Shown: in pieces, positions 1 through 64,000 of the stretch
Position numbering within the stretch: the first letter of the stretch is position 1
Layout: every line of letters starts with the position of its first letter
Assembly (NCBI GenBank): GCA_010093995.1
Contig: ML992504.1
Span: 434,001-498,000, forward strand
Reading direction: 5' to 3'
DNA length: 64,000 bases
From: Elsinoe ampelina
Lineage: Eukaryota
Made by a program: the position numbers and the translations under genes
Notes under the pieces: model-generated
The model's database searches: none
What the model was told of the DNA's origin: nothing
What the model saw: only the letters and a program-made list of their open reading frames with translations

Positions 1-57
1 TGAGGTTTGCTATCAAATTTCCTTCTACGCTCGCTACTAACCTGTAATTGTTATCAG

Positions 58-381
58 CCAGCCCGCCACCTTTGTAGAATCCTCAGCGTCATCACCGTGT
101 CCGGAACGATGGATTCTGGCACAGAGGATCTCTCAGCATCTCAAAAGATTTTGGTCAAGTTCCACCGGATGCACGACGGCGACGAGGTCTGGTTTAAGAT
201 GAAACGCACTACCAAACTCGTGATGCTCTTTGAAGCATACTGCGAACACCGCGGTACACCTCTCCACCAGTGCCGCTTCATCTATTGGGGCAAGCAGATG
301 GAGCATAATCATACGCCAGAGGATTACTACATGCAGCATGAAAACACAATTCATGTCGTGCCCGGGCTGAGGGGATCGTGA
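58..381 (+). CDS. SUMO/Rad60-SLD-like ubiquitin-fold protein; probably the last exon, with the 5' end outside the window
   Basis: Translation 'KILVKFHRMHDGDEVWFKMKRTTKLVMLFEAYCEHRG...CRFIYWGKQM...TPEDYYM...NTIHVV' follows the SUMO pattern (FKIKRTT.L.KL..AYC...G......RF...G......TP..L.M.D.D.I). Candidate intron 5-57 (GT...TACTAAC...CAG) ends in frame; alternative ATG at 109. Confidence 0.75.
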   Translation, partial: PARHLCRILSVITVSGTMDSGTEDLSASQKILVKFHRMHDGDEVWFKMKRTTKLVMLFEAYCEHRGTPLHQCRFIYWGKQMEHNHTPEDYYMQHENTIHVVPGLRGS

Positions 382-1477
382 TGGTGGGAGGGCAGCCAAT
401 GCTCCTGGAAAGAGAGACCATCGAGAACTCATGCGCACAGGACGCCTCAAACTACGGTCACAAGGTAGGCGACGCTCATGCAAGAATCGAAGACTTCTGC
501 TCACACTTCCAGTCCCTGATTGCTCGGGATTTATCGTACTACTTCACCACGAGCTGCACAGGGATGATCAGTCAAATATGGTCGACCCGATAAAACGGCC
601 TTTGTAACTCCATCGAGCGGCCACTGGTGCATCACCATTGGCAGTCACGCATCCGAGGAGCCCAGGGAGGAAAAACACATCGAGTACCAGGTGGTCCCAT
701 AGCTTGGGGCTTCCCCTCAATCAAATGTCGAGATTTCATGGCAATGCATTCGGACAGTCAAAGAGAATACATATGATTGATCCACAACGTCGCTGAAGAG
801 ACCTGTTCCCATTGTAGATTTCTTGCTCGTCCACGCAGAGTCGCGTGCTTGGTTGACCAGCGTGGAGCAGAGCCGCATGACGCTGACTCAGCCAACCTGC
901 TACACTTCACGATCAGAGTCAGCGCTTCCAGGAGATAAGACTTACACGGGGCCCCGCAACAACATGCCACCCACCGGACGAGTATTCTTCCACTTAGAGT
1001 GAGATGATAAAGTCGACGACTCGTGTTTTGTATGGATATCGGCCCTTCTGCAGCCTGCCACGCTGGCTGACTGCGCGCTTCGACATCTCGACGGCCCCAA
1101 CTCATCATTTCACAGTAGGCTCAAACAGAGGCGCATAACTCAGAATGACAAAGCTCTCCTGGTTGGATGTGTTATTGACTGCTGAGCCTGCGGAAACCCT
1201 TGGCGCCTTCGCGTGTGAGGCTTGAGCTATCTAGGCGACGGTGGTATTTCGGTCACTCTTGTTTCATAAGCATCCCGCCGACATTTTGTGGTTGTACATG
1301 TCAAAATATGAGGTTTCGTGACGATTCAGGTAATACGACGTGAAAACTCGGTAGGTAATGCTATGCGACGAGCTCTTCTTATAAGTACTCGAGACGTATT
1401 CATGCTCAAACCTGCTCATCCACACTCACTCACACTCCTTCTTCACTGTCATTCGTTGAACCAAACTTCTATTCATC

Positions 1478-2268
1478 ATGAAGGTCGCATTGATTGCTCT
1501 TCTGGCCCAGGTGGCTTCAGCTCATTACTTCTTCGACAAGACCATCTACCAAGGCAAGGAATCTGCTACCAGCCAGTACATCCGAGCCTCCACCAGGGCC
1601 ACCAAGTACAACCCCATCAAGTTCTCCTCCAACCCAGCCGCCGACATCCGTGATGGCTCCACCATCGACGGCCCAGACGCCCGCTGCAACCAGGGCGCCT
1701 TCGCCAACGCAGGCCGCACCAACGTCCTCTCCGTCACCGCCGGGTCCTCCTTGACCGTCAAGCTCGCCGTCGGCGCCAAAATGCAGCACCCAGGTACGTC
1801 TCCCCCCCACCAACCCCTTCACCATAAACCCCAACTAACATCCCCCCAGGCCCCTCCCTCGCGTACATGTCCCGCGCCCCCAACGACAACGTCAAAACCT
1901 ACGACGGCTCGGGCAACTGGTTCAAAATCTACCAACAAGGCATCTGCAACGCCGGCGGCGACTTCACCATGGGCGCATGGTGCTCCTACAACAAGGACAC
2001 GATCAGCGCCACCATCCCCAAGAACACGCCCAACGGGGAGTACCTCGTTCGCTTTGAGCACATTGGCGTTCACCGCTCGCACGTCAACCAGCCTGAGCAT
2101 TACGTGGGCTGCGTGCAGATCAAGGTCACTGGTGGTGGCAATGGGAGCCCCGGGCCGATGGTGAAGTTTCCTGGGGCGTATAAGGCGACGGATGCTTATG
2201 CGAAGATGAACATCTATGTGGGGCCGAAGACGATTACGTTCCCTGGTCCAGCCGTCTGGTCTGGCTAA
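1478..2268 (+). CDS. AA9 (GH61) lytic polysaccharide monooxygenase, secreted; one intron at 1794-1849
   Basis: Signal peptide followed by His1 (ASA|HYFF); MQHPGP second His rebuilt across a GT...CTAAC...CAG intron; GNWFKI, GEYLVRFEHIGVH, EHYVGCVQI and C-terminal PGPAVW motifs. Confidence 0.95.
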
Positions 2269-3462
2269 AGCACACGCGCGAAAGCAGAGTAGGGGTGTCG
2301 ACGGGACCTCGTCCACGACAACCACGCGACTCAAAGACGCCACACGGTGTGTGTGGTAAGACCGAGTCTTCTCAGCGCAGGATCCGTGCGATACGTTCGC
2401 GCAGCTCGCCTTGCTGCTTGAGCATTCCTCTTCGAAAGTACCTATTTAGATGTCTTGAATTTTGAAGTTTTTCATCGCGCACATTCATGCACGCATCGAG
2501 TCTCACGAGCTTCTGCCAGTCGCACAGGAACTCATCGTCTTGCTTGGAGCAAACAAAAGCAGTGCCTTCCTAACGTTGCCCTCGCTCCCTCATCGCGTGC
2601 CACGGAGAATTCTTGTCTTCGACATGGACGGGATAGGTTGCAGAGATTGTTCGCACAGCCAGGGTCTCATCAGCCCTTAACACCATGATCTGGGGTCTCA
2701 CATGAGTCCTTCACACCAGGATCTTGTACGCACTTCGCCCAAACAGGTGACTGGAGGCGGCATGATGAAGTGGACAGATTTTGCGCGGAAGAGTTGCGTT
2801 CATGACTATGTCTGGATACGGCTTGTACTTGCTGGAAGTCACCGAGCTTTACGACGGATCATCTCGTGTGTGACGCAACTTTTGAAAGCTGTAACGAGTG
2901 TTGACGGAGATTATGCTTCAGAGGAGATGTGGTTTGGCTATCATTACCACTAGACCACTCCCACCAACCGAGCCCACCTGTCTGGATGAAGCGCCAGGGG
3001 CTGTCCCTCGGACTTCCTGGTTAATGTGGATCACGAGGTGGTCGCAGATCGATGCAAGCGAGGGAGATCAGACATGTCCCTTTAGATGAGCAGTGGAGAA
3101 GGACTTGTGGCGTATGCAGCTAAAGACAGATCGACAGGTACAAGGAAGGCAGGCCGGGCCCGGTGGGTCGCGATGAGCGTCTTGCGCTGGCTGGATATGC
3201 TGGCAGTCTGTGTAGTCGTAGTGGAATGTCATGAGGAAGTTCAGGAGAGCGATTGGAAAGAGGAAATTGACGAGTTATATATCAACTAAGAATTTAGAAT
3301 CTGCTATGCTCCCAGTAGCATTGATGTCGTCCTGAAGTAATCAGACTTAGTCGGTGTCGCACGAAGCTTGGTTATTCCGACAGGCTACGGCCTCTGCTCT
3401 GACCTGAGTTGCGAAGACACCCAGCGTCCATCCATACTCGGTCAAGATCTCAGTCAGTTCAT

Positions 3463-4147
3463 CTAAGCGCGTTCGATGAGGCCAGCGAGGAAGCGCACAG
3501 CAGCGTCCGCATCAGTGCCGTAGGTCAAGTGGCCGGCGGTGATGATGAGGGTGCCGAAGCAGACGGTATCAGAGATGTTGCAAAAGATTCTGGTCTGGCT
3601 GGGAGGGTAGTTGGGGATTCTTCCACCGTCTGTGTACTTGATCAGCACGCGCTGCTGCTCGTGAGAGTGAAAGGATCATACCTTGCAAGTTTCGAGTGTC
3701 ACCAAAAGTCACAGCACCGACGATCATGTTGCGAGTCGCAGAGTCGAGAGTCTCGAGGGCCTGGTGAGTGATAGCGGCCCCCTGAGAGTAGCCACCAACC
3801 ACGATCTTGGTGTTGGGGCAGCGTCCGGCGATGGATCGCAGCTTGGACTGCATGTCCCTGACGCCGGTGGGGTCAGCGTTATTCAAACCAAAGTTTGTCG
3901 CCAGCCTGGCGGGGTAGTCGACGCCTTGAGTGGCAGTGGAGAAGCGGCGCTTGAGCCCATCGGAGACTGGGGGCCCAATGATGGTGCCCATATTGCCGGC
4001 TTCGGTGGAGCCGCGAGCGAAGATGAAGGTCACTTCTCGGCAGGCACCATTGAGTTCGTTGGCGTTGATGCCGGTCTGACGTTTAACGAGGTCGGCTGGA
4101 GCGGCTACGGCGAGGCCAGTGAGTAGAGCGAGGGAGAAGAACTTCAT
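3463..4147 (-). CDS. Cutinase (CE5), secreted; one intron at 3630-3681
   Basis: Signal peptide [24 protein letters not shown] nucleophile motif; FCNISDTVC...AGHLTY (catalytic Asp/His) after splicing. Confidence 0.95.
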
Positions 4148-5553
4148 GGTAGCGACTTTGGAATGAGAGACTTGGATCTGGACTACTGGTATGACTGTGA
4201 CGTACTGCTGGTCTTTGGTAGAACATGGGCTCTTTACACTGCTTATATACACCCATTGACATTGTGAACCGCGGCATCTTCGCCCTCATGTCAGACTGAA
4301 GGTCATGCCTCGTCCAAGGCTTGACTCGTATCATGAATGGCAGCTTGGAGGAACACGGCATTCCCCCTTGTCACACTGCATTGTCCGATCGTGGGTTGGT
4401 GTTTGAGAGGATACAGTACCTTGCCAGCGCCTTCGAGTGCATTGAAACCTGGAAATTGCTCGGGTTATAACAGCCTCGGTCCATCTCTGCAAGGTGTAAG
4501 ATTGTTCTGATTGGATATTACGGCTCTTTCTGCACCATCACGTGAGCGGGAGAGGAGCAAGCCGTACCAGGGAAGGATGATGACTGCTTGGCAGGTTCCA
4601 ACGCCCTGCTTAAGCGATCGAAATCAGGGGGACCAACTGTTCCTGGACCGAGGCCTTCGGAGGTTCTCCACAATCTTTGAATTATTCAAAGATGTGGAGA
4701 TGCAGACCTGGCTTAGTTTCATGCGTCCTGAGAGGTTGCTATTCGGACCGACTGCGCTGGAGGCTTTTGTGGCTTCATCCCGAGGTCGTCCCCCATGGGG
4801 AGGTGCATCTCATTCGCTGAGAAGGCGTCCATCAGTACGATGGGGTACATGTACCCCGCGCAGACCTGCACGTGCGATAAGATCGTAATGCGGCGTTTGT
4901 GGGCGTCAATGAAAGGTGCAGAGCGTGGGGAGGTGCGGTGAGGCGGCAGCCACTCTTGGCTTGCCAAGCCAGCGGACCAAATTCAAGCAAAGCTCAAGCG
5001 TTCTTGTGATGCCCACGCTCAGGCTATTTGGATATCCTAAACATTGCTATTCTTTTCAATGTCCTTGAATGTCGATAAGATGATGTTGTCGATCTTGAAA
5101 CGCATAGAACCAAAGAATACATGGAGAAAAGACTTCCACAAAGGGATGCACGCGCGGCCACCAACATGCTTGGCGTGTTTCCCACCCCCACCCTCCCCGG
5201 AAGAATTGACGTCTTTAACCACCGCTGAAAAGCATACAAAAGATATTGATTCCACATACCGAGGCTCAACATACGATCCCAAAGCTGTCACTCATGCAGG
5301 TAGTCACATGGCTACGAAGGAAACCATTCCTGCAAGCAACAATACCCTCCGTCGACGTGGTGTCAAGCTTGTCTGACTCGAGATCTGATCAAAATGACAT
5401 TGAACTTTTCTTAGTGGGTAGCGCTGTCGATTTTGCTGGTGAGATGCTCGAGAACGCATGCGATTCTCTCAGCCTCTTTGTGTTCCTTCCTCACTTCGTT
5501 GGCGGGTCGTGCTGGCAAACCAACCCTTTGGACCGGGCCTCGGAGTTTCCCTC

Positions 5554-6961
5554 TCATGCCTTCGCTGCATCATTCGATACTGCCTTGGCATCTGTCGGCG
5601 TTGCTGTCGGCATTGACACCGGACCTCCAGGCGAGTCATCGTCAGCAGCGGTGAGGATCTCCACCCCTGTTTCTGTCACTAGCAGCGTATGCTCTGGCCT
5701 CGGTCAGCACGGGCTGGTAAAGCATTTTGGACAGCACCTACCGAATTGAGCGGTCCTCTTCCCATCCACCGTGGTATTTGTCCAATTATCCGGCCAGTAC
5801 ACCTCCTTCGGCTTACCCAACGTCAAGATCGGTTCGATCGTGAAGCACATACCAGGCTTGCACACCCCAACTGCCTTGTTCTTTGCATAATGCGGAATCC
5901 ATGGCGGTGGATGAAACTCAGTATGGATGCCATGACCGCCCCAAGTGGTAATGACACTGCAACCTTTGGACTTGGCATACTTTTCAATGGCAATTCCGAA
6001 ATCTCGTATCGGAGTGCCAGGCTTGACCAGCCTGATGGCGACGTCCAGAGCTTCTCTGGTGGTCTCGATGATCTTGACAGAGTCCGGGTCAGCCTTGGCT
6101 CGTTCACCGACATAGTAGGTCTGGTTGACATCGGAGTGGTAGCCTTCGTGGTAGAGTGAGATGTCGAGGTTGATAATGTCGCCGTCCAGAAGTATCCGCT
6201 GATCCGGGATGCCATGGCAGACTACCTCATTGGGAGAGGTGCACAGAGACTTGGGAAAGTGGTTGTAGTTGAGTGGGGACGGATAGGACTGTGTACGTCA
6301 ACAAGAGCATATGTGAATGACGGAGTTGAATACTTTTCGTTCCACGCATGCCTTGTGGCACACCTCGTCCAGGTAATCCGTGGTCACACCGGGCTTGACT
6401 TCTGCGGCAACGATATCGAGAACTTCTCGGGCATACTTGCACACCTTCCGCATAGCTTGCTGAGCTTTCGCATCGAGTATGTCGATCTTTGCTCGGTTGA
6501 GCTTCCGCTCAGCTTTCGGTATGCCAGTGACAGCCCAGTCAGGATGTGGTATGGACTTTGGTACTTCCCTTCTCGGTGACAGAGGGTAAACAGGTCGTAC
6601 AGAGCCCGTGTATGAGTAGGTGGGGAACGGATTGAACAGACCAGGTACTTCTCAATTTAGCGCTTTGCTATGGTGGGTGTCCAAACAACATACCTTTATT
6701 GGTGCCACTTTGCTGTACTGCTTTGTGTATGATGTGGATGGTCTTGTGGTCATTCTATTTCGATCATCAATGAAGAGGAAACGCTTGCGTGTGACAAGCT
6801 GTATGTACCCAATTTCGTTTGAAGCAGTCTTGGGCACAGAAGAAGCTGTCATTGACACCTAGCTTGAGGCAAGTCGGGCACTGCAATGCTCCGGCATCAT
6901 TGCTGCAATCAGCACCCAGGCATTTTCGCTTTGCCGGAGGTGCTGCCACATCGTTAGCCAT
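5554..6961 (-). CDS. MAP1: Methionine aminopeptidase type 1 with N-terminal zinc finger; several introns
   Basis: N-terminus 'RKCLGADCSNDAGALQCPTCLKLG..DSFFCAQDCFKRNW'; C-terminus 'WPDNWTNTTVDGKRTAQF|EHTLLVTETGVEILTA'; stop TGA at 5554-5556. Internal exon borders not all resolved. Confidence 0.93.
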
Positions 6962-7232
6962 GATGGTCCTTCCGGAAATCGATGCTGAGATTTCTGTGAA
7001 GATAAGAGAGCGTCCTGCCCAATCTTGCAGGTTGCGTGCCCCCTATACAGCAGTTTGTTGCAAACACCTTTGTTCAAGTCAATCCTTCCAGCTGTGCTGA
7101 CTGATTGGTCAATCACTTTGCAATCTAACCGCTTTCAGTAGAAAGGGAACACCAGGCCATCTGAAGGTGACGCACACCGCTCACTTCTTCATCAACATCA
7201 CCGCATAGACTGTCCTGCCATATGTACATGAA

Positions 7233-8734
<1,502 letters not shown>

Positions 8735-9125
8735 TCGGTTCCTTCCGATGAACACTGTTTCTCTGCTGTGCTATTGTGTTTTCAGTTCAATCTTGACCCT
8801 CGCTTTGTGCTTTTTTCAAGACCAAATATACGTCACTCCTCTGCGTAGGAACATAGGACATATATAACTACACCTCATCTGTTCACGTGCTATGGGTTTC
8901 AGCTCGGCATGACTTTTCACGGGAAAGCATTCGTGCGACAATAATCTTACCAAGATGTGATGATATCTTGATCCGGCGAGTGGGAAGCCCCGCGACACCT
9001 GGAATCTCGCTGTTGAGTCATGCTCATCTGATCGAGCGAGTAGGCCCGCAGTAACGCTTTGATGCTGTGTATCGATGGCGGTGTAAATCATTATAAGCGT
9101 CTCCTTTCCTGCTATCCAAGATCTA

Positions 9126-9922
9126 TCAGTGGTTTCCTTGATCCTGCAATTGTGGGTCTTCGCTCTGGCTGCCCTCAACCTCGTCCTTCGCATCCTCACC
9201 TTCCTCGCTTCGGAAGCTAGTCTCCTCCAAAGCATTCTCAAGGAGCTTCACCATATTCCAATGTTTCCTCGCTCTTGCTGCTTCAAGTGCGTTGGTTATA
9301 CTGTCACGACGGGGTCTAAATTCCAGGAATATCTCAGCGAACGGCAAGAGACCACGTCGTGCCACAGCATGAAGACCATTGCGCCCATTCCGCCAAGGAG
9401 CGTCCACATCTACGCCCTGGTCTAGCAAGAGCCTGAAGAGTAAGCAGGTCGTTCGTACATCTTTACCACGCCAGCTGTACAGATCATCTTCCATCGCAAT
9501 TTGAAGGGGATGACCGAGGAACCCGGGATTGCCCGGGCTCACAAATTGGTCATGAATGTTAGCACCATGCGAGAGTAGCAACTGTGCGGTTTGCGGTTTC
9601 CCTAGTCTAATCGCCCTGAAGAGAGGCGAGTCTTGCTGACTCGCCACATGTGGATTTGGGTTTGCTCCATGATCCAGCAACAATCGTATGACGACCGATC
9701 CGTCCTGTAGTCTCGATACTGCACGTCCCAGGGCATCTGCGCGTCCATACTTCGAGCTTTCTGGGACATAAGCCTCTGCTCCGTGATCAAGCAACTTACG
9801 GACAACTGCTTCACATTGCGGATCGGCTACAACCTCGTCGAGATCTGGACCATTAAAGACTATACTTTCCAGAGCACAATCCAAAGCATTTAAAGAATCC
9901 TCATTCGTGAAATTGATACTTG
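9126..9922 (-). pseudogene. Detached 3' end (terminal ankyrin repeats and original stop codon) of the NLR gene that starts at 52859
   Basis: Open ankyrin-repeat frame (LLLDHGANPN, SPLFRAIRLG..TAQLLLSHGANI, NGLHAVARRG) begins abruptly at a hAT TIR and joins in frame with 42168-42436. Confidence 0.9.
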
Positions 9923-12900
9923 CAGACTGGTCCACAAACAAACAATCAAATATTGGCGGCTTTATTTGCTTGTTTATAAGGCTAGTAAGGAGTTGTTTGT
10001 TTAAATGACTATATAAAGCTATTTATCTAGATTGTTTATTCTGTTTGCTCGTCATTATCGTTGCTAAGCTACGTAACTTCCTTGCTACCTTTAATGCTAT
10101 TAAAGAGGCTAGAGTTAAGCGTAATAAGGCTAGTGTTAATCTAGCTCTTAAGGCTTATTAGCTACTCGATAGTGCTACTGTTTAATAACCTCTGTCGGCT
10201 TAATATAGCATCTCTAGCTTAGCTAAAGAGGCGCTCTAGTGCATCTAACATAGCTAGCACTATAAAGATATCTAATGCTATAGTAGAGAGCCTTAGCTAG
10301 TGCTATCGATTAGCCCACTAGTAAGGCACTAGTAAGTCCTTAATTGTTAGTGTTAATTAATAGCCTTCTATAAGATATTAGCTAAGTTCGTTAAGCTCGT
10401 TAATCTCTTTATTATTACTAAACTAGTTAGCTATAATACTAAAGAATTAAGCCTTATAAGGGGGAATATATAGCTATACTTAATATTAACTCTAGAGGCT
10501 ATAAAAGGAGGCCTTTAAGGCTATTATCTAAGGCTAAGACTAGCGTTATTTAAGATATAACTACTTTAGCTAAGAATAGAGTAGTTAGTAGGTAGTAGGT
10601 ATTCTACTACGGGTAGGGTAGAGTATTATTTCTTAGCATAGTAGGTATAGGTTAGGTAGAGTATTCTTAGTAGTAGGTATAGTAAGAGTTAGGTAGTAGG
10701 TATTTTATATACCTAAATACCCTACCTACTATAACCTACGCCTGTACGTAGGTAGGTATTACGTAAGTAATAGAAGCTTCTCTTAATTCTCTAATATAAG
10801 ACATTATATAGAATTTAAAATCAGAAAGGACAGTAATAATTATAGTCTCTAATTATAGCATCTTATATGCTTAGTTGTTGTATTTATAAATAGTTCTATT
10901 CTATACCCTTATAGATAATCTTATATACTTTACTAGAGGCTTGTTATTATTAATATTATTATTATTCTCCTCGTAATTACTTAGAACAAAGTTACTCTCT
11001 TAAGAAGGTAGCTTAAGTAGGTTATTTACCTCGTCTATAGTAGTATCTTTATAACTACTATTAATAGTATCTTAATAACTACTAGTAATAATATTACTAC
11101 TTAATAAAGAGAGACTTGTTATAAGCTTTATAATAACAAGCTACTAGATAGTTTATATAGTAAGCTAGTGTCTTCTATTACTAATAATATTCTTTACTAT
11201 ATTAAAGACATATTTAACACCTACGCTAGCTATTAGTATAGTAAGGATATTATAAGCGACTTTAGCAAGCTATAGAAACTTCTTCTTATTAGTCTTCTAC
11301 TAATTAAGCAACTTAAATTTAGTCCCTAGTTAAATTCGGACAGGAGGGATATTAAGGTAATTCTTACTTTCTTAATGTATAGTTTATCTCTTCTCCTCTT
11401 ATTCTAGAGATATAGACCCTATACTAGATTAGAAGCTAAAGCTAGTCTACGGGGAGGTAATCTATATAGGTACCCGAGGTTAACGGAACTAATTCTCTTT
11501 ATTATTAGACAAGATTATAGCGTTAAGGGTTTTAGGTTAACTTAATAGTAATTTACTATTATAATAACTAAGGTAGTTAAGGAACTACTTATAATACTTC
11601 CCCTTATTAGTTTTAGCCTAGGTCTCGTCCTATATTACTATTAGCTTTACTATAATAATATATCTATAAGCTATAAACCTTATAGAGAGTTAGCTTTTAT
11701 AAAGGGTCGAGAATAGTGCTATAATTAAAGAGGTAACCCCTCTTATTATTAGTGTAAGAATAGTACTTTAATAGTTTATCTTAACTATGTTACGCTACCC
11801 TTCTAACTACTATAGGCTAACGCTTCTTATTATTCTTCTCCTCGCCTATAATACTATTCTTAATTATATTAAGAAAGTCGAATAGTTAATTATATATTAT
11901 TTAGATATATAAGATCTATAGGCGGCTAATAGTACTTAGAGAGGTAGTTACTTCCTTAAAGTTCTTAAGCATTTTTATAACTAGCTTAAGGTAATTCTAT
12001 TCTATACTATTAAGATAAAGACGCTTAAGATCCTTATAGTTTAAATTACTAGTGTTATTACTAACTAAGTTAGATCTAGCACTAGTAGAGCCTTTTAGTA
12101 CAATTTCCTGCTTAAGCTATTTATTAATAAATAGCCTAAGCTCGAGACTATACTTATATATATTAAAGGTTAAGTTCTACTACGTCTTAATATCTTAAAT
12201 AATAACCTTACGCTCTCGAGGCGTTATAGTTTATTAGAGGTTAATAAACCTCTTAAACCGTTAAGGTAATTAGTTAATAGCAATATAAGTTATACAAAGC
12301 TAGTAATTTATTAAACTATAATTAGAAACTGTAATTAGAAAGCTATTTTCTAAAGTAAGTTTAGTACTAAGAGTTTAGTAGAGATATCTTTTAAGTGCTA
12401 TCTTTTAAGCCTAGTAGCCTACTCTTCTTCCTTAGTAGTCTAAAGGTTAAGGTACTTAATAATGTCTTATATAACTAGGTTAATAATATATATAAGACAT
12501 AGAATAGTATTCTCTTATAAGTCCTATATAATACCTATCTATCTTAGAAGCTTATATATAGTCTTATATAACGTACAATTGTTGCTTATATTGTCTATAG
12601 TAATTACTAGAAGCCGGTCCTAGAGATTGTACTACTAGAGTACCTATATAAGCTTAGTAGCTATATTCTACCCTATATATTAACTACGAAGTAGTACTAT
12701 ATCTAATAGTTATTCCCGGAGCTACTATTAGTCGTTAATGTAATAAGCTTTAATTGTAATAAAGCCTAAGTAGTTGTTAGTAGACTAGCTATTAAGTACA
12801 ATTAAAATCTTTATAGTCTTATTAAGATTCTATAATAAGCTTTTATAGAGAGTCTTAAATTTGTTAACAAAGAGTATAGCGAAATAACTACGGCTTAGTA

Positions 12901-13064
12901 TAAGTGCTCCCGGGTGTAAGAACTATATAAACTATTAAAATAATAGTTGCTTAATAGTGTAGAAGGACTAATTACAGTTAATACGTTACGAAAGTCCTAA
13001 GCGTAGAGAGTTAGAATATTAGGTTTCTCCGTATTAAACTAAGTTTAACTATGTTAGGTCGCTA

Positions 13065-13136
13065 TAAACGTACCGCACCTACCTAAATTTAGTTAAACGT
13101 ACCGTACCTACCTAATTTTAGTTAAACGCACCGTAC
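13065..13136 (+). repeat. 29-bp subterminal tandem repeat, ~2.5 copies (TAAACGTACCGYACCTACCTAAWTTTAGT)
   Basis: Directly visible, ~80 bp inside the left TIR of the Plavaka element. Confidence 0.85.
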
Positions 13137-15097
13137 GTGCTATAGATTAGATAAACGCTCTACTTGCCGCGACTAGAATAGATATAAAAATCAATAAGTA
13201 TCTTCTAGAGAGGGCCCTCTAAGCTAGTATTATTATAGATCTTGTCTACTAGATAGAGGAGAAGTATATACTCTACATTATCGAAGCTTAGTATAGAAGT
13301 ACTTTCGCTATAATAGGAAAGTAGACATTGTATACCTTATTCTCTAGCTTACGACATAAAACTCTAAACTAACACATACTTATTCTAACTCTATTTTATT
13401 GTCTCTACTTAGTTATCTATTAAGGTGTTAGATGTCTCTAAAGATAAGCACTTTCGCGCAACTATATAGCTAGTAACAAAGGTTAATACTAACGAAAAGC
13501 GCCTCTATTACTCTATAGCCTATAAGTTCTACTATCTAGCGGCCTATATCGTCGATAATATAAAACAAGCTTATAGAGGGGCGTTTATAACTTAGGCTCG
13601 TAGATGTAAGGAAGCTTTTCCCGAGAAGGACTTAATTATTATAGCTAAGTATAGTTATAACATCGAGTATAAATACCTATAGACCTGTTCTAGTACTTAG
13701 AAGTCGTTAGTAACGTTAGAAGAGAATAATAATAGAAGCTAGATATACTACGTTAATAGTGGCTATAGTAGCGAGGCTATAGCCTATTCTAAGAAGATTA
13801 ATACTAATACGGACAGGTATAGGAAATGTAATAGATATTTAGTTTAGGCTAAGCTAATTCCTCGTCTACTAACATAGAATAGTATACCTACTAGAAGGAT
13901 AATTCTAGAGCTACGAAAGACTACCTAGAAAAGTAAGGTCTAATAGACATTAGTATAGTATCTAAGTAGCCCCGGAGATAGTACTAAGGATATAGTAGTC
14001 TAAATAATAGCTCGAAGGCGAATATAGTAGAGAAGTAAACGCTCTTTCTAGGAAGTTTAAGATCTACTCTAACTACCTATCTATAAGGTTATTAGTAAGG
14101 AGGTAATTAGTAAGGATAAGAGGCTCCTTCTACTTCTTACTCTTCTTCTCTACCTTGCCGAGCTTAATGCTAGTATAGCTATAGATACTAGCGAAGGTAG
14201 AGGTAGTATACTTCTTACCTTACTAGCTCTCGGCGCTAGTTATAGCAGTCGTCGGAGAGGTAATAGAGGCAGTATCTAGGTTAAGATCGTAGCACTTTAT
14301 TGCTATATATTAAAGATAAGGTTACTCTAACGCGTACTAAGCTTCTAGTAATAACTTATAGTTGTAGCTATATATAAGTAATAGTAGTTACAGAGGGAGC
14401 AGTAGTAGTAGCTTTAGTTATAGTATACCTTACTATAGCGGAGAGTAAGGAGAAAGGTATAGGGGAGAAAGGGAATATCCCTCTCTTAGAGGTAGGTATA
14501 ATAACACTTTTTCCTACTATATTCCGCTACTCTACTATTACTACTACTAAGTAGTAGTTGCAGTAATAGCGCGTGTAGGATAATCTAGTATATAATCTTA
14601 TAGATAGGATTTGTCGTATATATATTATATACTAATAATCTTATAAGGAAATACTTATAACTTACATAGATACGAAGGAGGCTTTAGAGGACAAGGAAGA
14701 GGCTACTTACTATACTAAAGAGTAGCTTCTTCCTCGACTCGTTTTCTACGTATAGTATATATATAGAGATTAATAAGAATGTTCCCTAGCGAGTCTTCTA
14801 AGCTAGTGTTATTATAGATCTTATCTATTAGATAGAAAGGAATAAGTCCTTAGTAACTGCTCTAGTAGCATTAAGTAGATCCCTACGATATAATAGCGAA
14901 TAGAGTAAAGCGCTATTATCTATATTAGAGTCTTATTAGTAAACTTATTATAGAGAATAAACTTTCCTCTTAGACTACTAACTCCGTTAGTAAAACTAAC
15001 TTAAAGATAACTTACTAACCTAAGCCTTTTACTACTATCGCTAAATACTTAGGGTATGTCTTAAGTATCTTAAAGACTAACTTCTATAATGCCTCGC

Positions 15098-15158
15098 TAT
15101 AATTTCCTAAGCTATTATAATTTCCTAAGCTATTATAATTTCCTAAGCTATTATAATT
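15098..15158 (+). repeat. 18-bp tandem repeat, 3.4 copies (TATAATTTCCTAAGCTAT)
   Basis: Perfect copies directly visible; the unit is a multiple of 3, so it may once have been coding. Confidence 0.9.
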
Positions 15159-15649
15159 AGTAAAGGAATAGACTAACTCTTTAGCGTAAAAACTATATAA
15201 GGCACCTTAGGCTATAAACCCTATATAGTTTAGAGACTAACCTAATAATATATAGGTATAAACTAACTAGTTAAGGTAATACCTACGGAAGTTATTATAA
15301 CTCGCTTACCTAATATAGTCTAGTAGTTAACCTAAGTATACCTAAGCGTTAGGCTATCGACGTAAGAGATAATTATTCTAGCTACGAAAGAAGTACTCTA
15401 GCTTCGTTAATACCTACTACGCTTACTAACTACGCCTAGGGATCTTAATCTCTCTCGTTTTAAAGCCTTAGCTAGGTAGAGCTATTTAGACTTCTATAAC
15501 TTATTCTATAGCATGTTATATGTGTTAAAGTCGGCTATATTATTAATGTATATCTAGCTATATAGCTTTATTTTATCTACCGGCACGACGTAAATACTAT
15601 AGTAGATTTATAAGATAGAGTAGACACGCCTACTAGTAAGGGTGTTTCG

Positions 15650-18178
15650 TCTAGCTTACGCGCGTCGATTTGTCTAAGGCTTAATTAGTGTTATACTATG
15701 CTCTTAATTAGCTACTCTATCTAGCCGAGTAGGCTAATATAGATCTACTAGCGCTCCTATATAGTATAGGTGTTAACGCCGGCCCGATCTACTAGACTAG
15801 AAGCTATCCTCTATAGTTATTATAAATATAATACGAGCTAGTAACTTACCTTATAGACTATTAGGTAATACTCCGTTAGTGCCTTTATTGTTTATTATCT
15901 ATTCTTATACCTAGAGCTAGTCTTGCCTCTTATTGCTATATATCTCTTACTATTTAGTTATACACTAGATAAAGTCTTATTCGTCTATATTAGGATTATT
16001 AGAATTATAGTCGAATAGTTTTCTACACTTTAAAGAATAGTAGAACTTAACGTAGAGGTTACTTACCTAGGAAGAATCTAGTTCGAGTCTATTAGGATCT
16101 AGTTCGGCGTTAAACTAATTAGGGTATTTAGTTCTCAAGTTAGAGCCTATATCGGCTATACCTTAATAAGCCTCGCGGACAAACACCGCTATTACTTACT
16201 ATAGTAATAGCCTAGGTGGCATGTTAATAAGCACCTCTAGTTCTCTTACTATATGCTATATAGCTCCCCTCTTAGCACTAGGCTAGCTAAACTAAGAAGT
16301 GACATTTACTATATCGCTTACGCTAACTAGCGTACTTTAGATCTTAATTAGTTTAGCAGCCGATAGCCTAACTAACTTTAAGGGGTTATTAAATACTACT
16401 AATATATTTACTAGTTTAGTATTATAAGTAGTAACTTAGTCTTTCTATCTAGCCTTCTTATTTGTAAGTTTAAAGGCGTCCTTAATAAAGTATATATAAT
16501 TATGCTCTAAATAATTAGAATTAAGGCTAGTAACTACTCTAAAATTATAAATAGCCTTTAAAAAATGTATTATTAAGTACTATTTCGGAAAGTTAAAGTT
16601 ACTCTCTTCTTTCCTATTACTATAATAGGCCTAGAAGGTTTCTTTATACTTATTTATTCTAAAGAGCGCAAGGTTAATATACTAGAGTATATCGTTATTA
16701 TAGGTCTTATAGTTTACTAGTAATATAAAGTCGACTAGTACGCGTATAAACTTAATAGCTTAAGGCGCCTTAACCTCCTCGAGTAGTAGTATAAATACTA
16801 GAAGTATCTAGCGTACGATACTCTTCTACTCTTAACCTGTCTATTACTTAATAGCTAAGTAGTACAAGAAGTGTCGGATGCTAGGAAACACTAGTATACT
16901 ATTAAAACACTTATTAATAATATTAAGTATAATCTTCTTTACCGAGCGCTAGTAGCCTATTTACTATATAGTCTCTCTAGCCTTTATATACCGTAGTAAT
17001 CTCTATATAGGTATTAAATCCTAGAGCAATTTTTAAGTCTAGTGTAAGATATATATTAAAACGCCTTTAAGAAGTTAGTGTAGAATATCTAGTACTATCG
17101 CGTAGTAAATATTAGTATACGGAAGATCCTATATAAAGCAACTAACTATATAAATCTAAGAGCTTATATCTATCTTCTTACTCCGCTACTAACTCTCGTA
17201 TACTTCTCTCTATAAGCGCTATTATTACTACGTAGAGTAGTAAGTTCGGAATAGTATAGTAACTACTAGGTCCTCTCTTTCGTCCTTACCGATTAGGCAA
17301 CTTATATAATAATATAGTAACTTTATACTAGTTATAGTAACCTATTCGGCGTAATTCGTAGATATAGTAGCAAGTATAGAGAAGTACCTCTATCTCTTTC
17401 TATTCGTATAGAAGATTATTTCGCCTTCTCTTAAGTAGTAATTAATAATAGTGTTAAAGATTTTCTTTATATAAGCGTAGTAGGTCTTCTCCTTAACGAT
17501 ATTACTACTATCTTTAATAATAGAAAGTAAGCTAATTAGTAACTACCCCGGCTAGTAGTTGCTATTATATACTTTTACCTTTAGGTTGCCTAATAATAGA
17601 TAGATAGCATATGCTATAAGATCTCCTTAATAGTTTGTTACCTAGGTCTAATTACTTACGACGATTAATGGAATAATAGTAGCCTCTAGTATCCTAAGTC
17701 GCTTTTATGTATTCTACTACTAGTTGTCGCTTGCTATTTCGGTGTATACTTGTTATAGTAGCTTACTCTCGACAGCTTCTATAAAGACTCTATATAGGCT
17801 ATAGTCTATATCTACTACGAAACTACGATAGCTAAGTAAGAAGCGTATTGCTATAAGAATATTTAGATACTAGAACGTGTGTCTTTTAGGCCTATAATTA
17901 GTGTTTAGTATAAAGCTTAAGGTCTACTAGCTATTAATACCTCCGCTTGTATCTAAATTCTCTATCTTCTTTATTAGTTTATTCGTAGTTTGCTAACTAA
18001 GGCTCTTTACTAGAGGTTATATATATAGGTCTTTAAGCAATTACGTAATTATAGCTCTACTAAGTTTCTCCTTTATAAGCTACTAAGTAAGACCTACGTC
18101 TATGCCGCTAATAAAGACTTCCTTTAGTTAAGTCTCGCCTAACTAATTATAATTTATTTTATCGTCGGTATTAGTATA
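15650..18178 (-). pseudogene. Plavaka transposase relic
   Basis: Literal 'VYTEIASDN***NT*KRL...ATIIPLIVVSN*T*VTN' matches the Plavaka consensus RVYSEM.TGDWWW.TQ...GATI.PII..SDKT.LT (~17640-17750). Literal 'DILH*LLKG' = DILHQL.KG (~17063-17090). Ends approximate. Confidence 0.85.
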
Positions 18179-21100
18179 TATATTATAGACTTAGAGAGAT
18201 CTAGACAAGATTAGTTAACGCAAACTAAGAATAAACTATATCTATAACTAACTCTTCGCTACTAGCTAGTATACTAGTAGCTATCTTAAACGTAGTATAA
18301 TTAGATATAGCTCTACTAGATAAGGACAACCTTCTAGTACTCTGCTCTATAGACGTGCTACTAGTTGTACTTACTATAATTACTTACTCTTTCTCGTATA
18401 TGCCTCCTGTTATAACCTCGTTTATGCTCTTCTCTTCCTTATATACGTCGCTATCGAGCCTACTATTACTATTACTGTCTGTTCTACGTACTAGAGGTTA
18501 AGGGTCGAGGTTAGTAAAGAGACTAAGAGGATTATCCGCTATACTATACTATATAGTAGGCAAAGGGGGAAGGACACTCTCTACTAGCTATAGACTTTTG
18601 TTTCTACTCTAGTGTTTAGTTTAATTCTTAGTTACTATTATTTGTAGCAGAGTAAAGTAGACTAGTAAGTTATTTAGCATTAGTAGACTATATCGTATAT
18701 TACTAGTAATACTACCTCGTTAGCCTTTATTAGACAGTAAGCGCTCTCCCTTATTAAATAAGTAAGAATTGTTACTAGTGTTGTCTCTACGTAGATATCT
18801 ATCGCTATATTACTCTAGTAAGACTTACGCTATGTTACTTATTAGTAGCTCTCTCCTCTAGTAATACGGCAGATGTTAGATAAGGCCTCTACTAGATTAT
18901 ATAATCTTCCCGTAGGCTAAGTATTTACTAATTTGCCTTAGTATATTTATGTTTATCGCTTAAGATCTAAATTTGTAGTTAGAGTTAGCTAGCTAAATTT
19001 TAGCGATAGTAGGAAGTAGAAAACATTTAGATGCTATATTATATTAGGTAACCTAAAAGATAGTTTAGTATATACGGGGAACTAAATTAGTCCGCTAAAC
19101 TAAAGAATTGCATTTTTAGGTAATATAGTTAGACTATTATCTAGCAATCTTAATTATTATCTATAATAATTATATTCTTCTTTACCGTAGCTTGTTAAAG
19201 TTTCTAGATCTCTACTCTCTACTTCTCTATTTCCTCGTAGATAACCTTCTATATTATTAATAGCCTACTCTATCTACTATTAAGCTATTCTAGAGGCCTA
19301 TAGAATAGAGCTGTCGGCTTTATTATAAACGCCTCTATATAGTTAGCTTTCTAAGACTTAATGTTCCTACGGACCTAAGCTAGATACTAAAGGACGAATT
19401 ATAACACTAACGCTATATTAAGTAAGATTATAGTATCGAAGCGGTTTAGATTAAGACTAGTCTTAATAGCTCTACTCTAGGCAATTAAGATTCTTAAGCC
19501 TTCCGGCCTATTAGGTTTAATAAACGTATTATTAGACATAGCTACGTTAATAATATCTATATAGACAGGTATAGATATTATTCTATAGTAGACAACAACT
19601 ATATTAGTATCCTTATTAATCCTAATTGCTTTACTGTCTAGGTGCTTCTCGAGCTATTTTAGATACTATACCCTTATTAGTAATAACCTAAATAGACTAA
19701 ATAGACCGAACTAACTATTGTAGTAACTACTAGCACTAATAGTGTAAATGTATAGACGATTACTTGCCTCTTTAGCTCCTTCGAATAGGAGACGTTCTAC
19801 TTAATAATCTTAGAAATAATACTACAAAGGACCTTTATCTAAGGACTAGCGTAGATCTTGTCTATATACTACTATAGCGCTATCTCTAAGAGGTCACGTA
19901 TAATTTTATAGATAAACTTAATAGTAAAGTCGCTAAACTCTTCTATAACTACGGGATTGTCCTAGAATATATCTATAAGAGCAAGAAACATAGAGAAAAG
20001 TAGTAGCGGCGTAACTAGGCTTAGTATTTACTCCTTAGTCTTCTTATTAAGGATTATCTCTAATGTTACTTTAGGCTTATCGGATTTGTCCTTTTACCTA
20101 TTAATTGCCTCTTATACACTCTTATCTATATTCCGTTTAATCTTCTTCTATGTATTTATAAGACTATAAAGATACTTATTCTTAATAGTAATCTCTAGGT
20201 CGAAGGTAGAATATAGTAGAACTCTAATAGCTAGTAGACTAGGAGTAGTATTAAAAGGTTTCTAGATATAGTTTATATTTATCTTAATAAGAATATTCGT
20301 AAGAATAGTGCTCTATTTACTAACTGTTACTATAATCTCTTCTATAAACTATATACTTCTCTTTTTATTAAACTTACTAGAGTTATTATTTGCCTTATAC
20401 TATTTGTTAATTACGAAGGCATAGTCTAATACTATTTAGAAGTTAAGCTTGTTAGTAATAGCTTATTAAGTCTTGTCTAGTGTTGTCTTTAGTGTTACTT
20501 AACGTTTGTTGTCCTTAGCCTTAGTTAGCTTCTACTTAGATTTATAGATATAGTTCTTGTTAAATTCTTCTATTCTACTTCTATTTACATTAAGCTTTTC
20601 TAATCTAAAGTTCTTATATATAGCTACTATTAAGAACGCTACTACGTTTAAGTACTTAATAAATAGCGTCCCGCTTATACCTAGTATAAAAGGCCTCCCT
20701 AGTAGTATTCCTAGACAAAACTAAGTCTATGTCTTCTAGCTAGTAACCTAATAGAACTTATTAAAGATAATAGCGGCCTAGTTTATAGGCGTAGACCCTA
20801 GCTTTCTCTCTTGTCCCTTAGGAATAAAGTTCTAATCCTTAGCGTTTATATTGTTCTTACTAAGGAAGTAGTAGATTATAGTGTTGCGAGTAGTAAAGAA
20901 GAACTAATTATTTATCTATAAGGTCCGGGGGTGTTACTTATATATATTAACTAGTTATAAGACTATAATAGTGTTAATAGGCTTACTAGACTTATCTATT
21001 AGCTAAGACTCCTATTAGCGGCAGTCTATAGGTAGATCCTCTTTGTAAATTAAAGTATTTATATTATATACGTTGCTATACTTATCTTCTCGTATAGCTT

Positions 21101-24100
21101 AGAATATTCTCCCTTAGCATAGAACAACCTTTATATTAGGTATAAACTTCTATGTCTTCTACGCCTACTATTTTATTACGTTTAATCCGCTAATAATTAG
21201 ATTATAGCTAATAATATCTATAGAAGCGATATCTAGCTATAGCTCGTTAACTAGTGTCTTTACCTTCCGGTACTTGCTCTACTTATCCTTAGGTATAGTA
21301 GTATAGTTAGTATTCTAGATAACCTTTTTATTTAAGTTCTAAATTAGTAAGAGAAAGAAGAGTTCTATCGGAGTCTTCCTAAATTCTATCTTATATATAA
21401 ATACAAATACTAGATAGCCTTTAAGGTATTTCTTAAGTGTAATAAGCGCTAAGTACATCTATACTACCTTAACTAGATACTTCTTATTCTAACTAAAACA
21501 CTATATACTAGCGTTCGGTAAGTAGATGTCTTTCTTAAAGCCTATAAAGTTATAGACTCTCTCCTAGAACTCTTTAGACTAGTAATCGATTCTAGTATCT
21601 ATAGGGATAAAGCTTTAGTTAGCTAGATTATTACTAGTTTACTTGTCGTTATTATCATTTATAGTATAAAGTTTAACGAAGTTAAGCTACTAAGAGTCTT
21701 ATTAAATATGCAAGTTATAAGCGCTAGGATAGGTATAGATAGCGTCTTAGGGACTAACGAAATATAGTACCTTACTTGCTTCTTACTAGGTATAATTATA
21801 AAGAGATACTAATTACTATCTCGGCATTACTTATAGTATTTGTCTTCTGTTACCTAAGTAGGACAATAGTCGATAGTAGTATTATCCTTATTAGGTAGTA
21901 GAGAGCTAGGTTACTTCTTAGAGGTAGATTTATATAGTAGTAGGCGCTTAGCTAGAGATAGAGAAGCTAGAGGTTCCTCTTCCTCTTTCTCCTAGACTAG
22001 AGTTAATAGCTTCTAACTATTATAATACTAAAGAGAGTTAACTAAGTATATTAGTATATACCTAAGTCGAACTAAGTATTAAACTTATAAAGTACTTCTT
22101 TAGAGAGCNNNNNNNNNNNNNNNNNNNNNNNNNNNNNNNNNNNNNNNNNNNNNNNNNNNNNNNNNNNNNNNNNNNNNNNNNNNNNNNNNNNNNNNNNNNN
22201 NNNNNNNNNNNNNNNNNNNNNNNNNNNNNNNNNNNNNNNNNNNNNNNNNNNNNNNNNNNNNNNNNNNNNNNNNNNNNNNNNNNNNNNNNNNNNNNNNNNN
22301 NNNNNNNNNNNNNNNNNNNNNNNNNNNNNNNNNNNNNNNNNNNNNNNNNNNNNNNNNNNNNNNNNNNNNNNNNNNNNNNNNNNNNNNNNNNNNNNNNNNN
22401 NNNNNNNNNNNNNNNNNNNNNNNNNNNNNNNNNNNNNNNNNNNNNNNNNNNNNNNNNNNNNNNNNNNNNNNNNNNNNNNNNNNNNNNNNNNNNNNNNNNN
22501 NNNNNNNNNNNNNNNNNNNNNNNNNNNNNNNNNNNNNNNNNNNNNNNNNNNNNNNNNNNNNNNNNNNNNNNNNNNNNNNNNNNNNNNNNNNNNNNNNNNN
22601 NNNNNNNNNNNNNNNNNNNNNNNNNNNNNNNNNNNNNNNNNNNNNNNNNNNNNNNNNNNNNNNNNNNNNNNNNNNNNNNNNNNNNNNNNNNNNNNNNNNN
22701 NNNNNNNNNNNNNNNNNNNNNNNNNNNNNNNNNNNNNNNNNNNNNNNNNNNNNNNNNNNNNNNNNNNNNNNNNNNNNNNNNNNNNNNNNNNNNNNNNNNN
22801 NNNNNNNNNNNNNNNNNNNNNNNNNNNNNNNNNNNNNNNNNNNNNNNNNNNNNNNNNNNNNNNNNNNNNNNNNNNNNNNNNNNNNNNNNNNNNNNNNNNN
22901 NNNNNNNNNNNNNNNNNNNNNNNNNNNNNNNNNNNNNNNNNNNNNNNNNNNNNNNNNNNNNNNNNNNNNNNNNNNNNNNNNNNTAAGCTATACTTAAATT
23001 TCTATAGGAGGTCTTTTATAGAGCGGAATATTATTAGTAGCTATACTAGCGCTATTAGGCTAATTCTTAGACATATTACGTATATCTATAAGCTTAGTAT
23101 ATGCTATAAATAAAGCTTAGAATAATATCTAGTAAATAGGTTAAGTAGGTATAGTAGATGTTAAAGAAGAGATCCTATAAAAGTATTATATATTTATAAG
23201 TTTAGAAGAATTAAGGAGAGGATTTATTAATATAGTAGGTCTATATACTTCGTAATATATACTTAACTAAGACTTAACTAAAGAGGAGATATTTAAGTAA
23301 AGAGCGCTTAAAAGAGAGGTTAAAGAGGTTAAAGAAATACTAGAGAGCTATATAAGTTATTTATTTATATATAAGAGAGTATAAACAAAGGTAAACTAAA
23401 GTAATTAAGGAGAGAAGTAACTTAAATTTAGTTAACTTAGGTTAGGCCCCGAACTAAGCATATAGTAGTATACTAGATATAGTATACATATAATAGTAGA
23501 TTACTTAGTTTAGACACTAAACTAAGAGTAACTATAGTCTATGTACTTAGTTACTTTTTATTTTATATGCTATATACACTAAGAATAATATTGTTATGTT
23601 TAGAGTAGATCTTAAGAGATAATAGTCTAATAAATAGAGGGAATATAGTAGTAGTTAACGTAAAATAATTAAATAATATTTTAATAGCGAAACTAGTATT
23701 TATATACGAAGGACAATAGTAATAGAACATAAATAGAAGGTAGTTAGTAGCCTATAGCGGAATAAAGGGCATAGTATATATAGCGTATAGTATAGCTTAT
23801 AGATGCTAGTAAAGGAACAAAGAAAGTAATATACTACTATCTAATTATCTAGACTTTACAATTGCCGTATACGGAATTAAGTAGTAGAGTAGAGTAAAGG
23901 CTATATATTCCGCGGAACGGGCGGTTAATAGTACATTCTACATAATTATAAATGCGCTTTATTCCTTGCCTAGCCCTACTAGGAAGGTAATAGCGAGAGA
24001 GGACACTACTAGTATAGCTCTGCCTATAACGCTCTCTATAGTAAGCTACTATCTAGTAGAAGATAGTAGATATATCTTTACCTACGATATTCCTCTATCT

Positions 24101-24774
24101 CTTCCTCTTTGTTATACTAGTTGTTTCTTCGTAATTCTCCCCTTAATATCCTTATACTATAAGGTAGATAATCCCCGGTAGACGCTAGCTTCTCTACTCT
24201 CTTTACATACGCTAGAACCTCTAGTAGCGCTATCTATAAGATTAGGAGATGCTCCGTAATAGATTTGCTTAGTCGTAGCTACTAGGTAGAGATAGTAGCT
24301 AGTCCTACTAATAATACGTAGCTAGTGTAAAGGAAGCTATAGAGGGTAGTAGTAGTAGAGAGAGAGAAAGAGGTATCGGAGTCTCCTTATATACTCTTAA
24401 GCCTATAGCGGCGTAGTAGGCAAGATAGAGAGGTATACTATAATAGATTTACTCTAGCGTAACTACTAGGTACTAGCGGTAGTTAATTCTATAAACATAA
24501 CATAGCTAGTATAGAGAATACTATTAGAAGTAGTAGCGATAGCGAGGTAGGAGTAAATATTAGAGTTGCTATTATATATATAGTAATAGATAATTATAGT
24601 GTACTAGGCGAGGAATCCGCTACAATAGATAGCTAACTATTATCGAGGTTAAATAGAGAGGAGAGAAAAGGTTATACTAGGGATACTAATACCTATATTT
24701 AGGTTAGTATAAGCGGAGGGCATAAACTAAGGTATTATAGTAAATCGTATCTACAATGTAGTTATATCGCTATA
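18179..24774 (-). mobile_element. Putative mobile unit 1 (~6.6 kb, includes the N-gap) with a relict intron-containing SNF2-like helicase gene
   Basis: Shares ~415 bp of left terminus and ~775 bp of right terminus with unit 2. Helicase motifs (literal -> de-RIP): VFIYKIEFRKT -> VFAHEMGFGKT (~21373-21405); IIFNKFY -> IIFDEFH (~20751-20771); LGISGTL -> LGMSGTP (~20663-20684); TSLNL -> TGLNL (~19447-19462); LA*VRR (~19365-19383). Confidence 0.7.
22109..22983. other. Assembly gap (875 N)
   Basis: Run of n characters. Confidence 1.
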
Positions 24775-24900
24775 AACAGGGTTTATAACGCATTTATAAT
24801 GCTATAAAGATTATAAGTCTCTAAATATACTATATCTAACTTTAGAGAAGAATATAATTAGATAGTATTACATAATTAAGTTCTAAGGAGTACTTAATCT

Positions 24901-25098
24901 AGTTAGGTCGAAATTTTAGGTTATTCTTAAACTTCGAGAGAGAGGACTAAGACATTGTTAGTTTAACGTAATAAACTACTAGCTGTCCCCTACCGGCCGT
25001 AGTTAGGTCGAAATTTTAGATTATCTTTAAACTTCGAGAGAGAGAACTAAGAAATTGTTAGTTCGATATAATAAACTACTAGCCGTCCCCTGCCGGCT
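24901..25098 (+). repeat. 100-bp tandem duplication in the spacer between units 1 and 2
   Basis: AGTTAGGTCGAAATTTTAG... at 24901 and 25001; the copies differ mostly by transitions. Confidence 0.9.
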
Positions 25099-25463
25099 AC
25101 CCTCTACTACTACTATATATAACATACTAGAGATAGAGTAAAGCAACAATTTACACTACTAAATTTAAGCCGAGTAAGCTTCCTACTAGTAAACACTATT
25201 TTGCTATTAGTTAGACTACTATAGCCTTCGCGTGTGTAACTTAGATATATCTTTAGTACTCTTACATAGGTAGAAGTAGATTTGTTAGAACATTATATAG
25301 GGGCTAGTAAGTATATCCTACTAGAAGGCGCTTCTACTACGACGACTTAACTCGAATTAAAATTATCTATTTAAGTTAGTAGCTTGCCTTTTATTAAACA
25401 TTAAAGCGCCGAGCCGAGGGTCCCTAGCTAAGCTATATCTTATTAATTGCTCGGGGCAAAGGA

Positions 25464-28400
25464 TATATTATAGACTTAAGGAGATCTAGATAAGATTAGT
25501 TAATACAAACTAAGGATAAACTATATCTATTACTAACTCCTTGCTACTAGCTAGTATACTAGTTGCTATCTCGAACGTAGTATAATTAGATATAGCTCTA
25601 CTAGATAAGGATAACCTCCTAGTACTCTACCCTATAGATATACTACTAGTTATACTTACTATAATTACTTACTCTTTCTCGTATATATCTCCTATTATAA
25701 CCTTGTCTATGCCCTCCTCTTCCTCGTATATGTCGCTATTAAGCCTACTATTACTATTACTATCTATTCTATATACTAGAGGTTAAGAGTTAAGGTTAGT
25801 AAAGAGACTAAGAGAATTATCCGCTATACTATACTATATAGTAGGTAAAGGGGGAAGGACACTCTATACTAGCTATAGGCTATCGTTTCTACCTCGTTAC
25901 TTAGTTTAGTTCTTATTTACTATAATTCGTAGTAGAGCTAATAGGACTAAGCTATTATATAGCATCAGCGAACTAAAGCTAAAATTGTATCTACGCTATA
26001 GTACTAGACACATCAAGACAGAGTTTACTCTAATATATCTAGGTAATAGAGTTTGTCGGCTATTTCTCGCTTAAGAACAATATTAAATGCTATACTTAAT
26101 TAGCTATTGTCGCGCTATTATTCTTAGTAGAGACTTTTATAGCAATTATAAAACAGAGAGTACTACGTAGGTATAATAATTTTAGCTAGTAAACGATTTA
26201 TAGCTCTTACTATCTTATGTCTCGACTTGTTACTAGTATTGTAATAAGTTAGTTATAAATAGCCTCTATGAAAAAATAGTAATAGCGGTATACGAAGATG
26301 TCTTAGCTATATAACGTTAGGTCGTTTATACCTATAGTTAATCTATTAGGGGTAGTCGATTAGTTCGCTAAACTAAAACTAGCGCTTTTTAGGTGAAAAT
26401 TATAGGCGTTCCCTTAACCGATCTTAATAAGGATAAACTAATAATTTACTATTACTCCTCTATTAATTTAAACAACTACGCTTTTAGTTTATCTACTTCG
26501 CTATATTGTCTTATATAACCTTCTATATTATCGTCGGTGTATTATAGCTATAGTTAACCTACTTCTTTAGCTAATAGGATAGTATAGTTAGCTTAAGCAT
26601 AAACGCTATTATTATATCTACGCTAGCGAATGTTATATTCTCTAAGGCACTATCGGAAGCCTACTATAATAATTAGATCTATATACTAACTTCGTGTTAA
26701 GCGAAGTTATACTATTAAGGCAGAGGTACTAGTACTCTACTTGTTATAGAACTATATACTATTCCTAGTTACGAACTAACTAGCGTAGCCTTCTTAAAGT
26801 AAGTTTACTTTAATATAGCTACCTCGATAATGCCTATATAGCTTACTATAGACTTCTCTCTATAATCGACAATAACGACTTTAGTGCCCTTACTAATCCC
26901 GATAGCTTAGCTATTCGGGATTCTCTTAAGTTATCGTAGATATAGCTCTCTTATTAGTAACAACCGAACTAGACTAACTAAGTCGAACTAACTACTATAG
27001 CTACTACTAGCGCTATAGAGTTATACGTACGAATAATCCCTTACTACCTCTTAGTCTTCTAACTATAGGCTTTCTGTTCTATAATCTTAAGGATAATAAC
27101 ATAAAGGCTCTATATTTCTAATCTAGCGTAGCGCTAGCTATATACTTGTCTACTACTTCGGCTTAGGGTATAAAGTCTAAGGAGTGTCTATAGCCTCTAC
27201 TATAATATTAGTCGATGTTATTGCTCTTCCTATACTAGTAAGGCAGCGGAGTAAATAAAGTAAGCTTATAATAATATCTAGTATAATTACCTCTAGGTTC
27301 CTTTTACTTGTTAAATATAGATATTATTCTATACTACTCTCTCCTATATAGTATCTCTATAATCGTAGTTAAGGTATACTCCTCTATACGTAAAGCAATT
27401 TATGTATATAGTGCTACTAAAGAATAAGATATCTATCCTCGATTAAAACTTTAAAGTCCTAGTTAGAAATATCTTAAACCTAATAAGACATAAAAGTAGG
27501 CGTAGCTACTAGATGTTTTATAATTAGGTTAAGATACATGTCGAGAGAAATAAATAGAAGTCTAGCTATCTATATAGGGACTAATACGAAGATTTCGAAC
27601 TAGAAACAAGAAGTGACTATTATGTTTACAAAAAGGAGACTATAATAGGCTTTAACTATTCTTATATTACCTTTATATAGGCGGAGAGCTACCTCTCGTT
27701 ATATTATATAGTAATATTAAGTTAAATCGTGTCTAGTTTATCCTCTCTTATTCTTTACAATAGGTACGTCTTTACTACCTATAGATAGAGACTAGCTCTA
27801 CTATGTCGAAGCTACCTTCGTTAAGTAGTAGGTATCTAATTCTTTTCTCTTAGTGTAATTGACCTTATATCGAATATTAAGCTTAATACTAAACCTACGT
27901 ATATAGTCGGTAGAGCTATACTAATACTAAGTAGTAATTACCTAACAAGAAGAGGTATAAGATAGCTAGGCGTTATAGTATTCCCTTAAAGGACTTGTCT
28001 ACCCTAACATAAAATAAGTTTATCTCTAGTTTTAGGCTAACTAAACTAACTTAAGTTTATACTTAGTTAGGAGGCGTAACTTAACCTAAAGCGTCTCTAC
28101 TATTTGTCGGGAGGTAGTAGCTAGAACTAATAATAGTTAGTAGAAATTCTTTATTAACTTCTAAGTATACTACGTGTAAACCTCGCTAGTATATAAGAGT
28201 AAAGCCTAATAACTATATTAGTAGTAACACCTACGCGCTCCTTTATAGTACTATACTATTCTTATTTAATTTAGTTAACTCTAAGTTTAGTATAGAACTA
28301 AAACTTATACTATTACTTCTACTATAATAAGAGATAAGATTCTATCCCGCTAACTTGTTTTACTTATTATTAAACGCTCTAGTCTATTGTATCTATAGTA

Positions 28401-31400
28401 GCATTACTTCGTTTCTATTATTAATAATATTAAGAACATATTACTTTTTTAATGCCGATATTAATCTTATATTAGTAGAAGTAAGTTATTATCTTCTCGA
28501 ACTTACTCTCTTTACTCTAATATATTATAGCGTACTAGGCGAGCTATAGGAAGTTACTAGTAATAAAGTAGAACTTAGGAGAGGTATTAGAGAGCTTCGA
28601 GAGATTATATTTATCTAGATAGATAGCTAGCCTTAGGTGTATAGTAGCTTATATAATATCCTTTAAGCTATTAAAGTAGTAGAAACATAGATAGTACCTT
28701 AGCGGCATATACTATAGTCTAAATAGGCTATATTCTTCTAGCGGAAAAAAAGAAGCTATATTCTTCTAAAACTATATAAAGTAAGACTATACCCCGAACT
28801 AAGTCGCTAGGTCGGTTAAAATCCGTCTAGCTATAGTTATAGAACTATTAAGCAAGTTTACTTCTAATAACAATAATAGAAATTATAGGATTTATAGGGG
28901 CTATAGCCTCTTAGAGGTAGAACAAGCTAAATAAAACTTTATTAGTTAAGAACTAAATAGTTTTATAAATAATATAATAGCAAATAAAACATAGTAGTAT
29001 TACTACTCTTACCTTTAGTAGTTTAGTCACTATCGCGGGTATTAAACGTTCTATATTATAATATTCTTTTTCTACTAATCTCCTTTACGCTTCTTATTAG
29101 TATTAATATCTATAAAGTAAAGCTTCTTAGGAGTAAGAAACACTTCTAAGTTCTCTTCTATAGTAGTCTCGGCTATAGAAAGTAGTCGCTAGCTACTATA
29201 ATATTAATAAGAGTTATCTATAAGTATTAGTATATATAGATAAATAGGAAAGAGGTAAACTTACTTTATATAAAGTCGAGAAGATCTTTAATAGATACTA
29301 TAGAAGGAGTAAGATAGAGAAAGATCTTATAGGCACTAGAGATAAGAGTTGTAACATGCTTAGTAATAGTAGCGTCTAGATCGAAAGAGTCTTTAATAGC
29401 GAAGACTTATATAGAGTTATATATGTTAAGCTAGTAGAGTTAGAGGTAATTACCTCTAATATTAAGGATCTACCTAAGCTTACTAATATAGTAATTAACG
29501 TAACAATTCTTGTCCTTGCTAGTACTAGGCTTTATTAAGTCGTAGATACGGATATTCTTTCTTAATGTTAGATATAAAATAGTATCTACTTTAATAATCT
29601 CTATAATCTAGATCGTAGCAAATTTAATGTTAATCTAGACACAATTAGACGCTAGTCTCTAGTTAAAGCTAAACATTCTATAACGAGGCTATATATATAA
29701 ATCTAATCTCTTATTGCCTGTCTTTATATAAGTTATTTATCTCTCTAAGGATAGTGTTCTTACTTAAAAGAGTATTAGTGTCTATATAGACGAGGTAGCT
29801 AAAGGATATAGACTCTAGGTACCTCCTTTACCTAGCGATGTTATTCTTTCTCTTTTAACTAACGAGAGATTTACCCTTATTAATTATATAGTATTTCGGA
29901 ATAATTGCTATATAGCTTTTATCTTATTAATATTAACTATAGTCCGTAAGTTCTCCTTAAACTAGTCTAGATCTTTTCGATCTAGTTAGTTAATAAAGAG
30001 CTAGAAATTGTTAGGCGTGCTATTTAGTAGCCTAGTTTTAATTTTAAAGCGTGCTTTAAGCACCTTAGAATTACGTAACTCGCTTCTATCTTATTTCTTA
30101 ATTTTAATATTAGATTCTATAAAGACTTTTAAGATTGTTTTTTTTATTCTCGCAAACGTAGTAGAGTATTACTAGTCGTCCTAATTAAAGAAGAATTAGA
30201 TAGATTTCTTACTAATATTATTATTACAAAGTATATTTTTAATAAGAGCTAGCGTAAGGTTATTAAGTAGAATCTTTTCTATAGGTTTAGTAGCGACCTT
30301 TAGCTTCTTTGTCTTTAGTAGTATAGTACTATTATATATATTTAATAAGTGTAAGAATATCTACTAGTAAAGGTGTTATATAAGGCAGGTAAGGTTAGAG
30401 AGGTTAAGATTATATAGCTAGGAACTAAGCGTAGTAAGTTAAGCGCTATAGAGTAAATAGTAGTAATTATAAATACCTACTACCTAGTATAATATTAAAA
30501 TGCTACGCGGAAAGTAGGTAATAACTTCTTAAATATAATAAAATTTGTATTTAAGATAGTATACTAAAGTAAGTAGTATACTTATAACTAAGATCTAGTT
30601 CGGGCCTTAACTTAAAAGTAAACTAGGTTAACTAAGTCTATGTTTCGCACGTGCTAATAGTAATATATAATAATTACTAATATTAGGTCGATGCTAGAAC
30701 TAAAAGTAAATAAGTTAGTTTACTACTAACAAATATTATAGGGCGTAAATTAGGTAAGCAAACAAAACGTAGCTATCGGAGAATATTATAAGTGCTAATT
30801 ATCGTAGAAAATTAGTGTCGAAGTAATTAACTATACTAAACACTTATATATTAGTACTATATACGAAGTTATATATACTTTAAACAGCTAGTAGACTATT
30901 TAACAAAGAGTATTATTGTATAAAGTAACAACCTTAATGTCTTTATAGTAGATAGAAGACAAGATAAATAATAAGGAATAAAGAAAGATATATAGTATAC
31001 TTATACGTATTAGATAAGGAGATTTTATTTACTAGTTAGAGAAGGGGGATTAAAGCAATAGGTATATAATCTATATAGAAAGAAGTACATTACTAACGCG
31101 AGAAAGTTATAATAAAGTACTACTAATAACAAAACTCTGCTATAAAAGCAATTATAAAAGAGAATACTACTAATATAGCTTCGCCTATAATACTCTCTAT
31201 AGTAAGCTACTATCTAGTAGGAGGTAGTAGATGTATCTTTACCTACGATATGCCTTCGTCTTTTCCCCTTTGTTATACTAGTTATTCCTCTATAATTCTC
31301 TTCTTAATATCCTTATACTATAAGGTAAGTAATTTCTAGTAGACGCTAGCTTCTTTACTCTCTTTACATACGCTAGAACTCCTAGTAGTGCTATCTATAA

Positions 31401-31935
31401 GATCGAGAGATGCTCCGTAATAGATTTACTTAGTCGTAGCTACTAGATAGAGACAGTAGCTAATTCTACTAATAATACGTAGCTAGTGTAAAGGAAGCTA
31501 TAGAGGGTAGTAGTAGCGGGGAGAGAGAAAGAGGTATTAGAGTCTCCTTACGTACCCTTAAGCCTATAGCGGCGTAGTAGGTAAGATAGAGAGGTATACT
31601 ATAATAGATTTGCTCTAGCGTAACTACTAGGTACTAGCGGTAGTTAATCCTATAAACACGACATAGCTAGTATAGAGGATACTATTAGAAGTAGTAGCGA
31701 TAGCAAGGCAGGAGTAAATATTAGAGTCGCTATTATATATATAGTAATAGATAATTATAGTGTACTAGGCGGGGGATCTACTATAATAGATAGCTAGCTA
31801 TTATCGAGGTTAGATAGAGAGGAGAGAAAAGGTTACACCGGGGACACTAACGCCTATATTTAGGTCGGTATAAGCGGAGGGCGTGAACTAAGGCGTTATT
31901 ACAAATCGTATTTGTAATGTAGTTATATCGCTATA
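25464..31935 (-). mobile_element. Putative mobile unit 2 (~6.5 kb), paralogous to unit 1
   Basis: Same termini as unit 1 (TATATTATAGAC... and ...GTTATATCGCTATA). Interior diverged at DNA level but homologous in translation (de-RIP AFMLKPTMPSYQP...MMQKVI vs unit 1 AFMMKPTAPFYRP...MMQKVI). Same intron-like segment (GTTAGTTCG...ACTAATAAG). Helicase motifs less clear. Confidence 0.65.
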
Positions 31936-34900
31936 TAATAAGTATACGACAAAACTAAGAGGAGATAAAGTTTAGCGCGTTAAACTTTATAGTTCTATAA
32001 GTGTTAGTTTAGGCTAACTAATTATAACTAAGTATAATTCTAGTATATCTCTCTCGTAAGTAAACTAAGATCTAAGGCTTATCTATCGCAAGTAACACTC
32101 GCACCGAATTACTACCTATACTACTACTCTTTCTCTCTTCTTCTCTCTATAGCTACACCTATATCCACTTCTTATTAACTAGCGATATGCTTAATTAAAG
32201 CTATTAAGTAAGCCCTCGCCCTTGACGATAAAGGCTATAGAGACTTATATAGTCTCTTAGAGGATATTATAATAGGTAAAGGCATAGTTAGAAGAACATT
32301 TAGATCGATTTCTAATAGGAGAAAGTTAGAGAAGGAGGTACTTCTAGTAGCACTAGACAGTAATAACATTCGGTACATATTTCGGCGTATAATAGAGCTC
32401 TTAGAGAGCGGCGATAGTTAAGCTATCTTCCGTGCTCTTATCTATAAGATAAGTACTAATTTTAGACGTCGGCGAGTATAGTTACACTTAAGATTATATA
32501 AGCCTAGAGAAGCGTAGAATAGTGCTAATATACTTACCTCGAACAAATTCTCAAATTGCTAATTGTAATTATAAGTGCCTTTACTCTCTAATTAACTAGA
32601 CAATATACTATTAGTAGTTCGTAAGGATAGAGAGATATGTCTTATCTACTCGATTAGAGATCTCCTACTTACACGTTATAAAGCTATAACTACTATGTCT
32701 AAGGAGAATATAGATATTAAGTTCGATTAGCTAAGAGTAATATTAATTATAATAGACTACTATATATATAATAAGTAAAGCAATGTTATAGGTTAGAAGG
32801 ATAATAGAACGCTATATTTCGCTATAATAGAGAATACTATCTAGTTTAAGGCTATTATCTTATCTAAGATATTACATAGTTTACCTCTTTATATTCTAAT
32901 AAGGTAACAAGATTAAGGAAAGTATCTAGCCGAAGCAAGTATAAAGGAGAATAGTCTAGTAGTAGACTAAGTCGAACTAAAAAGTAGTAGAGTAATCTAC
33001 GCTAAGCTATACCTACTACTAAACCCTAGAGTTTTAGTTTGTTTACTACGCTTTATCCTTCCTTGCCTTTTAACTAAATTGCCCTTTAGAATTACTTATC
33101 TATCCTTCTACTATTAATCTGTCGGGTCTATTAGTATCTTTCGGCTAGGCTCCTAAGTATAAATGTTAATTACACCGACCTTGTTTCTCTAGCGGCTAAT
33201 ATCTAGACTATAGGATTAAGTATATAGGCTCCTCTTATCTATTTAGGTGTTAAAGTATAGTCTTCTAATAGTCTCTCTAACTAGCTAGAGGCTTAAATTA
33301 GAAGCTCTCTACTATATATATACGGAGAAGAGTATAATTACGTTAGTAGCTAGCAAAAGCGATATAGGACCTAGTAGCCTAAATAGCTTAATAGATAGTA
33401 ACTCCTAGAGGAAGACATTGCACTTATTTAGCAGGAAGTAGGCCGATTATAATTAATAGTAGAGAAGAACGTAAGCTTAATCGGACAACTCTAGTAAGAG
33501 AATAATATACTTAGGAAGTATATTAGTAAAGCTTTTTACACATTTAGTATCGCCTCTACGGACCTTACTAGTAGGGTATTAAGAGGCTTATTCGGATTAA
33601 ACAAGAGTATACAACGCTATACTAATAGTGCTACTCTACTATTACTATATATAGTTACTAATAGCTAATTAACGCCTACTCCCTATTACAATATAATTAG
33701 TAGAAGATAAGCTACTCTATCTAGCGTATCTTATTCGGACACTCTAGACAGCGAGATAGTAAGCGATTAATGCTTTTAGCACTTAGAAGATATACTACTT
33801 AGCAAAGGAGAGACTACTAACGTAATTAATAAGGGAGCTACTACATAAATCGTACTATTTATCTATATATACAATAGCTAGTTCCTATAGTCTTTCAAAT
33901 TAGTATATAATTGCTTAGTCTAAGTTTAATCTACAATTTCTCTCTATATATTTCTACTCTAATTGTTGCTTAACCTAACAACAAATACTATATTTAGTTT
34001 AAGTATTTAGTCTAAGTAAGTTTAAGTAGCTTTCTTTTTTAGTTTAGCTTCTAGCAATTAGTACTCCGTAAGTTAGACCTAGCTACAAGTCTAATTTAAT
34101 ACTCTTACTAGTTAAGATTACCTTAGGGTATAGGCGGATATAACTAATTCTAATTAGAAGAAAGTTACGTACTCTAAACACCTAACTAAGCTATTATCTA
34201 ACTTAAACTAACACTAAGTTACTATAACGTATATAAGATAACTATCTATCCCCCTTATAGTATATATTATTCCGGCCTACCTTGCTAACTCTCCTACACC
34301 TATATACCTCTTTATTAGAACTATTATAAACTAAGATATCTTAGGCACGTTAGCGCCTATATAGCTTAGACTATAAGACCGATAAGTATTCTAAAGATAA
34401 TAATTTAGGTTATTTTAACTAGGATAAAGTAGAGTAAGGCTTTAGTATTAAGGGAGACTAAGCTAACTATATAGGCTATAAATATAACATTAAAGACAAA
34501 GGAGAAGGCATAAATTAGACATTGCTACTCTCGATTTAAGTTTAAGAGAGCTATAACCCGACGAGAATAGCCTAATATTAGTCTCTACACCGGTTAAGAT
34601 AGTAAAGTAGAGACAATAGAACATACTAAACTAGTATCTCGACATTTTCGAGGCAGTACGTAACAATCTATATATAAGTATAGCTATTAGAGTAGATTAT
34701 AATACAATATTACTAACATTAGATAATTAATAGCTACTCCTACAGATTATATAGTACTAGCGCTCGGTCCGTAACTAGCTACTAGTACTTTATCTATAGA
34801 GGACTATAGGTAAATACCCTTCCGTAGTTATAGCTAGTAAAGTAAGTTACGTAGCTAAAGCTAATTACTTATTAATATATATATAGCTCCGAGAGGCGCT

Positions 34901-37900
34901 CTACTATAGTTATAATAACATTACACGAATAGTAAGCGAGATACTCTACTACGAATAGCTAGCTAAGAGGCTAGAGAATAGTAAGCTACCGAATTAAGTA
35001 CGTAGGCTACTAGAGGAAAGAAAGTACTAATACAAGGACGGCGATTTAGTACGCGCTAGATGTACTTATTAATTAATTACTTATATATAGTAGTATAAAT
35101 GCTTTAGGAGTTCTTTAATATATAAAGCCTTTTAAGTAGCCTTTGTCAGACGTATAGGCTTAGCTATAATAGCTAGTACTTACTATTACTTTAATAAACT
35201 AATACTCTTTCTTATTTTCTCCCTCCTAGTAACGATTTATATACTCTTAGTTAAGTAAGTAAACGGAGTTAAGTTCTACTTACCTAAGAGAACACTAGTA
35301 TTTAAATGTATAGAACCTTTAGAACTTAATTATATCTAACTAAGCATTTAGAATAACTTCCTAGCGTAGATTAGCCCAAGATAGGTTCTTATTCTTTGTT
35401 AGCTAAAACTTAGCTTTACTAAGTGTGTCGAGAGGAATAGACTTACTATCGTAGTAGTAGTATTAAATATATCTCTTTACGCTAATACTATAGAGGGACT
35501 ATTAGATAGAGAGAATATAAGGGAAAGGTATATATATACCTTCTTATTTTAGTTCGGCCTACCTAACTTTAAACTAACTTATAGAGAAGTTAGGTATATA
35601 ATAACGAGCCTAATAGTAGAGGTAATAGCTATTATGTAGTACTAGTACAAAATGCTTCTACTAAGTACCTTTTAAGAGGTAAGCTTAATTCTCCTATTAG
35701 CTTCTTAAGTTTAATACTAATAGATTAAGAAGAGTGTCTAATTAAGGCTAAACGCTCTATTATAGCGCATTAAGGTACTACTTAGTTCGCGTATAGAAGC
35801 GAAGTACTAAATTGCCCTATAGCGACTTCTACGATAGAAGTATAGCTAGCGTAGATGCCTAATATAGATAGTAACCTCGTCGTGACTTTAACTACTACTA
35901 AACTAAGTTAGGTTATAGTTAGTACATACGAGGATTAATAGACTTAATAGCGACATTTACCCGGGCTACTTAATTATATACGTACTATACTATCCTAAGA
36001 CAAACAACTTAATAGCGATTTACTAGCAGTCGAGGTATAGTAGAAGGATTTCTTAGGTACATAGATGTAGATAAACTTTTTATCCTTCGTATATAAGAAG
36101 TTTAGAGGCCTACTACGTAAACTAGTCTTATAGTACTAAATTGGCCTAAAGTATAGTAGCGGTATCTTAGACATTAAGGAGAATAGACATCCGCTAGATA
36201 GAGATGCTTTTATAGAACTAAGGGATAAGGATATAGAATTGTAAGAAGACAGTATATATATTATTATTAAGAGTAGCGTTAGGTAGAATATAAAGTAATA
36301 TATGTATTCTAGCGACCTTATATAATTTTCTAGACGTAGTAGACGAATTACAAGGTCTATATAATATATAGACATATATAATATATACTACAAGGTAAGC
36401 TACGTAATAGAATATTTCTATAATTAATATTATTAAGCTTATAGAGTAGATATAAACTAATTACTTCGCGAACTAAGAAACGCTTAAACTAAGATAAGAG
36501 ATATACGTAGTGCGCTATCTACTATTAGGCCGTCTCTATTTGCTATATATTAGAGGTTTTTAGATTTCTACGGGGAAAAACTATATTACTTCTAAGTAGG
36601 ACCTAGAGGTAACTAGGGAATTACATTAAACTAAGTTAAACTAAGTTAGTTGCTTAGAAGTAGTCTAATATAGCTCTCTAGCGTTAGGGATTTCGTAACG
36701 TAACTATTCGAATAAGCTCTAATTAGAAGCGAGTAACTAAATATAATAGAATGTTTTTCTAATTAATTGCTAGACAAGCTCGAAGTTATATAAGTACTTA
36801 GACTACTAGTACTTCCTTATAGACTAGTCTTATTACTTTTCTACAAAAATTTAACTCTCTATATTTACTTATTATATTAGTACTATTCTTTCCTAGCGTA
36901 GAGTAGGTAAGAGTATTACTACACTATAGGTAGTAAACGTATAGACGGCTATCTAATACCTATATAGCTTCTCCGAAATATCCCTATACTTATCTAGTTC
37001 TTAGTTTTAAGTTCTAGTATAGTATATAGAACTCCTTAGAGTAACTATAGCGAGATGCCTAAAGTGTTAAGTTCTACTACGTTAAGAAGCTTTAGAGGTC
37101 TATTTATTCGTTAGAACGTACTAAGGGATTAAGCATTAGACACTTTAGAAGATACTATTATATAAGCTAACTACTCTTATTATATTATTATATAGTAAAA
37201 CGATAGTTAAGTAAATCTTAAGGGATAGGGATTACTATAACTAATAGAGTTAATAAAAGACGTAGTTATAGATCGATTAGATCGTCGGAGTCTATTATAG
37301 TAGAGTAGAAGTTATATAGTATTATAGACAGTATAGGTGTTTATAATGTTATACTTATTTAGCTATACAATTTTAAATAATAGATTTGTTTTTAGACTAT
37401 TAGAAAGTCTTCTTTACTATTACTTTATATAAGGCATTTTAAAACGCGCTAGTAGCCCCTATACAATTATAAATATTAATTATAACTAACATTTTTAATT
37501 CTAACCTTTAAAGTATATAATAAACAGAAAGGATTAAAGTATTATTATATTATATTATTATAGTAAAGAAATTTATTACTCTCTCTATACTATTCCCTTA
37601 GTATAAAGTACTACCTAAAGCTCTAACCCTTAACGTATTACTAACCTAGAACTTCTTATAGTAGCGCTTAGTAAGGCTAGAGTCCTTAGCCTAAATAGTA
37701 ATATACTTAGTATAGATAGTATTAAGGTTTATATCTATATATAGTATTAATAGAGAATTTAACACATATTAGATAAGTATATACCTTCTATATATCTAAT
37801 AATAAATACCTCTACTAATTCCTAGAGAGCTCTAATTATACTAGTCTAGAAGCGGAGGTTAGACTTAAAGTCCTAAGTAATCTTATAGATAAGGTAAAAA

Positions 37901-40900
37901 AAGAGAAGCTTATAGAATAATAAGGTAACCTCTTTCTAGTAGCGACGAATCTCTCGGAGAGTAATAGCTAGCTTCTATTAGTTCTATACTATAATTAAAG
38001 ACTATAATAATTACTACTAGGCTTATATCTATACTTCTTTCTAGACTTAGCTCTAGATTATAGTGCCTTCTTTATAGTAGGTTACTTCTCTTTATAACCT
38101 CTTTCTCTAGGACTAGTAGTAGCTTAAGGACAATTCTTAGTATATACTATAGTAAAATAAGAGGTTATTTATATATAGCTAAGAAGTTAAAGTTCGTATA
38201 TAAAATTTTAGTATATATAAAATAGTAAAAAGAAGAGACTAGAGTAAGAAATATAAAATCTATTATTAGATATGCTATTTACTATTAATAATAAGAATAA
38301 TAGAAGAATAATAAATAACTTATATAATAATAGCTTCCTTGTTCCTTACCTTAGCTTCTCCTTTTATTATTTTATACATTTATAAATTGTAATTTTTAAC
38401 TCTAACTTTACCTTTATACCTTTACCTCTTTTACTTACCTTATATATAATTTATATACTATAAATACTCTTTTTATTATATTTAATTAAATGTCTATACC
38501 TATAGAAGACATTAAGATAGAGTAGAAAGAGTAGGTAGTAATTAAGTAGAAAGAAGACTCTAGGGAGAATATTCTAAGAGAATTGTTAGGGGTATTAATT
38601 ATAGTTTCTTATTATATATAGTTGCTAATAATACTAGGGGTTTAATTCTAAGTAGTAGGAAATTAAATACTAGATCTCTTAGCGTAGCGCTAGTTAAACT
38701 AGAAAGAGCTATAAGACTAGATTTATCGCTAGACACTCTAGACCTCTAAGTTAAAGCGCTTATACTATTAAGTAGAGAGATTATACTTCTTAGCGTATAT
38801 ATAAGGAGTAAGCTCTAGCTACTACTTATATAGTAGATTATAAAGCAGTTAGTACTTTACGTAATAAGATTAAGACAGAGGATAGGTAGGACTAGCTCTC
38901 TACTAATAAGTAGAATGTTAAAATTAATAATGCTATTAATAATATAGAAGAGAAACGCTTTAATAAGTAAAGGAGTAGTAAGTCTATTATTATAGTATAC
39001 TATTATAGTAGTACTAATTATTATAGGCAAGTAGCTCGAATCTATGTTTATATAGACCTATAAGAAATAGACTAGTATTAGAAAGACTCTATAAAAGTAA
39101 GAGTATAATAAGATTATTAAGCATATCTAAGATAATATAGTAGCAAATTAGTAAGGCAAACAATAGCTAATATAAGCCTATACGTATATCTATAGTACTA
39201 GCGGTATTATCGAGAAGCTATAGCGCTAGATTTACTAGGATAGCTATATAAGCCTTATTACTAATAACACTAACAATAAATAGACATATAAGATTTTTTT
39301 TAAGTAGCTTAAAGAGCTTCCTCCTATAGAATTAGTAGTCTTATAGGATCCTAACTAGTAGTAAGTTTATTATAGTCTTTAATTATAGTGTATTCTAACA
39401 ATTATATAGGTAAGTTATTCCTCTATCTCCTAATTATAAATATATCTCCGAGCTTAAACTCTATAGTACTAGGCTATACTATAAAGGAGATAATAATAAT
39501 AAGTATAAGAAGGAAGTTAAGGAGGATAAGGATAAGATCGAAAGGATGTTAGATAAAGAAGCTAGTAGTAAGGAGGATAATTATTTAGGTGTTAAAGTTA
39601 AAGATAAGTTAGATAGTAAGGATAAGAATAATAAGATTATAGAGCACTCTAAGCTTAAGACTAACACTAATAACAATAATAAGAATAAGAATATAGAGGA
39701 TAAGGATACTACTAAGGTTAAGGATAAGGAGATATCTAATACCTAGGTATAATAGGGATTAAAAGTGCAAAATCTATAAGTAGTAGTATTAGAGAATATA
39801 GTTTATAATTAGAATCTATAATTAGTAATCCTCTCTTATTAACTTTTAAGATTACTACTTAAACTTTTTAGATTACTAATACCCTACTAGGTATAAAATT
39901 AATTACTCTACTCTACTCTACCTACCTCCCGGTATACTCTACTCTTACCTACCTTAGCGTAGATATACTAAGAGGTAGATAGAGTATAGGTAAGGTAGGT
40001 TATAGGTATCTAAATTGTATACCCTACCTTACCTACTAACTACCCTAGCTAAGGATAAAGAACTATAGCTACTATATAGACTAGTAACTTATTAAGCTTA
40101 GTATAATAGTTATTTAGCTTCTACTAGCCGAGATTATATACTATACTAAAGTAAGCCTTAGAGGTAAGGAGGCTAGTGTTAACGCTTAGTTATAAGGCTA
40201 AAGAGACTAGATATTTAATACATTTAGACTTAAAGTGATAGAGGAGACGTTTATAAGCTAGAAGTACTTACTAAATGTAGCTAAATTTGCTACTAACATT
40301 GCCTTAGAGGAGGATAGTTACACGTTAAAGAGGCTTAAGGAGTTTATAATAGTACTTAAGTACTATCTAATCCTTAGAGGTAAGCATGTTATAAATAATA
40401 GATAGCTAATAAGGGGGAGGTCTATTAGCTTACTCTACTCTTCGGTAACAACTAGTATATTTATTAGCTTTAAGCTAGTAGAATTCATTAATTGCACGCC
40501 TTAAATAGAGAGCTCTTTTAATAGCGTTATTAAAGCTATTCTAGCAAGTGTTAATGTCCTTTATAAGAGTATAAATCTTCTTCTTTTTAGCTAGCTAGAG
40601 AGGTATAATAAGCTTTAATTAAAGCTTATTAAAGCGGTCGATTCGCTAAGGTAAAGCGTTAATATAATAAATAACATTATATAATTTACTATAAGGGCCC
40701 TTTTTCCTCTAAATCTAAAGGAGTATCTCTTTAAGTGTAGAATCTTTAAGCTTATACTTAAAGGCTTAAGAGTTATTACTAAAGAGTATAGCTTAGCTAC
40801 AGAGGTTAAATATATAGCTATAGCACTAGAGTTAATAGTCTAGTATCTTAAAGCTAAATTCGCAGCTAAGATAGTCTAAATAAGTATTATTATTAGAGGC

Positions 40901-42167
40901 GTTATTAGTTATAAAGTAGCCTATTTACTCTTAGAGATTATAGTAAGAAATTACTAAGCCTATTATCTCTGCCAAATTTAATCTAGTATAATAGCTAGCT
41001 TACTAAGGGAGAGCTAGTAAAGTAGTTATTAGCTTACTATTATAATTAATAAAGTAAGTAATAATACTAAGAAGCGCTAGCTTATTCCTTAAGGTCTAGA
41101 GGTTAAAGGAGATATTAATCTTTATAGCTACTAAGATAAGAAGCTTAGTTAGCACTCTAAGCTACTAGTTATATATCCTTCTAATCGTCTAGCTAATAGT
41201 CTAATATAAGGGGAGAAGTACTCTTAAGCGTAGCTAGAGGTACTAAAGTAGCTAATAGAAGACTAGTAACTCTACCTTTCTAAAAGGCATATTATTCGCT
41301 AAGATCTCTAAATATAGAAGTACTTAAAATTAACTTCTATTAAAGCTAGCTACTTACTTACTCTTAATACTTAAGAGCAAATTAGTACTATTACTTATAT
41401 ATTTATAAAGAGTCTTACGCTTCCTTAAAGGCTATAGTATTAGTAGGCTATTAGGTCTAATTAAGTGCTAGTTCTTAAGATAGTAGAGTATAGAGGAGGT
41501 TATAGAGGAGGTCTTAAAAAGGTAATTCTTAGTAGCCTTCCTTATATAGTAGTCTTTACATAACTAATATAATTTTAAGTCCTTCTAGACTCTCTAACTA
41601 AGCCTCTAGATAGGCGCTCTTACTTTCCTATTATTATTAGGTACTAAATAGCCTCTAGGGAGGTATTACTATATAAGTCCCTTATATCTTTAGAGGTTAG
41701 ATTCTAGTAAATTATCTACCTCTTATATAAGGCTATAGAAGTTATTTTTGCGCTAGAATTTGCTCGGAATATATAATTCTAAGGTTGCTAAATCTAATAG
41801 AATATTACTAAAGTCTTTAGAGGCTATAGTAGTAGAGCTATAATTTAGTAAAGTAGTGTTAGTATCTTATTTACAAGGCGGAGAAGGATTTAAGTAAATA
41901 TCTTAGCCCGATAGTAACTCTTCTAATTAGTGTAGATCTATCTATACTACTTCTTAGCCTAACTTACTATCTAAGTCGTATCTATCTTACTATAACTATA
42001 TAAGCACCTATACTACTAATTATCTATTATACTAAGCTAATAAATAAACTAATTAATTAATAAGGAGCTTAATTATTTATTTATAACTATAGCGCTATTT
42101 GTTTGTTTATAGTTTATAAGTAATTTAAGCAATTATAATTAAAATAATTTGTTTATAGACTAGTCTA

Positions 42168-42441
42168 GATACTTACTCTAGCTTCGAGTAAGATTTCTAG
42201 AACTTGCAAATTATATAACCTAGTAGCCTAGTATAGTGTAGTACTAACACGTAATAGCATTTCTAGAACGATTGTCTAGGCTATAGTACGTAGCTCATTT
42301 TAGTCCTTATACTAAGCGAGGCTTATATTAAGACTCGAGACATTACATTTAATAGCATTTTTATAGTAAATGCTAAGTTCTATAATGTAGTTAATGTTCT
42401 TCTCTTCTATCTCTCTAAATTTCTCTACACTTTGCTTAATT
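42168..42441 (-). pseudogene. RIP-mutated internal fragment of the NLR ankyrin exon, trapped between hAT-A and the Gypsy element
   Basis: 90 codons, in frame with both neighbours; ends STTLY*ATRLYNLQVLEILLEARVSI, an ankyrin repeat (de-RIP GTALHQAARLHNLQVLEILLEAGASI) that continues as NFTNED at 9914. Confidence 0.9.
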
Positions 42442-42633
42442 TAATTACAACTAGTAAGACAAGAGGTTAATTACGTCTATTCGTTAAGATATTAAGACTT
42501 AGAAGAAGAAGAAGAAAAGCTAGTATATAAAGCACGCGTAATATCGAGGGTAGAGTAGCCGGAAGCCCGGGCTACGATGCTAAGATTATGTAATTAATCT
42601 AAACTATATCTAGTTCGTATCTATCTTATATTA
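42442..42633 (-). repeat. 3' LTR (heavily RIP-mutated)
   Basis: Colinear with 48459-48650; ~30 differences, all C->T or G->A in this copy. Confidence 0.95.
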
Positions 42634-45600
42634 CTACTCTCTCTCTTAAGCGCGTTTACTCTTAAACGCTATTATACATTATTTATTAATCTATTTCGGC
42701 CTTAGCTTATCCGTATAAGAGTCTAGATAGTTACGTAGTACGTTAGCTACTCCTTTAAGATTGTTAATTAGCTACTAGGTAAGATTCTCTAGATAGCTCT
42801 TCTAGCTTATATAAGTAACTAACTTCCCTTGTAGTAAGTATACGTTAATTACGTTATTTACTTTATACTTCTCTTTACTATCGACCTCTATCGGAGGTAG
42901 TTCTTTAAAGGCTTAGCCCGGTAAGGGGTTATTTAGATGTTTAGTAAGTAGGTTAGCGTAAAACACTAGGTAAATTCTTTATAGAGAGGCTAGTAAATCG
43001 AGCTTATATACTAGTAGTAATCGTTTCTTAAGGATCTTATAGGGACCTACATGCTTTAGTAGTAGCTTTAGATTGCTCTATAGCTAGAGGTTCTTCGTTA
43101 ATAACTATACTAAATCGCTAGCTTCGAACTCTATTAGCTAGCGGTGTTTATTAGCTTATTCTACTATTCGTGACTAAGCAATAGTAAGGTTAGCTTTAGT
43201 AATAGCTAGTGCTTCTTCTAGTTACTTAGTAAGTGCGCGAATGTCGACCTTATTTAGCTTAGCTCTTATTAACGGTGCGTTAAAAGGGAGCTAGAAGCTT
43301 AGCCTTAGCTTATATCCTCTAGTGACTTTAAATAGCAATAGTTTAGTACTCTCTAATAGGTTAACGTTAGCGGAGAATTCTGCAACTAGTAGAACAAGTG
43401 TCTAATTGCTAAAGCGTATAGCATATAAACGAATAACTTACTCGAACTTGCGATTTATAACCTCTAATTAGCTATCTATTTATAGATGCCCTATAGTAGA
43501 CAGTTTAGTAGTAATCTTTAGGATTTAGTAGAGCCTTTTCTATACGTCGCTAACAAACTAAGGGCTGCGATCTAAGGTAATACTATCTAGTAGACTATAT
43601 AGTTTCCACACGTAGAAGAATAATAGCTTAGTAGTCTTAAACGCTAAAGTGCCGCCTTCTCCGGCGAAGTATAGGATTAAGTGCTATTCCTTAGATAGAT
43701 AGTCGACAATATAGAGCACTACGTTACAACTGTCTACTAAGAGTAGACTAGTAACGAAGTCTATAGTAATATATTACTATAGTCTTACCGGAATAGGTAA
43801 TAGTAATAGAAGGCTAGCTAGTAAGCCGTAGTAAGCCTTTAAGCGCTTATAGTTATAACAGTTAGCGACGAATCTCTTAACGTTAGAATCGCACCTAGGG
43901 ATATAGAAAGTAGACTTAATTATAGTAGCTATCTTAGTAGCTTCTCCGTGTGTGTAATTCTTCGATGTATAGACTTCTTAGATAACTTTTGTAGCTATAG
44001 AGAAAGGCACGATTAATTAGCTAGTAGCGTATAGTATTCTCTTCTTAATTATAACATTAGTCGACGGCAGCTATTTCCTCTTTAGGAAGGCCTCTATTAT
44101 ATAGTAGATGCCGCGAACTGTTTCGAAGTTAGAGTCTCGTAAGTTAGCTTTAGCTACTTCGTCGAATAATAGTAAAGTTTACTCTCCTAAGGTCGAAATA
44201 GGTGCTATATAGGTGCCTAGCTCGCGAGCCGAAATAGGTAGCGAAATAGGTAGTGAAACAGGTAACGAACTAGACGGCGAACTAGTTCGCGAACTAGATA
44301 CTAAAGTAGATCTTAGTTCGGCTTAGATTAGTAATCTAGTTCGGATGCGACCTAGATTTAGTTCGTTAATAATGCGCTAATCTAGCACCTTATATAGTAG
44401 CAGTGTCTAGCGTAGATTAGAGTCTTCTTTCGAACGTAGTATATCTCCGTTCCTCCTTATAAGTACGTTAGCCTTGCCGTTAGCAGCGCTAGGCCTATAT
44501 ATAATCTTAAAGTTAAACTATATAAGGTAGAGAGCCTAGCGCACTTAGTAGCGTAATAGCTTCTAAGTCTTTATAAAGTACATTAAGGATTAGTAGTCGG
44601 TAAGAACGTAGATAGCTTTATCGAATTAAGTGCTTATAAGCTTAGGGGCCTACTCCTTAAAGGCTTAGACGATAGCTAATAGTTCCTTATCGTAGATAGC
44701 GTAGTTATATTTAGCTTCGCTTATAGATTTACTAAAGAAGGTAATAGGCTAGAGAACGTTAGACTTATTATATTATAACAGAATTCTAGTAGTAGTTATG
44801 TTAGAGGCGTTAGTCTTAATAACTACTTACTTCGAGCGATTAAAGTGCGCTAAGATAGAGACACTTATAATAGTATACTTTATATAGTTAAACGTAGTAG
44901 TACACTTATTATTCTATAGCGTAGCGTTCTTCTTAAGTAGGTCGTTTAACAGCTTAGCGATAGTACTAAATCCCTTAATAAAGCGGCGATAGTAGCTATA
45001 GAAACTAATAAAGCTTCTTACCTAAGTAGTGTTACTAGGGGCTAGTTATTTCTAGGCTTGTATAGCTTCGACCTTCTTTAGATCTATCTTAACTCTATCT
45101 CGACTAATAATAATACTAAGATACTTTACTTCTGTTAGGTAGAACTTACTCTTCTTAATATTAGCGTTTAGGCCTAATTCGTAGAGCTATTAGAGCACTA
45201 GCTTAATATGCTTAGTGTGCTCTTAGTAAGAGCCGTCGGTGTAAATAAGAATATTATCGAGGTAGATTAATACAAAGCGCTCTAGCATATCGACAAAGTT
45301 ATAATTTATAAACCTCTACTATACTATAGAGGCGTTAGTAAGGCCGAATAGCATTACTAGCTACTTAAAGTTGCCTATACATATAAAGAACATAGTAAAG
45401 TCTTCGCTATCGATAGAGTTATAGAGGCAGTAGAAGGCTTAGTAGATGTTAATCTTACTAAACTATTTAGCTTTACTTACGCGCGTAAGTGTCTCTTCGA
45501 TAAGGAGTAGCGGGTAGATATCTCGTTTAGTTACCTCGTTAAGGCTATAGTAGTCGACATAGAGACGGAGTTCTCTACCTAGCTTATAAATAAAGAGAAT

Positions 45601-48458
45601 AGGCGAGGAATAGCTAGCTAAGCTTAGCGTAACGAAACTCTTATTAAGGTACTTATAGATAAATAGCTCTACTATGTCGAGCTCCTCTAGTAATAGGCGG
45701 TAAAGGGGTTTAGTACGTAGTAGTTTAGTACTATCTTTAAGTGTAATATAGTTGTCAAAATCTAGCCGATGCTAAGGAAGCATATTAGATTATTCTTTAG
45801 AGAAGATATTAGTAAACTCTTGTAGTTCCTTAGGTAAGACTACTATAGAGTCTAGCTCTAGTTTAGAGGCTAGCCAGTAGTAATCCTTAATGTCCTTTAC
45901 TAAGATAGTAAAAACCTTATTCTCTTAGTATTTAGCTACCGATATAAAGGCAACAGCGCTAATAAAAGCGATAGTTAGTTCTTCTTATTTAGCGTTACTT
46001 ACGTAGGTAGGTACGTAGGAGAACTTATATATTAACTAAGTACTATAGGAGATTAGCTTAAACTCTCCCTAATTTAGCTTAAAGTTCGACCTAAGAGCTA
46101 GTAGCTAATATAGTCTAGTTCGTCCTAACTTAGTAGCTAAGCTAGAACTTAGTTTACGAGTTAGACTAGAACTAAACTAGTCCTAAACTAGAGCGGTAGC
46201 TTTGCCGAGCTAGATTCCTAGATCTAAGCCCGGCTTAGATCTAGATTCTAGCCTTTTAATTAGCTACGGTAGCTCCTACTTAATAACTATTAGTAAAAAC
46301 TCTTCTTTGTATATAACTTAGCTATACTTATAGTCGATAGTAGCCCTATTAGCCTTAAGCTATCTAAGGCTAAGAATAATATCGAATCGGCTAATATCTA
46401 TAATGTAGAAGGTAGTAAGGTTATTTAGCTTACCGGAAACGGTAGTAGTAAGAGAGACGCTATAAGTAACTTATTCTATTAGGACACTGTTGTAAGCCTA
46501 AAGCTAAATAGAGCTAGCTAGTGCCACGGGGCAGCCGAAGCTCTTTAGCTTATTAAGAATGTTATAATTAACTATAGCGCTAATAAGTACACTAGTATTA
46601 ATAAAGGCTTAAAGTGTAATAGTACATAAGCGGTTATAGAGGTCGTAAATAGTAATAGGAGTTATAATAGCGAGGATGTAGTAGCTAATAACGCTATTTA
46701 ATAACCGTATACCTCCGGATTTATCTCGAATTACTCTTATTCTACTAGAGGATAGAACTTGTCCTCTAGCTACTTATTTCTCTAGCCGAATAGGTCGGTA
46801 GACTCGTAATCTATTTCGGGGTCGAACTAAGGCTAAACTAGATCTAGTTTATAAGTCGAACTAGTATCGACTTAGTTACTTAATTCAGCTAAGCGTTCCT
46901 AGAGCTATTATATCTCTTCTATAGCGCTAATACGTATAGGACGTATAGTAGCGTAAGTAGCCTTCTCTAAGGCGCTAGCTATACACTTAGTAGAGATATA
47001 GCTAGGCTTACTACATACGTAATAGGTAAGTGCCTAAGTTAGATAGAAGAGCTATAGGGCTCCTCTAGTAATAGAGTAGAAGGTAGCTAGAGTAGCAGGT
47101 ATAGAGGTAGAATAAGGCACACAAATTAGTGCTATAGTAGCGCAGCTTATAACTAGCCTAGCGCGTAGAGCTTAAGTACGCTTAGTAATAAGGTTACTCT
47201 ACTAAATGTTATAGTCGGTAGTATAAGCCTTTATAATAAAGGTAGAGAGGTTATTAGTATCGAAGTTAATAAGAGTAACATGTAGCTTATTAAATATCTT
47301 CTAGCATAGCTAGTAGAGCTATTTATCCTTAGCAATCTTAGCGTAGAGAGCGTACTTATTAAATTTGCTAATAAAGGAGTTAAAAGAGATATTACGCTAG
47401 AAGAGGCTAGTAAACTAAGCGTATATAGTAGCCTTACAGTTTAGATCCTCGAAGCGCTAGGCTAAGAGGCTAAGAGCAGCTTTAGCGTTAAGAGTATCGT
47501 TACCGGCGGAGTCTATAATAAGAGTATATACTTCGCTAGAGAGACGTAAATAGAAATAGGCGAACTAAGTAGCCTCGGTAGAGAAACAGTTAGTATTAGC
47601 GTATATCTTATTCTTTATCTAGTGCTTAAAAACCTTAAACTGTTCTAGGGTGCTACTAGAGAAGATAGCGGAGTCTAGTATCTTCTTTAATAATATAACG
47701 CTATATACGGAAGAGGCTAGTATAGTATGTTCTATCTTAGCTCTTAGCTAGGCTAGTTTAGTTTTAAGTTTACTAATGTTAGTAAGGTAGCGTATAGCCT
47801 AGGTAGTAAGATTATTAGTAGTACTATTAGCTATATCTAGTTTAATAAGGACGTTATCTAACTAGTTACATAGGTTAAGAGTATTAGTATATACTAAGTT
47901 ATATATAGTAATCTATTTATTATAGGTAAACTTAATAAAGGTAAAGGCCTTACGTAGAGTAGTTATACTATCTATCTCTTATAGCCTCTTCTTAAGGTTA
48001 GTGTCGCTAAGGCAAATAAGGTTATAATAGGCTAATTAGACTAGTTTATTATTATTATTAGTAGGGGGTAAAGGAATCTTACTTACGTAGTAATTGTCTT
48101 TACTATAGTTAGAACAAGCTATACTTAGCGTAGTTAGTCGTAAATAAACAGTGTAAAAAGTCAACGCGTAATAAAGGGAATATTAAAAATTTTAGCTAGT
48201 AGTCTACTTCCTTTAAGAGTTATCTATAACTTAACTTATTACTCTCTTCTTATATCTTCGAGGTTCGCGGTATTAACCTATATAGCGGCAGTAAGGATCT
48301 ATTATAGTGTGCGCAGGAACTGCGGTTGTAATAGCTTCTTCTTTAATTCTTTAATTCTTCGTAAGTGGTAGTTATTAGTAGTTATATAAGTAGTAGAATA
48401 ACTAGATAATTTAATAGCTCTATTGCTTGGTCGCGGTCGTTTCGAAGTCTCGATATAG

Positions 48459-48650
48459 TAATTACGACCGGCAAGACAAGAGGTTAATTGCGTCTATTCG
48501 TCAAGATATCGAGACTTAGAAGAAGAAGAAGAAAAGCTAGTGTACAAAGCACGCGTGATATCGAGGGCGGAGCGGCCGGAAGCCCGGGCCGCGATGCCGA
48601 GATCACGTGATCAATCTGAACTGTATCCAGTTCGTATCCATCTCGCATCA
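48459..48650 (-). repeat. 5' LTR (almost free of RIP)
   Basis: Begins TGATGCGAGA on the minus strand; retains CpA, TpG and CpG dinucleotides. Confidence 0.95.
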
Positions 48651-51600
48651 TGATTCGCTCAACGAATTGGTCCAATTTCCATATCCTGGCGCAAGGATCA
48701 GCATCGTCGCGCTGATAGCTTTCGGTGAAGTTGGTCACAACTCCGAGCTTGATTGTAGGCTGCGAACCTGGGAAGAACACGTGATGCTGAACTTTGTCGC
48801 TCCAGACCCAGGATGCATCAACTCGCGCTCCATGCAACAATAGAACTTTAGCAGCGTCTCCATTACCGCGACCGCATGCCACTTGCAGTGCAGTTAGCCC
48901 ATCTAGGGAACCCGTGAAAGAGTCTAGCTGTGCCCCAGCGTTGATCAATAGCCGAATCAATGCTGGATCTCCGTTGTAAGAAGCTGCAGATAGTGGTGTA
49001 GCTGGATCAGTCGATACTCTCCTAGAATTGACGAGCTTCTTCGGATCGTCACTGCTAGCAGTGATTCTGGCAACCCAGTCCTTTCGACCGCGTTCGACTG
49101 CGCTCACCATTGCGCTGCCACGTAAATACGGCGAACGTGCGGCCGGCAAGAGTAGTGTCACAACAGCGTCGTGACCATTTCTTATGGCTTCAGACAGAGC
49201 TGAACGATGATCCGAGTTGACCTCCCGGTCCGTGGCACCGTAGGACTGTAGTAGAGCTGCCAAATGTACATGGCCACTTCTAGCAGCTACCAACAAAGGG
49301 AAATCACCATCCTCCAGGCCATTGATAGTAAAAACACCAACATCTTTCCTGTAGGCAGCGTCCACTTCCGCGCCGTGATCAAGGAGAAATTGGACGACCT
49401 TGCAATCGCCAGCGACTGCGGCAAAGACAAGCGGAACACAAGGTCGAAACCCCGGAGGATTGTGATCCGGCCGGGCACCTTGCTTGAACAGACGCTGTAT
49501 GAACTCTATCCTTCCTCTAAGGGCGAAGCATTCCATTGCATAGGGAAGACCATAATCAAGCCTGTCGTTACCCTCCACTTCAGCGTTTATGATAGCATTT
49601 ATGATATCATTAGAACCACGGAACGCAGCAAGGCTTAAGCAACCTTCCAACTTGGTGCCCCACCGAAGCAGAAGACATGCTAGTTCAGAAGAGCCTGTCA
49701 TGATGGCCACGAACATGGCGGGTCGAGGGCTGCTGAAGACGGCGTCGTATAACTGCACATTGGCATTCGCACCGTTCTCGAGAAGTAATTTGATGATGAG
49801 TAATCTCTCCGAGTCGTGATAATCGGGTCTCAGGCGGAATTGGGTCATAGCATACTGTAAAAGAGTCCCACGCTCTCCGGATAACACGTCGATCGCTGCA
49901 CCATGCGAGACGAGATGCTCGACCACAGTCAAGTGTGCACCCCAACAAGCCAGAGCGAGAGGGCGACCCAGGTTACCGCAGCCTTCGCAAGCTTCAATAT
50001 CTGCTCCGGCGCGAAGGAGGACTTTCACGACTTCCAGGTGACCTTGAAGACTTGCTATCTGCAGAAGCGTCCCGAAAAACCCGTGCCTAGTGTCTCGATT
50101 CTCTTCTAGTCTCACGAGGTCAGATATGAATGCATCAGCACCAGTCGCACACAGTAAATGGACGAGCGATAGTGGCGTATCAGGCCATTCGGACCAGTCT
50201 CGATCTGTTGTCAGACCAGCCAGAGAGAACCCGAAAATCCGGCCGGCATTCCTGTAAGGTACATTGGCGAACGTTAAGCGATATGAATTAGGACAGTGAT
50301 CTCCCAAATAGATCAATGATTTTGACAACTTGTCGTCCACGAAGCGCGCTCTCTTGACGTGATGGATCCAGTAACGCGCGGCGTACCATGCGAAGCGGAA
50401 ACCTGGCACCAATGAACCAGTCTCGCTACATGCCGCAGGATCTAGGAACTTTAGCTAAGTGACACAAAGAGCAGCAACATGGTAGTGACCGCTGTCGGGC
50501 TCAAAGCAGACCGACCTCTGTGGCGTTGGAGAAGCCAACAGGTATTCTCGTACCGACAGGTGGGCCAATTGAACTTTATGATGGTGCATCACGAATCCAG
50601 ACCAGTCCCCCACAACAGAAATGAGCGTAGGACACAACTCCAGCGCATCCTCGGGACGAAAAAGTAGCCCTGTCCAGTCAAACTTCCATTCTCCAGAAAG
50701 ATCTACGGCAAGGGCATCCGTAACTTCAGCGAGTGTAAGAGGCTCTCTTGCCCACAGCAGAAGCTGTAACAAGGAGTGGACTTGATTCCAGTCTTCCGAC
50801 TTTACGCTCCGCAACGACCTATCATACGTTTCCTGCAAGGTTGATGGCAGGGAGTCGATGGCGTATCTCAAAGTTTTCAAATTCTTGCATAGTCGTAATG
50901 CTTCGATCTGACAAGCCACCCAGCGGAACCTTCTATGTATTAGCGGGGAAGATCATGAAGCAATACGGCGGCTTACATGCCGCCCGCCTTGGCGAGAAGC
51001 TTTTGTTCGATTTCCGCTTGCACCGCTGGTCGATCCTGCAATCTCCTGAGCAGTTCTTGGTCTGAACGGACTACATGCTGCACGTAAGCATGGATATCAC
51101 CATTGACAGCATGTTTGTCTAGATCTTTGATGCAGTCCTCTTGCGAGCTAATCGTCTTGACTTCGAATTCGATGAGTGGTCGAGGTTGAGCAGTCAGCAG
51201 TATTTTGACTGGACAATTGATTTTATATAAATGCCCGATAAAATTCAGGACCAAGGCCTGCTCTTGACACTCGTCCACGGCGTCCAGGATCAGGGTGATG
51301 GACCCCTGAAGGCTGACACAATCCAGAACGAGAGTCTTAAGTTTGTCGTCCGAAGGCTGAGCTTCCCAAGCCGACTTGTGCTCCGACTGGAGATGAGTTC
51401 TTACTGCGTCGCTGTTGTGGCTCATTTGCAATAGCAAGCATCTCAGTAAGCCAGATAGATCTTGCTTGGCTTTGTTGGTGAAGGAGAAGTAGTAATAGCA
51501 GAGCCTCGAAGACATTGCAGGGTCAGTCTGCTGCTGCTCCACAATCGTCGATGACAGTACTGTTTTTCCGCACCCAGAGGTACCTCGCAACCATAAGACA

Positions 51601-52859
51601 TCGTCTCGGCTAGAAGACCAGCGAACGTAGCGAGGATCTTGTAGCAGCCAGTTTCCTGTCCCGATGTGACGTTGTTTCCTCGCTTGATTGAAATTTATGG
51701 AGGGGTCGGGTGCATCCAGCCAGGCCTCCATTGCAACTTTCTGCCGAGCTGAAGTGATATCATCGATCTTGTCGGCAGTGGTTTCTGCCAGGACTTTCGT
51801 CTGACTGACATCTTTCGCCACTGTCCTTGTCAGCCTTGCACCGAGTTTTCAAAGAGAAGTTCTACCAGACTGCAGCACCCCAGCGATCGAGGGCAAAGCC
51901 TCGATCGCTGGCGCCGGTATCTCGAGCAGCAGCTCACGGGCATATCCAGCTGCTGCCATGGCTGCGTAGCCTTGCCATAATTTGTTCTTATGGGTGTCGC
52001 AATAATCGCAGATGCCGCGGATGACGATACAGGGAAATATGTCCATAAGGCCCGCAGCTTCCATCTCCACACAGAGCACACCTTCGCCGGATAATCGATC
52101 TCGCCTCGTGGCGCTCCTGATCAGGGTATTTCCAGAGGCAATCAGGCCATAGTGGATTGCAGGATCCTGCCGAGCATGCCGTTCACTACGAGCTGTGCGC
52201 TCGACGAGGCACTCCTCTGCACCGTGCTTGCAGACGGCGCAATCGTTCTTTTCTGAATGCAAATAGTCTGGTTTGGCAAGTCTGTCGGTGTCTAAAAGCG
52301 GTCGGCTGAACTCCTTTTGAAAGTCGGGCATTGCAGCCTCGAGCCTCTTCAAGAGATCGTCATGCAACTCATGACCTTTCCGGCGGTGTCGTCCATGGAG
52401 AGAATTCACCTTGGTGAGGAGGGCTAGTGGCGGCTGATTGAGATGACCAGTCCTTCGAAATCCAGTTGCCTGCTCGTACCGACCCATGTCGTACTGGATC
52501 ACTCCGCCGTGCCCCTTCCTGGGCAGGGAGACCACAACATCACCAAGTCTGATGTCAGCCTCCGCACTTGGAATACCGCCGCCAATTCCGACCATGAAAC
52601 CGAAGCGGACATTTGGAAAGGTTCTCAGCAGGTTTGACGCAACAGCGGTGGCGGAAGTGGTGCCGTATTTACCGCCGGGCAATACTGCAACGACGACATT
52701 GTGAGGGCCAACGCGTCCGAGTACGTACGAATTGATGTCTTCCGCAGCTTGCACGTCCGGCGGTCCGAATTCTTCATCGAGTGTTAGACAGGCGGCATCA
52801 AATTCGTTATCCAGTGCGCAGATCCAGGCGATGGTGAATTGTGACGGGTCTGGAGCCAT
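48651..52859 (-). pseudogene. Fungal NLR-like gene, PNP_UDP_1-NACHT-WHD-ankyrin (5' part). Introns at 51821-51865 and 50930-50976; in-frame TAG at 50455-50457; interrupted by the LTR element at 48650
   Basis: PNP domain (IAWICAL, VGIGGG, VEMEAAG, IRGICDYCDTHKNKLWQGYAA); Walker A GTSGCGKT; Walker B LILDAVDEC; GMFRWVACQ rebuilt by splicing; LP.TL.ETY, VQLAHLSVREYL, YAARYW; many ankyrin repeats. Confidence 0.92.
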
Positions 52860-53318
52860 GATTGATCATGACGACGAGTATTAGGGATGCTACCAGGGCC
52901 GAGAAAGAAGGGCTCTGAAAAAAACAATGTCGCGGCTGTTGCTGAGCTTTGCCTTAATTCCCGTAGTTGCAGGCGCCGACGTGGCATGCAGCGGAGCTCT
53001 CAGCTGGCCAACGCCACCACCAATCAACTTCCCGTCACCCATGTTCCGAGCACTTTTAATAGCCAATCATGTCCTTCATTGAGCAGAAGCGTCTGATTGA
53101 GCGGCTACTTCACCTCGCAGCAACTTATAGAAAACTTCTGATCAGGGTGCAGATGGTGTCGCGCAAAGTGGAGGAAGGAGGGAAGCGCACTTTGCCAAGA
53201 GCAAGGTCCCACCCGTGTCCACGGTCACGTGCCGGCGTCCATTGATCAGACGTCAATTACCAAGGAGTGACTATGTATCACAAGACATTACCCCAATCAA
53301 ACCTAACTCTGATAACGC

Positions 53319-54935
53319 TCAAGCAGCAACAATCCCCCCCTCCCTGCAAACCGTCCCTGCCGCAGTCGCACCCATATCCACCCACCCCCCCTGATCACAT
53401 ACAAAGAACCCCCCTCCCCCCTCATAACACCTAATCCCCCCCTCCCTCTCAGCAGGACAACTCCCATCCTTCCTATCCCTGATATACCTATCATCCCTGT
53501 ACCGACCTTCCACACCCGTATCCTGCCTGCCCTGATCATCTCCTCCCGTGCTGCCGCTGTACGGCGACAAGAACGGCAGACAAGCCATGCCGGCTGCGAC
53601 TTGGCGGGGGTAACCGTAGACATAAGCTCGCGTGCCGGCGTAGGGCGAGTCTGGGGGTGTGGGGGCGCAGGTGAGGAAGGAGGTGGTGGATTGGCAGAGG
53701 TGGGTGTTGGGGACGCAGGGGAGGAGGGAGCGGTTGGCTTCTTCTGCGGTGGGGATGTAGGGTGGGGAGGAGGCGGGGAAGGGAATGACGTCTGGGTTGG
53801 AGGAGGTTGGGGTGGGAGATGGGGAGGTGGTGCGGCGGGTGTAGGATGTGGTCCAGGTGCGGGATGAGGGGCGGTAGATGGTGGTGACGGCTTCGGAGGG
53901 GCAGGCCGAGATGGTGGTGTAGACTGTGATGGGTTCGGATGGATCGGCGTCGGTGGCAGCTGGGGTGGCTGTGGGGCTCGCAGACGTGACTGCGTAGCGG
54001 ACGTTGTAGAGACGCTGGTAGAGCTCATCGTAGACACTATCGGTCGATGCTGTCCCGGTGCCGGGCTCGTCGGTGTATGCTGTGGGGAGAGCCGCAGCCA
54101 TGACGGGCATACCGGACGCCAATGATGCCGCAACCGTCGGTGTCTCTGCTTCCGTCACCTCTGCAGCTTCGGAAGAGGTTACTGTCGGCTGCAGGTCGCC
54201 GTTTTCGTACTGGCTGAGTCGACTGGGAAACTCGCAATCGCCGGCTGTTGTCGGACTGGCACTGTCATATCCACCACCGTATTCCACATCTGGTCCTGGG
54301 TATGGGTACACTGGGCTCACATTCTCTGTCGTTTTGCATGTGTTGATTGAAGGCAGGTTGGCAACCCAGATTGCTGGCAGGCTGCTGAAGTCTCCTGAAG
54401 TTGCCTGCTGTCTCTTCCTGGTTGAGGATGTTCCCGACACTTGTACTTCTGCACAGTTCATGTAGAACTCCCTGTTACCGATATTGTTCTGCCAGGTCCA
54501 AGCCAGGATAGCTGTTCCATCGGGAGCATATTCTGGTATCGTAAAGTCGTAAGACATCTTGTACGGGCAGCCACCTATGATGGACTTGATGACTTTGAAC
54601 GTCCGCCCTTGATCGTACGACAAGGCGATCTGGCAGGACCCTCCGCCATGCATGATTGATCCAGCGAGGCTAATGTTGTAGGTATGCCCAGACTGGTAGT
54701 CGGCGGTGACGCCTTGTATCGTGTCGTACTCGTAGCCTTTGCAAGGAAAGTCTGACCCATCAGGGTTCAAGGGGGCCATCATGTTGTAGTCGATCTGCGC
54801 AGCTCGTAATCGGCTGTCGTATTTTGATCTGAATGGCACTGGCCAGCTCATTTCCATGTGAGCGAATGTGGTCGTCGAAAGAGCGAAGATGGTTATTAGG
54901 GCTTTCGCCCGGCTAAACGAGCGTGTTGTTTTCAT
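53319..54935 (-). CDS. AA11-like LPMO, secreted, with S/T/P-rich linker and Cys-rich C-terminal module
   Basis: Signal peptide followed by His1 (FA|HMEMSWP); FPCKG, HGGGSCQ, AWTW.N.IGNREFYMNCA motifs; C-terminal C...C...FFVCDQGGWV.MG..AAGTVC module. Confidence 0.85.
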   Translation of the reverse strand: MKTTRSFSRAKALITIFALSTTTFAHMEMSWPVPFRSKYDSRLRAAQIDYNMMAPLNPDGSDFPCKGYEYDTIQGVTADYQSGHTYNISLAGSIMHGGGSCQIALSYDQGRTFKVIKSIIGGCPYKMSYDFTIPEYAPDGTAILAWTWQNNIGNREFYMNCAEVQVSGTSSTRKRQQATSGDFSSLPAIWVANLPSINTCKTTENVSPVYPYPGPDVEYGGGYDSASPTTAGDCEFPSRLSQYENGDLQPTVTSSEAAEVTEAETPTVAASLASGMPVMAAALPTAYTDEPGTGTASTDSVYDELYQRLYNVRYAVTSASPTATPAATDADPSEPITVYTTISACPSEAVTTIYRPSSRTWTTSYTRRTTSPSPTPTSSNPDVIPFPASSPPYIPTAEEANRSLLPCVPNTHLCQSTTSFLTCAPTPPDSPYAGTRAYVYGYPRQVAAGMACLPFLSPYSGSTGGDDQGRQDTGVEGRYRDDRYIRDRKDGSCPAEREGGIRCYEGGGGFFVCDQGGWVDMGATAAGTVCREGGIVAA

Positions 54936-55390
54936 GGTCTGAACGAGTGTGGTGGGAGAGCTTGAAAGAAGCAGAGAGAGAGACAGAATTAAGATTGTTC
55001 ATCATTTTGAAAAGTACTCGATTAATGGTGGCTGTACAAAATCGTGAGAGGCAAGGAAGAAATGGGACTTGACCGTGTGTCTACAGAGGAAAGGAGGCTT
55101 GACACATTCCAGCGCGAAGCCTTCTATCGCGTGAGCTACGCGCACTGCCAATAGTCCATGATAGAGTGATCTCGACCAGAACATTGATGCCAAATAATGT
55201 TCACAGTGTTGAAGATGATGAGCAAACAATAATAATTCATGGATGCCAGGACGTAAGGTTGAAGGGTGTTCCTTCCTCATGAGGAGGAGATGGGATTCCC
55301 AAGTTAACCTCGGCTATCCAATCACGCCCTCGCGTCGCCCAAAGCTGCCATCTGCTCTGCCTTGCATCAGTACAGGCTATTGTCGACAGG

Positions 55391-55845
55391 ATGCTTGCAG
55401 CTGCATTAAGCGACGTGGAAAAGACTGAGGTGGATTCAAATTTGATACAATTCAATGCTAGTGTAGCTGATTCAAGCACAGCGTCTCAAAAGCGCCTTGT
55501 GGTATTCGATTGGTTCCACCATTGATGCCATCTCCCTCGAGCAGGACATTAACGCGACACCACAATTTATTGGCGCCTTGACCGAGCTCGTCTGGAATCA
55601 GATCCGTCAGTGTCTTCAGATCTTATTTCGTTCAATTGACTGATACGAATCAGAGACTGCCAGCCAGGACGTGGAAGCATTCACAAAGTCAGTTGCCTGC
55701 ATCGGGCATGTATCGCTCTATTGAGATTTTCTATAGACACGCTGGACGTAAAGTCATCGACACCAAAGATGTAATGCTGCTCGCTCGCCGCAACGAAAGC
55801 TTAGCACAGCTCCTTGAAGCTCCGACAGACGCTGGACCATCTTGA
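55391..55845 (+). CDS. MHF1: CENP-S/MHF1 histone-fold protein; three introns
   Basis: Spliced translation MLAAALSDVEKTE|RLKSALWYSIG...NATPQFIGALTELVWNQI|.TASQDVEAFTK|HAGRKVIDTKDVMLLARRNESL; only the last exon appears in the ORF track. Confidence 0.88.
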
Positions 55846-55877
55846 GCCAGGATTCCGGCGCAGTTCCGGACACCCAT

Positions 55878-56948
55878 CTACTGCTTATCCGGGAATCCGA
55901 GGTTGACACCAAAGGCAGGATACACGAACCTGGTGATACCTTTGGTCTTGTGGATCTCATCAAGAGCCTTCAAGTCATCCGAATCTAGATCTACGATCTT
56001 CAGGTTCTCCTCAATTCTGGATGGGGTGACCGACTTCGGGAGTACTGAATGACCGAGGGAGACTGGTCGTGTGTCAGCTCATGTCCGAACATGGTTATGG
56101 TCAAATCTTACCATGGTAGCTCAGCAACACAGTGCCGGCTTTGACGCCGTGCTTCTCTGCGACCTTCTGCACTCCCTCCTCTGAGAAGATCGGGCTGCCG
56201 GTACTGCCAAAGGGTGAGTAGGCAGTCACGTGGATGCCCTTCTCCTTGCAAAAGTCCAAGATTTCCTGTTGTGGGAGGTAGACATGGTTTTCGATCTGGT
56301 TGACAGCGGGTGTAATGGTCGCTTGTGGGAGGAGCTCCTCAAGGTACTTCTTGCTGTAGTTGGCGACTCCGATGGCCTTGGTTTTTCCAGTCTTCACCAC
56401 CTTCTCCAGCTCCTTCCAGGTCTGGACGTGCGACCACGAGTTATCGAGATCGCGGGATCCGTCGGGAAGCTTGGGGAACTTGGGGTCGTTGCCGTTCGGG
56501 CTGCTCGAGTTAGACATGAACCATAATCGCTGTTCTCATCTGCTCTTACTTCATGGGTACCGGCCAGTGCATCAACAAAAGGTCGACATAGTCGACGCCC
56601 AAGGACTTCAAGCTCTCGTCGAGGCATTGTTCCACTCTCGAGTGGTATGTGCACCATACCTTTGTCGTGATGAAGATGTCCTCACGCTTGGTGCCAGCCT
56701 TGAACGCCTCGGCCAGACCCTCGCCGACTTCGTTTTCGTTGCCGTATACGAACGCGGCATCCACATGTTTGTACCCCGACTTCAGACTGTGTGCTACTGC
56801 ATTCTTGACCTCGCCTGGCGCGCTCTGCCAAGTTCCGAGCCTGCACGTGTAGTCAGCATTCCTCGTTCAACCTTCGGTATGCGGGAGAGCTGTACCCGAC
56901 AGCCGGGATCTTTGCGCCAGTGTTCAGAGTAAACTCGGGAATGGCCAT
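55878..56948 (-). CDS. Aldo-keto reductase resembling Gar1-type NADPH D-galacturonate/D-glucuronate reductase; three introns
   Basis: MAIPEFTLNTGAKIPAVG|GTWQS; DAAFVYGNE, TKVW, LLLMHWP catalytic tetrad; PAVNQIENH, AYSPFGS, VLPKSVTPSRI; C-terminal RFVYPAFGVNLGFPDK resembles Trichoderma GAR1 as recalled (not searched). Confidence 0.85.
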
Positions 56949-57693
56949 TGTTACGATAGTATTGCAATTGGTGTCTGAGAACGTTGTATGATGGAGTGCG
57001 AAGACGAGGAGGATGAGTCAAAGAAAAGTGTTGGCCGGAAAACAGCTTCCAAGCACATGTCATCCTGCTGTTGTCCCGCCAGTCTATCTGCTTGTGCCCC
57101 GCGATCCCCTGGAATAATAATTCCTACTCGTCGGCTTTTGCTTGGACCCCGCATATTCTCCGTCTTGGTCTTTTTCCTGTCGCCGACGGCGCTTTGGTTC
57201 TTCGGTCTGCGAATTCCGTTGAGGGCAGCTGGACTTGACGCAATGATTGATATTCTGTCGGTTGGCCGAGTGTTTGCGTCTTCGTTACTATGCCCTAAAG
57301 ATGGGCGATGGCGAGGCGATGCTCATATGTGACTAAACTCCGATTCGAGAGGGTTTATTGTTTATCGCCGAATACTAGTATTCTAACGGATGTTTGTGGG
57401 CCAGGGCAAATGCTATCGTCAAGGCAGGGCCCGGGATCAACACTTATCCTTTTCAGACGGACCTCATCACACTCGGTGTTACGAGCATAATTCCTTTAAA
57501 GTCCTAGAATCACACAGCATAGTACATCATCACAAAGCCCACTCGGAGGTAAGTCAGCATCTGTGATGCTACATCCGACCCGCACGAGAAGCCAGATGAT
57601 GTGGCGCAAGAAGCCCGTCGTATATAAGGACGTCAACGAGTATCACCCATATCTCATTCATTCCATTCAAACGATCACGTCCAGGTATTCACA

Positions 57694-58892
57694 ATGGTGA
57701 AAGCACTCTCATTTCAGGACATTCAAGTTCCAAGCCCTGGCTTCGGCGCCATGGGCATCAGCTTCGGACTTGGTAACAATCTGAGCCTCGAGCAGGCAGA
57801 GCCGGTTCTGCTGAAAGCGATCGAACTTGGCTGCACCTTCTGGGATACTGCGGTGGGTGTAGAGCAATATGCTTCTCAGCAGGTTCAGACTGATGAACGC
57901 CACTAGGTCGTCTACCAAGCCGGTGTCAACGAGAAGCTTCTGGGAGATTTCATCAGGAAGCACCAGGTCCGGGACAAGATCTTCTGTACATATCAGACAG
58001 TCGATATAAGTTGCTGTGTAGCTGATGTCGGACAGTGGCCTCCAAATGCGGCTTTGCATGCTTCGAGGACGGTGCGGTGACAAATTCTCCATCTCACATC
58101 AAGCAATACATCGATGGCACGATTGAGCGTCTCGGGTTTGCTCCAGACTTATACTATCTCCATCGCATAGATCCAAGTATGCCTAGACTCGACCCAAACT
58201 CAGCTTCGGAAAGTGCTGACGCCATCTTACAGATACTCCACTCGAGCAGTCAATCAAGGCTCTCGACGGGATTCGGGCTGCTGGCAAGACCAAGTACATT
58301 GGTCTATCGGAATGCTCGGCGGCGACCCTTCGCAAGGCCAACTCGAGTACGTAGTGCGGACACCTGACAGTAGTGAAGCAGGTACTGACGACCAGATGCA
58401 GTCGCTAAAATCGACGCTGTCCAGGCAGAATACTCCGCCTTTGAAACACTACACGAGACAGATGGCCTGATCGACACGGCAAGGGAGCTGGGTGTAGCCT
58501 ACGTCGCTTACAGCCCACTCGGTCATGGCTGGCTGGTCGATGACTTTCCCTACAAGACTCCCGACGATTTCGCGCCTGATGACTTCCGCCGCTCAGTACC
58601 CAAGTTCCAAGGAGAGAACTTCTACAAGAACAAAGCCATCGTGGAGGAGATCCAGAAGCTTGCCAACCGCAAAGGTTGCACCCTAGCACAGATAGCGCTC
58701 AGCTGGGTTGCTGCGCAAGGTATGATCGCCGTACCAGGGACTACCAAGCCGGCGAGGTTGGAAGAGAACTGGACATCAAGAGATGTTGAGCTCACCGAGG
58801 AGGAAAAGAAGGAGATGCGGGCTATCATTGACAAGGCGAAGCCTCATGGGAAGAGATACAATGAGAGAATGCAGGCGATGGTCGGCCATTGA
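57694..58892 (+). CDS. Aldo-keto reductase (YakC/pyridoxal-reductase-like group); four introns
   Basis: [62 protein letters not shown] motifs. Confidence 0.9.
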
Positions 58893-59652
58893 TCGGATAC
58901 ATACAGCCTAGAACGTGAACGCTTCATACAACATGAACTGGTTTGGCATCTCCATGATTGCAGGTGGTTTCTCCGAGTAAGGGAGAGTCACGTGAGGCAG
59001 GGAAGCAGGATAATCCGACAGGAAGAACAGTATCTCCGATCTGGCTGCTTTCGGAGGCTCATCGGCGGTCGAAAGGACAATAAATCGCGCAAACAAGGAA
59101 CAGCCCTCGTAAAAGAGGAGAAACCTTTTCTCCCTGCCTCCGAAAGGTCCACATGATCCATCGATCGTCTCGCCGAGCACCAATCACAAGCAGATACCGG
59201 GCTCCATGTTTCAAGCGTTGGGGAAAATTTGATCCGATCGCATTCACGTTAATCCGCATCCAGCATCTCCGCCAGCGGCGTGACATGGGTACAACGTCGG
59301 CCGTCCCTCAACCTCACGGGAAACGACTCCAGAGTCGGGTAATCGAGCTCCTTCAGGAGTGTTTCTCTGGCAGTCTCTGACACTCGTATCTGCAAGCCTT
59401 GGAAGTAGCCCTGCCCTCCGCCCCCAGAATGTTGTCTCCGCAACACGCGTCATGAGGGACGGTCGAGACGGTAGGTGAATGGTATTTCAAGCGGTTTCGC
59501 TCTGGCCTTGACCCCGGGCTTTCACATCTGTCCTATCAGTATCCCCTGAATTACACGAGAATCATACAAGTCCCGTATCACAGCTTCTTCTTCAAGCAAC
59601 ACATTGAGATACCCACTTTGCTTTTGCCGTCTTCTTCGTTTCAATCACAAAA

Positions 59653-60618
59653 ATGGCACCAATCGCTCTCGATACCCCTGCAATCTACGAGACTGTCCCT
59701 CAGAAACGTGATGGTCTCGCTCTGGAGAACACATCCGACTCCATCGACGAGGTCAACGTCTTGAAGGGCAACATCAAGAAGGCAAAGACACAGGAGGAGC
59801 AGGACATCTACGAGCAGTCCAAGTTCGACGCCGAAAAGGACAAGACCCAGTTCAGACAGTACGAGGATGCCTGCGACCGCGTCAAGAACTTCTACCGCGA
59901 GCAGCACGAGAAGCAGACCGTCGCCTACAACCTCAAGGCTCGTAACGAATTCAAGTCCAAGACCCGTGCCGAGATGACCATCTGGCAAGCCATGGAGAAG
60001 CTCAACACGCTCATCGACGAGTCTGACCCGGACACATCCCTTTCACAAATCGAGCACCTGCTCCAGTCGGCTGAGGCTATCCGTAGGGACGGCAAGCCAC
60101 GTTGGTTCCAGCTGACTGGTCTCATCCACGACCTTGGCAAGCTTCTCTTCTTCTTCGGCTCCCAAGGTCAATGGGACGTCGTTGGCGACACCTTCCCTGT
60201 TGGCTGCGGATTCGACGAGAAGATCATCTACCCAGGGACATTCGAGGGTAATTCAGACAGCAAGGACCCTATCTACAGCACCAAGCACGGCATCTACACA
60301 CCAGGCTGCGGTCTCGACAATGTCATGCTCAGCTGGGGACACGATGAGTATCTGTACCACGTCTGCAAGGATCAAAGCACACTCCCAGACGAGGCTCTTG
60401 CCATGATCCGCTACCACTCTTTCTACCCATGGCACAGCGAGAACGCCTATGGCTGGATGATGAACGAAAAGGACATCAAGATGAAGGAGGCCGTCAAGGC
60501 ATTCAACCCATATGACCTGTACAGCAAGTCTGACGGTGTGCCAAAGGTCGAGGATCTCAAGGACTACTACATGGAATTGATTGATGAGTTCTTCCCTAAC
60601 AAGGTCATCAAGTGGTAG
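59653..60618 (+). CDS. MIOX: myo-Inositol oxygenase
   Basis: Intronless 321 aa; FRQYE, DESDPD, HLLQSAEAIR, GLIHDLGK, QWDVVGDTFPVGC, SWGHDEY, IRYHSFYPWH, FNPYDLYSK motifs. Confidence 0.97.
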   Translation: MAPIALDTPAIYETVPQKRDGLALENTSDSIDEVNVLKGNIKKAKTQEEQDIYEQSKFDAEKDKTQFRQYEDACDRVKNFYREQHEKQTVAYNLKARNEFKSKTRAEMTIWQAMEKLNTLIDESDPDTSLSQIEHLLQSAEAIRRDGKPRWFQLTGLIHDLGKLLFFFGSQGQWDVVGDTFPVGCGFDEKIIYPGTFEGNSDSKDPIYSTKHGIYTPGCGLDNVMLSWGHDEYLYHVCKDQSTLPDEALAMIRYHSFYPWHSENAYGWMMNEKDIKMKEAVKAFNPYDLYSKSDGVPKVEDLKDYYMELIDEFFPNKVIKW

Positions 60619-61219
60619 ATGGAATGGGATCTCTTCTCATTAGCGTATTACGAATGGGTGTTGTATATACACAACAAACGGTTTTAGTTGACGAATGTAA
60701 TGACCACCGCCGTCGAGTGATATGGCTCCGGCATATGATGATAACAACACTGCTACCACTACCGAACTTGTGATGATCCTTGAACCCTCGTCGCCGACCC
60801 TGCATTAACGCTGTGACGCTTGACCGAATCCTGCTTCTCCATTTCGGCCAGGGTCCAGACTGTCTCAAGATGTGCGGAGTCGCGGCGCGGCATGACGTCC
60901 CCTCTTTCTGCTTCTGCAGGAGCGGTTCGTGGGTCGATGCATTGGCCCAATCCCTCCCATCCAGATCGTCCCGACTTTACTGGACCATCATCCAGATCTC
61001 AATCAAATGCCCAACTCTGCTAGTCCCTGGGCGGGTTGGCCAGCTACGACATCCTAAGCTATTTTCATCGTATCCTGAGGTGACGATGACAAACGCAACC
61101 ATGAAGGTATCCTCATAACGACTGAACGACTTGAAACATTCATTGTTTGGAGCAAGCTTCATCGAGCAAATCCGAGCACGTGCATCGTGCATCTTGCATT
61201 TGAGTCTCGAACTTTGCAG

Positions 61220-62353
61220 ATGCCGCTCCATCTTCCTTCTGCGCCTGCTATGGACAGGACATCTAACATGGTCGAAGCGTCACGCGAGGCACGCCGGATG
61301 CTCGCCAGTAAGGTGAAGAATGACTGGGACTATCCTGCATTGCCAGAATGGCGGACACATACTCGACATCCTCTTGATCCGCCTGAAACAATACCTGTCG
61401 TAGACGAGCAGTCTACAGACTTGGACATGCCAACCTCGGCATGGGAAGACCAGAACCCAGCACCATTAAACTTCGAACCACTCACTTGGAAGGAACGCGA
61501 CTATTCTTCAGCATCATCTACAGAAGAAGCCTCGGCTGCCGACATTGTGGACTGTGACGATGATCACTCCAAGCGCAAACACAAGAGCACCTTTGACACC
61601 CCCGACTCGGTGGGACATGTCATTGCTCTGCGGAAGGAGAACAAGAAGCGGAAGCGAGCCGAAGAACTCGAGCAAGAGATGAGTTGGAATGCAGGACTGG
61701 CACACTTCATCGCGCGTCGAGACGCTTGGACATGTGCTCGCCAGCCTTCACAAATACCACCTCTACCTGCTGCTGCGCTTGCAGAGCCAAGAGCTTTCCA
61801 CCGACGCAGCAGAGTATCTATTTCGTCAAGAGGCGCCTCGTCACGAACGTCAGCAGAGAGTAGCACTCGTAGTATCGCGTCGTCTCATACACCCGACCTC
61901 GATGCCCACGCTTCACCCTCACCATCCTCCCCATCAAAAACGCCTCCACCACCTACCGAGCCTCTACCTGCGACTCTCACAATCATGATACCCATCCCGC
62001 CACCACTCCTTCCCAATCACCCGATCCGCGCCAAAATCGGCACATCAGCCTACTCGGAGATCTACAGCAAGATCATCCTCCAAGCACGCACACCAACCGT
62101 CCCGATCAACCTGTCTCACATAACAAAGTGCTTGGTCCGCGGTTGGATCGAAGAAGGCAACTGGCCTCCGAAGCAAGGCGTGCTGGAACCGCTCGCGGGT
62201 AGAAAGAGAGACAAGGGATTGCTTGCTGGTATTGGTAGAAACGGAGAGCGGCACCCGCATCTCAGCAAGGGTGTCAAAGTGTTTGGACGCGTGCTCGGGC
62301 TGGGTATTGGAGATAGTAATAAAGAGAAGGAGAAGGAGAAGGAGGCGAGATAG
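61220..62353 (+). CDS. Gag1-like clamp / DUF4050 family protein
   Basis: WNAGL..F..RRDAWT and Y..IY...I....TP.VPINL......LV.GW...G.WP motifs; first ATG at 61220. Confidence 0.75.
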   Translation: MPLHLPSAPAMDRTSNMVEASREARRMLASKVKNDWDYPALPEWRTHTRHPLDPPETIPVVDEQSTDLDMPTSAWEDQNPAPLNFEPLTWKERDYSSASSTEEASAADIVDCDDDHSKRKHKSTFDTPDSVGHVIALRKENKKRKRAEELEQEMSWNAGLAHFIARRDAWTCARQPSQIPPLPAAALAEPRAFHRRSRVSISSRGASSRTSAESSTRSIASSHTPDLDAHASPSPSSPSKTPPPPTEPLPATLTIMIPIPPPLLPNHPIRAKIGTSAYSEIYSKIILQARTPTVPINLSHITKCLVRGWIEEGNWPPKQGVLEPLAGRKRDKGLLAGIGRNGERHPHLSKGVKVFGRVLGLGIGDSNKEKEKEKEAR

Positions 62354-63409
62354 GACCGCGCCGGAGAGAGGGAGAATACTGATGATGGAGATACGACTGA
62401 TGATGCTGGCGAAAAGATTGAAAAGAACGAAAAGGTTGAAAGGGACGAAAAGGTTAAAAAGGACGAAAAGGTTGAAAAGAAAGACAAGTTTGGAAAGGTT
62501 GAAAGGATCCAAGATGATGGTGATGCTACTGGAGATAGCGGCATTTTGGACTGGTTGTTTGGCCTCAGTGAACCACTCGTCAAGCGACTCCTCAGGAAGA
62601 GGGCTTCCACGCCGTCCCTGAGCACACAGCCGCCCCCGACGCCTGTGGATTCCCTTCAACCTCTTCAAGGACCCGTAGGGCCGTTGACTTTGCGGCCTAT
62701 CTTGTCATCCTTGGCCCCACTAGACTCTACGACATCCTTCAGCCTGCAACAGTCTGCGACACCCCAGACACAACGAAGCTCCTCGACAACCTTGGGCCAA
62801 CACGGTATTGCCATAGACTCAGATGTCAGATCTTCCAGGAGCGTCAACTACGTCAGCAGGCCTTTCATTCAGCACACCGACCTTAGCACCATACGGGAAA
62901 CCCCGCAGAGCGTTACTGGACGCGGAGGAAGAACGCCGGAGATTACCTTTCAGATGAGCACGGCGCCGCCAACAGATGCTGCTCAACCTGCAGCTCAGTC
63001 TGTCCCTGCAGAAGAGACCAAGCGGGTGTCTCGCACACCATCCACGGCCCGACTCCGTGACGGACCGGAGAGGAGACAAGCTTCTAGGCCTCCTTCAATT
63101 CGTCTTCATGTGCCGGATGATGATGACGGTTCCACTCGTCGTCGAGAAGACAGAGACTCGAGAGCACCTTCACGAGCCAGATCCTTTGATACTCTAGGCA
63201 CGTCCAGCACCTACACAGCCCGCCCACGGAGGTTGTCAGACACGGAACGTCAAGGCAGAAGACCACGAAGACATTCTGGCACGAGCCCGGCACGAAGTTA
63301 TCGAGAGATCCGCAGAGTACATCGTTCGCCGTCATTGTACCCGATTGATTACGGCAGCGATTCATCCTCGACTGCAGCCATGGCGGTTGCAGGCACAGGG
63401 TTCATGTGA
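62354..63409 (+). other. 351-codon open frame directly after, and in frame with, the Gag1-like stop codon; low complexity
   Basis: No stop from 62354 to 63406; first in-frame ATG only at ~62954; contains EKVEKD-type repeats. Confidence 0.45.
62411..62506 (+). repeat. Degenerate 18-bp tandem repeat (GAAAAGGTTGAAAAGGAC), ~5 copies
   Basis: Directly visible; encodes EKIEKN/EKVERD/EKVKKD/EKVEKK in the open frame. Confidence 0.8.
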
Positions 63410-63545
63410 TGGGGAGTTACGATATTTATGATTACCGCATGAGCGAACGAACCAAGCACGCATGATTTTTCCCTAGCATTAGCATTACTCGCAAACTAAG
63501 CCTACCCCTAGCAATGCATTTCTGTACACTTCCTTTTTCTCCCTC

Positions 63546-64000
63546 TCACCTCCCCATCCAACCTCCATCCACCGTCACCACCTCCCCACTCACATACCCA
63601 CTCGCTCCACTTGCCAACCACACCACCACGCCCGCGAAATCCTCCGGACTCCCCCACCTCCCCGCGGGTATCCTCTCGAGAATCTGCCTCGCCCTCCCCT
63701 CATCCTTGATCAACGCCTCATTCATATCCGTCCCGATATACCCGGGCGCAATCGCATTGACCCCGACCCCCTTACCCGCCCACTCATTACTCAACGCCTT
63801 TGTCAACTGCGCCACCCCGCCCTTACTCGCCGCATACGCCGGCACCGTGATACCGCCCTGAAAACTCAACAACGAACCCACGTTGATGATTTTCCCCCTG
63901 CACCCCTGAACGTCCGGTTCTTGCGCCAGCATATGCGCCCCTACATCCCGGCACAAGACGAAAGGCACAGTGAGGTTGACGTGCAGCACGGCATCCCACG
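63546..64000 (-). CDS. Short-chain dehydrogenase of the KduD / gluconate 5-dehydrogenase type (3' part; 5' end outside the window)
   Basis: [40 protein letters not shown]...[13 protein letters not shown]...[11 protein letters not shown]...VDGGWMGR. Confidence 0.92.

Follow-up and report, generated by a model that had tools for sequence, protein, structure and literature searches.

The NLR gene and its joined reading frame

The window, i.e., the whole stretch of 64,000 nucleotides of Elsinoe ampelina DNA analyzed here (contig ML992504.1, positions 434,001 to 498,000), carries on its minus strand a PNP_UDP–NACHT–WHD–ankyrin gene, which starts at position 52859 and whose last exon is split by two transposable elements. 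Exon 1 (51866..52859, with the ATG at 52859-52857) encodes a phosphorylase-like PNP_UDP N-terminal domain (Pfam PNP_UDP_1, E 1.9e-8, 34.5 bits against a cut-off of 25.1 bits) and is covered by the RNA contigs X3 rec 14, X4 rec 21, and X7 rec 26, the first of which extends beyond 52900. It is followed by intron 1 (51821..51865, 45 nt, GTAGAA...ACAG), which is skipped in the RNA contigs X3 rec 12 and X7 rec 25 and is also treated as an intron in the public gene model P0121. Exon 2 (50975..51820) encodes the NTPase domain (Pfam NPHP3_N, E 1.1e-37; NACHT, E 8.9e-9) with Walker A at aa 411 (GTSGCGKT) and Walker B at aa 508 (LILDAVDE), and intron 2 (50928..50974, 47 nt, GTAAGC...GAAG) is likewise removed by splicing in RNA contigs (X3 rec 12, X4 rec 17). 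The first part of exon 3 (50458..50927) corresponds to the winged-helix region, for which the Pfam match is weak (GPIID_WHD, E 2.5e-4, 21.9 bits, under the 27-bit cut-off), and ends the present open reading frame of 2310 nt (770 aa), which contains no internal stop. Beyond a TAG codon, the exon continues with 601 open codons of an ankyrin-repeat region (48651..50454; Ank_2, E 2.6e-40), covered by the RNA contigs X3 rec 9, X3 rec 10, and X4 rec 15-17. The 3′ end of the old exon is found far away at 9126..9914, where 262 codons of ankyrin repeats and an acidic tail end in a TGA (9126-9128; Ank_2, E 2.8e-13); this piece carries no RIP mutation. The RNA evidence consists of spliced contigs in the runs of three samples (X3, X4, and X7), which are not catalogued as RNA for certain.

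PNP_UDP is among the commonest N-terminal domains of fungal NLRs, and the PNP_UDP/NACHT/ANK architecture is linked at the family level to non-self recognition or cell death, as stated in an excerpt of PMC4986451. The order of PNP_UDP, NACHT/NPHP3_N with Walker A and B, winged helix and ankyrin repeats is shared with NLRs of the type of Pa_3_8560 of Podospora anserina as described in that excerpt. Full-length relatives with the same four-part architecture show 33-41% identity over the first 594 residues compared, and all 120 relatives listed carry ankyrin families, which together with the excerpt of PMC4986451 agrees with the original prediction that this is a common architecture of fungal NLRs. 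The N-terminal PNP_UDP domain and the NACHT domain with both Walker motifs are those of a fungal NLR (STAND NTPase, NACHT clade). A C-terminal repeat sensor is not part of the same polypeptide, the ankyrin repeats being encoded 3′ of the codon-771 TAG and interrupted by both transposons. Unlike in fungal PNP_UDP/NACHT/ANK NLRs, the ankyrin part is therefore left untranslated by the TAG, is split, and has no known close orthologue. As judged from its sequence, the locus is a former member of this group, truncated today, with a function that is known for the family only.

Excision of both elements joins 48651 to 42436 and 42168 to 9914 in frame. The joined exons (52859-51866, 51820-50975, 50927-48651, 42436-42168, and 9914-9126) amount to 5175 nt, i.e., 1724 codons and the TGA, and contain five internal stops, namely one TAG (50455-50457) and, within 42168-42436, four TAR codons. 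The ankyrin frame is open up to the Gypsy site and the open reading frame continues into the LTR. The two independent insertions lie 274 bp apart, and the entire AT-rich block lies between their sites. A single NLR gene split within its ankyrin exon, with the AT-rich block wholly inside this exon between the Gypsy and hAT sites and a total exon length of 5175 nt, had been proposed before and is reproduced here. The same is true for the fragmentation of its annotation, since P0121, a 594-aa 'hypothetical protein', corresponds exactly to residues 177-770 of the 770-codon open reading frame. Among the sample contigs compared, none joins 48651 to 42436, so that no empty-site allele was found; in X4 and X7 the junction is not covered, and such uncovered parts are uninformative either way. 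Searched databases held no relative above 41% identity and neither an uninterrupted allele nor a close orthologue, and a search of longer proteins with the ankyrin piece was dominated by animal ankyrins, with a best identity of 30%. As neither an uninterrupted allele nor a junction-joining contig was found, continuity before the insertions has to be argued from transposon logic.

The stop at codon 771 and the present transcript

The present open reading frame ends at a premature TAG (codon 771, 50455..50457, minus strand) within a conserved C-[LIV]-[TA]-Y-L motif. The counterpart of this codon is a Tyr codon in 97 out of 108 aligned homologues, and the change from Tyr to TAG is a transversion and hence not of the RIP type. 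In addition, the TAG is located in un-RIPped DNA, 1.8 kb upstream of the Gypsy site. In both X3 rec 11 and X4 rec 17, the RNA contigs that span it, the letters are the same and no splice occurs, showing that two further samples carry this stop. An intron spanning the TAG was considered and ruled out, since the RNA contigs are uninterrupted there and the sole GT..AG choice measures 15 nt. Sample X4 shows two differences, both 3′ of the TAG; read in the old frame, they would cause the substitutions L969P and G967R. The Tyr codon between the winged-helix and ankyrin parts would have been converted to TAG in an event separate from the transposon insertions.

Transcription is retained. The promoter and both introns still function, and the RNA crosses the ankyrin region and enters the Gypsy LTR, contig X3 rec 9 extending 156 nt into it; splicing of the introns is seen in X3 rec 12, X4 rec 17, and X7 rec 25. 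The locus would encode at most a 770-aa PNP_UDP–NACHT–WHD protein that lacks the ankyrin sensor, and the gene is probably best seen as a recently disabled or truncated NLR, the product of which we infer to be without function. It appears rather unlikely that this protein is instead a functional, selected sensor-less NLR derivative, with the TAG favoured for removing a damaged ankyrin domain. Correct splicing and transcription in three runs, each from a different sample (X3, X4, and X7), a 770-codon open reading frame with no further lesion, intact Walker A and B motifs, and the fact that both residue-changing differences of X4 fall 3′ of the TAG would fit such a derivative. However, young pseudogenes are commonly transcribed, and the 601 codons after the TAG remain open, as do the 262 codons of 9126-9914, which suggests merely recent events. 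Should the insertions and the TAG, against our expectation, have given rise to an expressed sensor-less protein under selection, for example an NLR derivative with a constitutive or regulatory role, the locus would show a fungal NLR remodelled by a loss of domains that transposons had brought about, seen shortly after the event.

The two elements and the exon remnant between them

The element at the upstream insertion site is a Ty3/Gypsy LTR retrotransposon of 6209 bp (42442..48650, minus strand). Its LTRs of 192 nt (42442-42633 and 48459-48650) are in direct orientation and identical at 161 of 192 positions; going from the outer to the inner LTR, each of the 31 differences is G>A or C>T. An age estimate from LTR divergence was discarded, since all of these differences are of the RIP type. 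The 5-bp target duplication reads TAATT (42437-42441) and TGATT (48651-48655) on the plus strand, matching at four of five positions with a transition as the only mismatch. A single minus-strand frame contains RVT_1 (aa 964-1117), RT_RNaseH (1183-1311), Integrase_H2C2 (1484-1540), and SH3_Tf2-1 (1782-1840); the LTR pair with a short target duplication and the position of the integrase after the reverse transcriptase identify the element as Ty3/Gypsy. A tblastn search with the Gypsy pol revealed no second related copy within the window. The 48650|48651 junction is bridged by an independent contig, X1 rec 8, and X1 rec 2 enters the inner LTR by just 26 nt (at least 31 were required), leaving the 42436|42437 junction without an independent bridge. 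X1 may be the source sample.

The second insertion site is occupied by a block with hAT-type termini that is full of RIP-degraded repeats (9923..42167, minus strand). Its 8-bp target duplication, GATACTTG (9915-9922) and GATACTTA (42168-42175), shows a single G/A difference, and its 20-nt TIRs, CAGACTGGTCCACAAACAAA (9923-9942, plus strand) and TAGACTAGTCTATAAACAAA (42148-42167, minus strand), share 16 identical positions, the other four being transitions. The RIP-degenerate TIR pattern occurs in the window at these two sites only and was matched in none of 100 shuffles, and in a purine/pyrimidine code only 2 of 2,000,000 pairs of 20-nt stretches drawn at random from the block match as well as the TIRs do. 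An independent contig, X1 rec 2, spans the 42167|42168 junction. Approximately at 11125..11359, some 1.2 kb inward from the 9923 end and on the same (minus) strand, a remnant of the C-terminal dimerisation domain of a hAT transposase is found (Pfam Dimer_Tnp_hAT, E 1.2e-6, 28.7 bits against a 21.4-bit cut-off, with stops read as X). The 8-bp target duplication, the short TIRs, and a dimerisation domain near one end are as in the hAT superfamily, whereas the roughly 32 kb between the ends, mostly other repeats, and the lack of a recognised catalytic domain are not. Pfam scans of the block revealed no hAT catalytic or BED domain, and the three minus frames of the 3.7 kb beside the 42167 end (38500-42167) matched no Pfam family. 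The termini and the one domain remnant would thus point to a hAT-type element.

The block has a GC content of about 30% compared to about 52% in the adjacent gene-rich DNA, is composed of degraded elements from several families, and contains no open reading frame of 150 aa or more. One of the degraded elements is a different, nested one with a Plavaka-type transposase remnant (approximately 17056..17980, minus strand; Pfam Plavaka, E 1.1e-23). The block also contains a pair of 777-bp direct repeats (23998-24774 and 31159-31935), the flanks of which show no obvious target duplication, and the three plus frames of the DNA between them (24775-31158) matched no Pfam family. A run of 875 N, an assembly gap or a withheld stretch, is found at 22109..22983, so that the two hAT ends are linked through a scaffold gap only. 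It is nevertheless very improbable that this N run marks an artefact in which two AT-rich regions were misjoined and the gene halves do not belong to one 43.7-kb stretch. The N run does lie between the two hAT ends, and it is surrounded by related repeats (18178-19870 matches 25463-27146), a typical setting for a misjoin. However, the inverted pair made by the hAT ends is unique and has a matching 8-bp duplication, and joining the flanks keeps the frame and produces an ankyrin repeat, which is not expected from a misjoin. Besides, a misjoin would alter only the size of the block and not the splitting of the exon by the hAT element.

Between the two elements, a 269-nt remnant of the ankyrin exon is retained (42168..42436, minus strand), which is in frame with both flanks. 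It has a GC content of 0.32 and a TpA/ApT ratio of 1.8, and its shared frame contains four stops in 90 codons, all of them TAA or TAG, compared to 7-13 stops in the five other frames. With RIP reversed, the 33 codons across the 42168|9914 joint reach an ankyrin-matrix score of 25.4, the highest of 20000 controls being 23.3. Pfam found no ankyrin repeat and no family at all in the 269-nt fragment alone, and a purpose-built ankyrin HMM responds weakly to it (5.3 bits alone, -0.1 bits within the joined protein). The last match of this HMM ends at aa 1318 and the Gypsy joint lies at aa 1372, the stretch preceding the joint not being a canonical repeat. The usual thresholds for RIP are a TpA/ApT ratio above 0.89 and a (CpA+TpG)/(ApC+GpT) ratio below 1.03. 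The block and the fragment show values of 1.7-2.25 and 0.22-0.48, respectively; those of the gene flanks are 0.36-0.77 and 1.3-1.7. TpA excess, CpA/TpG depletion, and LTR copy differences restricted to C>T or G>A are all characteristic of RIP, which tapers within the outer element ends and does not leak into the outer gene flanks. Due to RIP mutation with four stops, the old sequence of the 269 nt is ambiguous, and due to these stops and the independent nonsense codon, excision of the elements does not yield an open frame of 1724 codons. The pre-insertion state is therefore not fully recoverable, contrary to what had originally been assumed.

Least probable of all is that two unrelated genes are present, an NLR naturally ending near 48.6 kb and an ankyrin-only gene ending at 9126 with ordinary intergenic DNA between them: ankyrin repeats are widespread and can be aligned to nearly any sequence, the stretch before the Gypsy site is not a canonical repeat, and no orthologue holds all pieces in one protein, but the ankyrin frame has no stop before the Gypsy site and runs into the LTR, the 269-nt piece is in frame with both flanks and has its fewest stops in the shared frame, an ankyrin repeat is restored across the hAT joint, and the DNA upstream of 9914 is a hAT terminus with no promoter or start.

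Origin of the locus and comparison with known systems

Given the observed element boundaries, reading frame, domains, RIP pattern, splicing, and stop in RNA contigs, the locus is very probably a former NLR gene of about 1724 codons that was split by two transposons, degraded by RIP, and truncated by a TAG, and that is still transcribed. Its last exon would have been struck twice, by a hAT-type DNA transposon creating an 8-bp duplication and by a Ty3/Gypsy retrotransposon creating a 5-bp duplication. More repeats would then have piled up inside the hAT-bounded stretch, in line with later elements having nested into the first insertion, and RIP would have made AT-rich DNA of at least 38.7 kb out of all that lies between the outer ends of the elements, including the trapped 269 bp of single-copy exon. 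The two insertions may plausibly have seeded the AT-rich block, as the original prediction had it, with the order of the insertions and of the nonsense mutation being inferred.

A comparable process, termed 'genome fissuring', has been described for Pyrenophora teres, where, according to an excerpt of PMC5915480, genic transposon insertion is followed by repeat expansion, gene fragments become isolated and are annotated as separate or truncated genes, and their decay is sped up by RIP leakage. The picture given in this excerpt is matched at the present locus. It differs in that another fungus is concerned, that both insertion sites are readable to the base from target duplications and termini, and that the entire block can be assigned to one exon without a second genome. 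In Leptosphaeria maculans, AT-rich isochores are mosaics of RIP-degraded transposons and RIP leaks into embedded single-copy DNA (PMC3105345). The block resembles these isochores in its degraded elements from several families, its GC content, and the RIP-mutated single-copy 269 bp. In contrast to L. maculans, the outer gene flanks are free of leakage, with RIP fading inside the outer element ends.

The locus is a further example of known transposon fissuring and RIP, and it leaves the current understanding unchanged. Still, it provides a clear case from a single genome of an AT-rich isochore that starts inside a gene and whose founding sites can be read to the base. It also serves as a natural gauge of the reach of RIP, as the 269 bp between repeats are mutated and the outer gene flanks are untouched, because RIP mutations stop inside the elements on the outer sides. 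With regard to annotation, the public 594-aa protein is a fragment of a 770-codon open reading frame, which in turn is the stump of a 1724-codon NLR. For the NLR repertoire of fungi, the locus documents a route of loss in which transposon insertion and nonsense mutation hit the sensor region and transcription is kept.

Domain structure and transcription of the interrupted NLR gene

GC content is about 52% in the gene-rich DNA on both sides versus about 30% in the block extending from roughly 10.0 to 48.5 kb. Flanking genes encode a cutinase (3572-4285, minus strand) and, all on the plus strand, an M24 peptidase (7306-8571), a myo-inositol oxygenase (59608-60615) and a Gag1-like clamp protein (61079-62350). 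An open frame of 559 codons (53319-54998, minus strand), located directly upstream of the NLR gene, yielded no Pfam match at E-values up to 1e-4.

The original prediction had described one NLR gene split by two insertions, and this observation was confirmed. Pfam searches of the minus-strand stop-to-stop ORFs identified PNP_UDP_1 (E 1.9e-8) in 51849-52865, NPHP3_N (E 1.1e-37) and NACHT (E 8.9e-9) in 50973-51848, GPIID_WHD in 50455-50952 (E 2.5e-4; with 21.9 bits under the 27-bit cut-off) and Ank_2 in both 48484-50454 (E 2.6e-40) and 9126-10022 (E 2.8e-13). Walker A (GTSGCGKT, residue 411) and Walker B (LILDAVDE, residue 508) motifs are both present. PNP_UDP ranks among the commonest domains at the N terminus of fungal NLRs, and proteins of the PNP_UDP/NACHT/ANK type have been described (PMC4986451).

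Two minus-strand introns were read in the DNA, namely intron 1 at 51821-51865 (45 nt, GTAGAA...ACAG) and intron 2 at 50928-50974 (47 nt, GTAAGC...GAAG). Contigs from three public sequencing runs skip them (X3 record 12 both introns, X4 record 17 the second and X7 record 25 the first), showing that these runs hold RNA and that the NLR gene is transcribed and spliced. RNA contigs also reach upstream of the start at 52859. X3 record 9 spans 48495-49528 with zero differences; thus, the transcript extends across the ankyrin region and then 156 nt into the LTR of the Gypsy element. This 5′ LTR, read into by the NLR transcript for at least 156 nt, may now supply the 3′ end of the transcript. Other X3 contigs of greater depth (e.g., record 13, 8497 nt, depth 164) align, with loose ends, to no more than short stretches of the PNP_UDP exon (51952-52508) and probably represent transcripts from PNP_UDP paralogues.

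The inserted Gypsy element and the hAT-bounded block

The element at 42442-48650 is bounded by 192-nt direct repeats (LTRs; 42442-42633 and 48459-48650) and flanked by TAATT (42437-42441) and TGATT (48651-48655). A single minus-strand frame, with stops read as X, contains RVT_1, RT_RNaseH, Integrase_H2C2 and SH3_Tf2-1, an order which identifies the element as Ty3/Gypsy. The two LTRs differ at 31 of 192 positions, exclusively by G>A or C>T changes in which the inner copy carries the A or T, the outer (5′) LTR being nearly free of RIP changes. When the public run X1 was aligned at 80% likeness, the majority of its 9333 contigs fell on the Gypsy element, with differences that were mostly transitions (819 vs 47 transversions, summary count), which points to many RIP-diverged copies in that genome.

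The other insertion (9923-42167) carries hAT-type ends. Its inverted 20-mers at 9923-9942 (plus) and 42148-42167 (minus) share 16 identical positions, the other four being transitions, and are flanked by GATACTTG (9915-9922) and GATACTTA (42168-42175). Within the window, a RIP-tolerant pattern for the 20-mer matched these two sites only, and 100 shuffles gave no match; in purine/pyrimidine code, an equally good match occurred in 2 of 2,000,000 random 20-nt pairs from the block. A minus-strand remnant of a hAT dimerisation domain was detected about 1.2 kb inward from the 9923 end (E 1.2e-6, 28.7 bits vs a cut-off of 21.4 bits). The Pfam scan of the block found no hAT catalytic domain, and the 3.7 kb adjoining the 42167 end yielded no domain at all.

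The block also contains a remnant of a Plavaka-type (Kyakuja/Dileera/Zisupton-like) transposase at about 17056-17980 (minus strand, E 1.1e-23). Two direct repeats of 777 bp (23998-24774 and 31159-31935; 89% identical, 7.16 kb apart) resemble a pair of LTRs belonging to a nested retroelement. Their flanks showed no clear TSD, and Pfam matched nothing in the plus frames of the sequence between them. Since a run of 875 N (22109-22983) is the only link between the two halves of the AT-rich block, its true length is not given by the coordinates. This run is flanked by related repeat copies (18178-19870 and 25463-27146, matching at 87% for 18178-18683 vs 25463-25968 and at 69% for 19538-19870 vs 26815-27146), and the run is probably an assembly gap within a repeat.

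Regarding the element boundaries, X1 record 8 (16280 nt) spans 48616-52900 and thereby enters the LTR by 35 nt. X1 record 2 (643 nt) spans 41820-42462 with zero differences and bridges the hAT end at 42167|42168, whereas it enters the inner LTR by only 26 nt, less than the 31 nt required to count as bridging. As X1 may be the source sample of the assembly, its contigs check the assembly rather than the biology.

Excision joints and the exon fragment between the elements

Cutting out each element together with one duplication copy lets 48651 meet 42436 and 42168 meet 9914. The five exon parts then total 5175 nt, corresponding to 1724 codons plus TGA, with the frame preserved at both joints; the joints, the sum and the in-frame joining proposed from the sequence alone were all reproduced.

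The 269-nt exon fragment between the elements (42168-42436) is RIP-mutated (GC 0.32; TpA/ApT 1.8; (CpA+TpG)/(ApC+GpT) 0.48). Outside the insertions, CpA+TpG counts per 100 nt are 11-17 in the exon to either side, a level that persists in the outer half of the 5′ LTR before the counts drop to 6 at 48451-48550 and to 1-3 deeper in the Gypsy element. At the 9923 hAT end they start at 13 in the first 100 nt, followed by 5-7 up to 10322 and 0-3 thereafter, and in the 269-nt fragment they are 5-7. This profile indicates that RIP tapers off within the outer ends of the elements, sparing the gene flanks, and that it extended into the single-copy piece trapped between them.

Two observations were counted as evidence that the fragment was formerly coding. 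Firstly, the gene frame contains the fewest stops, with 4 (each TAA or TAG) among 90 codons, compared to 7-13 in each of the five other frames. Secondly, 33 codons across the 42168|9914 joint (...STTLY*ATRLYNLQVLEILLEARVSI|NFTNE) were scored with an ankyrin position matrix built from 796 windows of 111 homologues, with all T>C and A>G reversals permitted wherever the sequence was RIP-mutated. The joint window then scored 25.4, a value reached by none of 20000 control windows of RIP-mutated transposon DNA treated alike (maximum 23.3); the range for clear ankyrin repeats elsewhere in the protein is 14.6-51.4. However, the fragment alone yielded no Pfam match, and a custom ankyrin HMM scored it at just 5.3 bits in isolation and at -0.1 bits within the joined protein, both of which count against a coding origin.

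The nonsense codon and the present state of the gene

The joined frame contains five internal stops, so that the pre-insertion state is not, as had been claimed, fully recoverable, although the main point of the original prediction holds. Four of these stops are RIP-type and lie in the 269-nt fragment. The fifth, not mentioned in that prediction, is a TAG at 50455-50457 (codon 771; ...LCVT*LKFLD) in DNA without RIP mutation. In an alignment of 111 full-length homologues, 108 of which cover the column, this position is occupied by Tyr in 97, Cys in 5 and other residues in 6, which makes the TAG a Tyr-to-stop transversion. An intron over the TAG was ruled out, as X3 record 11 (50414-50545) and X4 record 17 (50123-50927) span it ungapped and with no other letter. 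Relative to the window, X4 carries differences at 49862 and 49869; each lies behind the TAG and alters a residue of the old frame (L969P and G967R). Two sites do not suffice for an inference.

The present ORF comprises 2310 nt (770 codons). The public 594-aa model of the locus, P0121 ("hypothetical protein ... [Elsinoe ampelina]"), corresponds exactly to residues 177-770 of this ORF. Its start is placed at the internal Met of residue 177, which leaves the PNP_UDP domain without its first half.

A search with the NACHT ORF against 1.84 billion cluster representatives (13830 matches at E up to 0.001) returned P0121 at 99% and the next match at no more than 41% identity. Among proteins of 1041-2970 aa (8000 candidates scored), P0121 had 1451 matches at E up to 1e-40, the best 120 of which were 33-41% identical and shared the architecture; among proteins of 326-1040 aa, the two matches at E up to 1e-120 were P0121 itself and one protein at 40%. 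The ankyrin piece had no relative above 30% identity among longer proteins, and none of the aligned contigs of the public runs joined across the Gypsy element.

The fact that all pieces of the gene are still open apart from the two insertions and the nonsense codon suggests that these events are recent. In Leptosphaeria maculans, AT-rich blocks are mosaics of RIP-degraded transposons, and RIP leaks into embedded single-copy DNA (PMC3105345). "Genome fissuring" in Pyrenophora teres begins with a first transposon interrupting a gene, followed by repeat expansion and mis-annotation of the fragments (PMC5915480). A survey of Sordariales considers NLR numbers in relation to RIP and to repeat content, and its accessible portion holds no case like this locus (PMC12258605), and no description of the locus itself was found in the literature searched, supplements excepted. 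The locus provides a new and well-resolved instance of a process already known.

What the first reader, a model, noticed from the sequence alone, without database searches (positions are those of the whole stretch)
18179..31935. Two SNF2-helicase units with conserved ends but no TIR, LTR or transposase: candidate undescribed mobile family
Seen: 18179-24774 and 25464-31935 are same-orientation units of ~6.5 kb. They share a ~415-bp left end (18179-18595 vs 25464-25880) and a ~775-bp right end (~24000-24774 vs ~31161-31935) that differ almost only by RIP transitions. Their interiors are far more diverged and recognisable mainly in translation. Similarity stops at the same base in both copies (TATATTATAGAC... 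and ...GTTATATCGCTATA), against unrelated flanks. Unit 1 abuts the 5' part of the Plavaka transposase frame. The interior is an intron-containing SF2 helicase with SNF2-type motifs. I see no inverted termini, no DDE, tyrosine-recombinase or HUH gene, and at most a TA duplication. Inference: old diverged cargo with homogenised, precise ends suggests a family mobilised through terminal cis-sequences, or cargo modules of Plavaka-type elements. A simple tandem duplication would diverge evenly. SNF2/Rad5-like relics have been reported from de-RIPed Dothideomycete repeats, so the helicase alone may not be new; the terminal architecture is the unusual part.
Basis: partly seen in the sequence, partly recalled or inferred. 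Interest (0 to 1): 0.82.

Follow-up and report, generated by a model that had tools for sequence, protein, structure and literature searches.

The report
RIP-degraded Plavaka transposon copies, not new family
The two "units" are the right-hand parts of two mutation-riddled copies of a known kind of cut-and-paste transposon (Plavaka type): one copy is complete, with inverted ends and its transposase gene, and the other is truncated, so this is an ordinary dead transposon and not a new kind of mobile element.

Summary
The repeat is real. The segments 18178-18683/25463-25968 (86.8% identity) and 23998-24774/31159-31935 (89.3%) differ almost only by transitions, while the interiors are nearly unalignable.

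1. No helicase was found. Six-frame Pfam scans of both units gave 0 families, although Plavaka, hAT, histone and Gypsy relics in the same RIP block were detected. No Walker A or DExH motif was found. One HMMER search and one PDB search were empty.

2. There is a TIR. The last 17 bases of both units have an inverted partner at 12875-12891 (16 of 17 bases match, 0.03 matches expected by chance).

3. There is a transposase. Between these ends lies a Plavaka DDE transposase relic at 17057-17983 on the minus strand (E 1e-23).

So 12875-24774 is one complete element of about 11.9 kb, and "unit 1" is its right 55%. "Unit 2" is a copy cut off about 195 nt upstream of where the transposase domain would begin. 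Its "left end" is a break point, not a terminus.

The family is multi-copy in runs of the same organism. A flanking gene identifies that organism as Elsinoe ampelina.

Verdict: a new member of a known kind, of low interest. An unidentified accessory ORF relic (19871-22108) remains unexplained.

The parts
12875..24774 (-). Complete RIP-degraded Plavaka-type DNA transposon (element 1). It is about 11.9 kb including an 875-N gap of uncertain true size. Its genes lie on the minus strand.
   Evidence: It is bounded by a 17-bp TIR and contains the Plavaka transposase relic. RIP indices are given.
12875..12891 (+). Left terminal inverted repeat, TATAGCGAAATAACTAC.
   Evidence: 16 of 17 bases match the reverse complement of 24758-24774 and 31919-31935. 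Matches at up to 1 mismatch in the whole window, both strands: 3 found, 0.03 expected from 100 shuffles. The match starts exactly at the terminal base.
13065..13151 (+). Three tandem 29-bp subterminal repeats, about 190 nt inside the left end.
   Evidence: family D12 (100%, 93% and 66% identity). That such repeats are typical of CACTA-type elements is recalled knowledge.
13475..14374 (+). Stretch with 3-base periodicity, purine-rich phase on the plus strand. Possibly a second gene relic; unidentified.
   Evidence: p = 1.6e-4. No Pfam family.
15100..17056 (-). C-terminal part of the transposase gene relic.
   Evidence: 3-base periodicity in the same frame as the Plavaka domain (p = 5.8e-4). It aligns with P0001 beyond the Pfam domain.
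17057..17983 (-). Plavaka transposase domain relic (PF18759).
   Evidence: E 1.1e-23, 84.4 bits against a cut-off of 26.3, profile positions 5-317 of 325. DLPYTNI is identical to P0001, and the D/D/E, C(2)C and H(3)H positions are kept or changed only in RIP-compatible ways.
18178..18683 (-). Shared 'left segment' of unit 1 (L1). It lies inside element 1 and is probably the N-terminal coding part of the transposase gene.
   Evidence: 86.8% identical to 25463-25968; 3-base periodicity, purine-rich phase 0.65 on the minus strand (p = 7e-4). It has the same orientation as the Plavaka domain and lies 195 nt upstream of it. The link to the transposase gene is an inference.
19208..19870 (.). Moderately conserved collinear block shared with 26482-27142. 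It shows no periodicity.
   Evidence: (68.7% over 342 columns).
19871..22108 (-). 'ORF-A': a long coding-like relic that runs into the gap. Function unknown.
   Evidence: periodicity p = 1.5e-6. No Pfam family. 0 hits in 1.84e9 representative proteins. 0 PDB hits. The strand is inferred from the purine pattern, which is not fully reliable.
22109..22983 (.). Assembly gap (875 N) inside element 1.
23902..24774 (.). Shared 'right segment' of unit 1 (R1). It is the terminal region of element 1 and contains an internal repeat shifted by about 184 nt.
24758..24774 (-). Right terminal inverted repeat of element 1.
24775..25462 (.). Spacer between the copies, unrelated to either. It contains a 100-bp tandem duplication at 24900-25097.
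   Evidence: No Pfam family. No periodicity.
25463..31935 (-). Truncated second copy (unit 2). It keeps the right terminus and the transposase-upstream part, but lacks the Plavaka domain and the left TIR.
   Evidence: The only plus-strand copy of the TIR in the window is at 12875.
25463..25968 (-). L2, the copy of L1. The second copy breaks off at its outer edge.
   Evidence: periodicity p = 2e-3.
29063..30262 (-). Coding-like periodic stretch in the interior of unit 2; unidentified.
   Evidence: p = 5e-4 to 1e-3. No Pfam family.
31063..31935 (.). R2, the terminal region of the second copy.
31919..31935 (-). Right terminal inverted repeat of the second copy.

Best explanation
Both units belong to one family of Plavaka-type cut-and-paste DNA transposons. 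This family sits in the clade around CACTA/EnSpm and uses a DDE transposase. All copies here have been inactivated by repeat-induced point mutation (RIP).

Element 1 spans 12875-24774. It has 17-bp terminal inverted repeats, subterminal repeats, a Plavaka transposase gene on the minus strand, and an unidentified upstream ORF relic. 'Unit 1' is simply the part of this element that also survives in the second copy.

The second copy (25463-31935) keeps the same right terminus and terminal region (R). It also keeps the stretch just upstream of the transposase domain (L), and then breaks off. Its 'left end' is a truncation point and not a terminus.

L and R differ almost only by transitions. They therefore shared a recent ancestor and diverged by RIP alone. 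The region between them (accessory ORF or cargo) had already been replaced or had long diverged between two sub-lineages. This is usual for DNA transposons, which must keep their ends and transposase region but not their interiors.

Shown: the repeat, the TIR, the transposase relic, RIP, and multi-copy status.

Inferred: that L encodes the N-terminal part of the transposase, that the original termini were CA..TG or TGT..ACA, that the target duplication is 2 bp, and how copy 2 was truncated.
For: 1. TIR. The reverse complement of the last 17 bases of both units occurs once more in the window, at 12875-12891 on the plus strand, with 1 mismatch. That is 3 matches at up to 1 mismatch against 0.03 expected, and 0 of 100 shuffles reached 3. 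At 0 mismatches with one W there are exactly these 3 sites. The match begins at the terminal base and is the best hit between the two 800-nt end regions.

2. Transposase. PF18759 (Plavaka) is found at 17057-17983 on the minus strand, E 1.1e-23, covering profile positions 5-317 of 325. It lies between the two TIR arms. The alignment with P0001 shows DLPYTNI identical. SSDKT aligns with SNXT, GDYME with TNYAE, CPCC with YISC and HYLIH with YLIIH. These differences are explained by RIP-type transitions, D to N, C to Y and H to Y.

3. Coding signal. L shows coding-type 3-base periodicity on the same strand as the transposase (p = 7e-4 and 2e-3). The 195 nt between L and the domain have the same pattern as the domain's frame.

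4. Termini. TAT...ATA can derive by RIP (TpG or CpA to TpA) from TGT..ACA, reported for PlavakaA. It can equally derive from CA..TG, which is general for the clade (PMC12730594, passages read).

5. Flanks. The 2-bp flanks AG and AA differ by one transition.

6. Positive controls. The same scans detect hAT, histone and Gypsy pol relics in the same RIP block, yet nothing inside the units.

7. Copy number. In two runs of one sample, 4127 and 5163 contig pieces at 80% identity or more lay on 25100-32400. Changes were nearly all transitions. Summed depth over L and R was about twice that of the interior.
Against: - The TIR is short (17 bp) and is seen in only one complete copy. No second complete copy or empty site could be examined, because no whole genome is held.
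- The 2-bp target duplication is not exact (AG vs AA), and that G is not in a canonical RIP context.
- L is in a different frame from the Plavaka domain, so an indel or a small intron must be assumed.
- No homologue was found that covers the region N-terminal of the Pfam domain. Searches returned only P0001, a fragment that starts inside the domain.
- R1 is joined to the rest of element 1 across an assembly gap.
- In one search both flanks of unit 2 have about the same summed depth as its interior. This could mean that a larger block was amplified rather than single elements.
- The 12 loose-end rows shown include none at 25463 or 31935, and 325 further rows were not shown.
- The strand of ORF-A rests on a purine-pattern statistic that called the wrong strand for the Gypsy pol gene.
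Confidence: 0.78

Rival explanations
1. The 6.5-kb units are themselves the mobile entities of an undescribed family. They lack TIR, LTR and transposase, and move through their conserved terminal cis-sequences, perhaps with the help of a helicase they encode.
For: Both outer boundaries are sharp and fall at the same base in two copies with unrelated flanks. The ends are far better conserved than the interiors. The family is multi-copy.
Against: The right end pairs as an inverted repeat with 12875-12891, beyond the Plavaka transposase, not with the unit's own left end. The left boundary lies inside a coding-like stretch that continues into the transposase relic. There is no helicase, HUH or tyrosine-recombinase signal in 18 frame translations covering the units, no Walker A or DExH motif, and no target duplication at the unit boundaries.
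Confidence: 0.05
2. The two-unit arrangement is part of a larger composite block that was amplified as a whole by segmental duplication. This would resemble the 26-kb X3X3R8 repeat of Parastagonospora nodorum, which holds a full and a partial, 10-20% divergent copy of one sub-repeat. The Plavaka copies would then be passengers of that block.
For: In one search the summed depth of both flanks (about 12-15k in X1) equals that of the unit-2 interior (about 10-15k). L and R reach about twice that (21-31k), as expected if every copy of the block holds two L and two R. X3X3R8 is described in PMC3017866 (passages read).
Against: Summed contig depth is not a copy number, as the tool itself warns. The flanks may simply be other abundant transposons. 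Two sub-lineages that share L and R explain the twofold depth equally well. No ubiquitin-conjugating enzyme or SNF2 relic, the marks of X3X3R8, is present anywhere in 10000-49000. This model also does not explain the TIR. It is compatible with the main explanation rather than opposed to it.
Confidence: 0.12
3. Assembly artefact. The duplication, or the joining of R1 to the Plavaka part, results from a mis-scaffold across the N gap in a repeat-rich region.
For: An 875-N gap lies inside unit 1. Only 0.57 and 0.55 of the sampled words of 25000-32400 were found in the two runs.
Against: L1/L2 and R1/R2 differ at 11-13% of sites, so they are distinct copies and not one copy assembled twice. The TIR pairing of 12875 with 24774 fits the scaffold order.
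Confidence: 0.04

Closest known systems
Plavaka DNA transposons (PlavakaA/PlavakaB lineages of the CACTA/EnSpm-Mirage-Chapaev-Transib clade; Kojima 2025, PMC12730594, passages read)
   Same: The transposase matches Pfam PF18759 well above the cut-off. TIRs are present. The termini are RIP-compatible with TGT..ACA or CA..TG, and a 2-bp target duplication is possible. The C(2)C and H(3)H positions are preserved or changed only in RIP-compatible ways.
   Different: The host is a Dothideomycete (Ascomycota). The passages read describe reconstructed Plavaka families from Agaricomycotina. All copies seen here are dead through RIP. There is no TET/JBP gene (no Pfam hit). The upstream ORF relic has no detectable relatives.
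CACTA/EnSpm elements of plants and fungi
   Same: Large TIR-bounded elements with subterminal repeats, a DDE transposase plus further ORFs, and variable interiors between conserved ends (recalled knowledge).
   Different: Pfam assigns the transposase to Plavaka, not to the EnSpm families. CACTA termini and a 3-bp duplication could not be shown.
X3X3R8 repeat of Parastagonospora nodorum (Hane & Oliver 2010, PMC3017866, passages read)
   Same: A RIP-degraded Dothideomycete repeat with two tandem, partly matching sub-units.
   Different: That repeat derives from an endogenous gene cluster (Rad5/SNF2-like helicases and a Rad6 ubiquitin-conjugating enzyme). Neither domain is detectable here, and the organism is different.
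Helitrons
   Same: They have no long TIRs, variable interiors between conserved ends, and a helicase.
   Different: No Rep/helicase domain was found. The ends are not TC...CTRR. A TIR and a DDE-type transposase are present instead.

Membership tests
Plavaka (CMCT-clade DDE transposon) | Transposase with the Plavaka domain (Pfam PF18759) | tested here: met
   84.4 bits against a curated cut-off of 26.3, E 1.1e-23, profile positions 5-317 of 325, at 17057-17983 on the minus strand, read with X at stops.
Plavaka (CMCT-clade DDE transposon) | Terminal inverted repeats enclosing the transposase gene | tested here: met
   17 bp, 16 of 17 identical, at 12875-12891 and 24758-24774. 0.03 matches expected by chance. 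Only one complete copy was available.
Plavaka (CMCT-clade DDE transposon) | Termini 5'-TGT..ACA-3' (PlavakaA), 5'-CATCA..TGATG-3' (PlavakaB), or generally 5'-CA..TG-3' (PMC12730594) | tested here: inconclusive
   Observed TAT...ATA. RIP (TpG or CpA to TpA) could give this from TGT..ACA or from CA..TG. The PlavakaB form does not fit. The pre-RIP sequence cannot be read from two copies.
Plavaka (CMCT-clade DDE transposon) | Target site duplication of 2-3 bp | tested here: inconclusive
   The flanks are AG and AA (2 bp, one transition apart). The 3-bp flanks GAG and AAC do not match.
Plavaka (CMCT-clade DDE transposon) | [quoted passage not shown] | tested here: inconclusive
   pairwise alignment with P0001 only. 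CPCC aligns with YISC and HYLIH with YLIIH. C to Y and H to Y are RIP-type changes, so the motifs are compatible but not intact.
   0 families in the six frames of 25464-31935 at E up to 0.1, and none inside 18178-22108 or 22984-24774 at E up to 1. Other relics in the same block were detected.
   0 matches to G.GK[TS] and 0 to [DN][EK][ATVI][HY]..[KR] in 12 frames. The motif patterns are recalled knowledge.
Helitron | Rep (HUH) plus Pif1-type helicase; 5'-TC and CTRR-3' ends; no TIR | tested here: not met
   No such Pfam family was found. The ends are ATATATT... and ...CGCTATA. A TIR is present. The end rules are recalled knowledge.
LTR retrotransposon | Direct long terminal repeats; gag/pol | tested here: not met
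   There is no similarity between the left and right segments and no RT or integrase in the units. The neighbouring Gypsy element was detected by the same scan.
X3X3R8-type endogenous gene-cluster repeat | Relics of Rad5/SNF2-like helicases and a Rad6 ubiquitin-conjugating enzyme | tested here: not met
   There is no SNF2_N, Helicase_C or UQ_con hit in any of 30 frame translations covering 10000-49000.

The most novel reading that the evidence does not exclude
An ascomycete (Dothideomycete) lineage of Plavaka transposons carries a large accessory gene with no detectable relatives (ORF-A, 19871-22108 and into the gap). Sub-lineages keep near-identical ends and transposase 5' region while exchanging the whole module between them.
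Probability: 0.2. Interest if true: 0.4.

Novelty: new member of a known kind. Interest (0 to 1): 0.18.

Why it matters
The finding removes a false lead. What looked like a transposase-less, TIR-less helicase element is a complete and a truncated copy of a Plavaka-type DNA transposon, seen through heavy RIP.

It has modest value. It gives a TIR-delimited Plavaka-like element in a Dothideomycete plant pathogen. It also shows that the family makes up part of an AT-rich isochore next to ordinary genes.

The method point is general. In RIP-degraded DNA, the limit of similarity between two copies can be a truncation point, so ends should be sought beyond it.

Tried and rejected
**Unavailable or empty look-ups**
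- Whole genome: none is held, so no genome-wide copy census or empty-site search was possible.
- Earlier notes of this scan: nothing by place or by sequence.

**Searches for a function of the interior**
- HMMER of the unit-1 minus frame 18507-22106 against 1.84e9 representative proteins gave 0 hits at E up to 1e-3. Only this one of six frames could be sent, because the cap is one job.
- PDB sequence search with ORF-A gave 0 hits at E up to 1.

**Search for full-length Plavaka relatives**
- Word-indexed protein searches with the Plavaka region, and with its alignment to P0001, returned only P0001 among 8000 scored candidates. No full-length relative was obtained, so I could not test whether L matches the N-terminus of the transposase. 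tblastn of P0001 against the window gave only a 28-residue hit.

**Methods that proved uninformative or unreliable**
- Gapped BLASTN on purine/pyrimidine-recoded sequence: shuffled controls scored nearly as high. I replaced it with the ungapped diagonal scan.
- Stop-codon density per frame did not single out a frame.
- The purine-periodicity strand call is unreliable. It put the Gypsy pol gene on the wrong strand.

**Alternative end structures tested**
- A TIR between the unit's own two ends, or a 40-nt partner anywhere in the window, was not found.
- The spacer's right end has no inverted partner, so a hAT insertion as the cause of the truncation was not shown.
- The 29-bp subterminal repeat has no copies at the right end.

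**Limits of the read-laying result**
- The absence of loose ends at 25463 and 31935 among the 12 rows shown is not evidence, because 325 rows were hidden.
- Depth is a sum over contigs and is not a copy number.

**Literature**
- A search on Elsinoe ampelina transposons listed 6 of the 7 papers holding the terms. I opened none, and none is a transposon study by title or abstract start.
- The supplements of PMC3017866 (old .xls files) and of PMC12730594 (Plavaka sequences, termini figure) were not read. They could bear on the comparison of termini.
Full report
**Setting**

The window has GC-rich gene regions at 1-10000 and 48500-64000 (about 52% GC). Between them lies a 38-kb AT-rich block of about 31% GC.

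[quoted passage not shown] TpA/ApT is 1.9 and (CpA+TpG)/(ApC+GpT) is 0.23, against 0.57 and 1.28 in the flanks.

A flanking gene (53319-54935, minus strand) is 100% identical over 90% of its length to a hypothetical protein of Elsinoe ampelina. It is 69% identical to one of E. fawcettii. The window therefore comes from that Dothideomycete or a very close relative.

No whole genome is held for the window. Earlier notes of the scan hold nothing on it.

Yes, in its core.

- Self-BLASTN gives 18178-18683 vs 25463-25968 (86.8% over 507 columns), 23998-24774 vs 31159-31935 (89.3% over 777), and a weak collinear hit 19538-19870 vs 26815-27146 (68.7%).
- The outer limits fall at the same base in both copies, against unrelated flanks.
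- In the end segments almost all differences are transitions: 40 against 4 transversions in 420 nt of L, and 81 against 2 in the 777 nt of R.
- In the interiors a global alignment is 45-63% identical, with 40-81 transversions per 250 columns.
- In purine/pyrimidine coding, which RIP cannot alter, only a few diagonals reach 80% over 120 nt. These are L (to 25999), two blocks at 26482-26631 and 26769-27142, R (from 31063), and a 184-nt shifted self-match within R. About 3.9 kb of the unit-2 interior has no counterpart in unit 1.

So there are four sharp limits, not two. L and R share a recent ancestor and have since diverged by RIP alone. The middle parts do not.

**The helicase**

I translated all six frames with X at every stop and scanned them against Pfam. 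The scans covered unit 2, 10000-22108, 22984-25500, 31900-40300 and 40200-49000.

Nothing was found inside either unit. The same scans found the following relics elsewhere in the block:

| Relic | Position (strand) | E-value |
|---|---|---|
| Plavaka transposase domain | 17057-17983 (minus) | 1e-23 |
| hAT dimerisation domains | 11126-11362 and 10144-10299 (minus) | 1e-6 and 0.007 |
| Histone fold | 37795-37965 (minus) | 7e-4 |
| Gypsy RT, RNase H, integrase and SH3 | about 42937-45567 (minus) | 1e-12 to 7e-5 |

Detection therefore works at this level of RIP.

Further negative results:
- No frame of either unit holds a Walker A motif or a RIP-tolerant DExH pattern (0 matches in 12 frames).
- A PDB sequence search with 19871-22106 found nothing at E up to 1.
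- tblastn between the units found interior similarity only at 26296-27148, and in all six frames, so it reflects DNA similarity and not a reading frame.

The helicase reading is therefore unsupported. It probably echoes the Rad5/SNF2-like relics reported from the X3X3R8 repeat of Parastagonospora nodorum (PMC3017866, passages read). That is a different organism, and its marker domains (SNF2, ubiquitin-conjugating enzyme) are absent from the whole block.

**The ends**

The unit's own two ends are not inverted repeats of each other.

A RIP-tolerant search for the reverse complement of the right end, run upstream of the Plavaka relic, gave a hit at 12875. At the nucleotide level it is TATAGCGAAATAACTAC against TATAGCGATATAACTAC.

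- At up to one mismatch, the window holds exactly three sites on both strands: 12875-12891 (+), 24758-24774 (-) and 31919-31935 (-). Dinucleotide shuffles give 0.03 expected, and none of 100 shuffles reached 3.
- The match starts at the terminal base and is the best match between the two 800-nt end regions.
- About 190 nt inside the left end lie three tandem 29-bp repeats.

Hence 12875-24774 is a TIR-bounded element of about 11.9 kb, gap included, with the Plavaka transposase relic inside it.

The 2-bp flanks are AG and AA. The 3-bp flanks do not match.

The termini TAT...ATA can derive by RIP from TGT..ACA. That form, with 2-bp duplications, is reported for PlavakaA. They can also derive from the clade-wide CA..TG (PMC12730594, passages read). 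I cannot decide between these.

**The transposase gene**

Aligned with P0001, the only relative the word-indexed searches returned, the relic keeps DLPYTNI unchanged. At the positions of the catalytic D, D and E and of the C(2)C and H(3)H motifs it shows either the same residue or D to N, C to Y and H to Y. These are the changes RIP makes.

Purine content shows coding-type 3-base periodicity along 15100-17983 on the minus strand (p = 6e-4 and 7e-3). The same type of periodicity appears in L1 (p = 7e-4) and L2 (p = 2e-3). The 195 nt between L1 and the domain follow the domain's frame.

I infer that L is the N-terminal coding part of the transposase gene, joined through an indel or a small intron. 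This step is not shown.

Further upstream, 19871-22108 has the strongest periodicity of the region (p = 1.5e-6) but no detectable relative. I call it ORF-A. A shorter periodic stretch lies at 29063-30262 in unit 2, and another, on the plus strand, at 13475-14374.

**What the units are**

Unit 1 is the part of element 1 that also survives in the second copy.

The second copy keeps the right TIR, the terminal region R, the moderately conserved block and L. It stops at 25463, about 195 nt before the Plavaka domain would begin. It has no left TIR and no Plavaka domain. Its left 'end' is therefore a truncation point.

How it was truncated is unknown. The 688-nt spacer has no family, no periodicity and no inverted partner.

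The contrast between the ends and the interior fits a DNA transposon family in which sub-lineages keep the terminal region and the transposase region while the intervening module is replaced.

**Copy number**

Two DNA runs of one sample and one study hold 0.57 and 0.55 of the sampled words of 25000-32400.

Laid at 80% identity on 25100-32400, 4127 and 5163 contig pieces matched. Most pieces are short, and the changes are almost all transitions. Summed depth is about 10-15k (X1) over the interior and both flanks, and 21-31k over L and R.

The twofold depth of L and R fits two sub-lineages that share these parts. It equally fits amplification of a larger block holding both units, as in X3X3R8. 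The depths are sums over contigs and not copy numbers, so I leave this open as a compatible rival.

**Verdict**

This is a RIP-killed Plavaka-type transposon family: one complete and one truncated copy. It is a new member of a known kind, in a class of fungi where the passages I read do not describe reconstructed Plavaka families.

Searches behind that statement: (17 papers hold 'Plavaka' and 'transposon'; passages of two were read).

It is not a new class of mobile element and not a helicase carrier. ORF-A remains unexplained.

Noticed in passing
window 42442-48643: A RIP-degraded Gypsy/Ty3 LTR retrotransposon lies on the minus strand. Its LTR pair is 42442-42626 and 48459-48643 (85% identical). 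The pol relics are RVT_1 at 45106-45567, RNase H at 44626-44910, the integrase zinc domain at 43837-44007 and the Tf2-type SH3 domain at 42937-43113. Its right LTR abuts the first GC-rich gene.
   Followed up: partly
window 10144-10299 and 11126-11362 (minus): Two hAT C-terminal dimerisation domain relics lie at the left edge of the AT block, just outside the Plavaka element. Coding-type periodicity on the minus strand runs to about 12550. The Plavaka element may have inserted into or beside a hAT element.
   Followed up: partly
window 37795-37965 (minus): A histone-fold relic (PF00125, E 7e-4, below the curated cut-off) lies inside the RIP block. A RIP-degraded repeat with histone H3 similarity (R25) is reported from Parastagonospora nodorum (PMC3017866).
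   Followed up: no
window 15098-15158: There is an array of an 18-bp unit (TATAATTTCCTAAGCTAT); family D13 shows three overlapping 25-nt copies at 18-nt spacing, all 100% identical. It lies inside the RIP-degraded element. Its perfection suggests it arose after RIP ceased to act here.
   Followed up: no
window 24900-25097: A 100-bp tandem duplication (89% identical) with G+C-rich ends (..CCGTCCCCTACCGGC) lies in the spacer between the two copies.
   Followed up: no
window 24166-24590 and 31327-31751: The shared right segment contains an internal repeat shifted by about 184 nt. It appears as off-diagonal matches between the two copies. It may be a subterminal repeat of the transposon.
   Followed up: partly
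window 13174-13257 and 14753-14836: An 84-nt direct repeat (80% identical) lies 1.6 kb apart in the left part of the Plavaka element. It brackets the plus-strand periodic stretch 13475-14374.
   Followed up: no
window 48484-49848 (minus) and 53319-54935 (minus): The AT block is directly flanked by intact genes. One is an ankyrin-repeat ORF whose 3' end runs into the Gypsy LTR. The other is a gene whose relatives are named chitin-binding type-4 or lytic polysaccharide monooxygenase, 100% identical to an Elsinoe ampelina protein.
   Followed up: partly
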